From the IMG/VR virus record IMGVR_UViG_2863389319_000001: DNA of 64,000 bases, one strand, 5' to 3'. The position numbers were made by a program, and so were the translations under genes. Origin of the DNA: a virus. Its lineage: Duplodnaviria; Caudoviricetes. This document shows, one piece after another, positions 1-64,000 of the stretch (positions within the stretch are counted from its first letter, which is position 1; each line of letters starts with the position of its first letter). The notes under the pieces were generated by a model, which searched no databases, was not told where the DNA came from, and saw nothing but the letters and a program-made list of their open reading frames with translations.

Positions 1-1227
1 TCAAGCCGCAAGCCAGGCGTCCACCGCCGTACGGCCGCGCTGCCCCTGATCCGGCATGAAGTGCGCGTAGGTCTTGAATGTGACGTCCGGTGAGGCGTGG
101 CCCATCCAGTGTGACAGAGAAACGGGGTCCTCGCGATAGCCGAGCTGAACGCTGGCGTAAGTGTGGCGGCACCGGTGGAACATCAGCTCGCGCGACGGCT
201 CCCAGCCTTCCACGTCGTCGCGGGGCTTGATGAGGCCGATCGAGACCAGTGCGCGCTTCCAGATGAGCTCGTTGAACCCGGTATTGCCCGACGAGTGGAT
301 CGGGTTCCCGAACGCGCTGGTCAGCAGAAGCGAGACCGTGGCGGTAGCACGCTCGCCGTTTCCTGGCCCTCTCCAGGGCAGCGTGCGCAGCGTCGGCGGG
401 TGTACGTCGATGTGCGCCCGTAGCGCCTTCAGCAGGCCCGGCGACAGGGGAATGTCTCGCTCCTTGTTGCCCTTTGGGAGCTTCAGGTACGGCTTACTCG
501 GGTCCCATTGGAGCTGGCGGCGGATGTGCAGAAAGCCGGCTTCCTCGTCGATGTCGTCGGGACTGAAGGCGAAGGCCTCGCCCTGGCGTAGCCCGGCCAT
601 GACGCCGAGGTCCACTGCGGCCTGGTAGCGGTCGGGCAAGGCGGCTCGGAGGCCTCGGACCTGATCGGCCGTCCACGCCCGCGCTTTGGTGTCGCCGGCG
701 CCGTTCGGGCGTTCGTCGGACATTTCCGTGCACGGGTTCTTGACGATCCGCTTGCCGACCGCGGTCTTGAGGATCGTCGTCAGGTGAATCCAGATGACCT
801 CGATGGTGGACTCGGCGAGCTTCTTGTCGCGCAGCGTGGCGAGCCATGCCCGCAGGTGCTCGGAGTCGATGAGGGCGAGGGGGAGGTGCCCGAGGTGTGG
901 CAGGATGTGGTTCCAGATCTTGGACTTCATGGATTGTCCGGTGGTCATCGGATCGCGTCGGGCTGGCCACCAGATCGTTTCGATGTACATGCGCAGGGTG
1001 ATCTGGCCGAGCCTGGGGTCGATGTAGTCACCGCGCCGGCTGTCGGTCTGGGCGCTGGCGAGCCAGGTCTTGGCGTCGGCGAGTGCGGCGAAGGACTCGT
1101 CTTTGACTCCTGGGATGCCACAGACGCGGTACCGCAGACCCTTGCCGTACTGCTCTTTGCGCCACTTCTTGCCGGTCTCGGGGTCGACGCGCTTGCTCAT
1201 CCAGCGGTCTTCGATGTAGCCGGGCAT
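1..1227 (-). CDS. int: Tyrosine recombinase / phage integrase
   Basis: GLRQGE (R), PKGNKER (K), FHRCRHTYAS (HxxR), MGHAS, TYAH (Y) catalytic motifs; N-terminal arm-binding region. Confidence 0.95.
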   Translation of the reverse strand: MPGYIEDRWMSKRVDPETGKKWRKEQYGKGLRYRVCGIPGVKDESFAALADAKTWLASAQTDSRRGDYIDPRLGQITLRMYIETIWWPARRDPMTTGQSMKSKIWNHILPHLGHLPLALIDSEHLRAWLATLRDKKLAESTIEVIWIHLTTILKTAVGKRIVKNPCTEMSDERPNGAGDTKARAWTADQVRGLRAALPDRYQAAVDLGVMAGLRQGEAFAFSPDDIDEEAGFLHIRRQLQWDPSKPYLKLPKGNKERDIPLSPGLLKALRAHIDVHPPTLRTLPWRGPGNGERATATVSLLLTSAFGNPIHSSGNTGFNELIWKRALVSIGLIKPRDDVEGWEPSRELMFHRCRHTYASVQLGYREDPVSLSHWMGHASPDVTFKTYAHFMPDQGQRGRTAVDAWLAA

Positions 1228-1269
1228 GCGGCCTCCTGGCGGTCGTCTGGTTCGGGAGGCCGGTGGGCG

Positions 1270-1590
1270 TCAGGCGCTGTCGGCCACCCGGATATCGTGC
1301 ACGACCCGGATTGGCCGGGTGGCGGATCTGACCGCTTTCGCCTCGTAGTTGACGCTGACAACTTCGCCGTGCCACTCCTGGAACCAGTGGCCTCCGGCGA
1401 GGACTGCGGCCACGCCCTCGTTGAGAGCGTCGATGATCTCCTGCGGCTCGAGGTAGCTTGCGATCTTGAAGATCACGTGGCCCCTCTCCTCGGTGATGTC
1501 GATGTCACGGTCGGAGGGGAGGTCATCCGCAAGTTCGAACTCAACGCTGATCACGTGGTGCTCCTGACGCTCTGTGCGCTGGCAGGGCAT
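1270..1590 (-). CDS. Hypothetical protein between integrase and repressor
   Basis: Acidic globular-looking ORF co-oriented with int and cI; start estimated at ATG 1590. Confidence 0.6.
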   Translation of the reverse strand: MPCQRTERQEHHVISVEFELADDLPSDRDIDITEERGHVIFKIASYLEPQEIIDALNEGVAAVLAGGHWFQEWHGEVVSVNYEAKAVRSATRPIRVVHDIRVADSA

Positions 1591-1696
1591 CACAGCGCCG
1601 AGTGTGTACGGAATGAGGACGCTAGCGATGAGGCGGCCAAGCTGCAAGAACTTGAGTGAAAGCTGAACAGATTCACAGGGCCCCGCCCACGCGGCG

Positions 1697-2128
1697 TCAG
1701 CTTGCCGCTGGCTCGTCCGCATCGGCCTGGACGGCTGCGTCGATCATGGCGCGTAGGCGGCGGCGTTCGCGGGGCGCCATGGCCGCAGCACGCACGATGA
1801 TGTGCCGCATGTCGTCGTCGTAGCCAGACAGTTCGAACGATTCCCATTCGAGCCACTGCGACGCTGCGGCCTCTTTGATTAGCCGGATCGGCTTGCCGAG
1901 GGCGCGGGCGACGGCTTCGAGTTCCGCAGGCTTGGGTGCGCTCAGGACGAGGCCTTGAGCCAGCTTCTGGAACCAGGGCTTGGACATGCCCCGCTCACCG
2001 CCCGACCCTACGGATTTGCGTTGCATGTCCATGTAGGACATGCCAGCCCTATTGGCCTCTAGGACCATGGTCGAGAGCCGTCCTGGGCGGCGGGCCGCGG
2101 CGGTCTCACTCGGCTCGTTCCTGGTCAC
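1697..2128 (-). CDS. XRE-like immunity repressor (cI-like)
   Basis: HTH-like SYMDMQRKS...SKPWFQKLAQG...ELEAVARALG; divergent from cro-like gene. Confidence 0.75.
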   Translation of the reverse strand: MTRNEPSETAAARRPGRLSTMVLEANRAGMSYMDMQRKSVGSGGERGMSKPWFQKLAQGLVLSAPKPAELEAVARALGKPIRLIKEAAASQWLEWESFELSGYDDDMRHIIVRAAAMAPRERRRLRAMIDAAVQADADEPAAS

Positions 2129-2287
2129 GACTACCCCATCCGTATAGGTTCTGCGCGTCCGATGGGGTCGGATCGTCGCAGTTCAGAGACGCTGCATCGT
2201 CGCAGCCTAGAGACATCTCGGATATACATCCATTGTCATGGCGCTCGCAGACCAGTCAAGAGCGCCGATTCAGCCGTCCTAATCTAT

Positions 2288-2341
2288 AGACGGACCGTCT
2301 CTGGCTATGCCAAGCTATACCCAGAACGGTGACGGAACGTC
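2288..2341. promoter_or_regulatory. Operator-like palindromes AGACGGACCGTCT (2288-2300) and GACGGAACGTC (2331-2341); third copy GACGGCCCGTC at 2581-2591
   Basis: Related GACGG-N-CCGTC palindromes in and after the cI/cro intergenic region. Confidence 0.55.
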
Positions 2342-2619
2342 CCACTCTGGAGATGACCTTGCCATCACGATCCAGACTGCACTCCCCAGACACCCTCCGC
2401 TGGATCATGGACCACCCGGGCGGCGGGACGCCCTTCACTGTCAGAGCCCTCGCCGAGGCCGCCCGCTGCCAGCCCGCCACCATAGGGCACCTGCTGGCCG
2501 GCCGATACCGCCGCACCGAGACCGCAACCGCAATTCGAATCGCCGAGACCCTGGGCTGCAGCTTGGCCACCCTTTTTATGGACGGCCCGTCTACGGATCC
2601 CGACGATGCGTCCATATGA
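2329..2619 (+). CDS. Cro-like XRE HTH regulator
   Basis: TVRALAEAARCQPATIGHLLAG...IAETLGCSLATLF HTH pattern. Confidence 0.8.
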   Translation: MTERPTLEMTLPSRSRLHSPDTLRWIMDHPGGGTPFTVRALAEAARCQPATIGHLLAGRYRRTETATAIRIAETLGCSLATLFMDGPSTDPDDASI

Positions 2620-2645
2620 CTAGACCACTCGAAGGAGTGAAGAGC

Positions 2646-2921
2646 ATGCCCGTCCCCGTGACCGCCCCTCCGCCGCCCGGCTGCCTCTGGATCGAGCAGG
2701 CCGCCGAGCGACTCGGCATCAAGCCGGGAACGCTGCACAAATGGCGCCAGAAGCGCCGCGGCCCAGCGAGCTTCAAGCACGCCGGCCGGGTCACCTACCG
2801 CGAGATCGCGCTGGAGAGGTACCTGGCCGAATGCGAGGCGGCGGACAGTCACTCGAACCCGGCGCTCAATCCGCTCCTGCGTGCGCCGGAGCCGCACATT
2901 CGACGCTCGCGCGCCGCCTGA
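2646..2921 (+). CDS. xis: Excisionase-like winged HTH (AlpA/HTH_17)
   Basis: QAAERLGIKPGTLHKWRQKRRGPASFKHAGRVTY; upstream GAAGGAG. Confidence 0.8.
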   Translation: MPVPVTAPPPPGCLWIEQAAERLGIKPGTLHKWRQKRRGPASFKHAGRVTYREIALERYLAECEAADSHSNPALNPLLRAPEPHIRRSRAA

Positions 2922-2997
2922 ACCAAAAGCGGGCCGCCCGGTTGCGACCCGGACGACCCAGGCCCACCCCAGCAACCATCACGAAGAGGAGCAGGCC

Positions 2998-3282
2998 GTG
3001 AGCCAGCTTACCGATCACCGCCCGACGGTCACCGTCGGCACCCTGTACGACCTGAACGAGCGCTACCTGGCCGCAGCCAAGTGTTCCCTGGCGGTCAGCA
3101 GCCGCACCGAGATCCGCGACGGCATCCGGTTCGGCCTCGGCGGCCTGAACTGGCGGGTCAGCACCCCGGACGCCTCCTACGAGGTGGTCACCGGCGAGGA
3201 CGAGGTTCTGCCGGACCTGCCAGTCGTCCGTGCCGGCTGGCCGTTCGCGTTCACCTCCGACGTTCGGGGCGTGGCGGCATGA
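2998..3282 (+). CDS. Hypothetical phage protein
   Basis: GAGGAG RBS + GTG; coupled to next ORF. Confidence 0.6.
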   Translation: MSQLTDHRPTVTVGTLYDLNERYLAAAKCSLAVSSRTEIRDGIRFGLGGLNWRVSTPDASYEVVTGEDEVLPDLPVVRAGWPFAFTSDVRGVAA

Positions 3283-3455
3283 GCACGACCATCAAGGAGC
3301 CGTCCCAGCAGGAGTGGCAGCACGAGATCGACCTGTTTCAGGCGTTCTGCGACCGCTGTGGCAGGAACCCTCTGTGCTGGTCGGTGCAGACGCGCCGCCT
3401 GTTCCGCAAGCAGGTGCAGCGCTGCCGGAAGCACGACCGGGCCGGTGCGCGGTGA
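3279..3455 (+). CDS. Small Cys-containing hypothetical protein
   Basis: ATGA overlap; CDRC motif. Confidence 0.5.
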   Translation: MSTTIKEPSQQEWQHEIDLFQAFCDRCGRNPLCWSVQTRRLFRKQVQRCRKHDRAGAR

Positions 3456-3643
3456 CGGCCCGCCAGGTGATCGCCCACTGGCGCTACCGCCGGGCCGTCC
3501 ACGCCAAGCAGCAGTGCTGCGGCGGCTTGTGCAGCACCTCGGTCGAGGCGCGGGCCACCAGGTTCCTGTGCCCGTGTGGCTGCGGTAGGCCCCCGGGCCA
3601 GCACAACCCGAACGTCATCAGCGAGTTGAGGAGCGCGGCCTGA
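3452..3643 (+). CDS. Small Cys-rich hypothetical protein
   Basis: GTGA overlap; CCGGLC, CPCGCG. Confidence 0.5.
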   Translation: MTARQVIAHWRYRRAVHAKQQCCGGLCSTSVEARATRFLCPCGCGRPPGQHNPNVISELRSAA

Positions 3644-4083
3644 TGAGTACGACACCTGAGTGGGTTAAGCGGCGCGCCGAGATGCTCCTCGGCAGTGCTG
3701 CCAATACGCCGGCCGAGATGGTCAGGCTCCTCGACGATGCCGGTCTGCTTCTGCCTGCGGCGAGCATGGTCCCTGCGCCGTATCCGATCACGGTCCGCCA
3801 AACGGGCTTGGGTGTTGAGATCAGCATGCTGACCCTCGTCTCCGCGCTGATCACGGCGCTGGCCGCCGAGAGCACCGAGGACCCCGAGGGTCTGGCCGAC
3901 GAGCTCGCCGAGATCGATGCCGCGTCCGGCCCGGAGCGGGACGAGCTGCTGCAGGCCCTGGTCGATCGTCTCGGCGGGGCGACGCAGTCTCTCGGTGCGA
4001 CCGCGGCGCGGGACCTGGCTGAGCGGCTGCTGGCCGCGGTCGGGCCCGTCCTCCCGGCGCAGCAGGATCGGAGCGCGGCGTGA
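3643..4083 (+). CDS. Hypothetical phage protein
   Basis: TGATG coupling, Ala/Leu/Glu-rich helical ORF. Confidence 0.65.
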   Translation: MSTTPEWVKRRAEMLLGSAANTPAEMVRLLDDAGLLLPAASMVPAPYPITVRQTGLGVEISMLTLVSALITALAAESTEDPEGLADELAEIDAASGPERDELLQALVDRLGGATQSLGATAARDLAERLLAAVGPVLPAQQDRSAA

Positions 4084-4907
4084 CCGAGCCTCGCCTCGCC
4101 AAACCCACCGAGCACGGCCGGTACTACACCGACCCGGCTGGCGGCCCGGACCTGATCTCTGTCACCAATGTCCTCGACACCTCGGTCCACAAGCACGCCC
4201 TCCGGCCCTGGGCCGTGAGGCTGACCGTCGAGTGGGTCCTGGAGCACCGCATCGAGGTCGCCCGCCGGGCAATCACCGACCGGGCTGCGCTCGTCCATGA
4301 GCTGAAGGCCGTCAGTCAGGCCGTCTCCGAGGCGGCGGCGGATCTCGGCACCCGGGTCCACCTCGCCTGCGAGCAGCGCCTTTTGCGGGCGCCGATCCCG
4401 AACGACGCCCAGGTGCGCCCGTACCTGCGCCGCTTCGACATGTGGCTGGCGGAGTGGGGGGTGGACATCGATCGTGATGTCGTCGCAACTGAGATCACCG
4501 TGCTGCACCGGCGACTTGGCTATGCCGGCACGGCGGATCTGATGATTTGGCTGCCGACCGGCCCCGGCGCCCGAATGGAGCTGTGGCTGATCGACTACAA
4601 GTCGAGTGCCACCCGCTCCGCCCGGTCGGTGTACGCGGAGAACTCGCAGCAGCTCGCTGCGTTGCGGTTCGCCGAGGCGGTCCTGCTGCCGGACGACACC
4701 GACGGTGGGATGCCGGCGATCGAACGGACCGCGGTCCTCAACCTGCGGCAGAGGTCGCACGCCCTCGTCGAGATGCCCGGCAATCAGGACGCGTTCCGCG
4801 CGTTCCGCGGGGCCTTGGTCAACGCCCAGTGGCACCACGCCGCACCCTCCTCCTATCCGGCGCTGACTCCTCCCGTGAGTGCCTCGACCCTTCGAAAGGC
4901 GGCATGA
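4080..4907 (+). CDS. PD-(D/E)XK (Cas4/RecB-like) phage exonuclease
   Basis: SVTNVL, GTRVH, GYAGTAD, IDYKS, QLAAL motifs. Confidence 0.85.
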   Translation: MTEPRLAKPTEHGRYYTDPAGGPDLISVTNVLDTSVHKHALRPWAVRLTVEWVLEHRIEVARRAITDRAALVHELKAVSQAVSEAAADLGTRVHLACEQRLLRAPIPNDAQVRPYLRRFDMWLAEWGVDIDRDVVATEITVLHRRLGYAGTADLMIWLPTGPGARMELWLIDYKSSATRSARSVYAENSQQLAALRFAEAVLLPDDTDGGMPAIERTAVLNLRQRSHALVEMPGNQDAFRAFRGALVNAQWHHAAPSSYPALTPPVSASTLRKAA

Positions 4908-4908
4908 C

Positions 4909-5976
4909 ATGGCTGGACGCATCCTTACTCTCCAGCGTCAGGCCCGCGAACTGGGGCGCCTGCGCACCGGGTGGAGTGTCCCGAATGCCGACCCGAAGAA
5001 GCGGCCCCGCCCGGTCAAGTCCAAGACCTGGGTGCTCAGCTCACATGCCGAGCGCTACGTGCAGGCTGCCGCCGAGATGTGGGGCGGAACCGTAGAGCGG
5101 TGGCAGCCGCAAGGCGCCGGAGCCCCACAGTTCCGGGTGATCACCGAGCGGGAGTCCATCGACGCGCTCCTGCCTCCCGGCGACCCGCTGTCGCAGCACA
5201 ACGAGATGTGGAACAAGGGCGGCTGCATGCGCCGCTGCAACGGCGAAACCGAGCTTCTCTCCCGCAACCCCTGCCTCTGCGCATCCCAATTCGGCGAGGA
5301 CTGGCATTTGGCGCCGCGCGGGCCCAAGGGCGAGCCGCAGGTCTGCTCGGCCACTTCGAGGCTGAACGTCATGCTGCCCGACATGCCCGACGTGGGCGTC
5401 TGGAGGGCCGAGACGCACAGTTTCTACGCCGCCAACGAGCTGGCTGGCACCGTGGACATGGTTCTGTCCGGAACAAATGGCAAGGGCTTGGTTCCCGTGA
5501 CGCTGCGGATCGAGCCGCGTTCCCGAGTCGCCGGCGGGATGAGGAAAGACTTCCCGGTGGTAGTCGTTGAGATCCGTGGGATCACGCCGCGTCAGGCGCT
5601 GTCCGGCCCGCTGTCGACGGCGGTGGCGTTGAACCCGGGGGCAGCCCCAACGGCACTGGCGATCGAAGCCCCGAAGAAGACGGACTGGGTCGCCCTCGCC
5701 AAGGGGGCACTGACCTCGGATGACGTCCGTGGGCTGTGGATGCAGGCTCAGGACGCCGGCGACGTGCACCCCAAGGGCGCCGATCCGCTGTCGAAGGAGC
5801 TGATGGCGATCGCAGCGCTGAAGGATGAGGAGCACGAGGCGTCCAAGCGGCCGGCGGCCGCTCTGCTGACTCCCGATGAGGATGGCGCCATTGAAGGCGA
5901 AGTCGTTGAGGACGAGCCCTCGGGGAACTTGAAGGCCGTTTGGCCGAAGGTTGCGGTCCCTGGGGGTGCCCGTTGA
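4909..5976 (+). CDS. Gp3-like (phiC31 RDF-like) recombination protein
   Basis: ILTLQRQARELGRLRTG N-terminus, RRCNG/CLC/C..TSRLNVML, GVWRAETHSFYAANEL; follows exonuclease. Confidence 0.6.
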   Translation: MAGRILTLQRQARELGRLRTGWSVPNADPKKRPRPVKSKTWVLSSHAERYVQAAAEMWGGTVERWQPQGAGAPQFRVITERESIDALLPPGDPLSQHNEMWNKGGCMRRCNGETELLSRNPCLCASQFGEDWHLAPRGPKGEPQVCSATSRLNVMLPDMPDVGVWRAETHSFYAANELAGTVDMVLSGTNGKGLVPVTLRIEPRSRVAGGMRKDFPVVVVEIRGITPRQALSGPLSTAVALNPGAAPTALAIEAPKKTDWVALAKGALTSDDVRGLWMQAQDAGDVHPKGADPLSKELMAIAALKDEEHEASKRPAAALLTPDEDGAIEGEVVEDEPSGNLKAVWPKVAVPGGAR

Positions 5977-6734
5977 ATGCCTTTGCTGGCGTCCGCAAGG
6001 TCGGCTTCGACACCGAGACCACCTCCGCTGATCCCGACGAAGCGCGGATCGTCACTGCTGCCCTCGTCGTTCGCGGCGGCAGCCGGCCGGATCAGGACTT
6101 CACCTGGCTGATCGATCCCGGCGTTCCGATCCCCGACGAGGCCGCCGGGATTCACGGCATCACCACGGAGATCGCCAAGGCCAAGGGGCAGCAGCCCCGG
6201 GTCGCATTGGAGGACCTGGCGTCGAAGCTGGCCGCCGCTCTCCGGGCGCACATGCCAGTCATTGCCTACAACCTCGGCTTTGACTGGACGGTCCTCGATC
6301 GGGACCTCGCCCGGCATGGCCTCGCGTCGATGACCGAGCGGCTTGCCCCGCTCGCGCCGATCACCCTGCTTGACCCGCACATCATCGACAAGGAGCTCGA
6401 CAAGTACCGCAGGGGCTCCCGAAAGCTGCAACCGACCTGCGAGCTCTACGGGGTCACGCTGACGGACTGGCACACCGCAGAGGCTGACGCGCTCGCCGCG
6501 CTGCTCCTCACCGAGAAGCTGTTCGAGCGCTACCCGCGGCTGGCCCAGATGACGCCCGCCGCGGTGTTCAATGCGCAGCAGGAGTGGCGGCGGACGTGGG
6601 CTGAGCAGTTCCAGGACTATCTCCGGTCGGATAAGGCTGGCGAGAAGCGGGACCCAGCTGCGGTGATCGACGGGTCGTGGCCGCTTCGCCCTCGCCAGGC
6701 GGTGGCGACCAGCGGAGTTGCCCTCCCGCCGTAG
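5973..6734 (+). CDS. DEDDh 3'-5' exonuclease (DnaQ-like)
   Basis: FDTETT, IHGIT, AYNLGFDW, HTAEADA motifs. Confidence 0.9.
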   Translation: MNAFAGVRKVGFDTETTSADPDEARIVTAALVVRGGSRPDQDFTWLIDPGVPIPDEAAGIHGITTEIAKAKGQQPRVALEDLASKLAAALRAHMPVIAYNLGFDWTVLDRDLARHGLASMTERLAPLAPITLLDPHIIDKELDKYRRGSRKLQPTCELYGVTLTDWHTAEADALAALLLTEKLFERYPRLAQMTPAAVFNAQQEWRRTWAEQFQDYLRSDKAGEKRDPAAVIDGSWPLRPRQAVATSGVALPP

Positions 6735-6967
6735 TCCCCGGGATCCCGGGCGAGCAGGTGCAGGTGCTGTCTCTGCTCGCCCGGGGCCTGGACTTCCCGC
6801 AGATCTCCAAGCAGTACGGGATCCCCGTCAACGAGGCCCGGCTGCACCTCCGGACCGCGATGCAAACCCTCGGTGCTCTCAGCCCCACCCACGCCGTCAC
6901 CCTCGCGATCGCCGCCCGCATCCTGCCCGCCGACGTCGCCAACCCCCAGGAGCAGAGCCCATGCTGA
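6677..6967 (+). CDS. LuxR-type HTH-only protein
   Basis: VLSLLARGLDFPQIS...LGALSPTHAVTLA; true start uncertain. Confidence 0.6.
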   Translation: MAASPSPGGGDQRSCPPAVVPGIPGEQVQVLSLLARGLDFPQISKQYGIPVNEARLHLRTAMQTLGALSPTHAVTLAIAARILPADVANPQEQSPC

Positions 6968-7401
6968 ACCGCAAGAACCGCCAGATACGGACCCTCCAGA
7001 CCCGCCTCGACCGAGTGATCGAGCAGCGAGACGAAGCCATCGTCGGACGTGACGAGGCGATCCAGCTCAGCAGCCGGCTCGCGCAGAAGGCCACCGCCGC
7101 GGCCGAGCACGCCAACCGGGCCGCCCACGCCTGGGGGTACGTCGTCAAGGACGCCAACCGGGCCGAGGCACTGTTCGGCCGGGCGATGGCCGCCAGACGG
7201 GCCGAGTCGAGACGGCTGCACCGGATCATCGACGAGCAGCGACGCCAGCTCCGCTACAAAGAGGTCGAGTTGAACAGCGAGCGGGAACGCAGCCGCAAGC
7301 TCGACCAACAGCTGGCGATCCTTGAGGCCGCCAACCGGGAGTCGGACTGGCGGTTCGGGATCAACGCACCAACTGACCAGCCGCTCAAGGCCGCGTCATG
7401 A
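6961..7401 (+). CDS. Coiled-coil hypothetical protein
   Basis: AGGAG RBS; Arg/Glu/Ala heptad-like composition. Confidence 0.6.
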   Translation: MLNRKNRQIRTLQTRLDRVIEQRDEAIVGRDEAIQLSSRLAQKATAAAEHANRAAHAWGYVVKDANRAEALFGRAMAARRAESRRLHRIIDEQRRQLRYKEVELNSERERSRKLDQQLAILEAANRESDWRFGINAPTDQPLKAAS

Positions 7402-7625
7402 GAGGCCTGCTCGGCGACGGCGGCCTCCTGGCTGCCGCACTGAGCGCCGCGACGCTACTCATCCGCCGCACTCAACCAGCGGACACTGGAGCCCTGTTCG
7501 GCATCCTGCAGGCCTTCCACCGCTGCCCCGACTGCCAGCGCGACACCGCGCACGTCATCCACTCCAGCGTCTGCCGCACCTGCTCGGACTGCGGCCACCG
7601 CACTTACCCAGGGGACCCGCTGTGA
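7398..7625 (+). CDS. Small membrane-anchored zinc-ribbon protein
   Basis: Hydrophobic N-terminus, CPDC...CSDC. Confidence 0.55.
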   Translation: MRGLLGDGGLLAAALSAATLLIRRTQPADTGALFGILQAFHRCPDCQRDTAHVIHSSVCRTCSDCGHRTYPGDPL

Positions 7626-7883
7626 GCATCCACCTGCCTGCCTCCCCGGCCGAGGCTCCCGCCACTCCCCCGTGCCAGCCGACCGCAACTGGCCAGCCGC
7701 GACTGCTGATCCGCGTCATCCCCGCCTGGGCGCGTCCCGGCGGCTACGGGCCCGGCGACGTCCCGCAAATGCGCCGGACCGGCGCATGACCTTCCTGATC
7801 CACCACCCGACCGTAGACGCCGCGCTCCTCCTCGGCGTCGCAGGCGCCACCCTCACCACACTCGCCCTCATCTGGAGCCGAGA

Positions 7884-8498
7884 ATGACCGATCTCCTTGA
7901 CCCACTCGCCCCGACTATCGCCACCACCGGACCCGTCGTCATCGGCCTCGACCCCGCCATCGGGTCCTACGACTCCACCGGAACCGGCATCGCCTCCTCC
8001 AACGGCTGGACCGACACCGTCGGCTACCTCGACCGCCGCAACAAGAAGAAGCCGTTCAGTGGCCTCCCCCATCCTCAGCGACTGGACGTCCTCACCAACA
8101 TCGCAGCCCGCGTCATCCTCCACGCTGGCCAGCCCGACCTCGTCGTCATGGAACTCCCCGCCCCCTCCCGAAGTGGCGGCGCGAGTCACGAGCGAGCCTG
8201 GCTCTGGTGGGAGCTGTACCGGCGACTCACCAGCCGGGACACTCCCGTCGCGCTTCTGACCCCCAACCAGCGTGCGCTGTACGCCACCGGCAAGGGCACT
8301 GCCGCTAAGGCCGTGGTCGTCGACGCTGTCGCCCGCCGCTGGCCGGGTTGGACCACCGACGGCGACGACAACCTCGCCGACGCCGTCGTCCTCATGGCCG
8401 CCGGCCGCGACTACCTCGGCCACGCCATCACCGACATGCCGAAGGCCAACCGCGCCGCCATCGGGACGGCCATCTGGCCGGACACGGCGGTGGCGTGA
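7884..8498 (+). CDS. RuvC-like Holliday junction resolvase
   Basis: VIGLDP, VVME, YATGKGTAAK, DDNLADA motifs. Confidence 0.8.
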   Translation: MTDLLDPLAPTIATTGPVVIGLDPAIGSYDSTGTGIASSNGWTDTVGYLDRRNKKKPFSGLPHPQRLDVLTNIAARVILHAGQPDLVVMELPAPSRSGGASHERAWLWWELYRRLTSRDTPVALLTPNQRALYATGKGTAAKAVVVDAVARRWPGWTTDGDDNLADAVVLMAAGRDYLGHAITDMPKANRAAIGTAIWPDTAVA

Positions 8499-8782
8499 TG
8501 GCCCAGGCGCGCGTCTTCGAGATCAACCGCCCGGCACTCCGCGGGCTCTGTGACCTGGACGACTCCCACGTCTGGGACGCCGAGACCGAACCCGACCGCG
8601 ACTACGCCAAACGCGTCTGCGGCCACTGCCCCATCGAAGCCGCCTGCCTCACCAACGCCCTTGAAGAGGAAGGCAGTTCGCTCCCAGCGGTCCGCGCTGG
8701 CGTCCGCGGAGGCCTCACTCCCCAAGAGCGCCACGCACTCTGGCGCCGCATCCACCGCACCGACAGGAAGGCAGCAGCCTGA
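8498..8782 (+). CDS. WhiB-family regulator
   Basis: Four Cys (C...CGHC...C) and [11 protein letters not shown] (G[IV]WGG variant). Confidence 0.85.
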
Positions 8783-9297
8783 TGGCCAACGAGACCGTGA
8801 TCACCGTGTGCGGCAATGCAGTCGAGGACGCTCAGTTGAGGTTCACCCCCTCCGGCGCTGCGGTGGCCAACTTCCGCATCGCCTCCACCCCACGCACCTT
8901 CAACAAGCAGACCAACGCCTGGGAAGACGGCGAAACGCTGTTCCTGCGCGTCAACGCCTGGCGGGAGATGGCCGAGAACATCGCGGCCTCGGTCGCTAAA
9001 GGGACCGCCCTGATCGTCCAAGGCCGGCTCAGGATGCGCGAGTACGAGAAGGACGGGCAGAAGCGGCAGTCCCTCGAGATCGAGGCCGACGATGTCGCGG
9101 TGTCCCTGCGCCGGGCCACCGCGGTCGTCACGAAGGCCCAGCGCGGCCAGTCCGGGCAGCAGCGCCAGGCACCGCAGCAGGACCCGTGGAGCCAGCAGTC
9201 TGGGCCGCCCGCCAGCAACAGGTGGGGCAACAGCGGCCCGCAGGCCACCCAGGGATGGGGGGCCTCGAACGGCAACCCGGAACGGCCCCCGTTCTGA
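8782..9297 (+). CDS. ssb: Single-stranded DNA-binding protein
   Basis: [23 protein letters not shown]-terminal PPF. Confidence 0.95.
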
Positions 9298-9393
9298 CCC
9301 GTACGCACCAAAACTCCCGGCCGGACCACTCCGCCGGCCGGGCCCACCCGGCGCCCTCACGCCCCCGAACCGACCATCCGAAAGAAGCCCCGC

Positions 9394-10503
9394 ATGGCAC
9401 GTGGTCACGGCCGCATCCTCACCAGCGTCTGGGAGGACAGCGACTTCCTCGCTCTGACGCAGGAACAGCAGCGCCTGTACCTGTTCCTCATCTCGCAGCC
9501 GAACCTGAACCACGCTGGGCTGCTCCCACTTACCCTCCGCCGCTGGACCCGCAAGGCGGCCGGGCTCAGCTTCGCCGAACTCGACAAGCATCTCGCCGCC
9601 CTGGACGAGACCCGGTTCATCGTCGTCGACGACGACACCGAGGAGTTGCTCGTCCGCTCGTTCGTCCGCAACGACGGCGTATGGAAGCAGCCCAAGGTGA
9701 TGGGCGCGATGGTGTCCGGCGCCATGGAGATTTCTTCCCGGCACTTGCGGCAGGCCCTGCTGGACGAGATGGACCGCATCCCCCTCGATGAGCTCAGTGA
9801 CGAGCCGGCGAAGCTGCGCACCGGCACCGGCCCCTCGATTCGCCAGCAGGTTGCCGAGCACATCGAGACTCTTCGTCGCGCCTTCCGCAAGCCCGACGGA
9901 ACCCCTCCCGAAAGGGCCACGCCAGGGGGTATCGAAAGCCCCTCGCGAACCCCTTCCGCAACCCCCTCCGATACCCATGCGGAAGGGCATCGGGAACCCT
10001 CTACGCGTGCGGGCGCGGGCGCGCATGACGCGCGCGCTCCCCTGCCCCTGTCCCCTGCCCCTAACCCCAGCCCCATACAAGACGTCGTCGCGACCGTCGT
10101 CGACATCCGCCCCGCCGACGCTCGCCCTGCCGAGCCTCGCCGGCTCGACGTCGAACAAGCCTGCACACTCCTCGCCGACCTCATCGAAGCCAACGGAAGC
10201 CGCCGGCCCGCCATCACCCAGCAGTGGCGCGACGAAGCCCGCCGCATGATCGACCGCGACAGCATCCCCCTCGAAGATGTCCTCGCCGCCATCCGCTGGT
10301 CCCAAGCCGACCCGTTCTGGCGCGCCAACATCCTGTCAATGCCCAAGCTCCGCAAGCAGTACGACACCCTGCGCCTCCAGGCCCAGCGCAAGGGAAACCC
10401 CTCCAGCGGCCTCGCCGCCACCGGCACCGACGCCCGGGTCGCCGAGCACTACGCCCTCAAAGCACAGATGGTCGCCCTCTACAACGCCACGGAGACGCGA
10501 TGA
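9394..10503 (+). CDS. Phage replication initiator 1
   Basis: N-terminal MARGHGRILTSVWEDSDF; C-terminal FWRANILSMPKLRKQYDTL DnaD-like tail; repeat-rich linker. Confidence 0.75.
   Translation: MARGHGRILTSVWEDSDFLALTQEQQRLYLFLISQPNLNHAGLLPLTLRRWTRKAAGLSFAELDKHLAALDETRFIVVDDDTEELLVRSFVRNDGVWKQPKVMGAMVSGAMEISSRHLRQALLDEMDRIPLDELSDEPAKLRTGTGPSIRQQVAEHIETLRRAFRKPDGTPPERATPGGIESPSRTPSATPSDTHAEGHREPSTRAGAGAHDARAPLPLSPAPNPSPIQDVVATVVDIRPADARPAEPRRLDVEQACTLLADLIEANGSRRPAITQQWRDEARRMIDRDSIPLEDVLAAIRWSQADPFWRANILSMPKLRKQYDTLRLQAQRKGNPSSGLAATGTDARVAEHYALKAQMVALYNATETR
9899..10000 (+). repeat. Approximately 12-bp periodic iteron-like repeats within initiator 1
   Basis: CCCCTCGCGAA / CCCTTCCGCAA / CCCCTCCGATA / CCCATGCGGAA at about 12-bp spacing. 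Confidence 0.5.
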
Positions 10504-11126
10504 ACCCGTTCGAAGCAGCCGACCTCCTCGCCTACGCCGCCGCCTTCGACAACCGACACCCCTCCATCGCCGCGAACGAGGCCTGGGCCAAGGCCCTCGC
10601 CGACATCCCCCTCGACCAGGATGTCTACGACGCGATCAACGCGTACTACTCCGAGCCCACCGAGCCCGGCCAGCGACACTGGCTCATGCCGTTCCATGTG
10701 CGGCACTACCGCAAGATCGCCCGCGATCAGCGCATCGACGCCGCCAACGTGATCTACGACGGCAACCCCGACGAGACCGGCCTCGAATCCGCCCATGGCC
10801 TTCGCGCGCTCATCCGGGCCGCCGGTGACGGCCAACTCGGCGACCGGCCCGTCCTGCAGGCGATACCCGACCGGCGCCCCACCGAACTCGAGGCCGGGCG
10901 GACCAGCCGACTGCAGGAAGCCCTTGCGGCCATCGGCACCATGCCGCCCCGCATCGTCCCCGGCGTCACCAACCCCCTCGCGGTCGCCTGCCCCCACTGC
11001 GCGGCAGTAGCTGGGCGCCCGTGCCGTACCAAGCTGAGCAAGCGAGCCATGGCCGACCCTCACCCGGCCCGGACCGATCGCGCTCAGCGGGCCGCTGCCG
11101 GCCTTGACGAGGACGAGGCGTCATGA
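10500..11126 (+). CDS. Helicase loader/inhibitor-like protein with C-terminal zinc finger
   Basis: EAADLLAYAAAFDNR...AW...L N-terminus, CPHCAAVAGRPC...HPAR; follows initiator. Confidence 0.6.
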   Translation: MNPFEAADLLAYAAAFDNRHPSIAANEAWAKALADIPLDQDVYDAINAYYSEPTEPGQRHWLMPFHVRHYRKIARDQRIDAANVIYDGNPDETGLESAHGLRALIRAAGDGQLGDRPVLQAIPDRRPTELEAGRTSRLQEALAAIGTMPPRIVPGVTNPLAVACPHCAAVAGRPCRTKLSKRAMADPHPARTDRAQRAAAGLDEDEAS

Positions 11127-11341
11127 GCGCCTCCCCGTGGCCGCCGATCCTGCGAGCGCAGATCCGTGGCCAGCAGCCGCCGGCCCTGCAAGCCACCTGC
11201 CCGCGCTGCAAAGCCACCTCCGGGCAGCCATGCCGAGGTCCGTCCGGCCGTCGGCTCCACCAGGCCCACGCGTCGCGGTACGAGGCAGCAGGCCTGAAGC
11301 CGCAGGTCGTGACTGACACGGACCCGTGGGAGGCGTCATGA
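11123..11341 (+). CDS. Phage zinc-finger protein
   Basis: CPRCKATSGQPC...HASR. Confidence 0.65.
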   Translation: MSASPWPPILRAQIRGQQPPALQATCPRCKATSGQPCRGPSGRRLHQAHASRYEAAGLKPQVVTDTDPWEAS

Positions 11342-11550
11342 CCTCCCAGGTCAGCACAGTGCCGGACGCGGTCGGGGCGGTGATTCAGGCTGTACTGGAT
11401 GAGCACCCGGCGGCGGAGCGGTCCGCGTACGGCTGGCTGATCGTCGAGGCGCTGCGGGCGGACGGCTGGGTCGTGGTCGCGCCGACGGGCCGTGCCACGA
11501 GGGCGGCCGCAGACCCGTCGTCCGCACAGAACGGCTCACAGGGCCGCTGA
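11338..11550 (+). CDS. Hypothetical protein
   Basis: GGAGG RBS, ATGA coupling. Confidence 0.5.
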   Translation: MTSQVSTVPDAVGAVIQAVLDEHPAAERSAYGWLIVEALRADGWVVVAPTGRATRAAADPSSAQNGSQGR

Positions 11551-11627
11551 CGGCTCAAACGTCGCCCGCTTCCTTCTCGGCCCGTGAGGTCGCTCAGCAA
11601 TTTTGGACTCAGCGAAATGAGGCATCT

Positions 11628-11915
11628 ATGCGGTACACCCAGTCTGGGCTCCCGGCGAACGCCGTCACGCACGGCTCCTGCGGGGGCTGGTGGACGGGAC
11701 TCGGCCGGTCCCACTGCGCGTCCTGTCACGAGACGTTCAGCGGCGAGTCCGCGGCCGGACGGCACCGGGTCGGCGCGCACGGCGTCGACAGACGCTGCAT
11801 GGACCCGGCGACCGTCGGGCTGGTGGCCCGGCCGATGCCGTTCGGGACGCTGTGGTCGTGGCCAGCGCCGGAAGTTGCACTGTCGGCGCTGCGCGGTGGG
11901 GCGGTGGCGTCGTGA
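11628..11915 (+). CDS. FDXHR-like phage zinc-binding protein
   Basis: HCASCHETFSGESAAGRHR...RCMDP. Confidence 0.65.
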   Translation: MRYTQSGLPANAVTHGSCGGWWTGLGRSHCASCHETFSGESAAGRHRVGAHGVDRRCMDPATVGLVARPMPFGTLWSWPAPEVALSALRGGAVAS

Positions 11916-12328
11916 CTGGTCAGCAGACGTTCAGCGGGAAACCCGCGCGCGGTGCCGCGGAGCCGTTGCCGACGCGGGAGCAGCTGCTGAACCTGGTGAA
12001 CCGAACGGAGCGGCATGTCCTGACGCCAGCCGAGACGCATCAGCTGCGGGTCGGGGTGGTGCATCTCGCGTCGCAGCTGGGTGGTGCTGGGGCGGCGATT
12101 CGCCGGTTGACGGCGGAGCGGGATGCGGCGCGTCGTGAGCGTGACGAGGCGGTGCGCGAGCTGGCCTTGTCGGGTCCGCAGGTGGTCGGCTGCCCGTTCT
12201 GTGGGGCGTCGGCGGGTGAGCGCTGTACGTCGGTACGTGGCGCGGAGCCGCCGCGGCAGCCGCACGTGGCCAGGTTGGATGCAGCCCAGCGGTGGGTGTT
12301 CCGGCAGGCGCTGAACGAAGCGTCATGA
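11912..12328 (+). CDS. Coiled-coil plus zinc-finger protein
   Basis: CPFCGASAGERC...HVAR. Confidence 0.6.
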   Translation: MTGQQTFSGKPARGAAEPLPTREQLLNLVNRTERHVLTPAETHQLRVGVVHLASQLGGAGAAIRRLTAERDAARRERDEAVRELALSGPQVVGCPFCGASAGERCTSVRGAEPPRQPHVARLDAAQRWVFRQALNEAS

Positions 12329-12393
12329 CCGTATCCGGGCAGCACGATGCGCCCCACGGTGTTCACCGTGTGGCTGGGCGGGGGCGGGGCGGG

Positions 12394-12636
12394 TCAGTCC
12401 TGGGTAGTGGCTTCGGACTCGGCGACGGAAGACCAGGGGCCGGCTGCGGGCCGTTCGGGGAGTTTGGCTCCGGGTCGGCGCATGTACCAGCGGATGAATT
12501 CTCGGAGGACGGCTGCGCGGGGGCTGCGGCCTTCGGGGTGCATTGCTTTGGTGGCGTCGAGGAATGGGGCCCACTCTGTGGCGTTCGGGACGCGGATGTT
12601 CTTGGACTTCTCGTAGTCGTCGCTTGTCTTGACCAT
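12394..12636 (-). CDS. Small RHH-like DNA-binding protein
   Basis: KNIRVP beta-strand then helices ...RAAVLREFIRWY; divergent from 12802. Confidence 0.6.
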   Translation of the reverse strand: MVKTSDDYEKSKNIRVPNATEWAPFLDATKAMHPEGRSPRAAVLREFIRWYMRRPGAKLPERPAAGPWSSVAESEATTQD

Positions 12637-12654
12637 GCTCGCATGGTATCGGCC

Positions 12655-12758
12655 TGTACCCACAAGGGCAACGGCAAGCGAGCCGCCATGTACCCACAAG
12701 ATTCTTTGGCAGGCCCCTTGTCTTGCACCCACAAGATGCGTAGCGTTGCACCCACAAG
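12655..12758 (+). repeat. Four direct repeats TGYACCCACAAG (operator array)
   Basis: Copies at 12655, 12689, 12724, 12747 in a divergent intergenic region. Confidence 0.85.
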
Positions 12759-12801
12759 GAACGGCGCCGGGCCGGACCAAGTAGCAACACTGGAGCGCCC
12801 G

Positions 12802-13131
12802 ATGCTCGCCGCCACCCGCACCGCCCGCCAGGCCCTCCGCTCCCGCCGCCACGCCAACCAGAAGCGCACCATCGCCACCTTCGTCGGCAAGACCACCACC
12901 GACACCGCGACCGCCAAGGCCGTCACCGCCGCCCTCCGCAAGACCGCCCGCACCCTCCGTGCCACCGGCCAGCTCGGCAAGGTCCAGACCCGCATCGGCC
13001 GCGTCGCCGCCGGCGTCATCGGCCCCGTCTACCGCTACACCGCCGCACAGATCGCCCGGATCGCCGCCGCCTACCGGCCCCGCAAAGCCGAGTACAAGAC
13101 CGTCGCGCTGCGCCTCGCCCTCGCCGCCTGA
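12802..13131 (+). CDS. Highly basic Ala/Arg/Thr-rich protein
   Basis: GGAG RBS; strongly C-ending codons; YRPRKAEYK. Confidence 0.65.
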   Translation: MLAATRTARQALRSRRHANQKRTIATFVGKTTTDTATAKAVTAALRKTARTLRATGQLGKVQTRIGRVAAGVIGPVYRYTAAQIARIAAAYRPRKAEYKTVALRLALAA

Positions 13132-13180
13132 CCGCCACCCAGACCACCCGCCCGCGCACCACCGCATGAAAGGCCCTGCC

Positions 13181-13396
13181 GTGACCATCACTCCCGCCTG
13201 GGAAATCACCTGGACTGAACTCGTCGACGAGTTCGGTACGACCGAGAACTACCTCGCTCGCGCATTCAGTCAGGCCGCAGCCGATCGCATCATCGCCGAC
13301 TGCCTGGACAACGAGTGGGCCGAGAACATCACCGTACGCAAGACCAAGGCGAAGATCACCAACCCGGAGCACCCGCTGTACAAGGCGGCCGTCTAA
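13181..13396 (+). CDS. Hypothetical protein
   Basis: AAAGG RBS; TAATG coupling to next ORF. Confidence 0.55.
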   Translation: MTITPAWEITWTELVDEFGTTENYLARAFSQAAADRIIADCLDNEWAENITVRKTKAKITNPEHPLYKAAV

Positions 13397-13638
13397 TGGC
13401 CACGACGAAGCTCATGTACCGCGTCACTGCCACAGACAACGGGGGTTGCCGCTACGGCAGCGACTCCACGGGCGCGGATCCGCGGGCCCTCGCGGACCGG
13501 GTCGCAGCTGAGACCCGCAGCGCCCGGCCCGACATGTCCGGCCCGCTCACCGTCCACGTGTGGGCCGCCCGCGACGGCGAGCACTCCCGCCTGCCCATCC
13601 CCGCCGACGCCGTGCGGTTCGACTACCCCGCCGTCTGA
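13396..13638 (+). CDS. Hypothetical protein
   Basis: Coupled ORF. Confidence 0.5.
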   Translation: MATTKLMYRVTATDNGGCRYGSDSTGADPRALADRVAAETRSARPDMSGPLTVHVWAARDGEHSRLPIPADAVRFDYPAV

Positions 13639-13713
13639 TGGCCGCCCGGGTGCCCGTCCCGTACGGGCACCCTGCCACCCAGCCCGCCGCCTGACCGAGA
13701 GGGAAACCGCGCC

Positions 13714-15423
13714 GTGAGCAAGTCCACGACCATCCGTCGCACCGCCACCCACCGACCAGCCACCAGGCGCCGCCGCTTCCGCAACGACGACCTCATCGCA
13801 GTCGACCTGTTCTCCGGCTTCGGAGGCCTGACCCGCGGCATCGAAACGGCCGGGTTCACCACGATCATGGCCGCCAACCACAACGCCTACAAAGTCGAGG
13901 TCCACGAGGCGAACCACCCCAACGCCGAACACTGGATCGCCGACCTGGTCGACCCCGACGCAGCGGACTACCACTCCGCCCGAGACCTGCCCGCAGCCGA
14001 CCTCCTCGTCGCCGGCGTCTCCTGCGTCAACCACTCGCAGGCCAACACCCAGAAGGCCTACGAGCAGCGGATGTCCCTCTTCGACCTCGACGACCCCGAC
14101 TTCGACGCCCGCGTCACCAGGTCCGAGCGAGACCGGGCCACCGCGAATTGCGTTTTGCACTATGCCGCCCAGCACCACCCGCGGCTGATCATCGTCGAGT
14201 GCACCACCGAACTCACCTCCTGGGGCCCAGCTCTCCCCGGCCGCCCGAAGGTCGGAGACGGCTCCACCTACCGGTGGTGGCTCAAACAGTTCGACCTGCT
14301 CGGCTACCAGCACAAGGTCCTGTACCTGAACTCGATGTTCTTCGGCGTGCCGCAGTCACGCGACCGCCTGTACATCGCTTTCTCGGACAAGTCTCTTCCC
14401 ACGCCCGACCTCGACCACAGGCCCGTGTCGCGGTGTCACCACTGCGATCGAGATGTTGAGGCCGTGTGGTCGTGGAAGACCGGGATCCCCGCGACCGGGT
14501 CGGTGCGCTACGGCAAGCAGTACGAGTACCGCTGCCCGAGCTGTCACCGTCCGGTCGTCCCTCCGATGACGCCGTCGCTGGCTGCCCTCGACCTGAGCAA
14601 CCTCGGCACCCGCATCGGGGACCGGCCCAAGCCCCTCGCCGCAACCACGATGGCCCGCGCGGAGCGGTGCCGCCGACGGTTCGCAGAGTTCCCCGCCGTC
14701 CTCATGCCGGCCAAGGCCGTGCACGGCAGCGAACGGCACCCGTGGCAGCCGATGTCGACCCAGACCAGTCAGCAGGAGACCGCGATCCTGTCCACTGGCA
14801 CGGTGATCGCCGCGCATCGGCACAACGGCGACGGACAGCACATCACCCTGCCGATGGACACGGTCACCACGACGCACGAGAAAGCGCTGCTGCTCGCCGT
14901 CGACAACTTCCAGGGCAGCCCCCGCGGCGTCCATGAACCGCTGCCGACGCAGGGCGGCTCGGAGACCCTCGGACTTCTGTCCGCCGGGGTGATGCCGTAC
15001 CGGAAGAACACCCTCCCTTCGATGCACGTCGAGGCGATGCCGACGGTCACCGCCGAACAGATCCCCGGCCTGCTGTTCTCCGGCTGGTACAAGCAGAACG
15101 GTTCCGTGGGGAACGAGACCGCGCCGCACCCCATGACCGACTCGCTTGGCACCCTTACCGCCCGCGATACCACTGCGCTGCTCATGGCCGAGTGGCGGGC
15201 CGCGCTCAGCGAGCTGCGGCTGGAGGACTGCTACTTCCGCATGATGCGGGAGTACGAGATCGGCCGCGGCTGCGGCTTTGACGTCAACTTCCCCGGCTAC
15301 GAAGGCTCGTTCGTCGTGTGGGGTAGCGCCCGCGACCAGGTCGACGGATACGGGAACGCCGTATCTCCTCAGGTCGGAACCTGGATCGGGTCCCGCCTGC
15401 GCTCCATTCTCCACGGCGTCTGA
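13714..15423 (+). CDS. C5 cytosine DNA methyltransferase (phage type)
   Basis: DLFSGFGG (motif I), GVSC (IV variant), VEC (VI variant), PQSRDR (VIII), GNAVSP (X). Confidence 0.9.
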   Translation: MSKSTTIRRTATHRPATRRRRFRNDDLIAVDLFSGFGGLTRGIETAGFTTIMAANHNAYKVEVHEANHPNAEHWIADLVDPDAADYHSARDLPAADLLVAGVSCVNHSQANTQKAYEQRMSLFDLDDPDFDARVTRSERDRATANCVLHYAAQHHPRLIIVECTTELTSWGPALPGRPKVGDGSTYRWWLKQFDLLGYQHKVLYLNSMFFGVPQSRDRLYIAFSDKSLPTPDLDHRPVSRCHHCDRDVEAVWSWKTGIPATGSVRYGKQYEYRCPSCHRPVVPPMTPSLAALDLSNLGTRIGDRPKPLAATTMARAERCRRRFAEFPAVLMPAKAVHGSERHPWQPMSTQTSQQETAILSTGTVIAAHRHNGDGQHITLPMDTVTTTHEKALLLAVDNFQGSPRGVHEPLPTQGGSETLGLLSAGVMPYRKNTLPSMHVEAMPTVTAEQIPGLLFSGWYKQNGSVGNETAPHPMTDSLGTLTARDTTALLMAEWRAALSELRLEDCYFRMMREYEIGRGCGFDVNFPGYEGSFVVWGSARDQVDGYGNAVSPQVGTWIGSRLRSILHGV

Positions 15424-15483
15424 CGCCCCGTCTGACGGTCGTCATCACCCGCTAGCCACCCGCACACCAACCCGGAGACCACT

Positions 15484-15717
15484 GTGAGCACCCAGAACAC
15501 CACCACTGTCAGCATCCCCCAGCACGTTGCGGACGAGTTCGTCGACGCGTTCACCATCGAGATCGCGACCGATCTTGCGCAGCAGCTCAGCTGCCACGAA
15601 GTCGGCAAGCTTGCCGACCTGTTGACCGCGCTCGGCGCGCCAGATGTCGCTGCTGTCTGGATCGAGGAGCACTCGCTTGGCGACGACAACAGCGACAGTC
15701 ACCACCTCGGCAACTAG
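15484..15717 (+). CDS. Acidic hypothetical protein
   Basis: GGAG RBS + GTG. Confidence 0.55.
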   Translation: MSTQNTTTVSIPQHVADEFVDAFTIEIATDLAQQLSCHEVGKLADLLTALGAPDVAAVWIEEHSLGDDNSDSHHLGN

Positions 15718-15772
15718 TGGTTCCCTGCCCGGCGGTTGTCGCCACCGGGCCTGCCCTCCCAAGGAGCCCCGA

Positions 15773-16231
15773 ATGACCACGCCCGTGATGACCGCCACAC
15801 CCGCCGAGACTGTCCAGGCTCTTCCGGACTCCCTGATCACGGCGTTCTACGCGCGCACCGAGCCGCTGCCCGGCGGCCATCTCGCCTGGACCGGCGCCCG
15901 CGATGGTCACGGCGTTGGTGTTCTCACACACCGCCGGGGCCGATACACCGCAGCCCGGATCGGTTTCCGTCTCGCGAACGGCACCGATCCGGTCGGACCG
16001 GTCAAGGCTGGCTGCGGGATGTCGGGTTGTGTCGAGCCGACCCACCTCGACGATCGACCTCGGCGTGCCCGTGACCGTGCCGCGCTTCGGATCGTCCTGG
16101 CCCCGCCGAGGCCGCTGTGCGCCTTCTGCGAGGAGCCGGTGACTTCGGGCCGGGTCGATTCGGCGTACTGCGGCAAGAGTTGCCGGCAGAAGGCCTATTA
16201 CTGGCGCGTTGCCGGGCGCCGCGCCAGTTGA
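15773..16231 (+). CDS. Degenerate HNH-like zinc-binding-loop protein with C-terminal zinc finger
   Basis: WTGARDGHG...CGMSGCVEPTHL; CAFC...YCGKSCRQKAY. Confidence 0.6.
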   Translation: MTTPVMTATPAETVQALPDSLITAFYARTEPLPGGHLAWTGARDGHGVGVLTHRRGRYTAARIGFRLANGTDPVGPVKAGCGMSGCVEPTHLDDRPRRARDRAALRIVLAPPRPLCAFCEEPVTSGRVDSAYCGKSCRQKAYYWRVAGRRAS

Positions 16232-16296
16232 CGGGCCACCAGCCACGTGCCCGCGAATCATCCCACCAGCTGCCACACACTCCTTGGAGCCCCGCC

Positions 16297-16659
16297 ATGA
16301 CCGACCAGCCCGTACAGCTCGCCGTCCCGCTCAAGACCGGCGTCACAGAGACCTGGGAGTCCTTCCCGACCAACACCCCCGGTCTCCTCGCCGATGAGAT
16401 CCCCGAGCACCACCGCCAGCCTGGCGAGAGGGCGCACTGGCGAATCAGCCACCACTCCGGGCTGACCTTCGGCGCCTTCTATACGAAGCAGGCCGTGTTC
16501 ACGGCCGCCGAGTACGTCGCCGACATGGCGGACTGGACGCGCCCCGCCGAGGAACTCGCCGCAGATCCGGGCCTCGATCTGGACGAGCTGTTCACGCGGG
16601 TGCTGCAGGCCGATGGGATCCCGCTGTTCCGCACCATCCCCGCCGCCCCGACTGCCTGA
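16297..16659 (+). CDS. Hypothetical phage protein
   Basis: GGAG RBS; high GC3. Confidence 0.6.
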   Translation: MTDQPVQLAVPLKTGVTETWESFPTNTPGLLADEIPEHHRQPGERAHWRISHHSGLTFGAFYTKQAVFTAAEYVADMADWTRPAEELAADPGLDLDELFTRVLQADGIPLFRTIPAAPTA

Positions 16660-16669
16660 GGAGCCCACC

Positions 16670-16981
16670 ATGTCCGACTCTGAGATCCCAGCCAGCGCCG
16701 ACGGCATGCCGAACCCCGGCATCTATCGGCCATCGATGTTCATCTGCGGCGTCAACCAGGCCGACTCGTACGTCCTGTTCGACGCCCGACCCGGTGCCGA
16801 CATCGCCGCCGCCCTGCTGCAGGAAGTCACCGACTGGTGGCAGTCCCTGCGGTCGCTGCCCGACGGCATCGTCCCAGACGGCGTGCAGCAGGCGATGGAC
16901 GCTCTGCACAACGCGGCGTGCGGCTGGAGCGAGTGGCTCGCCCAGTCCGAGAAGCACAATCCGACCGGAGACGCCCGATGA
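16670..16981 (+). CDS. Hypothetical phage protein
   Basis: GAGGAG RBS. Confidence 0.55.
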   Translation: MSDSEIPASADGMPNPGIYRPSMFICGVNQADSYVLFDARPGADIAAALLQEVTDWWQSLRSLPDGIVPDGVQQAMDALHNAACGWSEWLAQSEKHNPTGDAR

Positions 16982-17211
16982 CCGCCACCGAGTGGGTGCT
17001 GACCCCGCAGAACCTTGGCGAACTGTGGAACCTGATCGGCCACGCCAAGCAGCACCAGTCCTACCCCGAGGGCAGCCGCCGACTGCAGGTCGACGGCCTC
17101 ACCATCTGGCCGCATGCCGACCGGCCCCGTACGTGGGCCCGGTTCGGCGACACGATCCGCCGCGACGGCCAGCGTTGGACCGTCACCACCCCCGAGGGAG
17201 GCCCCCGATGA
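16978..17211 (+). CDS. Hypothetical phage protein
   Basis: ATGA coupling. Confidence 0.55.
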   Translation: MTATEWVLTPQNLGELWNLIGHAKQHQSYPEGSRRLQVDGLTIWPHADRPRTWARFGDTIRRDGQRWTVTTPEGGPR

Positions 17212-17600
17212 CCGCCCCGACCCGTATCCAGCGCCGCCGTACGAAGGGCTGGCGCTGCCCCGACAACACCGTGATCGTGAGCAGGCCGTCCCGCTTCGGG
17301 AACCCGTTCACGATCCAGGGATGCATCGACGCCGAGTGGACCGACAGCGTCGCCGAGGCGCGCCGGATCTGCACCCAGACGTTCGAAGAATGGCTCGACG
17401 GCAACCTGCTCGGCGGTCCGGGGCCCGATGGCACCGCATGGTCGGCGCAGCGACTCGACTGGATCAACAGCCACCTCGTCGACCTGCGCAGCAAGAACCT
17501 TGCTTGCTACTGCCCGCTGCCCGAGCCGGGCCAGCCCGACCACTGCCACGCCGCGGTGCTCCTGCGCCTCGCCAACTTGACCACCGGAGAACCCCTATGA
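17208..17600 (+). CDS. DUF4326 family protein
   Basis: RIQRRRTKGW...VSRPSRFGNPF...KNLACYCP...CHAAVL. Confidence 0.85.
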   Translation: MTAPTRIQRRRTKGWRCPDNTVIVSRPSRFGNPFTIQGCIDAEWTDSVAEARRICTQTFEEWLDGNLLGGPGPDGTAWSAQRLDWINSHLVDLRSKNLACYCPLPEPGQPDHCHAAVLLRLANLTTGEPL

Positions 17601-18031
17601 CCGTCCCGTTGTCCGACGAGCAGCACGCCGCCATCCGCGCCCGCGAACAGGCCGCCACCCCCGGGCCGTGGACAGTCGAGTGGGACCACGACGACGTCTC
17701 CGACCAGCCGTTCCCCGTCAGCCTCGGGCCGATCGGCTACCTGGAGCACCACGGCGAACGAGACGTCGCCGACGCCGAGTTCATCGCCCATGCCCGCGAG
17801 GACGTGCCGCTGCTGCTCGCGGAGGTGGACCGGTTGCGCGCCGAGCTGGCCACCGCCCGCGCCGACGCGATCAACGAGGCGATCGGCAGCTTCACCGGCC
17901 TCGCCAATCTGGCCCCCGACTCGCACCGCGCGCCGGGCCTCAACTTCGCGATCGGCGCCCTGATGGCCGTCCGCGACTACCCCGTGCCCGCCGCCCGTAC
18001 GGCCGCCGCTGACGGCCCGCACACCACCTGA
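17597..18031 (+). CDS. Ead/Ea22-like phage protein
   Basis: ATPGPW...DAEFIAHAREDVPLLLAEVDRLRAEL. Confidence 0.7.
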   Translation: MTVPLSDEQHAAIRAREQAATPGPWTVEWDHDDVSDQPFPVSLGPIGYLEHHGERDVADAEFIAHAREDVPLLLAEVDRLRAELATARADAINEAIGSFTGLANLAPDSHRAPGLNFAIGALMAVRDYPVPAARTAAADGPHTT

Positions 18032-18079
18032 CTGCCCACCCCCGGGGCCGCAACCCGCAGCCCCGCCCAAGGAGGTTCG

Positions 18080-18388
18080 ATGTCCATCACCATCGACCAG
18101 ACCATCGACGAACTCCTCGCCTCCGGCCGCGTCCAGGGCGACGTGCAGGTGGCTGGCCGGATCACCGCCGCGGAGCTGCAAACGACCGCGTCCGGCTACG
18201 ACTGGGCTGTGCTCATGCTCGACGACGGGACCGCCGTGATCGAGGTGCATGTGCTGCCGAGGACCTGGCGGGACGTCACCGTCCCGATCCTGACTAACGC
18301 CCGGCTGGCCGTGACCGGCCTGCTCAACGCCGTGTCGGGAGAACTGACCATCATCGCCCTCAGTGTCACCGTCGCCGACCCGGCCTGA
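18080..18388 (+). CDS. OB-fold-like protein
   Basis: VAGRIT...WAVLMLDDGT..IEV...LAVTG resembles DnaE-type OB fold. Confidence 0.55.
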   Translation: MSITIDQTIDELLASGRVQGDVQVAGRITAAELQTTASGYDWAVLMLDDGTAVIEVHVLPRTWRDVTVPILTNARLAVTGLLNAVSGELTIIALSVTVADPA

Positions 18389-18402
18389 CTCAAGGAGCCA
18401 TT

Positions 18403-18594
18403 GTGCCCAACCTCACCGACGAGCAGGTACTCGCCCTTGCCTCCCGCGGTCTCGGCGCCCGCGACATTGCCCACCATCTCGGCGTCGGCGAGCCGGCCGT
18501 CCACACCGCGGTCGCCCGGGTCCGCCGGCGGCTGGACGCCCGCAGCCTCGACCACGCCGTCCAGATCCACCAGACCAGCAAGGAGCAGTCGTGA
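18403..18594 (+). CDS. LuxR-type HTH-only protein
   Basis: EQVLALASRGLGARDIAHHLGVGEPAVHTAVARVRRRL; AAGGAG RBS. Confidence 0.75.
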   Translation: MPNLTDEQVLALASRGLGARDIAHHLGVGEPAVHTAVARVRRRLDARSLDHAVQIHQTSKEQS

Positions 18595-19034
18595 CTGACC
18601 AAACCCCCGCCGAGATCGCCTACCAGTCCTACGGCAACACCACCGGCAACCGGAATTTTCTCGGCCAGCCCATGCCCGTCTGGGACGCGCTCCCGCACGT
18701 CATCCAACTCGCCTGGCAGAACGCCGTCGCCGACGCCATCGTGGCCTCCGCAACGACGCCGCGCGAGGTCGACGTCTACCCCGTCGGCCTATTTGCCGAC
18801 ATCAAGACGTGGGCGGGCGAGCCTGATCGTCGGGCTGCCTGGCGGCGCCTGCTTCGTGACGCCCGACGGGGACTGCGCCGGATGACCTGGCGGCGGTACT
18901 TGACCGCTGGGTTCCTTGCCGAGCCAGGCGTATGGCCTGACGGTCTCGCCCGGGGCGGCTCGGGTTGGACCCGCGGTCGGGCGCTGCGCGACCTGCAGCG
19001 GCGTCCCTCGGTGCCCGGCGAGGTGGCCCGGTGA
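18591..19034 (+). CDS. Hypothetical phage protein
   Basis: AGGAGCAGTCGTGA junction; AYQSYG...MPVWDALP...AW. Confidence 0.55.
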   Translation: MTDQTPAEIAYQSYGNTTGNRNFLGQPMPVWDALPHVIQLAWQNAVADAIVASATTPREVDVYPVGLFADIKTWAGEPDRRAAWRRLLRDARRGLRRMTWRRYLTAGFLAEPGVWPDGLARGGSGWTRGRALRDLQRRPSVPGEVAR

Positions 19035-19225
19035 CCGCCGGCTGGATGGCCGCGCTGGTGCTCGCCTGCGCCGGCGTGCTTGCCCTGCTGGCGTGGGATC
19101 AGCAGCGAGTCCAGGCCGGCCGGGTGGAGGCGGAGCGTCAGGGCCGTCCGCTGACCGCGGCGGAGGAACACGAGTGGGCGGCCATCACCGCTCCCCTGAT
19201 CGAGGAGCAGCGGGGCCGTGGCTGA
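19031..19225 (+). CDS. Small membrane protein
   Basis: N-terminal TM segment. Confidence 0.5.
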   Translation: MTAGWMAALVLACAGVLALLAWDQQRVQAGRVEAERQGRPLTAAEEHEWAAITAPLIEEQRGRG

Positions 19226-19424
19226 CGCCCAGTTCGAGGATGAGCGGTGGGAGAGCCTGCCGCTCGACCTGGGTCTGGTCTTCGACGCTGACGAGAGTTT
19301 GGGGGGCGGGGAACCGTGCTTGCAGTTGCCGCCGGGGCATCATCTGGTCGTCCAGCGTTACGGTCGGAGGCTGGTGGCTCGCTTGGCCGTGGACCTGCCA
19401 GATATCGCGGAGTGGAATGGCTAA
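19218..19424 (+). CDS. Hypothetical protein
   Basis: GAGGAG RBS, overlapping upstream stop. Confidence 0.5.
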   Translation: MADAQFEDERWESLPLDLGLVFDADESLGGGEPCLQLPPGHHLVVQRYGRRLVARLAVDLPDIAEWNG

Positions 19425-19467
19425 CGCCGCTTTCACGCTGGCTTGGTGCACAATGAGCGCAATGCGA

Positions 19468-19499
19468 AAGCGCCAACCCCCTGCCCGGGGTTGGCGCTT
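19468..19499. terminator. 13-bp stem-loop
   Basis: AAGCGCCAACCCC-ctgccc-GGGGTTGGCGCTT. Confidence 0.6.
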
Positions 19500-19559
19500 C
19501 ACGAGGTACCGCTGGTGTGGATGCTCCTAGCGTACCCCTCGCACCGCCCGGAGACCCCC

Positions 19560-19682
19560 ATGCACGACGCCCTCCCCCACGACGAGCTCGTTCTCCGCCA
19601 ACTCCTGGGTCTGACACCCGAGCAGGTCGCATCCCTGCCGGACTACCTTCGCGTGTTCATCCGCGAGTTCCTTGCCGCCTGA
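19560..19682 (+). CDS. 40-aa hypothetical protein between two hairpins
   Basis: GGAG RBS + ATG. Confidence 0.4.
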   Translation: MHDALPHDELVLRQLLGLTPEQVASLPDYLRVFIREFLAA

Positions 19683-19789
19683 ACGACGAAGCGGGACGCC
19701 CCCGCTAGGGCGCCCCGCTCGACCCGCCAACCTGACCAGCTCACCACGGCTCGTCGAACCCGACGGTACTCCGATCACAGGAGTTGCGC

Positions 19790-20443
19790 ATGTTCGACGC
19801 CGACGACCTTCCGATACCCCGATGCTGCTGCTGCGGCCACGAGTTGCATGGCGCCGATGGTGCGCGTGCCGCCTGCGTGTACTGCCAGCACCGCATGCAT
19901 GACCGGCTGAACGCCGTTGAGCACCTGTGGCTCCAGCTCCCCGCCTACCTGCAGCGTGGTTCCCGTGTCGACACCGGGGGCCGTGGCGGCAGCGTGACTC
20001 CGGCCCTGCCCTTGCGCCTTGACGTCCTGGCGCTGGTCGGGCCGGGCGGGATCGTCGCCGAACTGTGCGCGATCGAGGACGACTGGCGGCGGGCCCTCGG
20101 GTTCACGGTCCAGCCGTTCCGCGGCAGCGCCGACCAGACCCTGCCGAAGGTCTGCCGGTTCCTGCGCTGCCATCTCGGCTGGGCCTGCGAGCAGCACCAG
20201 GACGTCGACGAACTCGACCTCGCCCTGGCCCGGATCGTCGGACAGTGCACGGCGATTGTCTCCGGGGAACGCCGGCGCACCATCCCGGTCGAGTGCCTGG
20301 CCGAGTGGGACGACGGGCGGCGCTGTGGCGCGGAGATGCGAATCGGGGCGCACACGCTGCGCACCATCTGCCCGGGCTGCGGCGCCGAGTGGACAAGGGA
20401 TCATCTCGTGCAGCTCGCTGCGGGATTGCAGGTGGCGGCGTGA
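19790..20443 (+). CDS. Zinc-finger phage protein (possible late regulator)
   Basis: CCCCGH..CVYC N-terminus, CGAEM...CPGCGAEW C-terminus. Confidence 0.7.
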   Translation: MFDADDLPIPRCCCCGHELHGADGARAACVYCQHRMHDRLNAVEHLWLQLPAYLQRGSRVDTGGRGGSVTPALPLRLDVLALVGPGGIVAELCAIEDDWRRALGFTVQPFRGSADQTLPKVCRFLRCHLGWACEQHQDVDELDLALARIVGQCTAIVSGERRRTIPVECLAEWDDGRRCGAEMRIGAHTLRTICPGCGAEWTRDHLVQLAAGLQVAA

Positions 20444-20673
20444 CGGGCGGGGAACAACTGACGGCGTGGCTGGTCGGAATCGTGTGCGTGACCGGCGCGG
20501 TGTCCTCAATCGTGAAGGCCTGGTCTACGGCCCGGGTCGAGTCGGCCAAAGCCGAGGCCGCGGCGCAGGAGGCGGTCGCTCGGGCGTACTTGGATGCGCA
20601 GCGGTCGATGGTCGAGGCGCAGTACGGGCGGCTGACGATCCCCGAGACCTGGTCGAAGGGCGGCGGCCTGTGA
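20440..20673 (+). CDS. Small membrane protein
   Basis: One TM helix, GTGA coupling. Confidence 0.5.
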   Translation: MTGGEQLTAWLVGIVCVTGAVSSIVKAWSTARVESAKAEAAAQEAVARAYLDAQRSMVEAQYGRLTIPETWSKGGGL

Positions 20674-20812
20674 GCACCGAGTGCTGCCCCGCCCGTGGTG
20701 GTGACGAGGAGTTGCGGCTGCAGTGCATTCGGGAGCCGCACGACGACAACTGGCACCTGGACGGGCCGGAACGCTGGTGGAAGACGGTGCCGGACGAGCA
20801 GAAGGAAGCGTC

Positions 20813-21073
20813 GTGATCGATCCCACTGAACCGGGCAGCATCGGCAGGTTCCTGTCGCTCAACTACTGGAGGCTCCAGATGACCGATCGGCAGGGCGCCG
20901 TTCACGACTACCTCAGTACGGGCTGCCTGCACGGCGACATGGTGCTGCCTGATGGGCGAACCGGGCACGCCTACTGCCAGTCGGACACGGGCGCGGCGGG
21001 GACGAAGACGCCGGCTGTTTGCAAGTTCTGCGGGGCGCCGTGTCGCTGCGACTGCCATGGGGAGGCGTCGTGA
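20813..21073 (+). CDS. Cys/His-rich hypothetical protein
   Basis: HDYLSTGCLHG...HAYCQ...CKFCGAPCRCDCH. Confidence 0.65.
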   Translation: MIDPTEPGSIGRFLSLNYWRLQMTDRQGAVHDYLSTGCLHGDMVLPDGRTGHAYCQSDTGAAGTKTPAVCKFCGAPCRCDCHGEAS

Positions 21074-21588
21074 TCGAGGAGCAGCCCCTTCCGGGCTCGA
21101 TAGGCCTGACGCCCATCTCGGGTGCGGTCGGTCTGGGGATCAGGATCGGCCAGGCCCTACTCGGCGACGGTGACTGCCCGTACGAGCACGCGTTCCTGGT
21201 ACTCCCCGACGGTCAGTTGATCGAGGCCGAGCCGGGTGGCGCGAGGATCGCGGATCTCTCGGAGTACGCGGGCCGCGAGGTCCTGTACGTGGCGCCGGCC
21301 GGGCTTACGGACGAGGAGCGGGCGGCGATCTGTGCTGCGGCCCTGAAGTACCGCGACGTGCCCTACAGCTTTCTCGACTATGCGGCGATCGCCGCCCACC
21401 GGTTCCACCTGCCCGGCAGTCCGCTGCTCAAGGGGTACGTGGCCAGCACTCGGCATCTGATCTGCTCTCAGCTGGTCGACCAGTGCTACCAGGATGCGGG
21501 GATTCACCTGTTCCAGGACGGGCGTTGGCCGGGCTATTCGACTCCCGCCGATCTCTACCGACGCCTCGGGCAGGGGGCTGAGCAGTGA
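21070..21588 (+). CDS. Permuted papain-like NlpC/P60 (YiiX/YebB-like) enzyme
   Basis: His before Cys: EHAFLV...IEAEPGG...VPYSF...LICSQLV...TPADL. Confidence 0.75.
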   Translation: MIEEQPLPGSIGLTPISGAVGLGIRIGQALLGDGDCPYEHAFLVLPDGQLIEAEPGGARIADLSEYAGREVLYVAPAGLTDEERAAICAAALKYRDVPYSFLDYAAIAAHRFHLPGSPLLKGYVASTRHLICSQLVDQCYQDAGIHLFQDGRWPGYSTPADLYRRLGQGAEQ

Positions 21589-21878
21589 GCGACTCCCTCG
21601 ACTCTCTTAACGCCCTACTGCCAGCGGATCTGCACTTCGAGTGGGTGGCGGCTGAGCCGCTCCCTGGGGCTGCGGTCGACCGGGCGACGCGGGAGCGGCG
21701 CGAGCGCTTCGCGCGGGAGACGCGCTTGTACTGGTCGGGGTGCCCGGATCCGATGACGCGGGGCCTGCTGCGGACATACGGGCTGGCGGCCGCGCAGCTT
21801 GGTCTGGTGCCGCGGTCGGCGTTCACCGCAGAGTATCGGCGTCGTCAGCGGGCCCGGGTGAAGCGGAGGCGGCGGTGA
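21585..21878 (+). CDS. Hypothetical protein
   Basis: GTGA coupling. Confidence 0.5.
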   Translation: MSDSLDSLNALLPADLHFEWVAAEPLPGAAVDRATRERRERFARETRLYWSGCPDPMTRGLLRTYGLAAAQLGLVPRSAFTAEYRRRQRARVKRRRR

Positions 21879-22075
21879 GCGGAGAGCGGGCCACTTTCCT
21901 GGTAATGCACGTCACCGCGGGCGATCCCCGCGAGGTCTGGTGCGACCGCTGCATGACCGGAGCTGGTTTCGAGGTCGACGTACTCGCGATCACGGGATCG
22001 GGCGTTCAGGTGCTGCGGACCATCGGCCGGTGCAACCGGTGCGATCGATCAGGAGGAATAGATGAGCAGTTGTGA
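21875..22075 (+). CDS. Zinc-ribbon hypothetical protein
   Basis: WCDRC...CNRC. Confidence 0.55.
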   Translation: MSGERATFLVMHVTAGDPREVWCDRCMTGAGFEVDVLAITGSGVQVLRTIGRCNRCDRSGGIDEQL

Positions 22076-22464
22076 GCGGTGCGGCGACGGCGGCCACTGC
22101 GCGTGCTGGCACGGGGCGTGCTGTACGTGTGGGAGCAAGGGGCACGGCCGGTGCGGGGCGCATCCACCGGCGGACGCTTCAGTGAAGCACGGGGGCGGGT
22201 GTCGGGCCTGTGCGAAGGTTGCGGCAGTGGACGAAACGGTGCAGGTGCGCGTTGATGACGGCTACGAGCAGGGGCAGCTGGTGGGGGTGGGGGCCTCCCG
22301 AGGGCTTCGCGATACGAGAGCCACTCCCGGAATCGTCGGAGCCGCGGTTGCATTGCACCCGCGAAGACTGTGCAGGATTCGACCGGCCGGTGCCGTTCGG
22401 GGCTCAGCTGACCGAAGCTGTCGCCATGGTGGTGGAGCACCTTAGAGCGGAGCACGGTGATTGA
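22062..22464 (+). pseudogene. Cys-rich ORF, possibly frameshifted in G5 tracts at 22283-22293
   Basis: Strong AGGAGG start in one frame; the frame that couples to the next gene is shifted by one base. Confidence 0.35.
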
Positions 22465-22732
22465 GCATCCGGCGGCGGTGATCTGGCGTTGGTCGGCGCC
22501 GTGGCTGGATGCCCGGCTGGACGGGGTCTGTGCGGGCCCGGAGGTGGTGCTCTTGGAGAGGGCGGCGGCGATCTCGAAAGTGCTACAGGAAACGGCTTAC
22601 GAGCTGGACGGGGCCATGTTGTACGGGTGGCGGCAGCGGCTGCGTGATGAGGGCTGGTCGGGTTGGCTGCTGGATCTGGACATGCCGGTGCTGGTAGCGC
22701 CGGCGAAGGCCAAGAGTCGGAGGCGGCGGTGA
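22457..22732 (+). CDS. Hypothetical protein
   Basis: GGAG RBS + GTG. Confidence 0.5.
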   Translation: MIEHPAAVIWRWSAPWLDARLDGVCAGPEVVLLERAAAISKVLQETAYELDGAMLYGWRQRLRDEGWSGWLLDLDMPVLVAPAKAKSRRRR

Positions 22733-23004
22733 TGTGGCTGCTGCTGGCCGTGGTGGCGCTGGTCGTTTGCGGGGCCGGATTGGCGGTGTCGTTCTGGCGG
22801 GAGTGGCGTCCGGGTCTGCCGGCGTGGGCACGAAGGAGGCGGCCGGCGGCCAGGGCTCGGGTCTTCCGTGTCACGACCGGCTGCTGGGAGGTGTGGTGCC
22901 ACCGCTGCGCCATGGCGGACCGCGGCATGGTGGACCTGGTCGGCTCGTGGGAGCGGGCTATTCAGCGGGCGGACGAGCATCTGAAGGAGACGCACGGTGG
23001 TTGA
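22732..23004 (+). CDS. Small membrane protein with CxxC
   Basis: N-terminal TM, WCHRC. Confidence 0.5.
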   Translation: MWLLLAVVALVVCGAGLAVSFWREWRPGLPAWARRRRPAARARVFRVTTGCWEVWCHRCAMADRGMVDLVGSWERAIQRADEHLKETHGG

Positions 23005-23389
23005 GCATCCGGCGGTCGATTTCCTGCGGCAGGCGCACTCCCGGGCCGAGGGGTTGGCGCGGGCCGCGCACAGCTACAAGCTGGTTGCGGCGCCGGGTAG
23101 TCCGAGTCCGGACGGTTGGGTTGTGGATGAGGCTCTGTGTCTACTGAAGGCGGGCGCGCCGACTGCGGAGTTCATCGTGGGCTACGGGCCGTCGACGGTG
23201 CTGCGCCGGGTCGGCGTCGAGCGACGGATCCTCGCCGAGCACAAGCCAGTCGAGGCCGTGGGCTACGACGGCTACGGGGTTGCGGTGATCGACACATGCG
23301 ATCTCTGTGGTTCGCAGTACGCGCCCTACCCGTGCCGGACGGTGCTGCTGCTCGCGGCCGGCTGGGGCTGGACGGAGGGGTCGGAGTGA
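22997..23389 (+). CDS. DUF6221-like protein
   Basis: FLRQA...PSTVLRRVGVERRILAEH...YPCRTVLLLA. Confidence 0.65.
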   Translation: MVEHPAVDFLRQAHSRAEGLARAAHSYKLVAAPGSPSPDGWVVDEALCLLKAGAPTAEFIVGYGPSTVLRRVGVERRILAEHKPVEAVGYDGYGVAVIDTCDLCGSQYAPYPCRTVLLLAAGWGWTEGSE

Positions 23390-23847
23390 GTGACGAGGTT
23401 CGGGCGCCATGGACACCCGAGCAGATCGAGGCGATCAACAGTTACCAGGCCGCCGCTGACTACCCTCTCGTCTGCGGCCGAACTCACGATCTACATAAGG
23501 GCTGGCATGTGGTCCTGATCGCGCGCAGGGACGGCATGCGGTGCTCTGATCCGTCTTGCGACTATCGGCAGAACTGGGTACTCGGCCATATGGCCAAGCC
23601 CGGGCAGTGGACGGGAATGAACTGGAGGGACATGCTGCTTGGCCTGCTGGCGTGGGAGGTGGGGCGGCTTGACCGGCCGTCGCCGTTCTTGGGCGGCCGG
23701 TCGTGGCTGGAAGAGCTGGCCGGGGCGCCGATCCCGCACAGTCGGGAGTCCTACCCGCCGACGATCCCGGCGGCCTGCTATGAGGCGTCGTTCGGGTGGG
23801 TGCATGTCCGGCCAGGTTGCCGCTGCCCCCGAGGAAAAGGCGCCTGA
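23386..23847 (+). CDS. Hypothetical phage protein
   Basis: APWTPEQIEAINSYQ...CGRTH...CDYRQNW. Confidence 0.6.
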   Translation: MSDEVRAPWTPEQIEAINSYQAAADYPLVCGRTHDLHKGWHVVLIARRDGMRCSDPSCDYRQNWVLGHMAKPGQWTGMNWRDMLLGLLAWEVGRLDRPSPFLGGRSWLEELAGAPIPHSRESYPPTIPAACYEASFGWVHVRPGCRCPRGKGA

Positions 23848-23854
23848 CCTCCGG

Positions 23855-24199
23855 TCACTCGTTCGCGGCCTCATCGAGGATTCGCAGGACCTCAGCCGCT
23901 GCTGCCTCGTGCCCGGTGGTGGTGGTGGTGGTGGCCCACGTCCGGATCGTGGCGACCTGGCCCGAGTACATGCCGGCGAGGTCGCCGAGCAGGTAGGCGG
24001 TTCCGGATGCGCCTTGGCTGCGGGCGACTTCGAGCTGCGCCTCCAGCTCGGCGATCCGGACCGCCAGTTGGTCGCGTTCGTCGGCGATCGGCTGCACGAT
24101 CCCCAGGACTGCGTCGGCGAGGGGAACGGTCTGGCCGTCGCGGATGACAGGATGCAGTCCGATCGCGCATTCGATACGGGCCCGCAGGTCGTCGGTCAC
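23855..24199 (-). CDS. Hypothetical protein (last gene of leftward operon)
   Basis: GAGGAGCAGCCGTGA start junction. Confidence 0.6.
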   Translation of the reverse strand: MTDDLRARIECAIGLHPVIRDGQTVPLADAVLGIVQPIADERDQLAVRIAELEAQLEVARSQGASGTAYLLGDLAGMYSGQVATIRTWATTTTTTGHEAAAAEVLRILDEAANE

Positions 24200-24439
24200 G
24201 GCTGCTCCTCGGCTGACACCGGGTCGATGAGGCTGGCTGCCTCCGCGTGCCCAGCATCGCGGAGCTTGCGGGCCGCCATGTGTACAGCCTGTTCCTGCAT
24301 CGCGGTCAGGCGCTTAGTCAGTTCCTCGTGATAGGCGGGGGGGCACATAGTTGATCGCCAGCCACGACTCGTAGGTGACGCGCGGGTTCGGGACCCGTCC
24401 GGGCATGACGGGCCATCCGTAGGTGTAGGGGTCGGTCAC
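24196..24439 (-). pseudogene. 80-aa ORF interrupted by one extra base in a C7 tract (24337-24343)
   Basis: 244 bp between identical junction motifs; removing one C gives an ORF ending EEQP* coupled to the next gene. Confidence 0.7.
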
Positions 24440-24663
24440 GGCTGCTCCTCGACGGTGTAGGTGGTGGTCTCGCGGACGATCCGCGGCGTGGCGTTGGGGA
24501 AGCGGCGGGCGACGCCAGCCTGCTTCAGCTTGGCTTCGGGGATGCTGTCGCTGGTTGACGCGACCGGGCCCCACTCGCCGTTCTCCCAGCCCTCGACCAG
24601 CCAGCGGTGCCGGGTGCGGCCCGTCAGGTCGTCACCCGGCATCGTGCGGTGCCAGACGGTCAC
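24436..24663 (-). CDS. Hypothetical protein
   Basis: Ends RIVRETTTYTVEEQP at junction motif. Confidence 0.55.
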   Translation of the reverse strand: MTVWHRTMPGDDLTGRTRHRWLVEGWENGEWGPVASTSDSIPEAKLKQAGVARRFPNATPRIVRETTTYTVEEQP

Positions 24664-24665
24664 GG

Positions 24666-24947
24666 CTACTCCCATCCGTATTCGTTGTTGATCTGCTCCA
24701 TCAGCTTCGGGAGCGTAGGCGCGGAGAAGTGCGCGACGGGATGGCCGTAGCACCACACTTGCTCATGGAACGCGTCGTTCTCGAACCAGACACGGCCGTT
24801 GAAGTTCCGTGCGGCGTGGCGCCCCCAGACGGCCTCGTTGCGCAGGCGGTCCTCGAAGCCGGGGTCGATGGCGTGATCGAAGTTGCTCATGCCGAGCCGG
24901 CGGATCTCGACGTGGCCCTTGGGGACTGCCCCGATGTTCTCGCTCAC
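24666..24947 (-). CDS. Hypothetical protein
   Basis: GAGGCAGCCGTGA junction; MSNFDHAID...WGRHAARNFNG. Confidence 0.6.
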   Translation of the reverse strand: MSENIGAVPKGHVEIRRLGMSNFDHAIDPGFEDRLRNEAVWGRHAARNFNGRVWFENDAFHEQVWCYGHPVAHFSAPTLPKLMEQINNEYGWE

Positions 24948-25156
24948 GGCTGCCTCTGGTGTGCGGGTTGGGCGTGCAGGGCGTCGAGCGCTGCGAGGGT
25001 CGGGTCCACGCCGCCCATGCACTGCTCGGCGCACCATGGGGTCCCCCGGCCGGGGCAGTCCTCGTCGTGGGGGAACGATGCTTGGCAGAGGTCGCAGCTC
25101 GGCCATGCGGGGGCGTGGGTGACGATGTACAGCGGGTGGCGGCAGATGATGGTCAC
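24944..25156 (-). CDS. Cys-rich small protein
   Basis: Coupled ORF, CDLC/C..C. Confidence 0.5.
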   Translation of the reverse strand: MTIICRHPLYIVTHAPAWPSCDLCQASFPHDEDCPGRGTPWCAEQCMGGVDPTLAALDALHAQPAHQRQP

Positions 25157-25605
25157 GGCTGGCATCCGATCTGGTGGTCGCCGCCGGTCCCGTCACACGT
25201 CGGGCAGGCATCGTCGCGGCACCAGGCCTCGTGGCGCAGCTCCTCCAACTCCTGCGGATCGCGGGCCTTCGCCGCGTCGATGAACTTGTCCGTGGCGTGC
25301 TCTCGGCTGCGGTCGGCGATGGTCTGGATTTTTGTGGCGAGGTGCTGTTCGGGGTCGTCGGTGAAGGAGTGCAGGGCGACCATGGCGGTGACGATCACGT
25401 CGCAGAGTTCGTCGGCGACATCGGCCCGGCTGTGGGTCACGCCCTTGCGCGGGTTCTGACCCACCATGCCGATGTACGCCTGCATCACCTCCCCAGCCTC
25501 CTCGGTGAGCTTCATCAGCCGCATCGCGGTCTCGTGCGGGCTGGTGCCGTTGGCCTGGTCGAGCCAGGCGACGAGCTCGCGGATCGTCTGCCAATCGGTG
25601 CTCAC
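25153..25605 (-). CDS. MazG-like nucleotide pyrophosphohydrolase
   Basis: KLTEEAGEV...GQNPRKG...DELCDV (EExE...ExxD). Confidence 0.85.
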   Translation of the reverse strand: MSTDWQTIRELVAWLDQANGTSPHETAMRLMKLTEEAGEVMQAYIGMVGQNPRKGVTHSRADVADELCDVIVTAMVALHSFTDDPEQHLATKIQTIADRSREHATDKFIDAAKARDPQELEELRHEAWCRDDACPTCDGTGGDHQIGCQP

Positions 25606-25814
25606 TTGGCCTCCAAGGCGTATCCGGTGCGGCGGGGTTTGCCGGTCTTGGTGGTGGGGCTGTCATGGAGGGCGTTGAGGAGGATCTCGCCGCGGCGGCC
25701 GGTGTTGAGGTAGAAGACCTCGGCACGGTTCGGGCCGACGGTCATGACACGCAGTCGAATGTGCGGCGCGCGCGGGTCGCAGTAGCGGTAGATCTGGTCG
25801 GGCTGGACGGTCAC
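25602..25814 (-). CDS. Hypothetical protein
   Basis: VQPDQIYRYCDPR...TKTGKPRRTGYAL. Confidence 0.6.
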   Translation of the reverse strand: MTVQPDQIYRYCDPRAPHIRLRVMTVGPNRAEVFYLNTGRRGEILLNALHDSPTTKTGKPRRTGYALEAK

Positions 25815-26248
25815 GGCTGCTCCCTTGAGGGCTGCTCGGTTCGGGCGGCGTAGGCGGCTTCGAAGGGCTTCTCGTGGTCGCGGATTGCTGTGACGACCAG
25901 GTCGGCGATCTCAGCGATGGGGTGCTCGTAGGTGTTGGCGTTTTCGGCCTTGGGTGCGGCTTCGAAGGCGCGTGAGAGTAGGGGCGTTGCGTCGGTGCCG
26001 AGACCGAACGTTACGTACACGGCGATCGAGTAGTCGGTCGGCCCCGGGTAGATGTCGATGTTGTAGATGCGGGTGTCGCGGTCCGGGTTGTCCGGGTCGT
26101 TGTATTCGGCGAATCCGGTCATGTGGTCGGTGGTGATGTGGGGCGCCGTGTACTCGTCGACGTCGAAGGGGTGCATCTCGATGCCGATGCCTGCTGCTTC
26201 GAGCGCGGCAGCGGTGGTGATCAGGGCGTGGGCTTGGCGCAGGCGCAT
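25811..26248 (-). CDS. Acidic hypothetical protein
   Basis: AAGGAG RBS + ATG 26248. Confidence 0.6.
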   Translation of the reverse strand: MRLRQAHALITTAAALEAAGIGIEMHPFDVDEYTAPHITTDHMTGFAEYNDPDNPDRDTRIYNIDIYPGPTDYSIAVYVTFGLGTDATPLLSRAFEAAPKAENANTYEHPIAEIADLVVTAIRDHEKPFEAAYAARTEQPSREQP

Positions 26249-26384
26249 AGCGTGGCTCCTTGTCAGATGGGTCGGCCGTCGCAGTCGATGTAGCCGTCGG
26301 GGCCGCGGCGGGGCTGCCAGCAGCCGGCCTGCGGGTCGTCGTCGGGCTGTTCTGTGTTGGGCCACGCGTCGTCGTAGTCGATCA

Positions 26385-26570
26385 CTACCGCTCCTCGGCT
26401 GCGTCGAGTCGGGCGGCACGGAGCGCCAGGCGCAGGGCCTGCTCGGCCAAGGTCTGCGTCGCGAGCGCGAGTTCGTCGGCCGACGCGGTCGTGGCTTGGT
26501 CGGCGAGCTCGCGGGCGTCGTCGGCAAAGCGGCGCACGACGCGGGCCAACCGGTCGCGGTCCGCGGTCAC
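26385..26570 (-). CDS. Small helical protein
   Basis: AAGGAGCAGCAGTGA junction. Confidence 0.5.
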   Translation of the reverse strand: MTADRDRLARVVRRFADDARELADQATTASADELALATQTLAEQALRLALRAARLDAAEER

Positions 26571-26735
26571 TGCTGCTCCTTCGGGGGCTGGCCAGCGCCT
26601 TTGCAGATGCCGTGGTTCCACAGGGTGCCGTCTTTGCGGAGGGCGCGGTTCAGGCCGCAGACGGGACAGGCGCCGGTCGGCTTGGCAATAGTGGTCATCA
26701 CCACTCCTTGGGGTCGATGGTCCCGAATAGCGGTG

Positions 26736-26954
26736 TCAGTCGCGGTAGATGCCGTCGTGGTACACCCAGTGGTCCTGGCGCGGCTTCCACTGCTCGATCC
26801 AGACCTCGGTCGCCTGACTCGTCCCGGCGACGCGGGCTTCCCGCTCGGCATAGGCCGCCTGGTACGCCTTCGTCTCACTGGTGTGCTCGGTGCGGAGCGG
26901 GCCGTCGGGGGTGGCGCAGATGACGGCCCAGGGCTTTGGCTTGCGGGTGGCCAC
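26736..26954 (-). CDS. Hypothetical protein
   Basis: GAGGAG RBS. Confidence 0.55.
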   Translation of the reverse strand: MATRKPKPWAVICATPDGPLRTEHTSETKAYQAAYAEREARVAGTSQATEVWIEQWKPRQDHWVYHDGIYRD

Positions 26955-26965
26955 GATGGCTCTCC

Positions 26966-27877
26966 TCAGGTTTCGTCGCCGGTGTGGCGCCCGACGTACT
27001 CGACCCCGGACACCAACCCTGTATCAGCCGATGCAACGGCCGTCGGCGCCCAGCCTGCCTTCACGAACCTCAACGCCGTCTCGTAGGACAGTTGGGAGTG
27101 CTTGGACGCGCCCCATGTGTACGCGGGCGACGCCATCCACCCGGCGAGCAGTTCCGGGGTCCCGAAGACCGGGCTGATCGGCGAGCCCTCCGACACGGTC
27201 TCCCACAGCTGCCAGCCGTCGCCGGTCGGCGGGTCGGTTCGCTCCCACGCCTCCGCCGCTGCGCGCTGCCCCGGATACGCCTCGACCGACCCGTGCCCCT
27301 GGCAGGTCGAGCACGTGTCGGCGAAGCCCTCCCGCTCGCAGCGGGCCGACACGGCGATGCTCGCGTTGATCCCGTCGTGGCCGAAGCCACGCAGCGACCA
27401 CTCGTTGACCTGCGCGGCGGTCGGCACGACGGGCGGATCGATCTTCTGCCAGCGCGTCTCGGCGCTCCACGTGTGCGTGAAATCCATGAGCCGCCCGGCT
27501 GCGACCAGCGCGTCAACGTCGTCCTGGGCAAGGTGGTGGCAGCACATGCCGTTCCACAGCTCGGCGAGCCGGCGTGCCTCGCGCACGATCGCGGGCTCAC
27601 CCGTGCCGTAGAAGTCCGGCGCGTTGCCGATGTTCCGCTCGGCAAACGCCCGCACGGCGGGGGTGTCGTGACGCAGCGCTGTGGATCCGGTGCTTTCCGG
27701 GTCGAACGGCAGGTAGCCGTACCAGAGGTCGCGCAGGTGCTGGGCTTGCGGCGACCGGCCGCTTTTGCAGTCGGGGCACTTGTCCTCGTCGAACTTGTTG
27801 GGCCTGAGGTAGCCCTGCCAGATCTCGTTGATCGGCCAGTCGAAGGTTGTGGGGACTCGTCGTACTTCACGGCTCAT
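26966..27877 (-). CDS. Conserved phage-type protein with split CxxCxG zinc motifs
   Basis: MSREVRRVP..FDWP..WQGY, CPDCKSG, CSTCQGHG, GWQLWETVSEGSPISPVF. Confidence 0.75.
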   Translation of the reverse strand: MSREVRRVPTTFDWPINEIWQGYLRPNKFDEDKCPDCKSGRSPQAQHLRDLWYGYLPFDPESTGSTALRHDTPAVRAFAERNIGNAPDFYGTGEPAIVREARRLAELWNGMCCHHLAQDDVDALVAAGRLMDFTHTWSAETRWQKIDPPVVPTAAQVNEWSLRGFGHDGINASIAVSARCEREGFADTCSTCQGHGSVEAYPGQRAAAEAWERTDPPTGDGWQLWETVSEGSPISPVFGTPELLAGWMASPAYTWGASKHSQLSYETALRFVKAGWAPTAVASADTGLVSGVEYVGRHTGDET

Positions 27878-27929
27878 CGTGCTGCTCCTTCGGCGGGTGG
27901 GCTGCCGGTGAACGCACAGCCCGGGTCGG

Positions 27930-28409
27930 TCAGAAAGCGACGGGCTGCGTGTTGCTGGCCAGGTTGTTGATGACGATCAGCTGCCACGTGTCATCGGGGT
28001 CTTCGCCCTGCGCGTCGATGGTGCCATTGACGGTGTGATCGAACGTGAACTGCTCGAAGCCCGGCTGTCCTTGGGCGTGGCCGCCGAGCTTGAGGAAGTG
28101 ATCGATCAGGTACTGCATCCACTCGGTGGCGTCATAGAACTTCTCGGCGCCGTTCCACTCGATCGTGGTGCCGTCGTCGGTGGGCTCCCACTCGCACCAG
28201 AGCCCGGGCTGGCTAGGGTCGGGGGCGTTGTAGTTGATGATGTCGGCGTCGTGTCCCTGGCCGAACGGGCCGGTGCCGTCGACGAAGTACGGGCCGTTCT
28301 CGCGGTGCATCCGGCGACTGTCGGCGAACTTACGCAGGTAGGCGATCTCGTGGAGGTCGAGCGGCGGGGCGACGGTGACGTGGCCGGTGAACTCGGTGCT
28401 GTAGCCCAT
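27930..28409 (-). CDS. Hypothetical phage protein
   Basis: MGYSTEFTG...QPGLWCEW...WNGAEKFY...GEDPDD; AAAGGA RBS. Confidence 0.75.
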   Translation of the reverse strand: MGYSTEFTGHVTVAPPLDLHEIAYLRKFADSRRMHRENGPYFVDGTGPFGQGHDADIINYNAPDPSQPGLWCEWEPTDDGTTIEWNGAEKFYDATEWMQYLIDHFLKLGGHAQGQPGFEQFTFDHTVNGTIDAQGEDPDDTWQLIVINNLASNTQPVAF

Positions 28410-28464
28410 GGCATGTCCTTTCGGGTGGGTGGGCCCGGCCGCCGGGGCAGCCGGGCGGGGGCGG

Positions 28465-28743
28465 TCAGATCTTGGCGAGCCGCTCGGCTTCGAACTTGGC
28501 GGCGTCGGAAGCGATGCAGTTGCGCTTGATCTCGTCCTCGACGTGGTCGGCGGCGTTGATCAGCGACTCTGCCCAGGACCGGGCCTGCTGCGGGGTCAGC
28601 CGGATGTCGATGCGCCGTCCGGTCTGCGGGCCGTCCGTCACCTCGACGTCAACCCCGACCTTCGGAGCGTTCGTGATCGGGTTGATGGCGGAGCGGTAGC
28701 CGATGCCGATAATGCGGCCGGTCCAGAACTTGCGGTGTCCCAT
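28465..28743 (-). CDS. Hypothetical protein
   Basis: GAGGAG RBS. Confidence 0.6.
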   Translation of the reverse strand: MGHRKFWTGRIIGIGYRSAINPITNAPKVGVDVEVTDGPQTGRRIDIRLTPQQARSWAESLINAADHVEDEIKRNCIASDAAKFEAERLAKI

Positions 28744-28745
28744 GG

Positions 28746-29093
28746 TCAGTTCTCCTCGTTCTCGGCAAGGTCCCAGCAGTGGTTGCAGATGTCGGAGCCG
28801 ATCGGCCAGGTGCCGTCGTCCGGGGCAGCGCAGTCAGCGCAGCCAAGTTCCTCGTCGTCGACGACGGACGGCTTGGCGAGGATCTCGTTGTTCGCCTCGG
28901 CGATTGCCGTAGCGATGGTGCTGGCACACCAGGTGCCGAAGTGCGGTCCGCCGTACAGGTACCAGCCGGTGTCAGGACACTCGTCGCGCAGGTTCCGGCG
29001 GCGCTTCTCCAGCTCGTAGCTGACTCCGCCGTGCGTGGCGTGGTAGCGGCCGTCGCTGGACTTGCTGAAGTCGATGGCGATGCGGCCGGCCAT
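28746..29093 (-). CDS. Hypothetical protein with C-terminal zinc finger
   Basis: TGATG coupling; CADC...CNHC. Confidence 0.55.
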   Translation of the reverse strand: MAGRIAIDFSKSSDGRYHATHGGVSYELEKRRRNLRDECPDTGWYLYGGPHFGTWCASTIATAIAEANNEILAKPSVVDDEELGCADCAAPDDGTWPIGSDICNHCWDLAENEEN

Positions 29094-30121
29094 CAGATCT
29101 CGCCTCGGACTTCCAGCTCCCACCAGAGCGAACCGGCGCGGCGGGCGAGATCGGCGAGCGAACTCGTGTTGTCCGTGCGGGTGATCACATCCATGACGGT
29201 CTTGAGTTTGGCAATGAGGTCGGGCGTTTGGAGCTGGCTGGGTTCAGCCTGGGCGGCGCTGAGGACTTGCTCGGCGGCGACGCGGCCGATGAACTCGGCG
29301 GGGCAGTCGATGGAGCGGCCTCTCTCGTACGCGGCGGTCAGGCGCGGGCGCTGGTAGTCGGTGAGGGCTTCGGCGCTGGACGCGAGTGCGACCTCGTTGG
29401 GCCTGCTCAGGGTGCGGCCGCGCTCAAGGTGCTCCTCGCAGGCAGCGGTGGTCCGGTCCAGTTCGGCCCGCATCTCGTCGAGCCGGTCGGTGGCGTCGGT
29501 CCGCTCCGGAACGGGCACGCACTCGGAAGCGAGCCACTGCAAGCCGCCTTCGACCTCGACCCGTAGCGGCTCGTTCGCCCAGCGGGACAGCTTGACGACG
29601 GTCTGGGTGGTGCCGTCGGCGACGACGATGCGTTGGCCGGGGGTGAAGTCGGCGGCCACGGCGGTCTCCTGGGGGTCGGTGAAGCTGGGGACGCTGGCGA
29701 GGTCTTGGCGGGTTTCGAAGCCGAGGCGCTGGGCGTCCTCGCGCCACACATCGGCGTGGTGGTCGCAGCACCACATGGTGTACGCGCCGGGCCGGGTGAA
29801 CGCGACGGCAGCGAGCTGCGAGCAGTTGGCGCACTTCGGCTTGGCCGGCGTCTTGGTCACGGTGCTCTCCTTGGCGGCCTGGTCGGCCTTCCACTGCTCG
29901 TTGGTGCGGACGTACTCGACGGCTTCGCGCTTGGTCTCGAACTCGCAGTCGGCGTGGTACTCGCCGGGGCTGGTGAGCATCCAGCGGGGCCCGCGCGGCA
30001 GACCGGCGGTGAACGCGTCGCTGGTGTCGACGGGGCAGTTGTGGAGCTGGTAGACGCCATTGGGGGTGTCGATCTCGTAGGAGCCAGCGCAGCGGCGGCG
30101 GGTCTTGATGGTGACGCTCAC
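29093..30121 (-). CDS. Multidomain hypothetical protein (first gene after divergent promoter)
   Basis: GGAGG RBS; high GC3. Confidence 0.65.
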   Translation of the reverse strand: MSVTIKTRRRCAGSYEIDTPNGVYQLHNCPVDTSDAFTAGLPRGPRWMLTSPGEYHADCEFETKREAVEYVRTNEQWKADQAAKESTVTKTPAKPKCANCSQLAAVAFTRPGAYTMWCCDHHADVWREDAQRLGFETRQDLASVPSFTDPQETAVAADFTPGQRIVVADGTTQTVVKLSRWANEPLRVEVEGGLQWLASECVPVPERTDATDRLDEMRAELDRTTAACEEHLERGRTLSRPNEVALASSAEALTDYQRPRLTAAYERGRSIDCPAEFIGRVAAEQVLSAAQAEPSQLQTPDLIAKLKTVMDVITRTDNTSSLADLARRAGSLWWELEVRGEI

Positions 30122-30160
30122 GATGACCTCCGGGCTGCTTGAGCTTGCCTACCCTCTAAA

Positions 30161-30201
30161 TGTAAGGGCTACCCCTTGCAGTGTCAAGCCCATCCCTTAC
30201 A
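30161..30201. promoter_or_regulatory. Divergent promoter with TGTAAGGG...CCCTTRCA operator arms
   Basis: TGTAAGGG at 30161, CCCTTGCA at 30173, CCCTTACA at 30194; AT-richer intergenic DNA. Confidence 0.6.
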
Positions 30202-30209
30202 CTGATCCC

Positions 30210-30506
30210 ATGGACACGCCACCGACCCCGTTCGAGGCCCTCGCGAACCTGACCACAGGGCCCGACCCCACCCAGCGGGCCAAGAACATCGGCATGGCGC
30301 TCGCCGCCGTTCCCGACCTGCAGAAGTGGCTACGCCGAGCCAGAGAACACGCCGTCGGAGAGATGCACGACAGCGGTATGAGCTACGCGGACATCGGCGT
30401 CGAACTCGGCATGGACCGCGTTCGCGCCCACCAGATCGCCAAGGGCAAGACCACCGGCCGACCACCGAAACCCAAGCCCGGCCCCGCCGAGCCCGACAGC
30501 CCCTGA
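30210..30506 (+). CDS. Sigma70 region 4-like HTH regulator
   Basis: GMSYADIGVELGMDRVRAHQIAKG. Confidence 0.75.
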   Translation: MDTPPTPFEALANLTTGPDPTQRAKNIGMALAAVPDLQKWLRRAREHAVGEMHDSGMSYADIGVELGMDRVRAHQIAKGKTTGRPPKPKPGPAEPDSP

Positions 30507-30571
30507 CGCCCGATCGGGCGCATTTCCACCAAGCGACCCCGCGGCACCCATGCCGCCCGTACGGTCAACCC

Positions 30572-30847
30572 ATGACCAAAGACCAGGGCGAACCCCTGTA
30601 CGAGATCCGCCGCACCCCCGGGCATGCCGAGGCCACCATGTATGCCTGGATCCCTGACGCGGACGACAATCCGGCCCTCGAACCGCTCGGCACGATCACG
30701 CCCGAGCGGGGTGGGCTGGCCGTCACCTGGCGAACTGAGCCAGACGGGCCAGCGCCGACAGAGTGGGTACCCGACGAGCTGGCCGCGTTCTGGTTCCTGG
30801 AGGGGGCCAGGTTCCGGGCGATCAGTTTTCAAAGCGGCTGGGAGTAG
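30572..30847 (+). CDS. Hypothetical protein
   Basis: ORF with normal codon bias. Confidence 0.5.
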   Translation: MTKDQGEPLYEIRRTPGHAEATMYAWIPDADDNPALEPLGTITPERGGLAVTWRTEPDGPAPTEWVPDELAAFWFLEGARFRAISFQSGWE

Positions 30848-31044
30848 CGGCCGATTGTGGCTCGCGGGCCCGAACCGCACACTCCGGGCCCTACACCCTC
30901 TGCGGCCCGTGACGGCCCTCAGGCGGCCGAATAGCGCGCGGAGGCAGTCCGGGAGCCTGCGGGGCGAGAACGGGCCGCTACGGACGCGCAGTTCCGCGTC
31001 GCGGGCCAATGGGGTGCGCCGCGGCCGGACACACCCCGAGACGG

Positions 31045-31350
31045 TCAGGACGATGCCGGGCCTTCCATCGCAGCCTCGGTGCGCTGGATGACCCGCAGGG
31101 CCTCCAGCACTGCGAACGCGTGGTGCAGCGGCACCCCGGGCCGGGCACGGTGAATCCGCTCCGCCATCGCCCGATCCTCCGCCTTGCCCGCGGCGAGCTC
31201 CTCCGCACTGGGTAGGGGCGCCGCCATGGCCCGCTGCAGGCCTTCGAGCCGGGCCGCTATCTCTGCGACCGTCTTCCCGAACTTGATCTCCGTGGGGTCG
31301 CCCTGCGGCGGGTCCTCCGCCAGCCGTCGACGCGCCTCGTCGATATCCAT
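31045..31350 (-). CDS. Hypothetical protein
   Basis: Coupled to upstream ORF. Confidence 0.5.
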   Translation of the reverse strand: MDIDEARRRLAEDPPQGDPTEIKFGKTVAEIAARLEGLQRAMAAPLPSAEELAAGKAEDRAMAERIHRARPGVPLHHAFAVLEALRVIQRTEAAMEGPASS

Positions 31351-31808
31351 CACGACCGCTCCCCCGCGCCGAAGCCCCGCTCCAACCGGGCCGTCAAGTC
31401 ACCAGCCACGCACCAACAGCCGGTCCACTTGCCCTGTCCGCGCGGCCGGTGCCACTCCTGGTAGCGGTGCTCCACATCGACGCTCGGGCAGTGCACGTCG
31501 GTGCAGGTCTTACTGTCGTCGAAGTGGTGACTGAGGTGACCTTCGCAGTAGAAGCTGCGACGCCGACCCGGCACGGCGGCAGCCCACCGCTTGTCGTACT
31601 CCCGCAGTTCGTGTCGGCATGAGCCGCGCAGGTGGAACATCGCGGATCCGTCGCCCCAGTCGAGGGGGTTGCGTTCGCGGGTTTCGACGACGCGGTAGGG
31701 CTTGCGGTCCCAGATGACGATCTGGCCGGGGGTGAGATTGCTGCCGCCCTGGTAGCCGGCGTCCCTCTGGTCGGGGCGCCAGGCGTCGGGGTCGAAGAGG
31801 ATGGTCAT
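31350..31808 (-). CDS. Cys/His-containing hypothetical protein
   Basis: GAGGAG RBS. Confidence 0.55.
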   Translation of the reverse strand: MTILFDPDAWRPDQRDAGYQGGSNLTPGQIVIWDRKPYRVVETRERNPLDWGDGSAMFHLRGSCRHELREYDKRWAAAVPGRRRSFYCEGHLSHHFDDSKTCTDVHCPSVDVEHRYQEWHRPRGQGKWTGCWCVAGDLTARLERGFGAGERS

Positions 31809-31865
31809 TGCTGGCTCCTCAGTCCGGTCTCGTGGGCGTGGGCGAGGTGGAGTGCGGCACCCATC

Positions 31866-32192
31866 TCAGACCCCCACCGCGGGGGTCGGGGTGGTGTCAA
31901 CCGGCGTCGCCCAGTAGTTCCGGCAAATGTCCTCCCGGCCGGTGCGCTCGCACTTGAGGCAGTACTGGTTGCGCGCATCATGCTCGGCCTCCTCGTGGCC
32001 ACAACTGCACAGGACGGTGACGGTCGCGCATGCGGGGCAGGTGGGGGTGTTGACGACGGCGCGGATGCTGTCGATGTCGGGCTGCTCGTCGGGGCTGCAG
32101 GCGAGGTTGTAGGTGCCGTAGTTGATGCGGGCGGCGTGGATGGTGCCGTTCGGCTCGTAGGCACGGCGCGGGTAGGCAAGCTTGATGGCCAT
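31866..32192 (-). CDS. Zinc-finger hypothetical protein
   Basis: CPAC, CSCGH, CLKC. Confidence 0.55.
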   Translation of the reverse strand: MAIKLAYPRRAYEPNGTIHAARINYGTYNLACSPDEQPDIDSIRAVVNTPTCPACATVTVLCSCGHEEAEHDARNQYCLKCERTGREDICRNYWATPVDTTPTPAVGV

Positions 32193-32425
32193 CAGGATGT
32201 CTCCTCGTCGGTCCAGGGGGTGTAGGTCACGCGGCGGGACACGAACACCAGCCGCGTCTCGGGGTCGTCGTGCGCGATGGCGCGGAACTGGCCGTGGGCG
32301 CTTTCCCGCTCGAACTCTGCGCGCTTCGACGGCCACGGGGCCGACGCCAGCCGCGTGAGGTCGCGGGCCCCATCGGGGTACTCGAAGTAGTAGGCCCACT
32401 CGATCCACTCCTCCGGCGCGGTCAC
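32192..32425 (-). CDS. Hypothetical protein
   Basis: GGAGGCATCGTGA junction. Confidence 0.5.
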   Translation of the reverse strand: MTAPEEWIEWAYYFEYPDGARDLTRLASAPWPSKRAEFERESAHGQFRAIAHDDPETRLVFVSRRVTYTPWTDEETS

Positions 32426-32691
32426 GATGCCTCCCGCCCGTACGGCACGGCCCGGTCGAGCATGTCGCGGCGTGCGGGCAGGCGTTCGTCGAACGCGGCG
32501 ATGACACAGCCGCGGCCGCCGATGAACGACCGGTCCAGGTAGTTCTTCACCCAACGAGCCTGCATGGCCTGTTCCTGGTTGCCATTCTCGGTGGCCTGCT
32601 GCTCCCAGCGGGCGAGCTTGTCGATGTGGTGCTGGATGCTGGCGCGGGCCCAGGCGAGGGCCTCCGGGTCACGGTCGAAACGGTCGTTCAC
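32422..32691 (-). CDS. Hypothetical protein
   Basis: GTGA coupling; FIGGRGCVIAAFDER. Confidence 0.55.
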   Translation of the reverse strand: MNDRFDRDPEALAWARASIQHHIDKLARWEQQATENGNQEQAMQARWVKNYLDRSFIGGRGCVIAAFDERLPARRDMLDRAVPYGREAS

Positions 32692-33272
32692 TGGAAGTCC
32701 CTCGCCTTGATCTTGGCCATGCGGCCGTCGGGGTGATGCCACACCATGCCCTCGCAGCCGTCCGCCTCGGCCGCGAACAGGACCGCCTTACGGATCCCGT
32801 CGAAGGACAGATCCCTTACGGTCATCCACTTGGCCTTGGCATGTGCGATCAGCTCGTGAACCTCGCAGCGCTCCGGGTTCCCGTTGACCTTCGGGCCGAC
32901 CAGCTCGTACGTACCCGCCTCCCAGCGGCCCGGGTTGAAGCCCTCCGGGTAGTCGGCGTCCTCAGCGTCCGCGATCGCCTCGGCGTGGAACTTCGCGAAC
33001 GCGGACTGGGCGATCGGCTCCCAGCCGACGGTCTTGCCAGTGACCTCGTCGTGCTGCTCGGCCACGTAGTTCGCCGGCGGCTGCTTGCCGGGCTTCACCT
33101 CGCGCCGGGCCCACCAGTTACCGTCGCCGTCGAGCATGACGCAGGTGCCGTCGTACTTCCGGGTCGCCTGGCCTTCGTCGGCGAGGACCCACTCGCAGCC
33201 AGGGGTCGCCTCGGGCAGGACGTGGGCGCGGTCGTCGGGGTCGCGGACGAACACGGTGGGGATCTTACGCAT
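32688..33272 (-). CDS. RNA-ligase-like nucleotidyltransferase (DUF5565-like)
   Basis: TRKYDGT (KxDG), GTYELVGPKVNGNP, EGMVW, AKIK motifs. Confidence 0.75.
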   Translation of the reverse strand: MRKIPTVFVRDPDDRAHVLPEATPGCEWVLADEGQATRKYDGTCVMLDGDGNWWARREVKPGKQPPANYVAEQHDEVTGKTVGWEPIAQSAFAKFHAEAIADAEDADYPEGFNPGRWEAGTYELVGPKVNGNPERCEVHELIAHAKAKWMTVRDLSFDGIRKAVLFAAEADGCEGMVWHHPDGRMAKIKARDFQ

Positions 33273-33379
33273 TGAGGGTCTCCGATTCGCGATGGTTTGT
33301 GATCTATTGTCCTGCAGTTTCGGGCACACGGGTAGCCCTGTGACCTGACGGTTTGCGCTCAACTCGCGGGCAGCAAGGC

Positions 33380-33778
33380 CTACATGGCGGCGAGCGTCAC
33401 CGCGGCGGGCAGGAGTCCGAGGCCGATGTGGAACGCCTGATCGACATATTGGGCGCCGCCGTTGGCGAGGTAGCTGGTCTGGCCGGTGTGTTCCATCCAC
33501 CAGCGGACGGGCCAGCGCCGGTCGATGAGGCTGTGCGAGCAGCCGATCCAGGCGAGCGCGGCCACGGTGCCTGCCGCGCTGGCGTGCAGGTCGAGGATCA
33601 GGATGCCAAGCCACAGCAGGACCGCGCTGGTGGTGACGTGCGTGCCGGCGTGGGCCAGGTTCGCCCGCCAGCCGGTCGCGGTCCGGTCGGCCTTGTGCAG
33701 GGCCTGGTAATCGGTTTGCAGGGGGTAGTCACTCAGGTGATGAGCGGCGAAAAGGATCACGAAGAAATCGGCGAACAT
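33380..33778 (-). CDS. DUF3307 family membrane protein
   Basis: HHLSDYPLQTD...HAGTH...HSLIDRR...DQAFH. Confidence 0.8.
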   Translation of the reverse strand: MFADFFVILFAAHHLSDYPLQTDYQALHKADRTATGWRANLAHAGTHVTTSAVLLWLGILILDLHASAAGTVAALAWIGCSHSLIDRRWPVRWWMEHTGQTSYLANGGAQYVDQAFHIGLGLLPAAVTLAAM

Positions 33779-33783
33779 GTCGA

Positions 33784-33951
33784 TCAGCCCTCGGTGTGCT
33801 CGACCAGCTTGCCCAAGGCGGGCGCCATGCCGGCTGCGTACTCCTCGGTGCGGCAGCCGGAGCAGACGACGAAAAATCGCTCGGCCTGGTCCATCTCGAT
33901 GCGGGCGACGCCACCGTTGTGGCTGATCTCGTTGCTGACGATCTTGCGCAT
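33784..33951 (-). CDS. Small CxxC protein
   Basis: AAGGAG RBS + ATG; VCSGC. Confidence 0.5.
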   Translation of the reverse strand: MRKIVSNEISHNGGVARIEMDQAERFFVVCSGCRTEEYAAGMAPALGKLVEHTEG

Positions 33952-34284
33952 GTGAATCTCCTTGGGTGAGTGCGGGGTTGTGATTCAAGGGCCCCCGGCG
34001 GGGGCATCCCGTTCCGCTCGCCCAGTGCAGTCCGGGCGTGACCTGGATTACAGCGCGGGCAGTCAGTCCTCGTGGGTGCCAGCGCCGCCGGCCCCGACAC
34101 TCGATCGGGTGAACCGCACGGCTAGCCCTCGGCGTGGCCACCAGGCCCGGCTACCGTCTTCATCAGGCCCCTGGTGAGGGCGACGCACGATCACCGCAGT
34201 GAACACGCCGGCGCCATCATGGCGGACTAGCTGCCCCCTCAGTGGTCGCCAACCCACCAGGGGCCCCTGCATGCCCACTGCCAG

Positions 34285-34521
34285 TCAGCTGCCGACTCCC
34301 TGGTACGGGATCGGGTCGCTGGGCCGGCCGCAGCCCGCGGGCCAGGCGCCGACCGGACGGCCATCAGGGCGGGACTTCGGCGGGGCGGTCTTCGGGACCT
34401 GGTCCTCGCCGTTTGCTTCGGGACGGCGGAACTGGCTGCGCATGAACGCGCGCAGATCGCCGTCCTTGCGCATCTGGCCGATGTCGTCGCGGGTGAAGTT
34501 GTCAGATATGTAGATCATCAA
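34285..34521 (-). CDS. Hypothetical protein following dnaB
   Basis: AAAGGAG RBS; DIGQMRKDGDLRAFMR...GAWPAG. Confidence 0.6.
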   Translation of the reverse strand: MMIYISDNFTRDDIGQMRKDGDLRAFMRSQFRRPEANGEDQVPKTAPPKSRPDGRPVGAWPAGCGRPSDPIPYQGVGS

Positions 34522-35918
34522 CTCCTTTCGCCATCACGGGTCATGTCCTTGAACGACGAGTAGTGGAGCTGCGCGGCCACTGTGATCGTCGCGGTCGCCC
34601 CGGCCCGGTGCTTGCCGACGATCAGGTCGGCCTCGCCTGCGCGGGGGGACTCCTTCTCGTAGGCGTCCTCTCGGTGGAGCAGGATGACCATGTCGGCGTC
34701 CTGCTCCAGCGAGCCGGATTCACGCAGGTCGGAGACCTGCGGCTTCTTGTCGGCGCGCTGCTCGGGCCCACGGTTCAGCTGGGACAGTGCGATCACCGGC
34801 AGCTTCAGCTCCTTGGCCATCAGCTTCAACCGGCGTGACATGTACGACACTTCGATCTGCCGGGACTCGAACCGCTTCGAGCTGCCGGACCCCAGCAGCT
34901 GCAGATAGTCGATAATCACCAGCCGCAGGTCCTGCTTCTCCTTCAGTCGCCGGCACTTCGCGTAGATCTGCGCCAGGTCCAGGTTCGGCGAGTCGTCAAT
35001 GTACAACGGCGCCGCAGTGACGTCGGGCATCCGCCGGGCCACCCGCAGCCAGTCGTCGTCGTCCATGTACCCGGAGCGCATCAGGTGCAGGCCAACCCGG
35101 GCCTCCGCCGACAGGAGACGTATGTTCACCTCGTGGCGGCTCATCTCCAGCGAGAACAGAACCGACGGCAGGCCGGTGGCGATCGAGCAGGCCCGTTGGA
35201 AGTCCAGCGCCAGAGTCGACTTGCCCATCGCCGGGCGCGCGGCGACGAGAATGAACTGCTCGTCCTGCCAGCCTTGGGTGAGGGCGTCGAGGTCGGCGAA
35301 GCCCGTCGGGATGCCGTTGATCTTCCCCTTGTTCTGGGCGATCTCCTCCAGCTTGTCGAGCGTCCCTTCCATCGACGAGGCGACGACGTGCAGCCCGTCC
35401 TCGGCCTGCTCGCCTTCCGCGGTGGTGATCTGCGCCTGGATCTCGGCGATGATCTGCGACGGCTCACCACGGCCGGCCAGAAGATCGCCGGTAGCGCGCA
35501 TCAAGCCCTGCGCGAAGTCCCTCGCGACCCACTTCTCGCGGACAATCTCGGCGTACTCCTCCGCGTTCGAGGTGATGCCAGGCGAGCTCGCGATCGTGTG
35601 CAGGTAGCCGGGGCCACCAGCCCGCGCGAGTTCGCCGATCTTCTTGAGCTCAGCCGCCACGGTGATCGGGTCGGCGGGTTCGCCGCGCCCGTGGAGTTCG
35701 AGGATCGCGTCGTGGATCAACTGGTGGGCGGGGCGGTAGTAGTGCTTGCCCTTGATGATCGTCGCAATGGTGTTGATCGCATCCCGGCTGAACAGCATGG
35801 CCCGCAGCGCGCCCTGCTCGGCGCTGATGTCCTGCGGCGGCTCGTAGTCCAGGCCCTCCACCTTCGCCGGCTCCTGCTGGGCTGGCTGGTCGTCGTGGAA
35901 CGGGTTCTGCTCGGTCAT
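34518..35918 (-). CDS. dnaB: Replicative DNA helicase DnaB
   Basis: AARPAMGKS Walker A, FSLEMS, IIDYLQL, LSQLNR, DLRESGSLEQDAD. Confidence 0.96.
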   Translation of the reverse strand: MTEQNPFHDDQPAQQEPAKVEGLDYEPPQDISAEQGALRAMLFSRDAINTIATIIKGKHYYRPAHQLIHDAILELHGRGEPADPITVAAELKKIGELARAGGPGYLHTIASSPGITSNAEEYAEIVREKWVARDFAQGLMRATGDLLAGRGEPSQIIAEIQAQITTAEGEQAEDGLHVVASSMEGTLDKLEEIAQNKGKINGIPTGFADLDALTQGWQDEQFILVAARPAMGKSTLALDFQRACSIATGLPSVLFSLEMSRHEVNIRLLSAEARVGLHLMRSGYMDDDDWLRVARRMPDVTAAPLYIDDSPNLDLAQIYAKCRRLKEKQDLRLVIIDYLQLLGSGSSKRFESRQIEVSYMSRRLKLMAKELKLPVIALSQLNRGPEQRADKKPQVSDLRESGSLEQDADMVILLHREDAYEKESPRAGEADLIVGKHRAGATATITVAAQLHYSSFKDMTRDGERS

Positions 35919-36892
35919 GCGGCTGCTCCTTGCTCGGCGCGGCGGCGTCGGGCGACTGCGGCGGGGTGGCATGCCGGGCAGTCGACGAGCTCGTTGTCAC
36001 GCGCGGGGTCTTTGATTTGGCGGTGGTTCGGGCTGTGGCAGTTCCCGCACCAGTCGGCGTTCGTCGCGGTGGCCTTGCGGACGGTGGGGACGGTGGAGCG
36101 GTCGCAGTGCTGGGCGAGGTCAGTCCAGCCGCGGGCGGCGAGCTCACGGGCGCGGTCGGCGAGCCACCAAGCGGGGAAGCCGGCCGCGAGGAGCTCACCG
36201 GCCTGCTGCTCGATCTTCTGGCGGGTCGTCGGACTGACGGGCCGTCCGATCGCCTCGGTGTAGGCGGCGGCGACCGTGGTTGCTTCGCTGGGTGAAGAGA
36301 TCTTCTCTCTCTCGTCGTTGCGCGGGGCGGCTGACGGCGGCGCGGAGGGAGGAGAGAGAGGGGTTAGAGGAGTTATAGGAGTAGGGGTCACCTGAGAGGT
36401 GACCCATTCCCACCTGTGAGGTGACCCATTCGACTCTGTGAGGTGACCCATTTCGTCGATTGGGTCACCCGTGAGGTGACCCGTTTCGACGTCGCACGGG
36501 TCCGTCTCGGGCGATCGGGTCACCTGAGAGGTGACCCTTTCCGTGCGGGTGCACTGACCGAGGAACCCGTCGTGCGGAGCCTGCGGGCACAGCGTCACCA
36601 ACTCGTAGACCGCGACCTGCCCCGGGAACCCGGACAGCTCGCGGCCGTCGCGCACCGCGTACACCAAGACGCCCTTCTTCATGAGCTTCCCGATCGCGTT
36701 CCGCCACGCCGGCGCGGTCTTGCCGACCCGCTTGAGGATGTAGTCCTGGTGAATGCCGCCCTTGCGGTATGTCTGGCGGTCGCCGTCGTTCGCGTTCTCA
36801 GCGATGACGAGCAGGTCGGCGCGTTCGCCCGCGGTGAGGCCGGCATCCTGCCAGTGGTCCATGACTTCGACCATCAGCTTGATCCCCATCAA
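35915..36892 (-). CDS. Replication initiator 2 (N-terminal HTH, iteron linker, C-terminal zinc finger)
   Basis: Directly upstream of dnaB; VTSQVT repeats encoded by iterons; WCGNC...CPACHP. Confidence 0.75.
   Translation of the reverse strand: MMGIKLMVEVMDHWQDAGLTAGERADLLVIAENANDGDRQTYRKGGIHQDYILKRVGKTAPAWRNAIGKLMKKGVLVYAVRDGRELSGFPGQVAVYELVTLCPQAPHDGFLGQCTRTERVTSQVTRSPETDPCDVETGHLTGDPIDEMGHLTESNGSPHRWEWVTSQVTPTPITPLTPLSPPSAPPSAAPRNDEREKISSPSEATTVAAAYTEAIGRPVSPTTRQKIEQQAGELLAAGFPAWWLADRARELAARGWTDLAQHCDRSTVPTVRKATATNADWCGNCHSPNHRQIKDPARDNELVDCPACHPAAVARRRRAEQGAAA
36385..36537. repeat. Five GAGGTGACCC iterons, three as near-palindromic GGGTCACC-N5-GGTGACCC
   Basis: Copies ending 36405, 36427, 36449, 36482, 36537; purine-rich tract at 36347-36388. 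Confidence 0.85.
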
Positions 36893-37000
36893 CTCACCGC
36901 CACTGGTGGCATGTCAGGGATGTCGGGGTACACGTCGGCTCCAGCTGGACGCAGGGGTGGTGTGTGCGGGCCACCCGCGTGATGCGGGTGGCCGGGGGCC

Positions 37001-37618
37001 TCAGTGGCCGCAGGGTGCGTAGCCGGCCGCAGCGGCGGCCTGGGCATAGTCGAGTCGGCCGTGTCGGTCGAGGGCTTCGGCGACGTCAAGGACGTGGCCC
37101 CAGAGGTCATCCAGAGCCTCGTCGGCGACGTCGTGCATGGCAGCCAGATCCCGTCGTGGGTCGTCGCTGACGCCGTATGTGACGGGGCGTCCGTGGGCCT
37201 CCCAGGACACGCGGGCGATCTGCTGACGATCGTTGCTGGCCAGGATCTCGACGACCCACGCCCGGGCGCTGGTCCACAGACCCTGCTCGCGTAGCCAGCG
37301 ATCCTCGGCCCGCTCCCCCGCGGCCAAACCCAACAGGGCGTCGGGGAGCGGCGCGGTCAGCGACGAGTGGAGTTCGACGTGCCCGGCCGGGCTCTCCTTG
37401 CCGGGGCCATGTCCGAGATCGTCGGCGATCTGGACGGTTACGAAGGCGATCTCCCGGTCGAGCATCAGAACAGCATGCCCGGCCTCGTGGATGGCGATCT
37501 TCCGGCGGAGCTGGGTGTTCGTCAGGTTGAGGATCCCGTAGGCGGTGGTCGGCCCGGGAATGTGGGGGGCGGCGTGCCTGGTGAACAGCTTGAAGTCCGG
37601 CTCGTAGTGCCAGCTCAT
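37001..37618 (-). CDS. HEXXH metalloprotease-like protein (M41/M50-like)
   Basis: IAIHEAGHAV, LAAGERAE, SNDRQQ, LW..VLDVAEAL resemble the FtsH peptidase domain. Confidence 0.7.
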   Translation of the reverse strand: MSWHYEPDFKLFTRHAAPHIPGPTTAYGILNLTNTQLRRKIAIHEAGHAVLMLDREIAFVTVQIADDLGHGPGKESPAGHVELHSSLTAPLPDALLGLAAGERAEDRWLREQGLWTSARAWVVEILASNDRQQIARVSWEAHGRPVTYGVSDDPRRDLAAMHDVADEALDDLWGHVLDVAEALDRHGRLDYAQAAAAAGYAPCGH

Positions 37619-37797
37619 CGCGGGCCTCCGGCGTGTTGCTGGCCGGGCTTGTCGCCGGTGACGGTGTACGCCTGGTGCTGGGCGTCGTAGCCGGTCTGGA
37701 CGTGCTGGTAGCCGGCGTCCTGGGCCTGGTGCGCGGTCTCGATGGTGCGCAGCGGGGCGTCGCTGACACTGGCGGCGATGCGGGCGATGACCTTCAC
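37615..37797 (-). CDS. Hypothetical protein
   Basis: GTGA/ATGA coupling. Confidence 0.45.
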   Translation of the reverse strand: MKVIARIAASVSDAPLRTIETAHQAQDAGYQHVQTGYDAQHQAYTVTGDKPGQQHAGGPR

Positions 37798-37988
37798 AGC
37801 GCACCGACCTTTCCGCCGGCGAGGGCGCGGTCGATGGCGCAGCGCAGGAGGTTGGCGCCGCAGTGGTCGTGGCAGCGGACGGCGTGGGCGAGGAGGGCCC
37901 AGAGTCGCTCGATGGCGCCGAGGATGCGGGGGCCGACGCGGCCGATCGCGGCGTTCTCGGTCGGTCGGTGGATCGTGGAGGCGCTCAT
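37794..37988 (-). CDS. Hypothetical protein
   Basis: ATGA coupling. Confidence 0.45.
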   Translation of the reverse strand: MSASTIHRPTENAAIGRVGPRILGAIERLWALLAHAVRCHDHCGANLLRCAIDRALAGGKVGAL

Positions 37989-38293
37989 CGGGCGCCCCTG
38001 TTTCGGCCGGGCACGCGGTGGTAGGCGATGCAGCGGGCGGCGGCGTATCGGCCCGAGTCGTACGCCTGGTGGTACAGCTCCTCGCGCAGGTCATGGCACA
38101 GGCGGCCGAGCGCGTCGAGGATCAGCCAGTCGTCCGGGAGGAACCCTTCGCGCGACGTCCGCCAGATGCGATCCAGCCAGTCGATCAGTGACTCCCGCAG
38201 GTCGTTGATGCGGGCGGTGATGTCGCTGGCGAGCTGGCGTGCGGTGTGGTCCTGGGTGGTGGCGACGAGCGTGTCGAGTACGGAGGTGCTCAT
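37985..38293 (-). CDS. Hypothetical protein
   Basis: ATGA coupling. Confidence 0.55.
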   Translation of the reverse strand: MSTSVLDTLVATTQDHTARQLASDITARINDLRESLIDWLDRIWRTSREGFLPDDWLILDALGRLCHDLREELYHQAYDSGRYAAARCIAYHRVPGRNRGAR

Positions 38294-38508
38294 CGGGCGG
38301 CCTCGCTGTCCCCGTCGATCCAGGCGCCGAGCTGCTCGGTGAGGACAAGCTCGACCAGGTGGCGGGTCAGCCGGGCCGGGTCGAAGCCGACCATCAGGAT
38401 GTTCTCGTCGAGCCAGACGGAGCGCAGCGGGTCACCATCGGTCGGGAGGGTCACGGCGACGATGCTGGCGCGCGGCAGAATCGGGACGGGGGCGAGGATG
38501 GCGTTCAC
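38290..38508 (-). CDS. Hypothetical protein
   Basis: GTGA coupling; GFDPARL resembles neighbour. Confidence 0.55.
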   Translation of the reverse strand: MNAILAPVPILPRASIVAVTLPTDGDPLRSVWLDENILMVGFDPARLTRHLVELVLTEQLGAWIDGDSEAAR

Positions 38509-38756
38509 GCGGTCACCACCCAGTCGGGGGTTACGTCGCGGAGGTTGCCGAACAGGTCGAGCATGATCTGCCAGGCGGTAGGGCGGTCCATCTGGGCCGG
38601 GGAGTAGGCGGCGACGATGCCCTCGGCGACCTGCTGGAAGCAGATCGCGGGGAGGGCGTCATCGGCTAGAGCCGGCGCCAGCGCGGCGATTCGCGGCGGG
38701 GTGGGCTGTTCCGTGCATGCAACGCGTGCCATGATTGGGACGTCTCCGATCTGCAC
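38505..38756 (-). CDS. Hypothetical protein
   Basis: AYSPAQM resembles neighbour. Confidence 0.5.
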   Translation of the reverse strand: MQIGDVPIMARVACTEQPTPPRIAALAPALADDALPAICFQQVAEGIVAAYSPAQMDRPTAWQIMLDLFGNLRDVTPDWVVTA

Positions 38757-38840
38757 CCCGGGTTATCTAGGCCTTGGTGGGTGCGTCGTGTGATTCGAGG
38801 GGCTCGGCGTTGACGCGCTGGGCCTCTCTTCGTTTTGGGG

Positions 38841-39056
38841 TCAGGCTGCGTTCTGGAGCAGTTCGTTGACCGTGGTGCCGTAGGCGTTCGAGATCAGCAG
38901 CGCGACTTCCAGGGACGGGCTGCGGCGACCACTGAACAGGTGCGACAGGGTTGCCTCGTGGATGCCAGTGCGGGCGGAGATCAGCCGGTTACTGGTGTCA
39001 CCGCTGCGTCGAGCGTGCCGTTCGACGACTTCTCGGCTGAGCCGAATGTTGGACAT
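38841..39056 (-). CDS. Cro-like XRE HTH regulator 2
   Basis: ISARTGIHEATLSHLFSGRRSPSLEVALLISNAYG; AAAGGA RBS. Confidence 0.85.
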   Translation of the reverse strand: MSNIRLSREVVERHARRSGDTSNRLISARTGIHEATLSHLFSGRRSPSLEVALLISNAYGTTVNELLQNAA

Positions 39057-39123
39057 GGGGGTCCTTTGGTGGCGAGGTGGTGGTGAGCTAGCCGGATTTT
39101 CCTCGGCAGGTCAAAGCTACGCC

Positions 39124-39232
39124 TTAACGACCGCGCAAGCAAGTAATAGCGCCGATCGACCCACCCCGAGCATGCGCAAGATGGTTCGGTTTTCGTCTAA
39201 CCTGGCCAGTAACTTGCTCGCGCGGTCGATAA
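39124..39232. promoter_or_regulatory. 21-bp inverted repeat (2 mismatches) in second cI/cro region
   Basis: TTAACGACCGCGCAAGCAAGT (39124-39144) vs ACTTGCTCGCGCGGTCGATAA (39212-39232). Confidence 0.7.
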
Positions 39233-39247
39233 CGACGGAGGACAGCC

Positions 39248-39661
39248 ATGGCCGACATGAAGGCGTTCGCAGACTGGCTCCACGAGCAGATGATCGCCGC
39301 CGGCTACGACCTGAGCAGCCAGCGCTCCGGCGGCAAGAGCAAGCTCGCCAACGATGCAGGCGTCGCTCTCTCCCAGGTCCAGCGTGCCCTCGGCGGGACA
39401 ACACGTCCCGACATCGTCACCCTGCGGGCCATCGCCCATGCCCTTGATATCCCGATGAAGGTCATGCTCGTGCGGTCCGGCACTGTGGACGCAGGGGACC
39501 TGGACGAGCAGGTGCTGCCAGCTTCGGATCTCGACGTGCGCACCCTGGGGCTCCAGCGCGGCGTTCCGGCCGACAAGCTCGATCACTGGGTCGCGATCGT
39601 CGACGCGGTCACCGGAACGTTCGCCGCCGAGCGGCAGCATCACGGTTCTGCAACTCCCTGA
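39248..39661 (+). CDS. XRE-family repressor 2 (cI-like)
   Basis: FADWL...KSKLANDAGVALSQVQRALGGTTRPDIVTLRAIAHAL; GGAGG RBS. Confidence 0.85.
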   Translation: MADMKAFADWLHEQMIAAGYDLSSQRSGGKSKLANDAGVALSQVQRALGGTTRPDIVTLRAIAHALDIPMKVMLVRSGTVDAGDLDEQVLPASDLDVRTLGLQRGVPADKLDHWVAIVDAVTGTFAAERQHHGSATP

Positions 39662-39719
39662 CACACTAGGCGGATCGCTGCGACGCTGCTCCTGTCGATC
39701 ACCGAGCGCAGGAGCAGCG

Positions 39720-40307
39720 ATGGCCCTCTTCAAGAAGTCCCAGCCCTCTGACTCTTCCGGTCCGGCGCCGCTCGCCGAGTACAAGGTCGTCTACAAGGGG
39801 GGCCTGGCGGACCTGCCGAAGGCGAAGGTCGCGGGGATCGAGTTCCGGGTCTGGGGCGATCGGTTCACGCTCGACCCGACCGCGGCGGCCAAAAGGTTCT
39901 GGACGCCGCTCGCGATCCCCTTCTCCGCCATCTCCGACCTGAAGATCGTCACCCGGCAAGTCGGCACAGGGCAGGCGATCCTCGCCGGCGCCAACGCCCG
40001 GAACTTGGCGCAGGACAACAACATCCACTTCCACTTCCAGGACGCTGCCGGCCAACAAGTCATCCTGCGCGTCGAGATGCTCACCGGCGTCACCGTCCAG
40101 GGCCAGGCCAAGAAGGCCGCCGAGTTCAACGACCTGCTGCAGGCCCACGGCATTCGGCGGCTCTTCGGTGGCGCGCCCCAGGCAGCAGCCACGGCGCCGA
40201 CCGGCGGCTCGCTGGCCGATGAGATCGCCAAGCTGCAGCAGCTCCTGCAGGCTGGCGCCCTGAGCCAGACCGAGTTCGAGCAGGCGAAGGCCCGGCTCCT
40301 CGGGTAG
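39720..40307 (+). CDS. SHOCT-domain protein (PH-like N-terminus)
   Basis: C-terminal LADEIAKLQQLLQAGALSQTEFEQAKARLLG. Confidence 0.85.
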   Translation: MALFKKSQPSDSSGPAPLAEYKVVYKGGLADLPKAKVAGIEFRVWGDRFTLDPTAAAKRFWTPLAIPFSAISDLKIVTRQVGTGQAILAGANARNLAQDNNIHFHFQDAAGQQVILRVEMLTGVTVQGQAKKAAEFNDLLQAHGIRRLFGGAPQAAATAPTGGSLADEIAKLQQLLQAGALSQTEFEQAKARLLG

Positions 40308-40331
40308 TCCGACCTGTGCGCGGTGCAGGTC

Positions 40332-40361
40332 GGGCCACCCCCGAAATTTCGGGGGTGGCCC
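40332..40361. terminator. Perfect 30-bp palindrome / terminator-like hairpin
   Basis: GGGCCACCCCCGAAA|TTTCGGGGGTGGCCC. Confidence 0.65.
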
Positions 40362-40450
40362 CGTCAGCCCCGCGCTTCGATATCGTGGCGATATGCCGGG
40401 CCGGCGGCCCGCGCGATCACCCTGTCCCTCAGCGCAGACCGGAGGCCCCG

Positions 40451-40717
40451 ATGACCGACGAGCCGTGGACACTCGAGCGGATCTCCGACGCCTTGGGCAG
40501 CCCCGGCGTCCGCAAGGTATTCCTCGCGCAGATCAACAAGGCGCCGGTCTACGAGCTGTCGAACGTCGCCGCGAAGTGGCAGGGCATCGCCGAGCGGACC
40601 CTGGCCACGGGTGAGCGGATCCGCGCCGATCACGCCGAGGTGGAAGCCGGTCGGCCGCTGCCCGGCGAGTGGATCGAGGGCTCGCACCGCATCGCCCAGC
40701 ATCGCGGTGCCGCCTGA
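40451..40717 (+). CDS. Putative antitoxin-like protein
   Basis: GGAGG RBS; 88 aa helical; 1 bp before RelE-like gene. Confidence 0.5.
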   Translation: MTDEPWTLERISDALGSPGVRKVFLAQINKAPVYELSNVAAKWQGIAERTLATGERIRADHAEVEAGRPLPGEWIEGSHRIAQHRGAA

Positions 40718-40718
40718 G

Positions 40719-40967
40719 ATGACCTACGCCCTGCGCTACGACAAGACGATCGAAATGATCTGGGACAGCCTCCCGGAGCCTGCCTCGCAAGCCCTCGGTG
40801 ATGCCCTGGCGCAGGCCTGCGCCGATCCGCTCGGCCGGACCGAGCCGTACGGCGAGGACGACGGCGTCATGCGGACCCTGGTGGTCTCCGAGCTTCTGTT
40901 CGCCGTCGTGTACCTCGGCCACGTCACCCGCACCCTGCACCTGTACCAGATCGACTACGTGGGCTGA
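40719..40967 (+). CDS. RelE/ParE-like small protein (putative toxin)
   Basis: YALRY...WDSLPEPASQAL...DP...RTLVV..FAVVY pattern. Confidence 0.5.
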   Translation: MTYALRYDKTIEMIWDSLPEPASQALGDALAQACADPLGRTEPYGEDDGVMRTLVVSELLFAVVYLGHVTRTLHLYQIDYVG

Positions 40968-40988
40968 CGGGTCCCCAGGGAACTGCTG

Positions 40989-41019
40989 CGCCCCGCGGCC
41001 CGAATTGGGCGGCGGGGCG
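40989..41019. terminator. Hairpin between convergent genes
   Basis: CGCCCCGCGGCCC-gaatt-GGGCGGCGGGGCG. Confidence 0.5.
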
Positions 41020-41034
41020 TCGTCGTACCCGGGT

Positions 41035-41451
41035 TCAGCGGATCATCTGCAGGTAGGCCTTCGCGCTGGAGTGCAGGTCGAATGCCGCACCGAACCCGAC
41101 CGCGGGCGACACGGAGCGGGCCGAGTACACGTCGACGGCCGAGAACTCCCCGCGGTCGACCTTGATCAGCGCAGCTACCAGGGCCTGCTCGACGGTGGCG
41201 GGGTCGCTCGTCACGGCTGGCACCTCCCGCTCCGGGATCTTCTCGCCGAGGATCGGGTCCCGCTCCGGCTGCTTGTAGTCGTCGCCAGGGGCAACGGAGA
41301 CGGCCTGCCACCTGGTGGTCTTGCCAGCAGCCTCCACGGCGATTCCGTACGGGTGGCGGGTGTAGCCGGTGGCGGCGAGGGCCGCCGCCTTGAGGCCGGG
41401 GATAGTCGCCGCGGCGTCGAGGAGCAGCTGCTGGAAACGGTGAGGGCGCAT
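41035..41451 (-). CDS. Hypothetical protein
   Basis: GAAGGA RBS; MRPHRFQQ...HPYG. Confidence 0.65.
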   Translation of the reverse strand: MRPHRFQQLLLDAAATIPGLKAAALAATGYTRHPYGIAVEAAGKTTRWQAVSVAPGDDYKQPERDPILGEKIPEREVPAVTSDPATVEQALVAALIKVDRGEFSAVDVYSARSVSPAVGFGAAFDLHSSAKAYLQMIR

Positions 41452-41526
41452 GGGGGTCCTTCGGGGATTCGGGGTCGTTCGATTATGTACGCCGCGAACG
41501 TCATGAACGGACCGCCCCGCCGGGCG

Positions 41527-41790
41527 TCAGAGCGCCCGGAGCGCCCTCTCGCAGTCCCTGCAGCGCTGCTCCTCCATGCCCGGCGGATACCAGGGCTCGC
41601 CAGGCCGGACGGGCCGGTAGTGGGCGTGCTCCATCGGCCCGGTGTCCAGGCCGCACAACGTGACCCCGAGCGGATCCTCGGGCACGTCCGGATCAGCGCC
41701 GGCCGCGTGCACCACGAGCACAACCGGCTCGACACCGTCGGATCCGAGGGCCCCCTCCTGCTCCAGCTCGAACAGCACGACGATCGCCAT
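41527..41790 (-). CDS. Small zinc-binding hypothetical protein
   Basis: H...TLCG...CRDC; divergent from peptide gene. Confidence 0.6.
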   Translation of the reverse strand: MAIVVLFELEQEGALGSDGVEPVVLVVHAAGADPDVPEDPLGVTLCGLDTGPMEHAHYRPVRPGEPWYPPGMEEQRCRDCERALRAL

Positions 41791-41925
41791 GCCCCCAGCC
41801 TTATTCCCATTCGAGGGTCGCGCATCTTCCGGGCTCAGCGCCCCGCCGTGCTTTCATGCGCTCTGGTGCCGGGTCCCTCCATTGCGGTTGGCTGGACGCA
41901 TCAACCCTCCGACAAGGGAGCCTCG

Positions 41926-42072
41926 ATGGTCCTCGAACCCCTCGGCATGGCCGGCGGTGACGGGAACGGCGGGAATGGCGACATGCTTCCCGGCCAGCCG
42001 TGGCCCGTACCAGCCCCGGAACCCCAGCCCGACGGCGGGCCGCCGCCTGGTGACGGGGGCCACCGTAAGTGA
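41926..42072 (+). CDS. 48-aa Gly/Pro/Asp-rich putative RiPP precursor (imiditide/pamtide-like)
   Basis: AAGGGAG RBS; three DG and two NG sites, ends PPPGDGGHRK; stop overlaps methyltransferase start (GTGA). Confidence 0.7.
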   Translation: MVLEPLGMAGGDGNGGNGDMLPGQPWPVPAPEPQPDGGPPPGDGGHRK

Positions 42073-43205
42073 CCGCCACCAATCAGGACCGTCCCGCTGC
42101 GCCGGGGCGGTCCTTCCCTGTCTCCGACCCCTGGGTCGCGGCGTTCGAGGCCGTCCCTCGCGCCCAGTTCCTGCCCGACCTGATGTGGGCACACGACATG
42201 GCCCGAGGCGCCAGCGTCCCTGTCGACCGCACGGCGGACCCGGGCGCCTGGAACGCTGCCGCGCAGGCCGACATCCCGATCGTCACCCAGTGGGACGACG
42301 GGCGGCACCGTGGCAGCCCGCCAGGCACAGTGCCGACCAGCTCGGCGAGCATGCCATCCGTCGTCGCGGCCATGCTGGACGACCTCGACGTGAGCCCAGG
42401 TATGCGCGTTCTGGAGATCGGCGCCGGTACCGGCTGGAACGCCGGGCTGCTCACGCACCGGCTCGGCGGCTCACAGGTCGTCAGCATGGAGGTGGATCCC
42501 GCCGTTGCCGAGACCGCCCGCCAGAACCTGGCTGCCAGCGGCCTCCATCCGACTGTGATCACTGGCGATGGCTATGCAGGCCACCCAGCCGGGGCCCCCT
42601 ACGACCGGATCATCGCCACATGCGGCATGCGGCAGATTCCGCAGGCCTGGGTCGAGCAGCTCCGCCCCGGCGGCATCATCGTGGCCCCCTGGGGGACCCA
42701 CTTCGAGAATGGCGACGCGCTCGTCCGACTGGCCATCTCCCAGGACGGCATCGCGGCTGGCCCTTTTCTGCGGCCGGTGGAGTTCATGAAGCTGCGCGCA
42801 CAGCGTCTCCGCCCACCCCAGCATCCGGCCGAGTTCCCCGGCGACGCCGACACCAGCACCACGACCCTGCGGCTGCCGTTCGGCCCGTGGGAGGCGTTCC
42901 CGTTCGCCGCCGGCCTGCGCCTGGATGGCGTGACCCACGTTGCTGGTCGCCGTGGCGACGAGCAGGCGGTGTGGCTGTACGGGCTCGCCGACCAGTCTTG
43001 GGCGGCCACGGTCTTCCGGGATGGTGTCGACCACGCCACGGTGTGGCAGTCGGGGCCTCGACGGCTCTGGGATGAGATCGAGGCCGCGTATCAGTGGTGG
43101 ACGGCCGTGGGCCAGCCGGGCTTTGAGCGGTTCGGACTGACCGTCGATCAGGATGGCGAGCGGGCATGGCTCGACCATCCCGCCAACCTCGTAAGGGCAA
43201 GGTGA
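42069..43205 (+). CDS. PIMT-like SAM O-methyltransferase with C-terminal WxxxGxP domain
   Basis: VPRAQF, TSSASMP, VLEIGAGTGWNA, GDG, APYDRIIAT, QLRPGG; C-terminal GPRRLWDE...WTAVGQP..FGLTV. Confidence 0.9.
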   Translation: MTATNQDRPAAPGRSFPVSDPWVAAFEAVPRAQFLPDLMWAHDMARGASVPVDRTADPGAWNAAAQADIPIVTQWDDGRHRGSPPGTVPTSSASMPSVVAAMLDDLDVSPGMRVLEIGAGTGWNAGLLTHRLGGSQVVSMEVDPAVAETARQNLAASGLHPTVITGDGYAGHPAGAPYDRIIATCGMRQIPQAWVEQLRPGGIIVAPWGTHFENGDALVRLAISQDGIAAGPFLRPVEFMKLRAQRLRPPQHPAEFPGDADTSTTTLRLPFGPWEAFPFAAGLRLDGVTHVAGRRGDEQAVWLYGLADQSWAATVFRDGVDHATVWQSGPRRLWDEIEAAYQWWTAVGQPGFERFGLTVDQDGERAWLDHPANLVRAR

Positions 43206-43208
43206 CCC

Positions 43209-43376
43209 GTGCAGGGATGGGTGAACCCGAAGTACCGCGAGGCGGTCACCTCCGTCCGGCAACTGCCGCGCACGCCATGGCGTGACGGCAGGCTCCGGCC
43301 CCGCGGCGCCGTCATGGCCGTCGGCAATGCGATCTACGTGGTCCGGCCAGCCGAGGGCAAGCCAACTACGGAGTAG
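43209..43376 (+). CDS. 55-aa hypothetical protein (third gene of PIMT operon)
   Basis: AAGG RBS + GTG; VQGWVNPKY...; not in ORF track. Confidence 0.5.
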   Translation: MQGWVNPKYREAVTSVRQLPRTPWRDGRLRPRGAVMAVGNAIYVVRPAEGKPTTE

Positions 43377-43394
43377 AGCCAGCCCGAGCATGAC

Positions 43395-43429
43395 GAAGGC
43401 GCCCACCGCGACTTGCGGTGGGCGCCTTC
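43395..43429. terminator. Bidirectional terminator-like hairpin
   Basis: 15-bp perfect stem GAAGGCGCCCACCGC-gactt-GCGGTGGGCGCCTTC between convergent genes. Confidence 0.8.
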
Positions 43430-43443
43430 ATCGCTGCCCCCGA

Positions 43444-44223
43444 TCAGCCGGTGCGCGGCCAAGCGGCGGAAGAGTCGCGCTGAACCTGGTACGCCAGCGC
43501 GAATCGCTCGCCTGACATGCGGGTTTCGTTCACCTCAATGGCGATGGTCTCGTCACCGCGCCGGATATGACTGGTACGGGTAACGACGAGGACCGGGATC
43601 GCCTTCGAGATCTTCAGGGCCGCCTGCTCCTCCTCCGTGGGCGAGCGAGTCCAAGCCGCTTCGTCCCAGCTGATCGGCGCCTTGAAGTATTCTTCGGCCC
43701 GGTCATAGATCCCGCCCGGGCCGGGCTTCTCGGCCCCCAGCGCGGGGATCTCTCCGACCAGGGCCACCGGGATGTAGCTGCTAGCGAGTTGGAGGACCTG
43801 CTTCGGCGTGGGCGGCCCCATCCGGCGATCTCGGACGAGGACGTCCTGTCCGCGCGGCACGCCGAGGATGTCGGCGACGTGGTCGGGCGGGACAGCAAGT
43901 CCGCGGGTCGGCGCCTCGATGGCCACCCAGTCTTTTGCGTTCTGATCGAAGAAGTAGCCGATCTCGTCGCGGTAGACCGTGCGGTCCCGGACGACGATGC
44001 GGCTACGCGGACGCTCGCGCACGTAGGCCCCCTGTCGGCCACGGATCTCCACGTAGCCGTCAGCCGCCAGCGCGCGGACGGACTTCATGGCAGTACCCCT
44101 GTGGACACCGTACCGTTCGGCGATCTCCTCCCCTGAGGGCAACTTAGAGCCGGGGCCAAACTCGCCGGCCTCGATCGCCGCCCGCAATTCATCTGCGACA
44201 CGGCGGGTCTGATCCCCGGTCAT
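43444..44223 (-). CDS. GntR/HutC-UTRA regulator (KorSA/TraR-like)
   Basis: ADELRAAIEAGEFGPGSKLPS...YGVHRGT...GAYVR wHTH plus UTRA; divergent from transfer operon. Confidence 0.9.
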   Translation of the reverse strand: MTGDQTRRVADELRAAIEAGEFGPGSKLPSGEEIAERYGVHRGTAMKSVRALAADGYVEIRGRQGAYVRERPRSRIVVRDRTVYRDEIGYFFDQNAKDWVAIEAPTRGLAVPPDHVADILGVPRGQDVLVRDRRMGPPTPKQVLQLASSYIPVALVGEIPALGAEKPGPGGIYDRAEEYFKAPISWDEAAWTRSPTEEEQAALKISKAIPVLVVTRTSHIRRGDETIAIEVNETRMSGERFALAYQVQRDSSAAWPRTG

Positions 44224-44391
44224 CCGTCCTCCTCGCGGTTAGTCATGGCGCGTTTCTTTCTCTTAGGCTATCCCAGAGCACGTGGTGCATGCTACGGTCT
44301 AGCTGTACCAACCAGAACGGCCCCGACAGGTGATAGCGCACCGGTCGGGGCCCAGATCAGCCCACCCTGCGTCAACAGGAAGGCCGGTCCA

Positions 44392-44631
44392 ATGACCGAT
44401 CGTAGTGCCGCTACAAGCCGTAGCACATCCCAGGGGGCCCTTGAAGACCCCAGCTTCACCCCTCCGGTCCCGTCGCCCGCCGATGCGCTTGACGCGGCCC
44501 AGGCCGAACTGAACGCCCTCGCCGCCGGCATCAACGACCGCAGCCTCGACGGAGACCAGCGGTACGACCTCCTGCAGGACATCCAGTCGGCCGCAGGCCG
44601 TCTCGACGAGCTGAAGCGGGGCCCCCAGTGA
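44392..44631 (+). CDS. Hypothetical protein
   Basis: First gene after divergent promoter; GGAAGG RBS. Confidence 0.55.
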   Translation: MTDRSAATSRSTSQGALEDPSFTPPVPSPADALDAAQAELNALAAGINDRSLDGDQRYDLLQDIQSAAGRLDELKRGPQ

Positions 44632-44895
44632 TGCTCGCCGCGCTCCTCATCCTGATCATCATCAGCACCGGCGCCATGTGGCTCTACCACTGCCACGGCC
44701 GCACCTTCGAGCGCAACCCGAAGGACTCGCAGTGAGCGTCGACACCGGCCACACGATGGGCCTGACCCGCGCCGAGATCGCTGCGGCCCTGCGCGGCACC
44801 CCCGCCGACGAACCCGCACCGACCACCAGCTGGTCGTGGGACAAGCCCGACACCCGCCCCGCAGCGTGGGCCGCTTCCGGAGAGGACAAGTAGCC

Positions 44896-45204
44896 GTGCC
44901 CATCACTTTCCACGAACTCATCGCCGCCCACAGCGAGATGCTCGCCCGCATCGCCTGCGGATCGATCGCCACCGAACCCGTCGCGTTCGTTTGCCAGCTC
45001 GGTGAGCTTGTCGACGACTCCGACCTCCGCGACAACCCGAGTTTCGAGGGCACCGCCGAGAGTCTCCGGGCTGCCGTCACGCTCCTCGCTGAGGCCCTCG
45101 ACCGGCCCGCCAGCAGCCAGGCGCAGATCGATTTCCTGCAGGCCGCGGACAAGCACCTGCACGACCTCGCCGCCGACGCGATCGCCCGAAGGAGCAGCAA
45201 GTGA
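44896..45204 (+). CDS. Helical hypothetical protein (paralog of 45977)
   Basis: ELIAAHSEMLA...LAEALD.P...ADKHL. Confidence 0.65.
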   Translation: MPITFHELIAAHSEMLARIACGSIATEPVAFVCQLGELVDDSDLRDNPSFEGTAESLRAAVTLLAEALDRPASSQAQIDFLQAADKHLHDLAADAIARRSSK

Positions 45205-45437
45205 CCACCGAGACCTGGCCCGAGGGCGTGATCGCCCGCTACATGACCATGGTGGGCCTCGCCCTCGCCGACCCCAACATCACCGTTGACCTCATCAACG
45301 ACGGCGGCGAAGCCATCTGCCGCGGCTGCGGCAAGGACTGGCCCAATCCCAACTACCCGTTCACCGTGCGGCAGTGGGCCGAGTCCCACGCCGAGACCTG
45401 CCGAGCCCTGCCCGATCCGAACGGGGCCCAGCGGTGA
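45201..45437 (+). CDS. Small zinc-binding mobile-element protein
   Basis: WPEGVIARYMT...CRGCG...WAESHAETCRALP. Confidence 0.7.
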   Translation: MTTETWPEGVIARYMTMVGLALADPNITVDLINDGGEAICRGCGKDWPNPNYPFTVRQWAESHAETCRALPDPNGAQR

Positions 45438-45558
45438 GCGACCACATCAACGGTGGCTACGGGCAGCCGCTTCAAGCCCCGGCTGGCGGCAACCCACCCC
45501 AGTGCCAGACCAGTCAGCCCACCCCGCCCCCGCAGATCGAGGCCCCGAAGGAGCAGAA

Positions 45559-45828
45559 GTGACCACCTACGAGTACGCGATCACGATCGACATCCCCGGC
45601 CCGCACAAGCCCAACCCGCGCATCCCCGAGCAGACCCAGAACCTGAACGCCACCCGAACCCAGTACGCGTCCGGCGAGGTTGACCTCGCCGACAGCTTCG
45701 ACCCGGCTTCCAGCGCGGACGTGGCCGTTGTCGCCAAGGGCCTCGTCAGCGACGTCTCCGGCCCGAAGTACGCCGGCAAGACCGTCACGGTCCGCGAGCT
45801 CACGCTCACCCCGAAGGAACGGCAGTGA
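45559..45828 (+). CDS. Hypothetical protein
   Basis: AAGGAGCAGAAGTGA junction. Confidence 0.55.
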   Translation: MTTYEYAITIDIPGPHKPNPRIPEQTQNLNATRTQYASGEVDLADSFDPASSADVAVVAKGLVSDVSGPKYAGKTVTVRELTLTPKERQ

Positions 45829-45976
45829 ACGTCAACGTCACCTGGCACCCGGCCGACGATCCGGGCGGCCGCCCCGCCACTGAGCAGGAGATCACCGATT
45901 TCCTCGCCAGCATGACCGCTCTCGACGGCACCAACTACGTCGACATCTACCAGCAGACCATCGAGGAGGGCTGGGA

Positions 45977-46264
45977 ATGACCGCGAAGATCACCACGACG
46001 GCGGAGCTGATCGCCAATCACGCCGACATGCTCGCCGACCTCTTCGGGGAACCGGCCAGCGCCAATCCCACCGAGCTCATCAGCCAGCTCGAAACGGTCG
46101 CCTCCGTGTACGAGGCGACCTCGATGACCACCGACGCGGCCGACGCCCTCAGCAAGGCCGCCAACTACCTGGCGGAAGCCCTTGAAGACCCCCGCCGTGA
46201 GGCGCAGTTGATTCGCCGAGCCGACAAGCAGCTGTGCGTCATCGACGCGATGGCGCTGGCCTGA
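45977..46264 (+). CDS. Helical hypothetical protein (paralog of 44896)
   Basis: ELIANHADMLA...LAEALEDP...ADKQL. Confidence 0.65.
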   Translation: MTAKITTTAELIANHADMLADLFGEPASANPTELISQLETVASVYEATSMTTDAADALSKAANYLAEALEDPRREAQLIRRADKQLCVIDAMALA

Positions 46265-46588
46265 AAGGAAACCCTGATGCGCGAGCACGTCACCCTCGAC
46301 GACGACACGCCGTTCACCGAGACCGATTTCGAGCAGGTTCGGGAGCTCAGCGTCGCTGTGCACCACGCCGACCAGGACATCCCGAGGCTGGCCGACGAGG
46401 CCATCTACCGGCTTACCGGCCTGTAGGTGAGTGCCTGCCACGAGCATGCCGAGGACGACCGCTCAGTCGCCACCGCCCTCGGCAGGCCCGCGCCTGCACA
46501 CCACGACGACCCGCAAGTCCTGACCAACGCGACCGACTTGATCCGAATCCTCGGCTACCAGCCCGAAGCCGCTTGAAAGGCCACCACC

Positions 46589-46768
46589 ATGACCGCCGAG
46601 CACATCACCCCTGTCACCTACGAGATCACCACCCCCGGCCGCACGATCACCGGCAACGCCACCGTCTTCGGCTCGATCGAGCACCGCGAGACCGTCGCCG
46701 CCCTCACCCAGCACCACCACCTCGACCTCGCCGAGATCACCGTCCAGCTCAGCACCATCGCGGCGTGA
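46589..46768 (+). CDS. Small hypothetical protein
   Basis: GAAAGG RBS + ATG. Confidence 0.45.
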   Translation: MTAEHITPVTYEITTPGRTITGNATVFGSIEHRETVAALTQHHHLDLAEITVQLSTIAA

Positions 46769-46938
46769 CGGTCGCCCCCGACGGCGCCGGCTACCACAAC
46801 CTCGCCGGCGCCCCCGTCACCACTCAGCTCTACCTCGTCGGCCAGTACACCTGCGGCGGCTGCGGCCTCACCGAGACAGTTACCACTGAGCAACTGGGCG
46901 GCGCTCAACCACGCCAAGACCTGCGAAGGGGAACCCCA

Positions 46939-47133
46939 ATGATCAACCGTGAGAAGTACCCGCTGCTGGGCGCCGCGGCCGATGCCCTGGACGCCGGCGA
47001 CTCCAAGCGTGCTGACGCCCTGGTCCGTGCCGCCGAGATCGCGGGCACCCCCGCTGAGAAGGCTGCACTGGCGACCACCGACAGGCTCATCGCAGCCGCT
47101 GACCAGCTCATCGCGGGCACGGCCGACCAGTAA
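46939..47133 (+). CDS. Ala-rich small protein
   Basis: GAAGGGG RBS + ATG. Confidence 0.5.
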   Translation: MINREKYPLLGAAADALDAGDSKRADALVRAAEIAGTPAEKAALATTDRLIAAADQLIAGTADQ

Positions 47134-47162
47134 TCACCATCATCAGAAACCAAGGAGCCGAA

Positions 47163-47582
47163 ATGACCGAGGCCTTCGAAACCGTCCGCCGCACAGCAGA
47201 CGCAGTGGTCGTCACAGCCGATGGCCGCAATCTGCTGCTGATCGAGCGCGACTGGCCGCCCTTCGAGGGGGCCTGGGCCCTCCCCGGCGGCCACGTAGAC
47301 AGGGGGGAAACGAGCCGCGCCGCAGCCGCCCGCGAGCTGCTCGAGGAAACCGGAATCCTCCTGGCCACCAACGAGCTGGCCCAGATCGGCGTCTGGGACC
47401 AGCCTGGCCGGGACCCGCGCGGCAGGTACGTCACCGTCGCCTACCTCGCCGTCGTCCCGGCTGGCACCCCGATCATCGCCGGGGACGACGCCCGCGCCGC
47501 CCGCTGGTGGCCGATCAACTCCCTGCCGCCGCTCGCATTCGACCACGCGGACATCATCGCCGCCGCCCTCACCCGCCGCTAA
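47163..47582 (+). CDS. Nudix hydrolase (Pif/MutT-like)
   Basis: Nudix box GGHVDRGETSRAAAARELLEETGI; RDPRG; LAFDH. Confidence 0.93.
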   Translation: MTEAFETVRRTADAVVVTADGRNLLLIERDWPPFEGAWALPGGHVDRGETSRAAAARELLEETGILLATNELAQIGVWDQPGRDPRGRYVTVAYLAVVPAGTPIIAGDDARAARWWPINSLPPLAFDHADIIAAALTRR

Positions 47583-47627
47583 CCAGCCAACCGCTCCACT
47601 AGGGGCCCCGATCGCCACGAGGACACC

Positions 47628-48617
47628 GTGAAGTACCGCGCCGAAGATCGAACCCGCCTGATCCCGCACACCATCGACGGCATCACCGAGATGGTCCCGG
47701 AGGACTACACCGTCCACGTGCCCGTCCCACCCCATGACTGGGACCGCATCATCCTCACCGCCGCCACTGCGGCCACCGCGGCCATCCTCACGGCGTCCGT
47801 CGTCTGGTCCACCAGTAGCGTCGGCGCGCTTCTCGGCCGGTCTGTCGAATCCGCCATCGCCTACGGCGCGGCTAGCGTCTTCGACCTCGTCTGGATCGTC
47901 TGTATGGCCGTCGAATGGCTGAACCGCTATAACCCCCGCGGCGCCGTCCTCCCCCGCCGCGCCGGCCACATTGCACTCGTGATCGCTATGGCCGCGGTGT
48001 GCACCAACGGCTGGCTCACTGGGGGCGTCGCCCCCGGCATCATCGGCGCGGCCGTCTCCGCCCTCGCTAAGGGCACCTGGACCATCGTCATGAAGCACAC
48101 CGCCAAGCCGCTGGACCCGCTCACACAGGGCTGGGTGGACCGGCAGATGTCCGAAGCAGGCGGCCGCCTCGCCCTCGGCTCCGTCCGCCGCCAGGTCGCG
48201 CGGGCCGACGGACAGTACGCCGCCCAGATCGCCGCCCTCACCCCGGACGGGCCGGACACGGACAACGGACAGCCGGACACCGTGTCCGGGACAGTCCGGG
48301 CAGCTGTCCGCGCCGCCCTCACCACCATGCCCGGCGCCGCCCCCGACGAGATCGTCCGACAGCTGGCCCACGCCGGGATCCACACCGATGAGGACACCGT
48401 CCGACGCCTGTCCGGACAGCAGGACAGCACGTCAGGGAAGGTGCTGCGTCTCACCGCCACCGCCGGGCCGAGCATCGCGGACACCATCCGGACACAGGTA
48501 TCCGCAGGCGTGTCCGACCCGGTCGCTGTCCTCGCCCAAGTCCGGACTGTCCACGGATCCGATGTCCGCGCGGACACCGTCCTGCGGACACTGCGCCGGA
48601 TCTCCCGCACCGCCTGA
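47628..48617 (+). CDS. SpdB-like membrane spread/transfer protein
   Basis: PHTIDG...PHDWD, four TM segments, AYGAASVFDLVWIVCMAVEW, repeat-rich C-terminus. Confidence 0.75.
   Translation: MKYRAEDRTRLIPHTIDGITEMVPEDYTVHVPVPPHDWDRIILTAATAATAAILTASVVWSTSSVGALLGRSVESAIAYGAASVFDLVWIVCMAVEWLNRYNPRGAVLPRRAGHIALVIAMAAVCTNGWLTGGVAPGIIGAAVSALAKGTWTIVMKHTAKPLDPLTQGWVDRQMSEAGGRLALGSVRRQVARADGQYAAQIAALTPDGPDTDNGQPDTVSGTVRAAVRAALTTMPGAAPDEIVRQLAHAGIHTDEDTVRRLSGQQDSTSGKVLRLTATAGPSIADTIRTQVSAGVSDPVAVLAQVRTVHGSDVRADTVLRTLRRISRTA
48209..48590. repeat. Dense array of CGGACA/TGTCCG hexamers in the spdB 3' end
   Basis: About 15 exact copies on both strands in about 380 bp, plus near-copies. Confidence 0.8.
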
Positions 48618-48654
48618 ACGACCCGAACCGCCACACGCTGACGAAGGAAAGATC

Positions 48655-49224
48655 ATGACCGGCAACGACTCGATCTACAATGACGCGGCGTTCGATATCA
48701 CGAGCGTCCCGTCATGGAAGTCCCCGCCACTGCACGGCGCCTATGCCCCGAACGCGAAGCTCTCCTCGCGGGCGAAGGCCGGGATCGCCGCAGGCGGGGT
48801 CATCCTCGCCGCCACCGGCATGATCGCCTACTCGGACTACGCGTCGTCCCAAGCTGACGCCCATGTGAAGGCCGCTCAGATCGCCCTGCAGCAGTCCCAG
48901 CTGGACCTGCAGCGCCAGCAGCAGGAGGCCGCGCAGGCCGCTACCGCCGGCCAGGAGACCCAGGCCGAGCAGGCCCGGCGTCAGGCCGTCCAGGACTGCG
49001 TTGCGAAGGCCTCCGGGGACAGCATGAACGCGGTCTCCCAGTGCTCCGCCGCCTTCCCGGCGATCACCTCGCCCGGCATGTCGACGGCCTCCGACACGGT
49101 CGCCAGCAGTAAGTCCTCGGCGGCCGGATCCGACGTCGGGCTCGTCGTTCTCGGCTCCGTCGGGGCGGTCATGGCGGTGGGCTGGGCGAAGAAGCGGTTC
49201 GGCCACCGGGCTCCTTCTCTGTAA
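48655..49224 (+). CDS. Two-TM coiled-coil protein (transfer accessory)
   Basis: N- and C-terminal TM helices, Gln/Ala coiled coil, Cys pair. Confidence 0.65.
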   Translation: MTGNDSIYNDAAFDITSVPSWKSPPLHGAYAPNAKLSSRAKAGIAAGGVILAATGMIAYSDYASSQADAHVKAAQIALQQSQLDLQRQQQEAAQAATAGQETQAEQARRQAVQDCVAKASGDSMNAVSQCSAAFPAITSPGMSTASDTVASSKSSAAGSDVGLVVLGSVGAVMAVGWAKKRFGHRAPSL

Positions 49225-49321
49225 CACGATGTGACCTCCCCCCACCCGCCTCCCGCTCGCAAATGAGCCCCCAATGCCACCCCTTGGCTGTTCAAATGCC
49301 GTCTCGGGGGATTCTCCGGCC

Positions 49322-49339
49322 GGGTGGGGGGTGGGTGGG
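49322..49339 (+). other. G-quadruplex motif GGGTGGGGGGTGGGTGGG with upstream complementary arm at 49238-49248
   Basis: Four G-tracts with 1-nt T loops; CCCCCCACCCG is the reverse complement of 49321-49331. Confidence 0.6.
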
Positions 49340-49365
49340 TGACTACCAGCAGTGAGGTATTCGAG

Positions 49366-51429
49366 ATGACTACGACCATCGAACCACCCCCGCAAACCGA
49401 CTCCGGAGGCGACCGCAGGCCCGCCGAGCCGAGCAGCCCGGAGGCCCGAACGGGCACCCTCGCGGGCATTCTCACCCCCGTCCAGCCGGCGCGACCGACC
49501 GCCCACCTGGGCACCACCGCCGCCCTCGCGCAGGACTTACCTGCCGCCGAAGCGGCGACCCCGGGCGGGGTCGCCGGCCGCGGGAAGACCGGCTCGGGCG
49601 ATCGGCGGGACGGCCCGATCGGCGCCCTCGTACGGGCCTTGGCCGGCCGCCTGGGCCGCACCGGCACCGCCACCTCGGTCAAGCAGAGTCACGACATCAA
49701 AGAGACTCGGCTCTCCGGGAACTCGACCTCCGCCACCCACGCGAACAAGTCCGACCGCACCGCCAAGCATGAGAGTGGCTCGCAGCACCGGTCCAACCGT
49801 GACGCCAAGATCGCCGACCTCAACAACAAGGTCCACCAGCACCACAACAGGAACCAGCAGGACCACAAGCGGGCCAGCACATCTGACGCCAAGACCTCCC
49901 ATGCGAGGCAGGCCAAGGACGACAACTCGTCCAGGCACAACCGGGACAGCAAGGACAACCGGGACGCCAAAGCGTCCGACGCGAAGAGCTCCAAGAACGA
50001 CAACGCGTCGAAATCCGCGCAGGACGACAAGAACCACCGCGACGCCCGCACCGACGGGAAGACAGCAAAGACCAACAGCACCGACACCAAGTCCTCGGAC
50101 ACGAAGACCACGAGCGCGAAGAAAGACGACGCGGCAAGGAACGACAACTCCCAGCGCAGCAACCAGGACGACCGGAAGACCGGCAGCACGGACACGAAGA
50201 ACACCCGAACCGACGTACCGGCGTACAGCGCCCGGGACGCCGGCCCGTTCGACTCCGCCCCCACCAAGCGACCCAAGGGCGGCGGACCGGACGAACGCGG
50301 CTCAGCCAAAAATCCAGCCCGCAAGATCGACCTGGGCAAGACCAGTGACGCCCCGTCCGACCCAGCGAAGGAAGCCGGTCCGGACCGACCGGCGAAGAAG
50401 GACACCGAACCGGCCGACCGCGACAAGCAGGACCAGGCGTCACAGGGCCCGCGCCCCCGCACCCAAACCTCCCGAGAGGTCGGCTACCGCGACGGAACAC
50501 GGGCCGCCGCAGCCGTCGGGCACGTCCGGGCGTGGCGGGACGGCACCCGCGACGGCTGGGACGACCGCACCACCGCCGATCTGGCCGAGAGGAAGAAGAT
50601 GGACGCCACCAAGACCCGCAACGAGGACCGCCGCCTGCTGAAGCCCGACAAGGCCCCCATCGCGCCGAAGACGGCCCCAGCCGCCGGATCAACCGCCGAC
50701 ATGACGAAGACGACCGAGCCCCCGAAGCAGCCCACGCTCACCATCCCACCGAAGCCGACGACCCCGCCCAGGCCAACGGTCCCGCCGAAGCCAACCGTCC
50801 CGCCCACCATTCCGGCCGGGACAGGCGCACAGAAGAAGACCGCCCCGGCACCCGGGGCAGTAACGACGAAGACCACAGCAGCAACACCCCATTCAGGACA
50901 GACCACCGGGCCGACGCCGCCCGGCCCCAAGTCGCCCACAGCACCCGAGCCGACAGCAGTGACAGCAGTGAAAGTCGGCCCCGATGCCGTGGAGTTCACC
51001 GCACCGGACCGGCACGGCGTCGCGGCGCAGCACACCCTCAGCCGTGGCGAGGTCCGCAGCCTCAGGCAATTCGAACAACGCCTGGAACAGAAGGGGCAGA
51101 CGCTGGCGAAAATCGGCGAGGACAACAAAACCGCCCAGCAGCACGCGCTCGCCCACGCGATGCGCGCCCAGCAACTGGCCGAAGCAGCCAAGGAGATGCA
51201 GGGCGGGATGGCGCTGGTCGGCGTGCTACTCCGGCTGGCCGAGTGGGCCACCGCGCTGCGCTATAAGACCGATGAGGTCGCCAAGCGCACCACGCGCAGC
51301 GCCGAGGCCGTACGCGTGGTTGCCGCCAACGCCCAGACCCGACACGGGGTCATCTACAAGGCCGTCGCCGACTCCCCACTCACCACCCCAGCCGAGCGGG
51401 CCTTCTACCAGGACAAGCAGGGCAGCTGA
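49366..51429 (+). CDS. Large low-complexity protein with C-terminal TraA-like helical domain
   Basis: D/N/K/S/H/R repeats, Pro/Thr linker, C-terminal HGVIYKAVADSP...AERAFY. Confidence 0.7.
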   Translation: MTTTIEPPPQTDSGGDRRPAEPSSPEARTGTLAGILTPVQPARPTAHLGTTAALAQDLPAAEAATPGGVAGRGKTGSGDRRDGPIGALVRALAGRLGRTGTATSVKQSHDIKETRLSGNSTSATHANKSDRTAKHESGSQHRSNRDAKIADLNNKVHQHHNRNQQDHKRASTSDAKTSHARQAKDDNSSRHNRDSKDNRDAKASDAKSSKNDNASKSAQDDKNHRDARTDGKTAKTNSTDTKSSDTKTTSAKKDDAARNDNSQRSNQDDRKTGSTDTKNTRTDVPAYSARDAGPFDSAPTKRPKGGGPDERGSAKNPARKIDLGKTSDAPSDPAKEAGPDRPAKKDTEPADRDKQDQASQGPRPRTQTSREVGYRDGTRAAAAVGHVRAWRDGTRDGWDDRTTADLAERKKMDATKTRNEDRRLLKPDKAPIAPKTAPAAGSTADMTKTTEPPKQPTLTIPPKPTTPPRPTVPPKPTVPPTIPAGTGAQKKTAPAPGAVTTKTTAATPHSGQTTGPTPPGPKSPTAPEPTAVTAVKVGPDAVEFTAPDRHGVAAQHTLSRGEVRSLRQFEQRLEQKGQTLAKIGEDNKTAQQHALAHAMRAQQLAEAAKEMQGGMALVGVLLRLAEWATALRYKTDEVAKRTTRSAEAVRVVAANAQTRHGVIYKAVADSPLTTPAERAFYQDKQGS

Positions 51430-51430
51430 C

Positions 51431-51805
51431 ATGGCAAATGGACTGACATACCGCGACCTGGTGCGCCAGGTGAAGCAGCTGTCGAAGGAGATCGCCCGGG
51501 ACACCTCCGCACACCGGGCACTGGCCGAACTGCTCAAACAGGAGGCTCAGGACACCCTGCGGGTCGCCGAACAGATCTCCACACTCAAGGTCGACTCCGC
51601 GACTGTTGCCGAGACCTCCGAGGTGGCGCGGCTCATGAACGGCCTCTCAGAGGCGGCCGTCTCCTACGCCACAACGGCCGAGGAAGCTGGCCGACAGGCC
51701 CAGGCCGCGGGCGAGCAGGCCCGCACCGACCACAACGGCATCCAGGAGGCCAACGACCGCTCCCCGGTCGAAATGGCCGACCGCACTTGGTACACCCAGG
51801 AGTAG
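51431..51805 (+). CDS. TraA-like small helical protein
   Basis: 124 aa helical hairpin, LTY start, HNGIQEANDRSP...ADRTWY; directly before traB. Confidence 0.65.
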   Translation: MANGLTYRDLVRQVKQLSKEIARDTSAHRALAELLKQEAQDTLRVAEQISTLKVDSATVAETSEVARLMNGLSEAAVSYATTAEEAGRQAQAAGEQARTDHNGIQEANDRSPVEMADRTWYTQE

Positions 51806-51809
51806 AACC

Positions 51810-54071
51810 ATGACCACCAACACCACCCCCACCGCCGAAGCAGTGCGCAGCCCGACCGTCGAGAAGCGACTCGCGATCGCCGAGATCGCCGCCCCACTCC
51901 TGTGCGCAGGCATCATGCCCCTTCTCGACCCCCAGGCCGCGACCACCATGTCGACGTTCCTCGCCGCGCCAGCCCTCATCGCCAGCGCCAACGCCAGCGG
52001 ACTGCTGAACGACCGACTACTGGACGACATCCCCGGCGGCGACCTCCTGCGCGCCCACCGCCGCCCCATGTTCATCTCCGCCATCGCCACCGCGACCGCC
52101 GCCGCCACCGCCACCCTCGACGGCCAGGCCGGCATCGACCAACTCGTCGCCGGCTGGATGACCATGCCCTCCCTCCCAGGGCTCGTGTCCGTCGCCTGGC
52201 TCGGCGCCGTCGGGTTCGTCGGCTTCTCCCTGCGACGCGTCATCGCCGGCCACCGCCGCCCCCATAAGGCCGCCCCCAGCGCGGCCCCTGCTGCCAACCC
52301 GGTTGACGCTGCCGTGCGCGACATCCTGCACGGCTGGGACGCCCACATCTCCGGGGAGAACGGCGCCCATCCCGGCCAGCACCTGACCCTCACCGCCCAC
52401 GGACCCGAGATGTGGGAGGGCGTCATCGAAGCCGCCCCCGGCAGGCCGGTCACCGTCACCGGCGAGACCGTCTCCGGCGTTTACCGGCTCCCCGTCGACT
52501 GGATCTCGATCACCGAGGGGCCGCACACCAGCTCCCGCAACATCCGGGTCCGCACCGTCGCCCCGACCATCGAAGAGGCGCAGTACAGCACCCTGGAAGC
52601 GCGCTGGCTGCGTCGCGTCGCCCACAAGGCCGGCTGCATGCCCGGCACTCACCTCGAAGGCGCCGTCCCCGACCCGGCGACTGGCGGTGTCGCCGCTTGG
52701 ATCGTCGCTGACGACGACACCGACGCGATCACGGTCCCCGACCAGTACCGGCTCGCCGGGGCCCTGCACACCACCACCCTGCTCGTCGCGGTGGAACCCA
52801 CGAGCAACCCGCGCAAGGCCAAGTTCCGCCTGATGGAGCGCTCTCCACTGCAGGACGGACGGCCGCTGCCCGGCCCCGGGGCCCTCCTCGCCAACAAGAA
52901 CGGGTTCATCCAACTCGGTGGCGGCATCTCCGGGCGCCCCGCCCGCCTGCAGATTTTCGACCCCACCGTCGGTGCCCAGCACATCCTGGTCGCCGGCGTC
53001 ACCGGCTCCGGCAAGGGCGGCGTCCTCCAGCTGATCTGCCTGGCCTACCACGTCAACAAGGTCGCGATCCTTTACGCCGACCCCAAGGGCTCTTCCAACC
53101 CGGCAGTGGCCCGGATGGCCGCCTACGCCGGCTGCGGCAAGGACGGAGCGATGGGCACGCTGCGCCTTGCGTACGCGATCCTCCTGCACCGCATCGCCGA
53201 GTCCGCCGCCACCGATGCCAAGAACTTCGTGGCCAGCGCCGAACGACCGTACGTCGCTGTCCCGCTGGATGAGTTCGCGCAGGTCCTCGGCGAGAAGTCC
53301 GAGCACATGAAGGAGGCGTCGTTCATCGTCGCTGCCATCGCCGAGCAGGGCCGGTCGCTGGGCATGGCCATGGTGCTGTGCGGCCAGATCATGAACCTCG
53401 ACAAGATGGGCTCCGACACCAGTATCCGCGACAACATCTTCTACGGCGGGGCCCTGGTCCTCCTCCGCTCTGACAGCGCGCAGAAGCAGCGTGTTGACCT
53501 GCCCGACGCGTTCGCCGGCATCGACCCGTCCAAGATCCCCGCCTTCTGGAAGAGCGACGCAGAGGAAAGCCTGATCTACGACCCGACCGTCCCCGAAGAC
53601 GACCCCAGTCGCACCTTTGGCGTCGGCTACACGGTCGGCCCCGATGAGCAGGCCGAGATGATGCGCGTCTGGATCCAGGAGACCGCTGACGGTCTGTTCG
53701 ACCCGGCCGACATTGTCTACCCCGCCGACTTCCCCGATTGGGGCGACCGAGAGGCGATCGCCGCCACCCCCGTCGGCCCGGCGGCTGTCGACTACGACGA
53801 GGATGGCGACGACTCAATGTGGGCGCCCAGCGCCCCTGTTCAGTTCACGAAGGAGCCAACCGCCCAGGAGAAGATCCTCACTGTGCTGGAGGACCGTCGG
53901 GACCCGATCGGCGTTGAGATCGGCTATCTGCACCTCGACCAGATCACCCAGATGACCGGCGTCGCCCGCAAAACCGTCGAGAACACCCTCAGCCGCCTCG
54001 CCAAGGACGGCACTGTTGTCCGCAACGCGGAGGCGGCCGGCGAGTACGGCCTGCCACTCCCTCCTGACTGA
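51810..54071 (+). CDS. traB: FtsK/SpoIIIE-type conjugal DNA translocase TraB
   Basis: N-terminal TM region, HILVAGVTGSGKG Walker A, VPLDEF Walker B, GRSLGM, C-terminal wHTH (RKTVENTLSRLAKDG). Confidence 0.85.
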   Translation: MTTNTTPTAEAVRSPTVEKRLAIAEIAAPLLCAGIMPLLDPQAATTMSTFLAAPALIASANASGLLNDRLLDDIPGGDLLRAHRRPMFISAIATATAAATATLDGQAGIDQLVAGWMTMPSLPGLVSVAWLGAVGFVGFSLRRVIAGHRRPHKAAPSAAPAANPVDAAVRDILHGWDAHISGENGAHPGQHLTLTAHGPEMWEGVIEAAPGRPVTVTGETVSGVYRLPVDWISITEGPHTSSRNIRVRTVAPTIEEAQYSTLEARWLRRVAHKAGCMPGTHLEGAVPDPATGGVAAWIVADDDTDAITVPDQYRLAGALHTTTLLVAVEPTSNPRKAKFRLMERSPLQDGRPLPGPGALLANKNGFIQLGGGISGRPARLQIFDPTVGAQHILVAGVTGSGKGGVLQLICLAYHVNKVAILYADPKGSSNPAVARMAAYAGCGKDGAMGTLRLAYAILLHRIAESAATDAKNFVASAERPYVAVPLDEFAQVLGEKSEHMKEASFIVAAIAEQGRSLGMAMVLCGQIMNLDKMGSDTSIRDNIFYGGALVLLRSDSAQKQRVDLPDAFAGIDPSKIPAFWKSDAEESLIYDPTVPEDDPSRTFGVGYTVGPDEQAEMMRVWIQETADGLFDPADIVYPADFPDWGDREAIAATPVGPAAVDYDEDGDDSMWAPSAPVQFTKEPTAQEKILTVLEDRRDPIGVEIGYLHLDQITQMTGVARKTVENTLSRLAKDGTVVRNAEAAGEYGLPLPPD

Positions 54072-54173
54072 ACTACCGCCAGGCCCCGGCGCGGTGCACC
54101 AGAATGGATCCCTGACCCGAGGGGGACCATCCGTGACACCGCGCCATCCAGAAAGCCCGCTCCCACCGGAGGC

Positions 54174-54614
54174 ATGATGGATCAGAACCTCGACCAGGCG
54201 CTCGCCGATCTGGCGGCGGACATCGCCCGCACCGACGGCAAATCCTCGCTCTACCTAGCAGTCGACGGCGTCACCGTTGCCGGTCTCGCGGCGCTCGCCT
54301 CCGCCAACGTCCCCGTCGCAGGCCTGGTGCTCGCCGGCACATCCGGCGCCGCCACCGTCGCCGCAGCCACACTCGGGATCCGCGCCGCCCGGCCAAACCT
54401 CGGCGGCGACGATGCAGAGGGCTGGCCGCGCTGGGCGAAGGCCGAGCCCGAGGAGATCCTGGCCGACCTTGCCGAGGACCGGCGCCTGGCCAAGATCCGG
54501 AAACTGTCCCAGATCTGCAAGCGCAAGATGAGGCACCTGCAATGGTGTGCTGACTGCACGCTGGCTGGGCTCATCGCCCTCGCGCTCGCCGCCGTCGTTA
54601 CCATCGCCAGCTGA
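54174..54614 (+). CDS. Pycsar-effector-like (DUF5706) membrane protein
   Basis: DIARTDGKSSL, TM pair ending ARPNL, LSQICKRKM, terminal TM. Confidence 0.75.
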   Translation: MMDQNLDQALADLAADIARTDGKSSLYLAVDGVTVAGLAALASANVPVAGLVLAGTSGAATVAAATLGIRAARPNLGGDDAEGWPRWAKAEPEEILADLAEDRRLAKIRKLSQICKRKMRHLQWCADCTLAGLIALALAAVVTIAS

Positions 54615-54626
54615 TGGGAGTGACCC

Positions 54627-55253
54627 GTGTTACCGCGCCATCCCGCACGACGCCGTACTACCCGCCGGAACCGCCGTCGGCCCGGCCTCACCTCACCGCC
54701 CGTCATCCTGACCGCCGGGGTGCTCGTCGCGATCGGCTCGCCCCTGGTCGGGATCCCCATCCTGCTCCTGGCCGTCGCAGGTTTGTGGCTCATGAGGCCC
54801 GGCCGTACCCGGTACAGGATCCGCGCACCGCGCAGGCCAGCACGCATCTCTCGGCCCCGCACCGCCAGCATCAGCGGCTACCAGGCCATGACCCCCGGCC
54901 AGTTCGAACACGCGCTCGCGGATCTCTGCCGACGCGACGGCTGCACCCAGGTGCGCGTCGTCGGCGGAGCCGGGGACCTGGCCGCAGACGTACTCGCCAC
55001 CACCCCCGATGGTCGCAAACTCCTCATCCAGGCCAAGCGATTCGGACCCAACACCACCGTCGGCTCCGGCGATGTCCAAAAGGTCAACGGCACCTACCGC
55101 GACATCCACCACGCCCAGCTCGCCGCGATCGTCACCACCAACCGATTCACCAAAGACGCCGAAGCCCTCGCCCGCCGCGTCGGGATCCGCGCCTACGACC
55201 AGCACAGGCTCGCAAGTTGGGCGAGCCGCACCGGGCCCGCGCCCTGGCAGTGA
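54627..55253 (+). CDS. Mrr-like restriction endonuclease with N-terminal TM
   Basis: QFEHALADL...GGAGDLAADV...IQAKR...VTTNRFTKDA. Confidence 0.85.
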   Translation: MLPRHPARRRTTRRNRRRPGLTSPPVILTAGVLVAIGSPLVGIPILLLAVAGLWLMRPGRTRYRIRAPRRPARISRPRTASISGYQAMTPGQFEHALADLCRRDGCTQVRVVGGAGDLAADVLATTPDGRKLLIQAKRFGPNTTVGSGDVQKVNGTYRDIHHAQLAAIVTTNRFTKDAEALARRVGIRAYDQHRLASWASRTGPAPWQ

Positions 55254-55406
55254 CAAGCTGGTCTGCATGAACGACTGCACCGCCACCGGCACCATCCGCC
55301 TCGGCGACGGGGACATCGCCGTCATCTGCAACCTCGCCCCGCATCAAGGCGACCAACGCCACGACCTCGTCCACGGCGACTGGACCAGCACACCCGAGGA
55401 GTAGAC

Positions 55407-55850
55407 GTGACCGACGACCTGGTGGCGTTCCTGCGCGAGCGCCTGGACGAGGCTGAAGCCGTGGCCAAAAAGGACATTTGGGCGGCCGACAACGCAACCA
55501 CCGGCAACTGGCGCGCCCACTACGGCGAGAACCTGCCCTACTCGCTGATCAAAGCGGGCGACTCCGTCCTCATGCGCGTCGAGTCCGAGCAACACCAGGC
55601 CGACGTGCTGCTCGCCGCCCGCTTCAAGCCGGACACGGTGCGCGCGCGGGCCTGCCTCGTACTGGCCGAGGTCGAGGCGAAGCGGAGCCTCATCGACCGG
55701 TACGAGAACCACCGAGTCGCCCATGACCACCACGTCGGCGGCATCCTGACGAAATACCTCGTCGCCGAACTACGCACTGCGCTCCGAGCACTCGCCCTCC
55801 CATACCGCGAGCACCCGAACTACCGCAGCGAATGGGCACCCGACGCCTGA
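55407..55850 (+). CDS. DUF6221 family protein
   Basis: DDLVAFLRERLDE...VLAEVEAKRSLID...LRALALPYREHPNYRSEWAP. Confidence 0.85.
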   Translation: MTDDLVAFLRERLDEAEAVAKKDIWAADNATTGNWRAHYGENLPYSLIKAGDSVLMRVESEQHQADVLLAARFKPDTVRARACLVLAEVEAKRSLIDRYENHRVAHDHHVGGILTKYLVAELRTALRALALPYREHPNYRSEWAPDA

Positions 55851-55856
55851 CCGGAG

Positions 55857-55885
55857 TTGACAAACGCCCGGTCCGGGCGCAAACT
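55857..55885 (+). promoter_or_regulatory. Sigma70-type promoter with palindromic spacer
   Basis: TTGACA-N17-CAAACT; spacer holds CGCCCGG-T-CCGGGCG. Confidence 0.6.
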
Positions 55886-55911
55886 CCGTGATTGTCTGGA
55901 TCTTCTTGTCG

Positions 55912-55941
55912 AAAGGGTCGCCCAAGCGGGTGGCCCTTTTT
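55912..55941 (+). terminator. Intrinsic terminator/attenuator in the leader of the late region
   Basis: AAAGGGTCGCCC-aagc-GGGTGGCCCTTTTT. Confidence 0.7.
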
Positions 55942-55959
55942 GCATGCCCGGAGGTGTCC

Positions 55960-56241
55960 ATGGCCCGGCTCGTCACTGACAAGATCGCATCCCTCTACAC
56001 CGGCCATCCCGCCTCGAAGATCCGCCAGTGGGGCCTTGAGGGCCGCATTACCCGGTACGTCGACGAGTCGCAGCGCCGCGGCGGCATCCGCTACGACCTC
56101 GACGAACTGCACAGCGAGCGGCAGGACTACGAGGGCGGCCCGATCATTCGCGGCAAGACCCCGGCGATGCCGACGCCTCGCCGCGGCACCGTCGTGACGA
56201 CCCGCGAGTTGCGACTGCCGTACGGGCGCCTCGCCGCCTAA
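55960..56241 (+). CDS. Xis/MerR-like winged-HTH protein
   Basis: GGAGG RBS; TGHPASKIRQWGLEGRI...RYDLDEL. Confidence 0.7.
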   Translation: MARLVTDKIASLYTGHPASKIRQWGLEGRITRYVDESQRRGGIRYDLDELHSERQDYEGGPIIRGKTPAMPTPRRGTVVTTRELRLPYGRLAA

Positions 56242-56396
56242 GCTCCCGCCGGCCCGCACCCCCCGCGGGCGTCTGGCGGGACGGCCCGCGCGTCCCGAGG
56301 GTGGCGCGCGGAGCCCACGGGCCCCGGTGGCTGTCCGGCCGGACGAGAGCTGACGCCGGCCGCCGGGGCCCCACAACCCTCAAGGGAGGAGACGCC

Positions 56397-56765
56397 GTGG
56401 TCACCTGCCTCTGGTGCGGACGCCGCCTGCCCGCCGACTGGGACGGCGAGTACTGCTCCACCAGGTGTGCGCTCCTCGACGCACGCGAGGGGGGCCTGAT
56501 ATCGGACGCGATCCTGACCTGCCTGAACTGCCGAGCCACGAAGCCCGAACCGACCGGCACCCCGACCGACTTCTATCCGTCCGAGCACTGTGGCGAGTGC
56601 CCGCCTTGGTGCTGCGAGGACTGCGGGCAGATGTCATCGGCGGACAAGCTCTGCTCCTGCTGGATCGTGCTCGCTGACCTGCCATTCGCCGACGTGAAGG
56701 CCCTGTTCGCAGCCGACGGAACCTTCAACATCGGCGCCCCCGGCACACAAGGGACCGGCGCTTGA
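56397..56765 (+). CDS. Cys-rich zinc-binding protein
   Basis: CLWCG..YCSTRC, CLNC, CGECP, CEDC. Confidence 0.6.
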   Translation: MVTCLWCGRRLPADWDGEYCSTRCALLDAREGGLISDAILTCLNCRATKPEPTGTPTDFYPSEHCGECPPWCCEDCGQMSSADKLCSCWIVLADLPFADVKALFAADGTFNIGAPGTQGTGA

Positions 56766-56947
56766 CCTCGCACGATGATCCCGCCCGTGCCCTCGACGCC
56801 CCGTTCACGCTGCCCGACGACTGGGACCCGATCCCCGGCACCTGCTCCCGCTGCGGAACCGACGCCTGGCTGGGCGAGACCCGCTGGTGGCACGACAAGG
56901 AGCCCTGCCGATCGCGCGGGCGCACCGCCGACTTCCTGCCCGACTGA
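56762..56947 (+). CDS. Small zinc-ribbon protein
   Basis: CSRCG; TTGA coupling. Confidence 0.45.
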   Translation: MTSHDDPARALDAPFTLPDDWDPIPGTCSRCGTDAWLGETRWWHDKEPCRSRGRTADFLPD

Positions 56948-57145
56948 CCCTCATCAGGAGCGCACCCCCGTGACTTCCTTCACCGCCGCCTGGCCCCGCT
57001 CGCAACGCCGCGCCGCATCCCGCAAGCTCTCCCGCCAGTACGCGTTCTACAACGGCCCCGCGCCCCGCCACGAACCCGCCCGCGACCAGTCCTGCCACGT
57101 GCACCACCGGCAGGCACCATGCAAGCGCTGCGCCGAGGCCAAGTC

Positions 57146-57484
57146 GTGATCACCCTGGACTTCTGCCCAGCCACCCCATGCCCAGGCCACGACTGCCCCG
57201 ACTATCAGGCTCAGAGGCGCCGCGAACGCACCCTCGGACTGGCCTTGCACGTTGACTCCGGCCTCACCGCAGAAGAGGCGCAGGTCGAGAGGCTCCTGCG
57301 CCGGGCCCTGCAGTCATCGCATCCGACCACGTCAACGGGCGTGGCCCACCACATGCCGGACGCGCCCTTCCAGGTACATACCGTCGCTGCCGGGGACGGG
57401 TCCACGATCTACGCGGCCGTGTACTGCGGCGATCAGCCGGTCGATGAGCTCCTGGCCAAGTCGCCGGTCTATGTTGCGCCATAA
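57146..57484 (+). CDS. Hypothetical protein
   Basis: GTGA coupling with upstream small ORF. Confidence 0.45.
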   Translation: MITLDFCPATPCPGHDCPDYQAQRRRERTLGLALHVDSGLTAEEAQVERLLRRALQSSHPTTSTGVAHHMPDAPFQVHTVAAGDGSTIYAAVYCGDQPVDELLAKSPVYVAP

Positions 57485-57686
57485 GGCCGCCCGCTCTTCT
57501 GATCCGCTACGTCGCCGACGTCCACGACAACACTGGCTGCCGCCGGACCCTCCTCGTCACGGGAAGCATCCTCGTCGCGGCCATGGCCCCAGCGGCGTCG
57601 CCATGTCGGTCGACCGAGCCGCTGGCCGCGCCTACCGAAGGCGCCACCTCAAGCGCTAACCAACCCTCACCCTCAAGGAGTTCGCC

Positions 57687-57968
57687 ATGTCCCTCGCAGA
57701 CGATTACAAGGCGTTCGTCGCCAAGCTGAAGGCCGCTGAGAGCCACCTGGCCGAGGAGGCCGAGAGCTTCTGGCAGCGCCTCTTCGGCGACGGCAAGCAA
57801 CTCGCCGGCGAAGCCAAGCAGGACGAGATGCAGGTCGCGCAGGCTGCCGAGCCGGTCGTCGCCGAGGCGAAGACCGACGCTGAGAAGCTCGCCACCGAGG
57901 CTGTCACGGACGCCAAGGACGCGACCGCCCCGGCCGCACCCGAGCCGCCAGCCACCCCTGCAGCGTGA
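57687..57968 (+). CDS. Ala/Glu-rich small protein
   Basis: AAGGAG RBS; strong codon bias. Confidence 0.7.
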   Translation: MSLADDYKAFVAKLKAAESHLAEEAESFWQRLFGDGKQLAGEAKQDEMQVAQAAEPVVAEAKTDAEKLATEAVTDAKDATAPAAPEPPATPAA

Positions 57969-57999
57969 CCCGATCCGTCCCGGCCCGGGGAGGTAGCCC

Positions 58000-58368
58000 A
58001 TGGCGCTCCGCAACGTCGCCAACTGGGAACTCGCGGTCGGCTCCCAGTCCTCCCTGCAGTTCGTGTTCACCCAGCCGAGCGGCGCCCTCTACAACATCAC
58101 CGGGCTGAGTTGGGAGTTCAGGGTCCGCACCGACCCCACCGACACGTCCACCGCGCCCCTGATCGAGATCACCCAGACTGGGAACGCCCAGGGCCTGATC
58201 ACCGCCAATACCTCGGCCTCCACCGTGCTCCTCACGCTCAACCCGGCCGCCACGCAGACCATGGCGGCCGCCACCTACGCGTGGGCCCTCTGGTCGAACC
58301 CCGGCACCACGACCGCCACCCAGTGGGTCGGCGGCAGCTTCCGCCTGGACCCGGTCGTCCAACCCTGA
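58000..58368 (+). CDS. Beta-sandwich virion protein (BppU/LtfC-like adaptor)
   Basis: GGAGG RBS; Thr-rich beta pattern YNITG...TYAWALW; precedes tailspike-like gene. Confidence 0.55.
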   Translation: MALRNVANWELAVGSQSSLQFVFTQPSGALYNITGLSWEFRVRTDPTDTSTAPLIEITQTGNAQGLITANTSASTVLLTLNPAATQTMAAATYAWALWSNPGTTTATQWVGGSFRLDPVVQP

Positions 58369-58382
58369 CCAGGGGGTGCACC

Positions 58383-61300
58383 GTGACCACCGTTCCCCCA
58401 GTCGTCACGGTCACCGAGTCCGGCCCGGCCGTCACCGTCACACAGACCGGGCCGACGGTGACCGTCGTCACGCAGACGCCAACCGTCACGGTCTCCTCTG
58501 CAGGCGCCCAGTCCGTCGTGCAGGCGTTGCCTCCCGCGACGTACAACCCGGCGACGCAGACCATCGGCGTGACCGTCGGGACCACCGCGGGCACGGTCGC
58601 AGCAGGCAATGACAGCCGGATCGTTGGCGCCATCCAAGGCGGCGCGAGCGCTGGCGGAGACCTATCCGGCACGCTTCCGAGCCCGACAGTTACATCCACC
58701 CACCTGACCGCCGCGCTACCCATCGCACAGGGTGGCACGGGGCAGGCGTCGGCGACCGCGGCGTACAACGCGCTCGGCTCGGAGACCCTCGTCATGACGA
58801 CGGGCATCCCGGCGGTCGACGCGGGACTCATCAACTCGGCGATCTCGGCTGCGTCGGCGGCCGGCGGCGGCCGGGTGCGGCTCGGGAACGGCTCGTGGGT
58901 GCTGTCGTCCAGCATCACTCCGCAGTCGAACGTGACCCTGTGCGGGCAGCCGGGAACTACCGTGTCGATCAACTTTGTTGGCGACATCGTCTTCGGGAAG
59001 ACCACCGCCTTCACCAACTTCACCATCGAGGACCTGACGTTCCTCGGCCCCGTCAACAGCTTCCCGACCGTACCGACCCGCGCCCGCACCACCTCCGGCA
59101 ACGGGGCACAGACCGCCGTCTACCTGTCCGGCGACCTCGACTCCACCGGCACCGGCCAGGCGCAGCTGACGAACTTCATCTTCCGTAGGTGCACCGTCCA
59201 GAACTGTTCGGCGCTGCCGCTTCGGATCGGCGGGGTGCGCGGCGAAGTCCTCGTCTACGACTGCACGTTCATCAACAACCAGGACGTCGGGTTCATCTAC
59301 AACCAGAACGTGCAGTTCGAGGGCAACTTCGTCTACCAGTCAGCCGACAACGGCGTATCCGTCTCCCGTGGCAACAACAAGTGCGTTGTAGTCGGCAACA
59401 CCTTCGAGAACTGCTGCTACAACGGCATCTGGCTGTCCGGCTTCGACGACGGCAGCCACAACCTCGTCGACATCGGGCCGACGAACTTCGCATGCACCGG
59501 CAACACGGTGATCAACGTCGGGTTCAACGGCATCATGCTGGACCAGGCCCCCGCCAACGGCACGGTCACCGGCAACATGGTCACCCAGGGCTACTTCCGG
59601 GGGCCTTCGGATCAGGCATCGGACGCCAACGGCGCCGGCGTGTACATCGGCGGCTACCCCACCAGCGCCCGCAACTCCCCGACCGCGTACGCCACGAATC
59701 TGGTCGTTGCGGGCAACACCCTGTTCCAGTGTGCCCGCGCCGGCGTGTACATCACCGGTGCCAAGGCGATCACCGTTGAGGCGAACCAAATCCTCAACTG
59801 CGGCACCCAGTACCTCGCCGACGGCGCCACCGCGATCTCCTCCACCGACAGCACGAACAACGTCGGCATCCTGATCGACAACACCGCGACGAATACCGAC
59901 ATCGCGATCCGCAACAACACCGTCCTCGACGAACGCGCAACCCCCTACGGGAACTATGCGCTCGTCCCGCAGACCGCGAACTCGTCGTACGTGTACTGGT
60001 TCAACCACATGGCCGGACTGCGGAACCCCTACAACGTGCTGGACCACGACCCCAACACCCGAGAGATCTCCTCCACGATCCGGTTCGACGCGAACACCAA
60101 GTTCGCCGGCGGCGCCACCGCCGGCACATCCGGCGGCACCGGCACCATCTCCGGATTCGACATCAACGGCGCCGCAGGATCCGCACGCCGCCACCAGATC
60201 CTCACCGGCAGCGTCGTTCGCTGGGCATCCGGCGGATCCGGCGACGCCGAGACCGGCTCCAACATCGGCACGAACTGGGTCCTCAACGCCTACTCGGACA
60301 GCGGAGCGTTCCTGTTCACGCCGATCACCGTGAACCGGGCCACCGGCGCCGTCACCCTGTCCACCCCGCTGCCGGTCGGATCCGGCGGAACCGGCTCGGC
60401 AACGCAGAACTGGGTGTCCCTCGCCGGGGATCTCGGGAACACGGTCGGGTCGCCTCAGGTCACGTCCACACACCTGGCCAGCCCGCTGCCCATCAGCCAG
60501 GGCGGGACCGGGTCCGCCAGCCAGTCGTTCGTGAACCTGGCCGGTGACCTCGGCAACACGGTGACGAGTCCGCAGGTCACCTCGACCCACCTGACGAGCG
60601 CCCTGCCGATCGCTCAGGGCGGGACGGGCAGCGCAACGCAGAACTGGGTCGACCTCACGACTACTCAGACGGTCGGCGGGACGAAGGCCTTCAGCAGCGC
60701 GCCCAAGCTGCCAGGCGTCCTGGACAGCAACGGCGTCACGGTGCTCGGCATCACGGCCACGCCGTCCGCGGTCAACTTCGTCAGCGTACAGAACAACACC
60801 ACCGGAAACCGGCCCGCCCTGGTCGCTGGCGGCTCTGACACCAACATCGGCCTGACGGTCAAGACCCAGGGCACGGGCGCGCTCGTCTACCACCCCGGCA
60901 GCGACAGCACCGCAGCCGTCCAGCTCAACAACGCCGCCCAGACCAGCACCGCGCTGAGTGTCGACACCAGCAACGTGCGTGTCGGTATCGGCAAGAACAG
61001 CCCCGGCTCCACGCTCGATGTCGCCGGGACCGTCACCGCTACGGGCGTTGCCCTCACCACGAGCCCGACCGCGGGCTACGTGGCCACGTCCGACAGCACG
61101 GGCAACGCCACCTGGCAGGCGGTCGGCGTCAACGGGATCACCCCGGTCCATGCCGGCTTCACCGCGTTCGGCACCGGCGGAATGATCAACACCCTGAACG
61201 TGTCCTCAGGGACCCCCGTCACCATGACCGCCGGCACGATCTACTGGGCTGCCGTGTTCGTACCGTTCACCGTCACGCTCACCGGCGTTATGGTCAGTGT

Positions 61301-61631
61301 CGGCACCACCGGCGGAACCGACCTGTGGATCGGCTCCCTCTACAACTCGGCCGGCACCGTGATCGCCAACTCCAGCCTGGCGGGCACCGCCGCCGGATCC
61401 GCGAACACCAAGATGAAGCTCGCCTTCACCTCGACCGCGACCGTCCTCGGCCCGGCCGTCTACTACTGCGCGCTCCAATCCAACGGCAGCACCGCCAAGT
61501 TCCTCGGCTTCGGCAACGGCTCCGAGGGATTCGTCACCGGCTCCACCACCGGAACGTTCGGCACACTGCCGACCATCACCCCCGGCACCACATACACGGC
61601 CGGTGTCGGCCCGTTCGCGAACACCTACTGA
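58383..61631 (+). CDS. Right-handed beta-helix (pectin-lyase-fold) tailspike/depolymerase-like protein
   Basis: INSAISAASAAGGGRVRLGNG cap, repeated GN-x-x...NGI rungs, fibre repeats LPIAQGGTG. Confidence 0.8.
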   Translation: MTTVPPVVTVTESGPAVTVTQTGPTVTVVTQTPTVTVSSAGAQSVVQALPPATYNPATQTIGVTVGTTAGTVAAGNDSRIVGAIQGGASAGGDLSGTLPSPTVTSTHLTAALPIAQGGTGQASATAAYNALGSETLVMTTGIPAVDAGLINSAISAASAAGGGRVRLGNGSWVLSSSITPQSNVTLCGQPGTTVSINFVGDIVFGKTTAFTNFTIEDLTFLGPVNSFPTVPTRARTTSGNGAQTAVYLSGDLDSTGTGQAQLTNFIFRRCTVQNCSALPLRIGGVRGEVLVYDCTFINNQDVGFIYNQNVQFEGNFVYQSADNGVSVSRGNNKCVVVGNTFENCCYNGIWLSGFDDGSHNLVDIGPTNFACTGNTVINVGFNGIMLDQAPANGTVTGNMVTQGYFRGPSDQASDANGAGVYIGGYPTSARNSPTAYATNLVVAGNTLFQCARAGVYITGAKAITVEANQILNCGTQYLADGATAISSTDSTNNVGILIDNTATNTDIAIRNNTVLDERATPYGNYALVPQTANSSYVYWFNHMAGLRNPYNVLDHDPNTREISSTIRFDANTKFAGGATAGTSGGTGTISGFDINGAAGSARRHQILTGSVVRWASGGSGDAETGSNIGTNWVLNAYSDSGAFLFTPITVNRATGAVTLSTPLPVGSGGTGSATQNWVSLAGDLGNTVGSPQVTSTHLASPLPISQGGTGSASQSFVNLAGDLGNTVTSPQVTSTHLTSALPIAQGGTGSATQNWVDLTTTQTVGGTKAFSSAPKLPGVLDSNGVTVLGITATPSAVNFVSVQNNTTGNRPALVAGGSDTNIGLTVKTQGTGALVYHPGSDSTAAVQLNNAAQTSTALSVDTSNVRVGIGKNSPGSTLDVAGTVTATGVALTTSPTAGYVATSDSTGNATWQAVGVNGITPVHAGFTAFGTGGMINTLNVSSGTPVTMTAGTIYWAAVFVPFTVTLTGVMVSVGTTGGTDLWIGSLYNSAGTVIANSSLAGTAAGSANTKMKLAFTSTATVLGPAVYYCALQSNGSTAKFLGFGNGSEGFVTGSTTGTFGTLPTITPGTTYTAGVGPFANTY
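60357..60650 (+). repeat. About 2.5 tandem 117-bp (39-aa) fibre repeats
   Basis: LPxxxGGTGSAxQxxVxLAGDLGNTVxSPQVTSTH repeated; related copy near 58660. Confidence 0.75.
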
Positions 61632-61644
61632 CGGGAGGCTCCCA

Positions 61645-62172
61645 ATGCCCGTCTCCCGTGCCAACAAGATTGCCATCAATGCCCGTCGCGCCAAGCTCGT
61701 CGAATACCGGCGCAAGAAGATCCCCTACAGCCAGTTCTACGAGGAACTCGGCTACTCCTCGGTCAACGAGGCCACCAAGGACTTCAAGCGCACCCTCGAA
61801 GAGTCCATCGCTCGCCAAGACGGCAGCGTCGAGCTGTACCGCGAAGAACAGCTGCAGGAACTGGAGTACCTCGCCGAAGAGGCGCACAAGATTCTGCGCG
61901 AGGTGCACTACGTCGTCGCGACCAGCGGCAAGGTCGCACTCGACCCGAACACCGATCAGCCTCTGATCGACCACGCGCCGAAACTGCAGGCCATCGACCG
62001 GCTGCTACGAATCCTCGACCGTGTAGCCAAGCTCCGCGGCACCGAGCAGATCCGGGTGGAGGTGCTGACGATCGATGCCATCGACGCTGAGATTCAGCGA
62101 CTCTCCCGAGACCTCGCCGCTCTTGGAGACGAAGCTGGCGAAGCTCCGCCAGTTGAAGCAGCTGACTGCTGA
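61645..62172 (+). CDS. terS: Terminase small subunit (putative)
   Basis: GGGAGG RBS; N-terminal HTH, AIDRLLRILDRVAKLRG; directly before terL. Confidence 0.7.
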   Translation: MPVSRANKIAINARRAKLVEYRRKKIPYSQFYEELGYSSVNEATKDFKRTLEESIARQDGSVELYREEQLQELEYLAEEAHKILREVHYVVATSGKVALDPNTDQPLIDHAPKLQAIDRLLRILDRVAKLRGTEQIRVEVLTIDAIDAEIQRLSRDLAALGDEAGEAPPVEAADC

Positions 62173-63760
62173 CATCGAGGCGCGCAAGGCTGAGCGGCGA
62201 GCCCTCGGCCCCAAGTGGCGGACGCCCGGGGACCTCGCGAAGCTGATCGACCCGACCACAGTTCAGACGTCGGCACTCGACCTGATCGACCGCGAGCTGA
62301 TGTGGGCCTACTCGACCCCCGGGGCCCGGCTCGCAATCTCCGTGCCTCCGCAGGAAGGCAAGTCGAGCCGCGCAACGAAGGTCGGCACCCTATGGGCCCT
62401 CGCCAAGAACCCCGAGCTCCGCATCGCGATCGTCTCCTACTCGCAGCCGCTCGCCGAGGGCTTCGGCCGGGACATCCGAAACTGGATCGCCACCTACAAC
62501 GGTGACGAGGGCTCTTTCGACATCGGCCTGCGGATCGCCCGCGACTACGGATCCGCTAAAAGGTGGCAGCTCGAAGGGCACCGCGGCGGCGTCGTCTGCG
62601 TCGGCATCGGTGGCGGCCTCACCGGCAAGCCCGCCGAGGCGCTGATCATCGACGACCCGTTCTCGGACAAAGAGCAGGCCGACTCGGCCTACTACCGAGA
62701 GCGCGTGTGGGGCTGGTGGCAGGCCGTCGGATCAACCCGCCTGGCCCCCGGCGCGCCAGTAATCTTGATCAACACCAGGTGGCACGAGGACGACCTGACC
62801 GGCCGGTTCCTCGCCGCCGAGGACGCCCACCGCTGGCGGGTCATCAACATCCCGGCGCTCGCCGACCATGACCCCGCCAAGGGGCAGAGTGACCCGCTCG
62901 GGCGCGAGCCCGGCGAGTGGCTGGAGTCAGCGCGCGGGCGCAGCGCGGAGGACTGGGAGGCGATCCGCATCCAGGCCGGCAGTCGCGTGTTCAACGCCCT
63001 CTACCAGGGGCGCCCTTCGCCAGATTCGGGGAACGTGTGGCAGCGCCACTGGTGGCGCCGCTACTCGGTGCCGCTGTGGTCGCAGCACCCGATGCACCCG
63101 GACGCCTACCGGGTCGACGAGGCAGACGAGATCGTCATGTCCTGGGACATGGCCTTCAAAGACACCCGGAGCAGCGACTACGTCGTCGGGCAGGTGTGGG
63201 CGCGGCGCGGCGCCAACGTCTACCTCCTCGACCAGGTACACAAGCGGCTGAGCTTCACGGACACGGTCGCCGCGTTCAAAGCGCTCGTTGCCCGCTGGCC
63301 GCAAGCCACCGCCAAGTATGTGGAAGACAAGGCCAACGGCACTGCGGTCATCTCGACGCTGCAATCGAAGATCGCCGGGATCGTGCCGATCAACCCGACG
63401 GAGAGCAAGTACGCGAGGGCGAACGCCGTGTCGCCGTTCCTGGAGGCCGGGAACGTCTTCCTGCCTGAGAGCGGAATCGCCCTGTTCGACCCGTCGGAAC
63501 TCATCGACGAAGCGGCCGGTTTCCCGAACGCGTCGCACGACGACCAGGTCGATGCGGCCAGTCAAGCGCTGGCCCAGCTCCTCCTTGACGGCTCCGGCGC
63601 CCAGGCGTGGATCGCCTACGCCCGACGCAGGGCCGAGGCTGCCACCGCCCCCGCTCGACCGGTCGAGCCTCAGCAAGAGTCGACCGCAACGGAAGAGCCC
63701 GAAGATCCCGTCGCGGCGCGCCGGCGCGCCCGCAATGCCGCCCACCGCGCACAGCGATAA
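62123..63760 (+). CDS. terL: Terminase large subunit
   Basis: PPQEGKS Walker A, IIDDP, TRWHEDDL, SWDMAFK, EDKANG, FPNASHDDQVDA; start uncertain (62075-62123). Confidence 0.95.
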   Translation: METKLAKLRQLKQLTADIEARKAERRALGPKWRTPGDLAKLIDPTTVQTSALDLIDRELMWAYSTPGARLAISVPPQEGKSSRATKVGTLWALAKNPELRIAIVSYSQPLAEGFGRDIRNWIATYNGDEGSFDIGLRIARDYGSAKRWQLEGHRGGVVCVGIGGGLTGKPAEALIIDDPFSDKEQADSAYYRERVWGWWQAVGSTRLAPGAPVILINTRWHEDDLTGRFLAAEDAHRWRVINIPALADHDPAKGQSDPLGREPGEWLESARGRSAEDWEAIRIQAGSRVFNALYQGRPSPDSGNVWQRHWWRRYSVPLWSQHPMHPDAYRVDEADEIVMSWDMAFKDTRSSDYVVGQVWARRGANVYLLDQVHKRLSFTDTVAAFKALVARWPQATAKYVEDKANGTAVISTLQSKIAGIVPINPTESKYARANAVSPFLEAGNVFLPESGIALFDPSELIDEAAGFPNASHDDQVDAASQALAQLLLDGSGAQAWIAYARRRAEAATAPARPVEPQQESTATEEPEDPVAARRRARNAAHRAQR

Positions 63761-63781
63761 CCGCCAAGGGGGTCGCGCCAC

Positions 63782-64000
63782 ATGGGTGTCCGCTCCCGCC
63801 TCGCCAACCTCGCCAAGGTGTTCGGCAACTCCACCCCCGCCGAGTTCACGGCCGGCGAGACCGCCGCGCAGATGACCCCGGCGTCACCGTTCTCCCCCGG
63901 CACACCCATCCGCCCCTACGACGGATACTCACGCACCCCCCGCGGCCACGAGTTCGTTCCCGGCTACAACATCTCTGCCCGGCCGCGAGCCCACGAGCGC
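63782..64000 (+). CDS. Portal protein (partial)
   Basis: Directly after terL; SPFSPGTPIRPYDG...GYNISARPR; runs off window. Confidence 0.65.
   Translation, partial: MGVRSRLANLAKVFGNSTPAEFTAGETAAQMTPASPFSPGTPIRPYDGYSRTPRGHEFVPGYNISARPRAHER

Follow-up and report, generated by a model that had tools for sequence, protein, structure and literature searches.

An integrated prophage with two convergent early arms, probably an old fusion between a tailed phage and a conjugative plasmid backbone

Why would a single prophage carry two regulatory switches and two replication initiators in arms that face each other? To address this question, we analyzed a 64,000-nt stretch of the virus record IMGVR_UViG_2863389319_000001 (the window), which represents the left two thirds of an integrated actinomycete prophage of approximately 96.3 kb. 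A sequence-only reading had described two arms, two switches and two initiators in this DNA; these features and their coordinates proved real, with four corrections that are given below where they apply. The att site is a perfect 126-bp direct repeat that bounds the whole element (attL at -286..-161, just outside the window, and the second copy at 95978..96103) and duplicates a host gene's 3' end. GC content is uniform (67–71%). In agreement with the earlier observation of only one integrase, the tyrosine integrase (1..1227, − strand; Pfam Phage_integrase, 1.2e-9) gave the only PF00589 or PF00239 match inside the element and is its sole recombinase. The virion and lysis module is complete (large terminase, portal-MuF, tape measure, Dit, tail proteins, and endolysin). 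Its late region starts in the window (58383..64000, + strand), with genes for a tail spike (58383–61631), a small ORF (61645–62172), the large terminase (62075–63760), and, from 63782 onward, the first part of a portal-NUDIX-MuF fusion, and continues to approximately 91 kb, outside the window. Neither ParA nor ParB was found in the element, which makes a stable plasmid state unlikely.

Two switches and two convergent arms

The first switch had been placed at 1697–2921, and the presence of a divergent XRE-type pair was borne out. The − strand gene (1697..2128) encodes a 143-aa protein with an XRE-type five-helix HTH followed by C-terminal helices. This protein had no match in Pfam, PHROG, or NCBIfam, and one of its homologues carries PF13560. 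Foldseek searches with its AF2 model (pLDDT 80) returned ClgR, DdrO, C-proteins, SinR, and Stl with probabilities of 0.9–1.0 and E-values of only 0.07–0.5; by fold, and with these poor E-values, it is a candidate repressor partner of switch 1. On the + strand, the 204-aa ORF 2307–2921 was rejected as the gene of this switch. The region instead encodes a 70-aa Cro-like HTH protein (2407..2619; Pfam HTH_3 2.9e-5, HTH_31, and HTH_26), which is the first gene of arm 1, and then an HTH_17 protein of the excisionase/MerR type, a candidate Xis (2637..2921; Pfam HTH_17 6e-9, scored on frame 2307–2921, residues 129–176). The control region between the divergent genes (2129..2406, 57% GC) contains two direct 19-bp repeats (2172–2190 and 2196–2214; 2 found versus 0.14 expected).

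The second switch (38841–39661) was confirmed as described. It consists of a 71-aa Cro-like HTH protein (38841..39056, − strand; HTH_3 1.7e-10), the first gene of arm 2, and a 137-aa cI-like HTH protein (39248..39661, + strand) with a weak HTH_3 match (3.7e-3, below the Pfam cut-off). A homologue of the former that is 41% identical lies at the same place in the relative G157, which also has a 35% identical homologue of the latter; the cI-like protein is in addition 31% identical to an HTH_3 protein at switch 1 of another relative, G063. The control region (39057..39247, 58% GC) contains a 17-bp inverted repeat (39128–39144 and 39212–39228). Each regulator pair has its own operator-like repeats. 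A gene for a SHOCT-domain protein (39720–40307, + strand) is the next after the cI-like gene.

Behind the cro-like gene of switch 1, the phage-type early operon of arm 1 (2998..23847, + strand) encodes an exonuclease (4080–4907), a Gp3-like protein (4909–5976), a DnaQ-like exonuclease (5973–6734), a RuvC-like resolvase (7884–8498), an SSB (8782–9297), initiator 1, a Zn-finger protein (10500–11126), a C5 methylase (13714–15423), and the first of two DUF6221 proteins (22997–23389). Arm 2 is a leftward operon behind cro-2 (23855..38756, − strand), in which six small genes and the gene of a 205-aa protein are followed by initiator 2 and DnaB, and these by an RNA-ligase-like gene (32688–33272), a membrane protein gene, a MazG-like gene, and many genes of no assigned family. 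A two-gene islet on the opposite strand (30210–30847, +) lies inside this arm; G063:C4 has kept this islet together with the gene order.

Arm 1 (2407–23847 with its cro-like gene) and arm 2 end 7 bp apart. Their stop codons lie at 23845–23847 (+) and 23855–23857 (−), and the gap (23848..23854) reads CCTCCGG. No terminator-like site was detected at this junction, where the predicted fold was no better than that of shuffled sequences (z +0.93). The claimed collision of the arms without a terminator is confirmed. The arms had also been called head-to-head: they do face each other, but the orientation had to be corrected, because the arms are convergent and it is their 3' ends that meet. Since they meet without a terminator, expression of one arm may dampen that of the other. 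The junction is bridged without differences by contigs from two public DNA runs, possibly of the same sample as the assembly.

Two unrelated initiators and their predicted origins

In the AF2 model of initiator 2 (324 aa; 35915..36889, − strand), a disordered linker joins a winged-helix N-domain to a helical C-domain with a Zn ribbon. Foldseek gave weak wHTH matches with poor E-values, including RepA (4pql and 4pt7), the Atlas placed the protein with HTH_36 clusters (0.96–0.97) and Phage_rep_O (0.93), and some of its homologues carry PF13730. Its C-domain recurs in proteins of approximately 340 aa encoded by linear Streptomyces plasmids of 11.4 and 24.6 kb; the plasmid genes adjoin GntR and have repeat clusters in their middle, and in the 11.4-kb plasmid no other evident Rep was found. 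The start of dnaB (34518..35918, − strand; DnaB_C 1.3e-92, DnaB 7.8e-28) overlaps the stop of the initiator 2 gene, and the two genes are translationally coupled. The closest dnaB genes are those of 50–62 kb Streptomyces and Kitasatospora plasmids, with approximately 75% nucleotide identity.

Five iterons of approximately 22 bp are located in the linker-coding part of the initiator 2 gene (36385..36546). Their partly palindromic core, GAGGTGACCC, occurs in 5 copies, only at 36396–36537, versus 0.3 expected, and the spacings of 22, 22, 33, and 55 bp are multiples of 11 bp, that is, helically phased. A purine-rich stretch of lower GC content (36280–36385) adjoins the iterons. The same core is found in the homologous initiator genes of G433:C30 and of an 86-kb soil contig, and different repeats occupy the equivalent place of the homologues in G063 and in two plasmids. 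These results support the earlier description of a leftward arm with initiator 2 and DnaB, with a clear predicted origin (origin 2) in the initiator's own gene. The plasmid homologues of the C-domain and the closeness of DnaB to plasmid genes mark initiator 2 as plasmid-type.

Initiator 1 (369 aa; 9394..10503, + strand) combines the N-domain of phage replication initiators with an O/DnaD-like C-domain. Over the N-domain it matched phrog_3171 ('replication initiation protein', 1.2e-49), which backs its designation as an initiator, and further matches were phrog_391 ('O-like', 6e-21) and phrog_2514 ('DnaD-like helicase loader', 8e-19). BLASTP between the two initiators returned E > 4; they are unrelated. 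Conservation of initiator 1 in the relatives was confined to the C-terminal ~110 aa (64–65%), and the N-domain varied. All three copies of the 9-mer CCTTCCGCA in the window, two direct and one inverted, lie mid-gene at 9881–9986, which we regard as a tentative origin 1; the homologues in G063 and G157 also have mid-gene repeats, of a sequence different from CCTTCCGCA. Of the two origins that had been proposed, the iteron origin 2 thus stood, and origin 1, with three copies of a 9-mer, is only tentative.

The transfer operon and the age of the layout

Beyond switch 2, a KorSA-like GntR/UTRA regulator (43444..44223, − strand; GntR 1.5e-17, UTRA 1.5e-10) is divergent from a transfer operon of the plasmid/AICE type (44392..54071, + strand). 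This operon comprises approximately 15 small ORFs, a NUDIX gene (47163–47582; 4e-24), genes for 329-aa and 189-aa proteins, and a three-gene tra block (49339–51429, 51431–51805, and TraB at 51810–54071). TraB matched FtsK_SpoIIIE (6e-6) and plasmid_TraB (6e-10, below the cut-off). The tra block is homologous to positions 69270–73850 of pSLE1, with identities of 42%, 37%, and 42%, and TraB aligns over 780 columns (E 1e-166). The second DUF6221 gene follows (55407..55850, + strand). The genes at 22997 and 55407 had been thought to bracket an insert; both DUF6221 matches are real, but the bracket is not, because the two proteins are dissimilar to each other (E 1.4) and the second had no tblastn match in G063:C4, so this gene is not a boundary.

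The two-arm layout, including the junction genes, was found in two diverged relatives with 30–92% amino acid identity. In G063:C4, the arm 1 homologues run from 90425 to 67446 and those of arm 2 from 48510 to 67234, with the same two junction genes (46% and 84% identity) and the small opposite-strand islet. G157 has homologues of cI-2, cro-2, and DnaB, and its arms converge too; TraB was not detected in it, and a WXG100-nuclease toxin gene occupies that place. A looser form of the layout is present in the plasmid-phage pSLE1 and in G433:C30, a 91-kb Streptomyces contig that shares the iteron core and encodes both a TraB and a large terminase. Relatives lacking 23.9–55.3 kb had been proposed as a check and none was obtained: G305 shares late genes and is without the second arm, and its early region is still approximately 60 kb. 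The synteny indicates that the layout predates the divergence of G000, G063, and G157; it is inherited in the relatives and not the product of a recent insertion.

Possible origins of the element and comparison with known systems

Altogether, we favor, at a probability of roughly 0.6, an old and stable fusion in which a tailed phage is joined to a conjugative backbone of the Streptomyces plasmid type, as in the pZL12/pSLE1 kind, but here integrated and without ParAB. This fits the fused dual-replicon option of the sequence-only reading, as a plasmid-like backbone (initiator 2 and iterons, DnaB, Kor-like GntR, NUDIX, and TraB along with the two genes next to it) lies inside a complete phage. 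Arm 1 (cro-1, the Xis-like protein, exonucleases, RuvC, SSB, and initiator 1) would be the phage programme of excision, recombination, and lytic replication, and arm 2 (cro-2, the iteron initiator, and DnaB) with the adjacent Kor-controlled tra operon a plasmid/AICE-like programme, in which the excised circle would replicate by the theta mode and double-stranded DNA would be moved through TraB. Separate repressors would set the two programmes. The terms 'lytic' for arm 1 and 'plasmid' for arm 2 are suggested by family context only.

A single replicon used in two phases is doubtful. Here arm 2, with its cI/cro pair, an initiator that binds the origin, and DnaB, would be the true immunity and early-lytic region, arm 1 a delayed-early recombination operon, and tra an independent addition with no need of a replicon; the O/DnaD-like protein would organise the replisome in recombination-dependent (sigma) replication of the SPP1 type and would not be a second independent initiator. 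The many recombination genes of arm 1 (exonuclease, RuvC, and SSB), the 'DnaD-like helicase loader' and 'replisome organizer' among the top matches to the C-domain of initiator 1, the weakness of origin 1, and the location of the only helicase gene in arm 2 are all in line with this. However, arm 1 has its own switch, and a family of phage 'replication initiation protein' sequences matches the N-domain of initiator 1 at 1e-49. This N-domain varies among relatives, whereas the C-domain is kept, and the mid-gene repeats differ along with the N-domain, as in a protein that binds its own specific origin.

We consider a decaying composite improbable; in it, one of the replication modules or the transfer genes, or both, would be unused relics, and the prophage would either be wholly defective or behave as an integrative phage of the ordinary sort. 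Neither partition genes in the element nor a TraB in G157 were detected, and a Gp3-like directionality factor alongside a tyrosine integrase suggests leftover parts, but every key gene is uninterrupted and of full length (DnaB with both domains, TraB with 780 columns aligned to pSLE1, and both initiators intact), the att repeats are perfect, and distant elements have kept the iterons together with the initiator. Very improbable is the nested option of the sequence-only reading, an integrase-less plasmid/AICE remnant (~23.9–55.3 kb) recently inserted as a passenger in a ~65-kb prophage: the block is plasmid-like in content and without its own integrase, and G305 has late genes in common without the block's genes, but the entire 96 kb lies within a single 126-bp att pair, no repeats flanking the block were found, the DUF6221 genes are mutually unrelated, GC content is uniform (67–71%), the junction genes and layout are kept in relatives with proteins only 30–90% identical, pSLE1 and G433:C30 have the same layout, and the early region of G305 is still ~60 kb.

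The proposed phage-plasmid fusion can be compared with several known systems. The plasmid pSLE1 of S. leeuwenhoekii (NZ_LN831788.1, 86,370 bp, circular) has been described as syntenic with pZL12 (PMC4487206), and it is via pSLE1 that we relate the element to pZL12. Like the element, pSLE1 has an early region of more than 50 kb in which a rightward and a leftward arm converge without a spacer (the convergent genes overlap by 4 bp). Its − arm ends in GntR, divergent from an spd/tra operon that lies directly before the terminase genes; in the element, approximately 8 kb including the tail spike gene separate TraB from the terminase. Both have the homologous three-gene tra block (TraB 42% identical from end to end), RuvC-like and SSB homologues (52–54% identical), a C5 methylase, DUF6221, and a siphovirus-type late operon, although identity of the terminase is only 32%, which places the virion module in a distant lineage. 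As a circular plasmid, pSLE1 carries ParAB and has two integrases, whereas the element is integrated, with one tyrosine integrase and no ParA/ParB found. The visible replication genes of pSLE1 are an HTH protein and DciA on the + arm, unlike those of the element, and no homologue of initiator 2 or DnaB was detectable in it; the double replicon is therefore not a general feature of the known plasmid-phage kind.

Actinomycete integrative and conjugative elements (AICEs) such as pSAM2 resemble the element in that they integrate at a host gene's 3' end by means of a tyrosine integrase, which is accompanied by an Xis-like HTH protein. Also in common are a GntR Kor regulator, a NUDIX (Pif-like) protein, many small Spd-like ORFs, a TraB translocase of the FtsK type, and a replication step expected after excision. 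They are of ~9–24 kb, in contrast to the 96 kb of the element with its full virion module and lambda-style cI/cro switches, and they use RepSA, RepAM, or prim-pol where the element has an iteron/winged-helix initiator and DnaB. Initiator 2 resembles lambda O in its winged-helix N-domain, the iterons in the linker-coding part, the placement behind cro, and a next gene that serves the helicase step; the two have no detectable sequence homology, the C-domain of initiator 2 carries a Zn ribbon, and the element encodes DnaB itself whereas lambda uses a P-type loader. Phage P1 is a phage-plasmid with two replicons, oriR/RepA for the plasmid state and oriL/RepL for lytic growth. Its sequences are unrelated to those of the element, and P1 is neither integrative nor conjugative. 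A division of labour between initiators has been shown in P1 and would apply to the element by inference only; what both have in common is two unrelated, separately controlled initiators in a temperate phage, one of which is an iteron-type plasmid initiator.

Boundaries, virion genes and colliding arms of the integrated element

The window has a GC content of 69% and corresponds to C1:1440236-1504235 in an actinomycete genome of 9.57 Mb and four contigs; its best plasmid and protein matches are from Streptomyces and Kitasatospora. Genes were called using a codon-usage model trained on the source genome. Because a perfect 126-bp direct repeat is present at window positions -286..-161 and 95978..96103 and a sole integrase is found, the whole is one element of approximately 96.3 kb with a single att pair. 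The left copy of the repeat forms the 3' end of a host gene ending in ...GRGFYDY and is adjoined by the tyrosine integrase gene (1-1227). That only one integrase is visible had been noted from the sequence alone, and genome-wide scans for tyrosine and serine recombinases indeed returned no other within the element bounds; 86 additional small ORFs of the window contained none either. No tRNA was found near the boundaries. Immediately ahead of attR (91.4-94.0 kb), the minus strand encodes three HTH regulators. A pooled Pfam scan of the small ORFs of the window matched Mrr_cat, PycTM (Pycsar effector), WhiB, two GerE/LuxR HTH, DUF4326 and RLIG1.

Three leftward genes (1-2128) are followed by a rightward run (2407-23847, arm 1) that includes one small leftward gene (12394-12636), a leftward run (23855-39056, containing arm 2) with a two-gene islet (30210-30847), a short mixed stretch (39248-44223), and rightward genes without interruption from 44392 to approximately 91.3 kb, past the window end. 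The element has a complete tailed-phage gene set, covering packaging, head, tail and lysis, and by its gene content is a predicted complete phage. Within this set, a tail spike gene (58383-61631; phrog_29706, 3e-85) precedes the genes for the large terminase (62075-63760) and a portal-NUDIX-MuF fusion (63782-66925), and the late region also encodes a head-region protein of 500 aa, a tape measure of 1458 aa, Dit, minor tail proteins, additional tail spikes and an endolysin. The portal, NUDIX and Mu-F-like domains are united in a single 1047-aa ORF (window 63782-64000 plus L026:1-2925, the adjoining stretch). The tail spike at 58383-61631, a 1082-aa beta-helix, is encoded upstream of the terminase genes and separately from the remaining tail genes, and tblastn detected no match to it in the compared stretches of G063:C4, G157:C16, G305:C2, G044:C13, G170:C1 and G433:C30.

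The 2 arms end with the stops TGA (23845-23847) and TCA (23855-23857), leaving a gap of 7 bp. The sequence-only reading had described a collision at 23847/23855 without a terminator, which agrees with these stop positions and with our search: no terminator-like site was found between the arms, and the fold was not better than those of shuffled sequences. The join at 23.85 kb, on which that reading depended, is also spanned by contigs from 2 public DNA runs (23644-27154 and 22932-24498), which cross it without a difference; the assembly may itself have been built from these runs.

Two regulatory switches and two replication initiators

Each arm is headed by a divergent regulator pair with an apparent lambda-type layout, in which an HTH repressor and a cro gene diverge from predicted operator repeats. 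Switch 2 consists of cro-2 (71 aa, 38841-39056, minus strand; HTH_3, 1.7e-10) and cI-2 (137 aa, 39248-39661, plus strand; a weak HTH_3 match), separated by a spacer with 58% GC that contains a 17-bp inverted repeat. At switch 1, which had been read as spanning 1697-2921, the divergent pair was upheld, but the long ORF 2307-2921 is not one gene: it resolves into a 70-aa cro-like protein (2407-2619, plus strand; HTH_3/HTH_26) and a Xis-like gene (2637-2921, plus strand; HTH_17). The divergent 143-aa protein of this switch (1697-2128) had no Pfam, PHROG or NCBIfam match. Its AlphaFold model (pLDDT 80) contains helices only, arranged as a five-helix bundle with a helical tail, and the closest structures were XRE-type ClgR, DdrO, C-proteins, SinR and Stl (probability 0.9-1.0, with weak E-values). 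Profile searches of this repressor family against PDB sequences returned nothing significant, and neither did its hhalign comparison with cI-2. The switch 1 spacer (57% GC) carries 2 direct 19-bp repeats. The operator-like repeats of the 2 switches form unrelated sets, and the 2 cro-like proteins share 28% identity across 39 residues. Compared with lambda-type cI/cro, the window shares the divergent pair and the repeats between but differs in that neither repressor has an S24/LexA-like self-cleavage domain, as no Peptidase_S24 match was obtained in 1697-2128 or 39248-39661.

Within arm 1, 4 direct copies of TGYACCCACAAG (0.34 expected) occupy 12655-12758, in the spacer between the genes at 12394-12636 and 12802-13131; this array is a candidate internal control site or binding array. 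The small leftward gene at 12394-12636 has a 78% identical homologue in G157, a genome with a related prophage. Between switch 2 and the Kor gene lies a gene for a 378-aa PCMT-type protein methyltransferase (42069-43205), which is 74% identical in a second such genome, G063, where its orientation is reversed.

Initiator 1 (9394-10503, arm 1) matched PHROG phage replication initiator families (phrog_3171, 1e-49), with O-like and DnaD-like family matches in its C-terminal part. All 3 copies of CCTTCCGCA in the window fall inside 106 bp in the middle of its gene. The homologues in G063 and G157 have mid-gene repeats of other sequence, and conservation is confined to the C-terminal domain. This variation and the repeat pattern are as would be expected of an origin-specific initiator, and origin 1 is placed here tentatively.

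Initiator 2 (35915-36889, minus strand, arm 2) had no Pfam, PHROG or NCBIfam match, no tblastn match in phage records, and nothing significant when its family was compared with PDB sequences in a profile search. In its model, residues 1-110 form a winged-helix N-domain, predicted with confidence, and residues 118-194 a disordered linker, followed by a helical and Cys/His C-domain. Foldseek returned weak winged-helix matches including staphylococcal RepA (4pql, 4pt7), the ESM Atlas placed the protein among HTH_36 clusters (0.96-0.97; Phage_rep_O 0.93), and PF13730 is present in part of its homologues. Five copies of GAGGTGACCC (0.3 expected), absent from the rest of the window, are located in the linker-coding DNA with spacings of 22, 22, 33 and 55 bp, all multiples of 11 bp (one helical turn); they are by far the densest repeat cluster of the window. 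A purine-rich, lower-GC stretch adjoins these iterons, and a full-length DnaB gene follows initiator 2, its start overlapping the initiator stop. With at least 4 phased iterons in the initiator gene, a winged-helix initiator and an adjacent helicase, the locus has the features of an iteron-type theta replicon and contains a predicted origin. Initiator and iterons co-vary across relatives. Pairwise comparison revealed no similarity between initiators 1 and 2, so the earlier description of 2 unrelated initiators holds.

The C-domain of initiator 2 was also found, with 43-44% identity, in "hypothetical" proteins of approximately 340 aa encoded by 11.4-kb and 24.6-kb linear Streptomyces plasmids. 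In both plasmids a GntR gene immediately precedes this gene, in the middle of which repeats are clustered, and the 11.4-kb plasmid has no second evident Rep. The N-domain together with the same iteron core was found in an 86.3-kb soil contig, next to GntR, HTH_17, small ORFs, a DUF2637 protein and a 718-aa protein, and in G433:C30, a 91.3-kb contig from Streptomyces sp. Da 82-17 that also holds TraB (26%) and a large terminase (32%). The nearest genes to the arm 2 dnaB are those of 50-62-kb Streptomyces and Kitasatospora plasmids. Loci of the family are window 35915-36889, L024 4707-5738, L025 5341-6345 and L046 10001-11257. The family is modular, with a variable winged-helix N-domain, iterons in the linker DNA and a conserved Cys/His-motif C-domain; it is uncharacterised and without a Pfam model. 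Small linear Streptomyces plasmids seem to use it as their Rep, and it could be of use in vectors.

Transfer module and putative exit routes

A GntR/UTRA regulator gene (43444-44223, minus strand) diverges from the transfer operon, which encodes approximately 15 small ORFs, a NUDIX protein, 329-aa and 189-aa proteins, and a 696-aa/124-aa/753-aa block whose last protein is an FtsK/SpoIIIE TraB. We take this GntR-NUDIX-small ORF-TraB operon to be the Kor-Pif-Spd-Tra set of Streptomyces plasmids and actinomycete integrative and conjugative elements (AICEs). NCBIfam gave no name for the 205, 329, 189, 696, 342 or 303-aa proteins, and searching phage records with TraB produced 3 weak staphylococcal or faecal matches alone. 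The tra block is 42%, 37% and 42% identical to positions 69270-73850 of the Streptomyces plasmid-phage pSLE1, TraB matching over its full length (E 1e-166); a three-gene requirement has been described at a TraB-type tra locus (PMC3583192). A k-mer scan also revealed a repeat-rich stretch at 48201-48600, inside the gene for the 329-aa protein, as a possible TraB recognition (clt) site.

A bolder reading, to which we give a probability of about one in five, is that of a three-way element with 2 bistable switches. It would reside in the chromosome via Int and leave either as virions (switch 1 and arm 1) or as a TraB-moved, theta-replicating circle under the control of switch 2, arm 2 and Kor; the collision of the arms without a terminator would be a device for lytic/conjugative exclusivity. 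In the main reading, which we regard as the more probable, arm 1 would drive excision, through the Xis-like gene, together with recombination and phage-type replication. Arm 2 and the Kor-controlled operon would form a plasmid/AICE-like route, in which the excised circle is theta-replicated and transferred by TraB. Each route would be held by its own repressor, and the two routes may in addition interfere with each other's transcription where the arms meet head-on. The main rival to this reading is that both arms belong to one lytic replication programme run in 2 phases, for which we see about one chance in four.

The element offers a concrete system for studying the choice between host-killing viral spread and host-sparing conjugation, in which one can ask if convergent transcription helps enforce that choice.

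Related prophages and known systems

The sequence-only reading had left open that 23.9-55.3 kb is an integrase-less insert nested in a prophage and bracketed by DUF6221 genes. This is not supported: GC content is even across the window, no direct repeats flank the segment, the 2 DUF6221 proteins are unrelated in pairwise comparison, and the relatives G063 and G157 share the layout. Relatives were found through the large terminase (G063, 84%; G157, 77%; G305, 71% identity). Neither half of the region had a megablast match among 50,697 phage records, and an 18-kb query over the junction, compared with 167 genomes of the genus, matched only in short, single-gene stretches; synteny was therefore traced at the protein level. 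In G063, arm 1 homologues run from 90425 to 67446 and arm 2 homologues from 48510 to 67234, and the arms meet between the homologues of the same 2 junction genes (46% and 84% identity). This prophage retains the arm 2 two-gene islet, DnaB (38%) and initiator 2 (29%), the gene for which carries mid-gene iterons of its own, and has GntR, small ORFs, a DUF2637 protein and a 654-aa FtsK-family protein in place. In G157 the arms are also convergent and cI-2 (35%), cro-2 (41%) and DnaB (58%) are present; TraB was not found there by a PF01580 scan, which is weak evidence as at its threshold it missed the window's own TraB. At the TraB position, G157 instead encodes a WXG100-like protein of 535 aa that carries a Tox-REase-2 nuclease toxin domain (L020:11924-13531). 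G305 has a mostly one-directional early region of approximately 60 kb, so a large early region is typical of the group; the arm 2 replication and transfer genes are all absent from it. Since the proteins of the relatives are approximately 30% to 92% identical, the two-arm arrangement is old. Genes are intact throughout, and the layout is common to relatives. The evidence supports the alternative offered by the sequence-only reading, a fused dual-replicon element, as a design that is ancient and inherited. We rejected a simple inversion across the inverted 36-nt match (24180-24215 and 55391-55426) because its reversal yields no co-linear phage and the relatives are also convergent.

At the arm 1 end, G063 and G157 encode large serine integrases (Resolvase plus Recombinase) of 508 and 516 aa (L017:11652-13178 and L022:12912-14462, respectively), whereas the window has a tyrosine integrase, yet retains a Gp3-like protein (4909-5976) in arm 1. 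Gp3-like proteins are directionality factors of serine integrases. The difference in integrase type, which the Gp3-like factor fits, shows that one integration module has been replaced by another. The 93,235-bp contig G063:C4 spans the related prophage almost exactly. It was considered as a free 93-kb plasmid and rejected, its 100% identity to the ends of C1 (8448525 onward) and C2 (803517 onward) marking it as a redundant contig over the integrated prophage. The assembler apparently handled this prophage as a repeat, and there may have been extra excised or replicating copies in the culture.

Phage-plasmids are now regarded as a major class of mobile elements. To our knowledge, pZL12 is the single studied case from actinomycetes, and it has been termed a singleton (PMC7157519). 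pSLE1 is highly homologous and syntenic to it, with ParAB and 2 integrases (PMC4487206). According to its annotation, pSLE1 is an 86.4-kb circular plasmid of S. leeuwenhoekii with a rightward early arm (22-47 kb), a leftward arm (47-63.5 kb) whose last gene is GntR, and a rightward spd/tra operon leading straight into the terminase genes; its convergent genes overlap by 4 bp. The element shares with this type complete virion genes and the three-gene TraB locus ahead of the terminase, although its virion module is only distantly related to that of pSLE1. While pSLE1 is circular and has ParAB, our element is integrated between the 126-bp repeats, and no ParA or ParB was found among the window proteins scanned and the part of 64-96 kb covered. 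Neither initiator has a match in pSLE1, from which the initiator 2/DnaB replicon is absent. With AICEs the element shares Int/Xis, an att site in a host gene, Kor (GntR), NUDIX and TraB, Spd being suggested solely by the small ORFs; DUF2637 was not found in the window but is present in G063. AICEs, however, measure approximately 9-24 kb, lack virion genes and use RepSA, RepAM or prim-pol as Rep, whereas this element is 96 kb long with a full late region and initiators of other types. Shifts from phage-plasmid to integrative phage are known in the P1 group (PMC12282955). The design combining a phage with TraB conjugation also occurs integrated in the chromosome, in several diverged relatives, and this lineage also carries, as its second replicon, a plasmid-type one that has a cI/cro-like switch of its own. 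Judged by its gene content, the element belongs to the pZL12/pSLE1 kind as a variant that is integrated in the chromosome and has that putative extra replicon and switch.

Follow-up and report, generated by a model that had tools for sequence, protein, structure and literature searches.

The imiditides and pamtides are a class of RiPPs whose chemistry is well described, and whose biological function a 2026 review (PMC13001092) names as the main open question. The class is predicted to have between 670 (Cao et al.) and 1,414 (Lee et al.) members, which occur mainly in Streptomyces and related organisms. Type I pairs that have been characterised include SpaA–SpaM of Streptomyces sparsogenes (PMC10787088) and NmaA–NmaM of Nonomuraea maritima (10.1101/2023.04.07.536058; reviewed in PMC13001092), in which an Asp residue of the peptide is methylated in a SAM-dependent reaction, an aspartimide is formed, and hydrolysis leads to isoAsp or Asp. 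Published type I precursors are of about 45 aa, with 17% Gly, 17% Pro and 10% Asp. The WxxxGxP motif, to which we return below, was established in PIMT homologues of lasso-peptide systems. The imiditide/pamtide literature, including the 2026 review, makes no mention of phages, plasmids or mobile elements, as far as a search conducted partly by term reaches.

Here, we describe a pair of this kind in a 64,000-nt stretch of Caudoviricetes DNA (IMG/VR record IMGVR_UViG_2863389319_000001; hereafter, the window). We consider it highly probable that the pair is a type I pamtide/imiditide cassette of two genes, which a temperate phage carries as cargo.

The Locus and Its Host Element

The peptide and methyltransferase genes are situated inside a prophage of a Kitasatospora chromosome. 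To the left of the cassette, the window encodes a DnaB helicase (at 34.5 kb) and early genes and, to the right, a TraB-like FtsK protein, a tail spike (58 kb) and a large terminase (62 kb). It is the phage genes on either flank (DnaB on the left, tail spike and terminase on the right) that place the locus within the prophage, in agreement with a first-pass annotation of the DNA, which had assigned it to a mobile element. A megablast search with the 30–54 kb section of the window against a phage collection gave no match. Several further full-length PAMT paralogues (i.e., PIMT-like SAM-dependent aspartate O-methyltransferases) occur elsewhere in the same genome.

A Pfam search identified a CI-like, HTH repressor-like gene on the plus strand (39248-39661), from which a cro-like gene in the same region is divergent, and a KorSA-like regulator gene with GntR and UTRA domains on the minus strand (43444-44223), convergent with the cassette. 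Two reverse-strand ORFs (41035-41451 and 41527-41790; GC3 of 0.90) lie between the repressor-like gene and the cassette. The cassette shares the strand of the CI-like repressor gene, 3′ of which it is located, and diverges from cro and the early genes, and this arrangement makes expression from the prophage most likely. Judging from its position, the cassette would most likely be expressed there as an accessory (moron-type) function. Co-transcription with the repressor gene is unlikely because of the reverse-strand ORFs (41035-41790) in between. No promoter was called by a sigma-70 consensus scan, a type of scan that carries little weight in actinomycetes.

The Precursor Peptide Gene

The gene for the 48-aa precursor peptide (41926..42072, plus strand) corresponds to the tail end of a 424-aa reading frame (40798-42072), the upstream part of which we consider spurious because of its GC3 of 0.74 and its overlap with the two reverse-strand ORFs of higher GC3. 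The ATG of the peptide gene is preceded at a distance of 5 nt by a ribosome-binding site, GGGAG (41916..41920, plus strand), read from the sequence, while no comparable site is present ahead of the internal Met8. Ribosome-binding site, GC3 and reverse-strand overlap all agree with the first-pass annotation, which had recognised the 48-aa peptide at the end of a spurious ORF. The coupling to the PIMT-like enzyme that it had proposed can likewise be read directly from the sequence: the TGA stop codon of the peptide gene overlaps with the GTG start codon of the methyltransferase gene in the tetranucleotide GTGA.

The peptide (pI 4.2) consists of 27% Gly, 23% Pro and 8% Asp and ends in a basic C-terminal tail; its core reads LPGQPWPVPAPEPQPD36GGPPPGD43GGHRK. 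The GC3 of its gene (0.78) is below that of typical genes of this DNA. We have taken the frames upstream of related enzymes from this genome, from 60 more genomes of its genus, from 80 additional species, and from phage and IMG/VR records. At 108 of the 114 related loci, a Gly/Pro/Asp-rich ORF ends within a few bases of the enzyme start. The window peptide is a member of the largest precursor family (family A), which has the common core (L/H)PGxP(W/Y)xxP…PxPD(G/S)…PPGDGGHRK. In the closest relative, found in genome G005, the enzyme is 75% and the peptide core 91% identical to those of the window; over the last 33 codons, the two peptide genes differ by 11 synonymous and three non-synonymous codon differences, a pattern of purifying selection. 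The conservation at 108 of 114 loci, the common core and the synonymous excess together lead us to regard the 48-aa peptide as the product of a real gene. Moreover, precursor type tracks enzyme clade in a tree of 125 enzymes, with 17 label changes against 50.9 when the labels are shuffled (a contrast that is inflated by kinship).

The Asp of the PxPD(G/S) motif, Asp36 in the window peptide, is kept in all family-A precursors listed, and is the predicted site of modification. The second Asp, D43, is also followed by Gly, and several relatives have N, G or S in its place; D43 could be an alternative or additional target.

The Methyltransferase

The PAMT gene (42069..43205, plus strand) encodes 378 aa, and its product was identified by Pfam, NCBIfam and fold comparisons. 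It matches the Pfam family PCMT over residues 92-240 (E = 2.3e-31), the phage family phrog_13505 (1.6e-113) and, over the full length, NCBIfam TIGR04188, an ATP-grasp-peptide methyltransferase family (2.4e-95), where its 320 bits fall short of the cut-off of 380. With that score and with no ATP-grasp gene nearby, we have rejected a graspimiditide system. The equivalogs for repair enzymes are missed by a wide margin: the enzyme scores 91 bits against TIGR00080 (cut-off of 159) and 108 bits against NF001453 (cut-off of 188). A canonical repair methyltransferase, which would have a single domain and some 210 aa, is nearly refuted by these sub-cut-off scores, the length of 378 aa and the extra domain described below. 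The sole match found with PADLOC, to mad2, is limited to the methyltransferase core (residues 96-223), and membership of an anti-phage defence system was rejected on that account.

The PIMT core, with its SAM-binding region and PIMT substrate loop, aligns with 1JG1 (4.3e-25) and 1DL5. In an alignment with 39 homologues, the glycines of the SAM motif GxGxG (G118, G120 and G122) and the TSS-S-P substrate loop are invariant. The core is followed by a C-terminal domain of about 130 aa with the WxxxGxP motif (residues ~245-378), which is a hallmark of RiPP-associated PAMTs. The first-pass annotation had pointed to a C-terminal WTAVGQP as an instance of this motif, and rightly so: it occupies residues 344-350, and the same 39 homologues show no variation at W343, W344 and P350 of the motif region, and next to none at G348.

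An AlphaFold2 (AF2) model of the enzyme (pLDDT of 89.7) resolves the C-terminal domain into the elements E261-265, H276-284, E288-295, E298-305, E311-317, E323-328 and H333-346, a beta-alpha-4beta-alpha order, which is the arrangement given for PAMTs in PMC10787088. The top fold match of the model is 1DL5 (Foldseek E = 2.7e-20 over 367 columns, covering both domains), the sole solved structure in the PAMT clade (PMC10787088).

Type I pamtides/imiditides are recognised by a SAM-binding domain and a C-terminal recognition domain in an enzyme of 300-450 aa (the length filter of Cao et al.), accompanied by an adjacent Gly/Pro/Asp-rich ORF of 30-75 aa with a conserved Asp; as a signature of imiditides, Cao et al. 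also employed a C-terminal MEME motif of 41 aa. In the window, we found a PIMT-like Rossmann domain with GxGxG, a C-terminal domain evident from the AF2 model, the motif and the 1DL5 match, an enzyme length within the range, and a peptide of fitting length and composition with a conserved Asp. A Pfam search that covered the ORFs between 39248 and 44223 and the window's larger ORFs yielded no primary RiPP enzyme of the ATP-grasp, lanthipeptide, lasso or YcaO kind; the genes around the pair are those of a phage and of regulators. At the level of sequence, assignment of the pair to the imiditides/type I pamtides is supported, as is the earlier suggestion of an aspartimide/isoAsp RiPP precursor paired with a PAMT.

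The Downstream ORF and the Hairpin

Behind the methyltransferase gene lies an ORF of 55 aa (43209..43376, plus strand) of doubtful status. Its GC3 of 0.86 is coding-like, and it has no match in Pfam, NCBIfam or PADLOC, no homologue adjoining any other PAMT, and matches at chance level only, none of them credible, in 200 genomes of the same family. Genome G005 has a 44-aa ORF in the equivalent place, the likeness of which is confined to the first ~14 residues (W..P.Y.E.V..R), and alignment of the two at the DNA level requires indels that break the frame. A DUF6087 protein is encoded right after the PAMT in eight of 121 loci, including three on linear plasmids; we rejected it as a general third gene at that frequency, and the 55-aa ORF did not match DUF6087 at E values up to 1, nor an HMM made from the eight loci. 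The ORF that had been singled out as a possible partner or receptor thus exists, but it is not conserved, and with no family match, no homologue beside PAMTs and no relation to DUF6087, we rejected it as a partner. On these comparisons, the cassette is one without a conserved third gene.

A perfect, GC-rich hairpin of 15 bp was found by folding at 43395..43429, with a free energy of -41 kcal/mol (z = -5.7; none of 200 shuffled sequences was equally stable). It is kept in G005 with compensatory changes in the stem. Its stability and conservation are in line with the strong terminator annotated earlier, but it has no U-tail, and a consensus terminator scan made no call, the hairpin being missed for want of a T-run. 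Located between the cassette and the convergent GntR gene, the hairpin is probably a bidirectional terminator.

Relatives on Chromosomes and Mobile Elements

Most relatives of the pair are chromosomal, with no mobile-element genes in the vicinity. Around the loci of 80 species, the nearest 116 large neighbours represent 145 Pfam families, and integrase, phage or transfer families are absent from the 25 commonest of these. We therefore saw no general enrichment of mobile-element genes among the commonest neighbours, a tally that leaves room for single occurrences as it lists those 25 families only. About 25 loci adjoin a WhiJ-type regulator set (DUF6879, HTH_31 with DUF5753, HATPase_c_2 and DUF397). 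Within the genus, the distribution is patchy, 26 of the 61 genomes carrying the enzyme at E ≤ 1e-100.

Similar pairs nevertheless recur in no fewer than three lineages of phages, and linear plasmids have them as well. In G005, roughly 15 kb separate the cassette from a terminase that shares 83% identity with the one in the window, and the cassette adjoins replication genes common to both; a 93-kb contig carries it, and two larger contigs have identical copies close to their ends. A search of this genome for TraB homologues at E ≤ 1e-10 gave none. Since the cassette is kept in a related phage where TraB was not found, it has no fixed link with the conjugation module, and we rejected the idea that it is cargo of a KorSA/TraB module; the link with a KorSA/tra module drawn in the first-pass annotation does not hold up. 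Judged from this comparison, the cassette goes with the phage backbone.

The cultured Streptomyces phages of Austintatiousvirus encode an enzyme that is 48-49% identical, together with a Gly/Ser/Asp-rich ORF of 48 aa. In Austintatious and Alderaan, a repressor-like gene, small ORFs, the precursor gene and the PAMT gene follow one another in the order and on the strand seen in the window, and the repressor-like protein is 37-40% identical to that of the window. Eight contigs among the 2.9 million of IMG/VR carry such a pair; in one of these, a GH25 lysin gene and one for a C1-type HTH protein stand directly upstream. Linear plasmids of 60-250 kb have pairs that adjoin conjugal-transfer genes. 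In the tree of 125 enzymes, those borne by mobile elements occupy at least seven separate places among the chromosomal ones. A fair reading is that the pair is an accessory cassette, repeatedly picked up by phages and plasmids, rather than part of the element's own machinery.

Discussion

How the pair would work can be proposed from the chemistry of its family. The peptide would bind the enzyme, probably through contact between its basic GGHRK tail and the acidic protein (pI about 5.25). With SAM as methyl donor, the PIMT-like domain would then methylate Asp36 of the conserved P-x-P-D-G motif on its side chain, upon which the amide of Gly37 would attack the methyl ester to give an aspartimide, to be hydrolysed to isoAsp or Asp. 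Since the cassette includes no protease, exporter or second enzyme, the product would probably be the full-length peptide, active inside the cell.

The weightiest alternative is that the cassette serves the element itself, as a signal, in exclusion, or by controlling induction or TraB-mediated transfer, with the KorSA-like GntR/UTRA regulator or the product of the 55-aa ORF as its partner. The location between an immunity region and the GntR gene speaks for such a service, as does the recurrence of pairs in the lysogeny region of Austintatious-type phages, in the IMG/VR contigs and on linear plasmids, with element-borne enzymes in several parts of the tree. Yet the phage of G005 retains the cassette where TraB was not found, the 55-aa ORF is not conserved, and most relatives reside on chromosomes amongst unrelated neighbours or beside WhiJ-type regulators; there is also no signal peptide in the cassette and no gene for an exporter or a receptor, and a mere eight loci in the whole of IMG/VR is a small number. 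A role in element biology is not favoured by this distribution, and we regard it as unlikely.

Less probable still is that the enzyme acts on another host or phage protein with a Pro/Gly-rich, Asp-containing segment and that the small ORF is a decoy, a regulator or a leader. There is a precedent in the 1,410 PAMTs that adjoin FHA-domain proteins, the P/G-rich, Asp-containing tails of which were suggested as substrates (PMC10787088), and a cassette without protease or exporter would suit this option too. Against it, the peptide is closely linked to the enzyme and varies along with it, the Asp is kept throughout the family-A precursors listed, and the enzymes of NmaA/NmaM and SpaA/SpaM, type I pairs that have been characterised, act on the adjacent peptide; we give it a slim chance. 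Finally, the outcome that the first-pass annotation had named as its own refutation, a generic isoaspartate repair enzyme, here present on a phage by chance behind an ORF that is itself a chance frame, could appeal to the PIMT-like core and its alignment with 1JG1. It is contradicted by scores far below the repair cut-offs, by the C-terminal domain that marks RiPP-associated PAMTs, and by an upstream ORF that recurs at nearly all related loci and shows the signature of purifying selection, and we consider it exceedingly improbable. A type I pamtide/imiditide cassette carried as accessory cargo by a temperate phage accounts best for the observations.

As such, the locus is an ordinary addition to a known class, one more among >1,400 predicted clusters, and what sets it apart is the repeated carriage of such pairs by phages and plasmids, a context that could help to find a function. 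The question of function becomes accessible to simple genetics with a lysogeny-region cassette that recurs in cultured phages of S. venezuelae, a tractable host. One may speculate that temperate actinophages and linear plasmids repeatedly carry type I pamtide cassettes as cargo on the lysogeny side, and that their intracellular aspartimide/isoAsp peptide acts in phage–host or phage–phage conflict (e.g., superinfection exclusion) or in the control of host development. We rate this as a long shot; if true, it would be the first biological role for this RiPP class.

Comparison with Known Systems

The graspimiditide methyltransferases (TIGR04188; e.g., ThfM and AmdM) provide the best NCBIfam match and have the C-terminal domain and the expected chemistry in common with the window's enzyme; unlike in those systems, there is no ATP-grasp ligase near the window's pair, and its peptide does not contain a graspetide core. 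In structure, the PIMT of Thermotoga maritima (1DL5) comes closest across both domains, but it is a repair enzyme without a partner peptide, only 23-24% identical, and its domains are oriented differently (rmsd of 7.6 Å overall).

Closer in setting are the phages Austintatious, PapayaSalad, Alderaan, Ididsumtinwong and Bioscum (34-38 kb), where the genes are annotated merely as methyltransferase and hypothetical protein: gp24 is an “O-methyltransferase” (phrog_13505) accompanied by gp25. As in the window, a full-length PAMT (48-49% identical, as given above) comes after a small, Gly-rich, Asp-containing ORF, and the pair is on the strand of the CI-like repressor, between lysis/late genes and the immunity region (cro). 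Their precursors are of another family, however, with MSGKHGGGSGSG…QQDD…SSDG and no PxPDG core. The methyltransferase is not mentioned in the paper on Alderaan.

The closest resemblance in kind is to SpaA–SpaM and NmaA–NmaM, compared here by their published descriptions rather than by sequence. Like the pair described here, these systems consist of two genes, one for a Gly/Pro/Asp-rich peptide of ~45 aa with a basic C-terminus and one for a PIMT homologue of 300-450 aa with GxGxG and a C-terminal substrate-recognition domain; no additional RiPP enzyme is nearby, and they share the occurrence in Streptomycetaceae. By the same kind of comparison, the length, composition and basic tail of the window peptide fit those of published type I precursors in general. 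The pairs differ in the site of modification, which is Asp-His in NmaA and, by our prediction, Asp-Gly within PxPDG in the window peptide. They also differ in setting: the window's pair is carried by a prophage, a context that goes unmentioned in the imiditide/pamtide papers covered by the search.

PAMT paralogues and closest relatives

The genome that carries the window encodes at least five further full-length paralogues of the PIMT-like aspartate O-methyltransferase (PAMT), at C1:5650439-5651536, C1:646987-648078, C1:3303387-3304454, C3:512055-513077 and C2:275545-276546 (contig:coordinates; L004-L008). One is accompanied by a PxPDS…GNGGHRK precursor and one by a phage-type QQDD…TSDG precursor, while upstream of each of the remaining three lies an enzyme-like ORF, not a peptide, which makes these probable members of the graspetide type.

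The closest relative of the cassette occurs in three identical copies within a single genome, G005 (L044-L046; C1:8495016-8496140, C2:849136-850260 and C4:46492-47616). One copy lies on a 93-kb contig, the two others less than 20 kb from the ends of two larger contigs. The accompanying terminase is 83% identical to that of the window; no TraB was found in G005. The three copies may reflect a linear plasmid-prophage with terminal sequence common to the other replicons, or they may be an assembly duplicate.

Genomic neighbourhood of the pamtide pair

Between the SHOCT-domain gene (39720-40307) and the cassette, the window contains two ORFs in different frames, 40316-40717 and 40611-40967, which overlap by about 100 nt; both have coding-like GC3, and neither has a family match.

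In 8 of the 121 loci, the PAMT gene is directly followed by a gene for a DUF6087 small protein of 73-82 aa (L074:8181-8429, L075:8130-8378, L076:8160-8381; also L026, L095, L098, L104 and L114). Some of these loci are on linear plasmids, namely those of Streptomyces yangpuensis, Streptomyces avidinii and Kitasatospora aureofaciens.

The pamtide literature surveyed makes no mention of an association with WhiJ-type regulators. In about 25 of the 80 further species (loci L077-L156), such a set is located directly upstream of the pamtide pair (e.g., L086:7391-9100, L092:8209-9057 and L113:7841-8050), comprising a DUF6879 protein, an HTH_31+DUF5753 regulator and an anti-sigma-like HATPase_c_2 protein; a BldB-like DUF397 protein is often part of the set as well.

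Asparagine at the second core position

In several relatives, Asn replaces the second core Asp of the precursor, changing PPGDGGHRK to PPGNGGHRK (L004, L029, L031, L034, L035, L091 and L121). Asn-Gly pairs can form succinimide spontaneously, and this position might, therefore, not need the enzyme to arrive at the same end state chemically.

Follow-up and report, generated by a model that had tools for sequence, protein, structure and literature searches.

Phages and conjugative elements are mostly regarded as two distinct means of moving genes. The stretch of DNA analysed here, a window of 64,000 nucleotides from virus record IMGVR_UViG_2863389319_000001, raises the question of whether a single element can be both, as the original prediction placed a full TraB conjugation module of Streptomyces type (43444-55253) inside a prophage. 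The reading that we favour, with a probability of roughly 0.6, is that the window belongs to a single 96,264-bp temperate prophage of siphovirus type that carries a plasmid-type dsDNA conjugation module and spreads both as virions and by mating. If this is true, a phage that can exit through a TraB pore as naked dsDNA would no longer be bound by receptor and capsid-size limits, one entry event could lysogenise a whole mycelium, and the distinction between prophage and ICE annotation would be blurred in the Streptomycetaceae, the main antibiotic producers.

The element is a tailed prophage of 96,264 bp in a Kitasatospora chromosome (contig C1 of genome G000). A repeat search showed that it is bounded by a perfect 126-bp direct repeat, the two copies of which are 96,264 bp apart. 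The att core corresponds to the 3' end of a 3-hydroxyacyl-CoA dehydrogenase gene. The attL core (G000:C1:1439949-1440074) lies just outside the window, at window positions -286..-161, and the attR core (C1:1536213-1536338) is found at window-equivalent 95978-96103. In an empty-site comparison with two genomes of the same genus, the flanks were 2.7 kb apart in G005 and 1.7 kb apart in G008. The left end of the element encodes a tyrosine integrase (1..1227, minus strand; Pfam Phage_integrase 1.2e-9 and a SAM-like N domain), and virion-type genes for the tape measure, Dit, a minor tail protein and a GH25 lysin follow downstream of the window. The integrase and att repeats, terL, portal, tape measure, tail proteins and lysin, together with the absence of the block from relatives, identify a temperate tailed prophage, and the module lies inside it as originally proposed. 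A tRNA scan of the window and of four flanking loci was negative.

AICEs commonly accrete in tandem at shared att sites (PMC9513070), and the region might consist of two elements, with an AICE or integrated plasmid lying inside a prophage or in tandem with it and able to excise alone; alternatively, the junctions might be an assembly chimera. However, no internal copy of att was detected, the best match to the 126-bp core inside the element being 15-18 bp, and the direct repeats surrounding the tra block were at chance level only. Att or direct repeats belonging to the block itself had been named beforehand as a finding on which the prediction would fail; this and the other refuting outcomes named then, as far as sequence data can decide them, all went in favour of the prediction. 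The tyrosine integrase gave the only PF00589 match in the whole 96,264-bp element, in which neither a serine recombinase (PF00239) nor ParA (AAA_31) was matched; the earlier remark that no second integrase is visible near the module is thus true of the entire element. TraB and terL are both contained in this one att-bounded element of 96.26 kb with its single integrase. A chimera is opposed by the recurrence of the same junctions in an independent metagenomic viral contig, described below. Contigs from the source sample (two Logan runs, the only ones listed to contain the stretch, with no RNA run among them) also cover the junction region piecewise and without conflict, no single piece spanning it, although this is a weak argument as the sample is the same. 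Two elements or a chimera are extremely improbable.

The module begins with a GntR/HutC-type regulator gene (43444-44223, minus strand; Pfam GntR 1.5e-17, UTRA 1.5e-10), which is KorSA/TraR-like by family and position. As predicted, it is divergent from a long operon, and the same layout is seen in a Kitasatospora indigofera plasmid and in pSLE1. The operon opens with about ten small ORFs (44393..47133, plus strand), called on the basis of GC3 and assigned to no family, a Pfam search of them having given no matches; one of them, 45201-45437, encodes a protein that shares 35-37% identity with a small tra-operon protein of pSLE1. The Nudix hydrolase (47163-47582, plus strand; Pfam NUDIX 4.3e-24), which the family search confirmed, occupies the position of Pif in pSAM2-type elements, and a 64% identical copy adjoins TraB in a Kitasatospora humi contig. 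The following gene (47628-48617, plus strand; phrog_35187 4e-73) encodes a 329-aa membrane protein. Its SpdB-like label is less firm, and rests on about four N-terminal hydrophobic segments in the hydropathy profile, on position, and on a language-model (Atlas) lead to the SpdB_N, DUF2637 and HTH_SpdB_C clusters with scores of 0.85-0.93. Both a GntR repressor of the Kor/TraR kind and an SpdB-like protein are found beside tra, the latter by hydropathy, position and the Atlas lead only.

Three conserved tra-operon genes (48655..51805, plus strand) come next, and their products are 52-61% identical to counterparts encoded ahead of TraB in Kitasatospora plasmids, in Kitasatospora contigs and in viral contig L017. 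The first protein has 189 residues and two hydrophobic segments; the second (49324-51429) has 701 residues, is rich in Ala, Thr and Pro and has a conserved C-terminal domain; the third (51461-51805) is a helical protein of 114 residues. Two TraA-like proteins had been proposed in this operon. The 701-aa and 114-aa proteins are indeed conserved, being 60% identical to their equivalents in Kitasatospora plasmid tra operons, but their identity as TraA is a weak Atlas lead only (0.77). BLASTP gave no similarity between the two and no shared domain.

TraB (51810-54071, plus strand; 753 aa) is the FtsK-like dsDNA translocase that was anticipated, with a Pfam FtsK_SpoIIIE score of 26.3 bits against a cut-off of 24. 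The NCBIfam plasmid_TraB model gave a partial match over residues 333-567 (6e-10), below its equivalog cut-off, and BLAST matched 173 Streptomycetaceae plasmids, the best being a Kitasatospora indigofera plasmid at 72%. Because the Pfam and NCBIfam scores are low, family membership rests mainly on BLAST similarity to annotated plasmid proteins, themselves untested. The Walker A (GVTGSGKG) and Walker B (LDE) motifs are conserved in the plasmid, phage-plasmid and phage copies. Hydrophobic segments are located at approximately residues 20-40 and 121-141, and there is a weak C-terminal HTH signal at residues 685-739 (HTH_Crp_2, E 0.0099; ORF80_fam, 1e-4). TraB is thus predicted to be a membrane-anchored dsDNA translocase with a C-terminal HTH. 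As a trait of the whole family, its Walker A motif ends in GKG and not in GK[ST].

Downstream of TraB, the family searches bore out both remaining assignments of the original prediction. A membrane protein of the PycTM type, a Pycsar effector family, is encoded at 54174-54614 (plus strand; Pfam PycTM 4e-11) and is also present in pSLE1, where it is 36% identical. A protein with an Mrr-type restriction endonuclease domain follows in a frame with a GTG start (54627-55253, plus strand; Pfam Mrr_cat, E 2.8e-22). An ATG frame for the same gene (54614-55270) was rejected as spurious since its family searches were empty. In viral contigs L017 and L122-L125, Mrr copies with 50-66% identity lie directly 3' of TraB.

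The tra gene set, which appears full and complete, lies between the replication and packaging genes of the phage. The replication module (34518..36892, minus strand) consists of a DnaB-type helicase (34518-35918, minus strand; DnaB_C 1.2e-92) and an upstream 325-aa gene with repeats. Eight GGGTCACC(T) repeats occur inside the latter at 36385-36537, so that 8 of the 16 copies of this 8-mer in the element fall within about 150 bp, in alternating orientation. The GGGTCACC cluster is the probable replication origin. No AICE-type Rep (RepSA, RepAM or Prim-Pol) was seen in Pfam scans of the larger genes, and replication for transfer would therefore have to come from the phage module.

The tra block is separated from the packaging genes by an interval (55407..61631, plus strand) that contains a DUF6221 gene (55407-55850, plus strand; DUF6221 1.2e-20), a promoter-like site with a hairpin, small ORFs and a 1082-aa beta-helix tailspike-like protein (58383-61631, plus strand; Beta_helix 3.7e-12, phrog_29706 3e-85). 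The late promoter that had been proposed stayed unsupported: the sequence at 55857-55945 can be read as a promoter-like TTGACA-N17-CAAACT, its spacer palindromic, along with a hairpin, but a consensus scan of 43000-62500 for promoters and terminators found nothing exceeding shuffles. The module was also said to be followed by terS, terL and portal. The terL gene (62075-63760, plus strand; Terminase_6C 5e-18, Terminase_6N) is indeed downstream, as is a gene for a 1047-aa portal-NUDIX-MuF fusion (plus strand; Phage_portal, NUDIX, Phage_Mu_F), which starts at 63782 and continues past the window end to window-equivalent 66925. However, about ten genes intervene, with a spacing of about 8 kb between TraB and terL, and the terS candidate (61603-62172, plus strand; phrog_645) is assigned by position only.

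The recurrence of the TraB-phage pairing was examined in phage records and viral contigs. Neither megablast of 43444-63999 nor tblastn of TraB gave a match among 50,697 phage records (E<=1e-5 for TraB), and no deposited cultured phage among them carries a TraB like that of the window at this threshold. The nearest true relative found is the independent metagenomic viral contig UViG_3300043759_000016, in which the gene order is identical, from the tra genes through TraB (65%), Mrr (64%) and terL (83%) to portal (60%), with identities of 52-83% across this series and of 37-65% for the flanking genes. It differs in being a fragment of 23.5 kb, the ends, integrase and GntR being off the contig. 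A 111-kb provirus, UViG_3300044946_000428, has a related terL (67%) and capsid-region genes (51-76%), and carries a GntR/UTRA gene and a distant TraB-like ATPase of 682 aa in the same position upstream of terL. Furthermore, the 76-kb viral contig UViG_3300030739_000009 combines a 68% identical TraB with a phage portal gene, and in about 18 pZL12-like viral contigs and plasmids TraB is located 1-3 kb from terL.

Three viral contigs have a related terL (66-79%) and 10 kb of sequence upstream of it; TraB is missing from two of these fragments (L024 and L028), indicating that the module is accessory, and not universal, in this terL lineage. Moreover, a quick tree did not group the two phage-borne TraBs from this lineage as sisters, which suggests that plasmids and phages have traded the module and that it could have come aboard as a passenger recently. 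The tra block would then have been acquired by recombination with a Kitasatospora plasmid and would have no role in phage transmission, being carried as neutral DNA, as a supply of defence genes (PycTM, Mrr) or as a decaying block. The absence from L024 and L028 fits this explanation, as does the distribution of the closest TraBs (64-75%), which were found in 15 of 134 genomes of the same genus, none with a terL of the window type on the same contig. The quick tree also places the window TraB among these copies, as sister to that of the Kitasatospora humi contig. However, every gene of the block is intact and the ATPase retains its motifs, the gene order recurs in the diverged phage UViG_3300043759_000016, and analogous modules occupy the same slot in the 111-kb provirus and the pZL12 family. 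This pattern points to retention, not accident, and a mere passenger is quite unlikely.

The plasmid form of the phage and TraB combination has been known since 2010. It is represented by pZL12/phiZL12, the plasmid-phage of Streptomyces sp. 9R-2 (Zhong et al. 2010, J Bacteriol 192:3747, as cited in PMC4487206 and PMC3583192), which, from the accounts in these later papers, is a tested plasmid precedent for the idea. pSLE1 (NZ_LN831788.1) is homologous and syntenic to pZL12 (PMC4487206). Both resemble the Kitasatospora element in being large (85-95 kb) temperate tailed-phage genomes of Streptomycetaceae, in having a GntR gene transcribed away from a tra operon whose last gene, TraB, lies immediately ahead of the terminase, and in having a PycTM protein, DUF6221 and SSB. 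In contrast, they are autonomous circular plasmids with ParAB, whereas the Kitasatospora element is integrated at a 126-bp att, has a tyrosine integrase and lacks ParA, and their TraB is about 1 kb from terL instead of 8 kb. pSLE1 matches 11 of the 145 element proteins with 29-64% identity (TraB 42%, terL 33%), so the backbone is different and the element represents an integrative form of a known type of plasmid-phage. It shares with the pZL12 type the virion genes and TraB locus on one replicon, but not the partition genes, autonomy or backbone homology.

The conjugative plasmids of Streptomycetaceae (SCP2, pSVH1 and pIJ101 type) have a transfer region of the same kind. The closest sequenced is the linear plasmid NZ_CP108209.1 of Kitasatospora indigofera NBC_00106, which has the same order of GntR, small genes, Spd-like gene, three conserved genes and TraB (TraB 72%, neighbours 60%). 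This plasmid encodes ParAB and replication-relaxation proteins and lacks virion genes, whereas the module of the Kitasatospora prophage is surrounded by phage genes. AICEs such as pSAM2 also share the integrase, att, KorSA-like GntR repressor, Pif-like Nudix and TraB-type transfer from the integrated state. They are 9-24 kb in size, with RepSA, RepAM or Prim-Pol replication genes and without virion genes (PMC3218068). The Kitasatospora element, however, is 96 kb, has DnaB-type phage replication and a full virion and lysis set, and its att is in a protein-coding gene, not a tRNA gene; it is not an AICE of the pSAM2-like type, defined as a virion-free element of 9-24 kb with Int, AICE-type Rep and Tra.

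The prophage may spread by hyphal mating besides virus particles, and we infer every functional step of this dual-route model from the genes present. The tyrosine integrase would have inserted the phage into the 3' end of the 3-hydroxyacyl-CoA dehydrogenase gene and would excise it as circular dsDNA. In the virion route, the DnaB helicase and iteron origin, with the terS, terL, portal, tail and lysin genes, would give rise to particles. The mating route would start with derepression of the divergent operon as the GntR/UTRA repressor is released, and TraB would form a pore in the membrane and bind a cis site, for which the candidate is a CGGACA cluster in the SpdB-like gene. The unprocessed circle would then be pumped by TraB into a neighbouring hypha and spread across septa via the SpdB-like and other small membrane proteins. 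The Nudix protein would limit redundant transfer, as Pif, also a Nudix protein, does in pSAM2. The incoming genome would either integrate or turn lytic, and zygotic induction in a non-immune recipient, with lysis on entry of the phage genome, might limit the benefit of the mating route.

The module could instead work mainly for spread and establishment within one mycelium, and not for donor-recipient conjugation between strains; it would then carry the phage genome through the septa once a single infection or induction had taken place. In the Streptomyces plasmid systems of pSVH1 and pIJ101, TraB and Spd-type membrane proteins are both required for intramycelial spread. Moreover, the host is mycelial and the module lies among early genes, 5' of the late operon. 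However, the same proteins also mediate primary transfer in plasmids, and the sequence does not separate the two roles; a mainly intramycelial function is unlikely. Beyond this one element, it is conceivable, at slightly worse than even odds, that integrating temperate phages of mycelial actinomycetes include an undescribed recurrent class of "conjugative prophages", in which TraB, Spd and clt would provide a second, receptor-independent route of infection and of mycelial spread, repeated exchange having carried the module between plasmids and no fewer than three or four phage backbones. In the part of the literature covered, no description of TraB-carrying integrated phages was found, which is no proof of novelty.

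With its att sites mapped and a candidate clt, the Kitasatospora element is a directly testable system. The candidate clt (48209..48590, strand not applicable) comprises 15 CGGACA hexamers in both orientations within the SpdB-like coding sequence. These are 15 of the 61 copies in the window, gathered in 382 bp where about 0.3 would be expected, and the cluster is a candidate recognition site for TraB. In five related tra loci, this gene position is occupied by clusters of other 7-8-mers, each specific to its locus.

The window occupies G000:C1:1440236-1504235 on a 7.73-Mb chromosomal contig of the source genome, which totals 9.57 Mb in four contigs. Because the DNA is about 69% G+C, genes were called by third-position G+C. 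A perfect 126-bp direct repeat is present at C1:1439949-1440074 and C1:1536213-1536338, a spacing of 96,264 bp. The left copy forms the final 126 bp of a 3-hydroxyacyl-CoA dehydrogenase gene and adjoins a tyrosine integrase gene (window 1-1227). In two same-genus genomes the flanks lie 2.7 kb (G005) and 1.7 kb (G008) apart, versus 97 kb here. The possibility was considered that the tra block (43444-55253) is a second element nested in the first. The original prediction had held that no second integrase is visible near the block, and this was confirmed. The best match to the 126-bp core inside the element was 15-18 bp, which is chance level, as were direct repeats flanking the block; the whole element yielded a single PF00589 match and no resolvase-type recombinase. 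Two nested elements are essentially excluded. The single pair of att-type repeats, the lone integrase, the lack of an internal core, the empty sites in relatives and the phage genes mark the element as one complete-looking temperate prophage of siphovirus type, with the tra block internal to it.

The upstream part of the element encodes a Gp3-like protein, an exonuclease, SSB, a C5 methylase and a DnaB helicase. Immediately upstream of this DnaB-type helicase, a gene for a 325-aa product contains eight GGGTCACC(T) repeats that alternate in orientation (36385-36537). This cluster, which holds 8 of the 16 GGGTCACC copies of the element, is probably the phage replication origin, with iterons within an initiator gene. 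A PIMT/PCMT-type methyltransferase gene (42069-43205; PF01135, 2e-31) is found just left of the GntR gene. The predicted terL (62075-63760) and portal were both recovered, the latter within a 1047-aa fusion starting at 63782 (L008:3782-6925, running past the window end) that joins a portal domain, a NUDIX domain and a Mu-F-like head morphogenesis domain in a single product. Equally long open frames, of 1308 and 1120 aa, occupy this position in two related viral contigs. Genes past the window end encode a candidate capsid protein, an Ig protein resembling major tail proteins, tape measure, Dit, minor tails and a GH25 lysin, and the tail region there includes a second pectate-lyase-like protein (L006:1724-3295). 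The 1082-aa right-handed beta-helix protein (58383-61631) matches a tail spike family (phrog_29706, 3e-85) and has three internal repeats with 117-bp spacing at 60356-60656. Its gene sits upstream of terS/terL, not among the tail genes.

The principal gene labels within the tra block all held. A GntR regulator with a UTRA domain is encoded at 43444-44223 on the minus strand, a NUDIX protein at 47163-47582, PycTM, the expected Pycsar-effector-like gene, at 54174-54614 and Mrr_cat at 54627-55253 in a GTG frame. An overlapping ATG frame at the Mrr gene was rejected as a spurious Arg/Pro-rich reading. The 753-aa FtsK-like TraB (51810-54071) scored above cut-off for FtsK_SpoIIIE and gave a partial match to NCBIfam plasmid_TraB (6e-10). 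About four hydrophobic segments lie near the N terminus of the SpdB-like protein (47628-48617), which also matches phrog_35187 (4e-73), and a language-model lead pointed to SpdB_N, DUF2637 and HTH_SpdB_C clusters. A 189-aa gene and the two genes labelled TraA-like are 52-61% identical to same-position genes in Kitasatospora plasmid tra operons; the TraA label of the latter two is tentative. An imperfect palindrome, GGTCTAGCTGTACC (44290-44320), lies in the GntR/tra intergenic region. It resembles HutC/DasR-type operators and may be where the GntR/UTRA repressor binds.

Fifteen CGGACA hexamers, 10 on one strand and 5 on the other, are clustered at 48209-48590 inside the SpdB-like gene, while the 61 copies in the 64-kb window are as expected by chance. 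Other tra loci have clusters of their own repeat words at the equivalent gene position: GGGCGCT (8 copies) in the related viral contig UViG_3300043759_000016, GTGAGACC (9 copies) in Kitasatospora humi, CTGCAACG (7 copies) in strain CB02056 and TGAGCCG (6 copies) in pSLE1. In a 111-kb provirus, UViG_3300044946_000428, GCGCTCG x8 is clustered at the corresponding gene position. A fixed position with an element-specific word is what TraB recognition repeats would look like, making the cluster a candidate clt.

The TraB protein had no tblastn match among 50,697 phage records and matched 173 Streptomycetaceae plasmids. The closest plasmid copy (72%) is on a linear Kitasatospora indigofera plasmid with identical tra synteny, from which virion genes are absent. 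TraB of 64-75% identity was found in 15 of 134 same-genus genomes sampled, none of which carried this terL or a Terminase_6C gene on the contig of TraB. In a quick TraB tree (FastTree, LG+gamma), the window copy was sister to that of Kitasatospora humi, and the copy of UViG_3300043759_000016 branched basally in the Kitasatospora clade. These comparisons plainly mark the tra module as plasmid-type, and it is exchanged between plasmids and phages.

The association with packaging genes recurs. UViG_3300043759_000016, a 23.5-kb IMG/VR fragment, has the gene order of the window from the tra genes through the head gene (three conserved tra genes 52-60%, TraB 65%, Mrr 64%, small genes 37-45%, terL 83%, portal fusion 60%, next head gene 58%). 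The 111-kb provirus, rated complete, shares terL (67%), portal (65%) and head genes (51-76%). Its gene for a TraB-like ATPase, about 10 kb upstream of terL, follows a GntR/UTRA gene; the 682-aa product shows 25-27% identity and has the Walker A sequence GASGTGKS. Two large viral contigs, UViG_3300030739_000009 (76 kb) and UViG_3300044691_000591 (85 kb), carry TraB (66-68%) followed by the same Mrr-type gene, and this terL type is absent from both; in the former (TraB 68%, Mrr 50%), which gave no match to the window's terL, a Phage_portal gene lies 19 kb downstream. TraB was not seen in the available sequence of L024 and L028, two viral fragments whose terL is 72-79% identical; the module is accessory within the terL lineage.

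The anatomy, the single att pair, the intact ATPase motifs and the repeated association of TraB and packaging modules are observed, and the reading best supported by the sequence is a phage with two exits, as virions and by mating. The GntR regulator would control expression of the tra operon, TraB would load at the CGGACA cluster and the excised circle would be transferred to a recipient. Spd proteins would then mediate spread, the Nudix protein would limit redundant transfer and the element would integrate at the recipient attB. As rivals to the two-exit reading, the role of the module could be restricted to intramycelial spread, or the module could be a passenger.

The dual phage/plasmid concept already has a tested precedent in pZL12 (2010). 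In about 18 contigs from IMG/VR, and in many Streptomyces plasmids of 85-94 kb, TraB (41-47%) lies 1-3 kb upstream of a terL (32-42%); these form the pZL12 family. Among the plasmids is pSLE1, which PMC4487206 describes as homologous and syntenic to pZL12. The dual strategy is common to this family and the element. However, the family is maintained autonomously with partition genes, whereas the element is integrated and no AAA_31 ParA was found across it, and pSLE1 matches only 11 of its 145 predicted proteins. The element lacks autonomous maintenance and backbone homology, both of which define the family. The element also falls outside the definition of an AICE in size, virion genes and replication type. 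It is an integrative variant of the pZL12-like concept; no description of an integrating TraB-carrying phage was found in the literature searched, of which coverage was partial, and the element offers a directly testable case of one.

An HTH_17 and XRE/Aca2-like gene pair lies near attR. Just outside attR are two small genes (L006:12207-12871, window-equivalent 96207-96871) that match unlinked places in the same-genus genomes G007 and G008 at 78-84% identity and are missing from the empty sites; they could form a small mobile unit of their own beside the att site.
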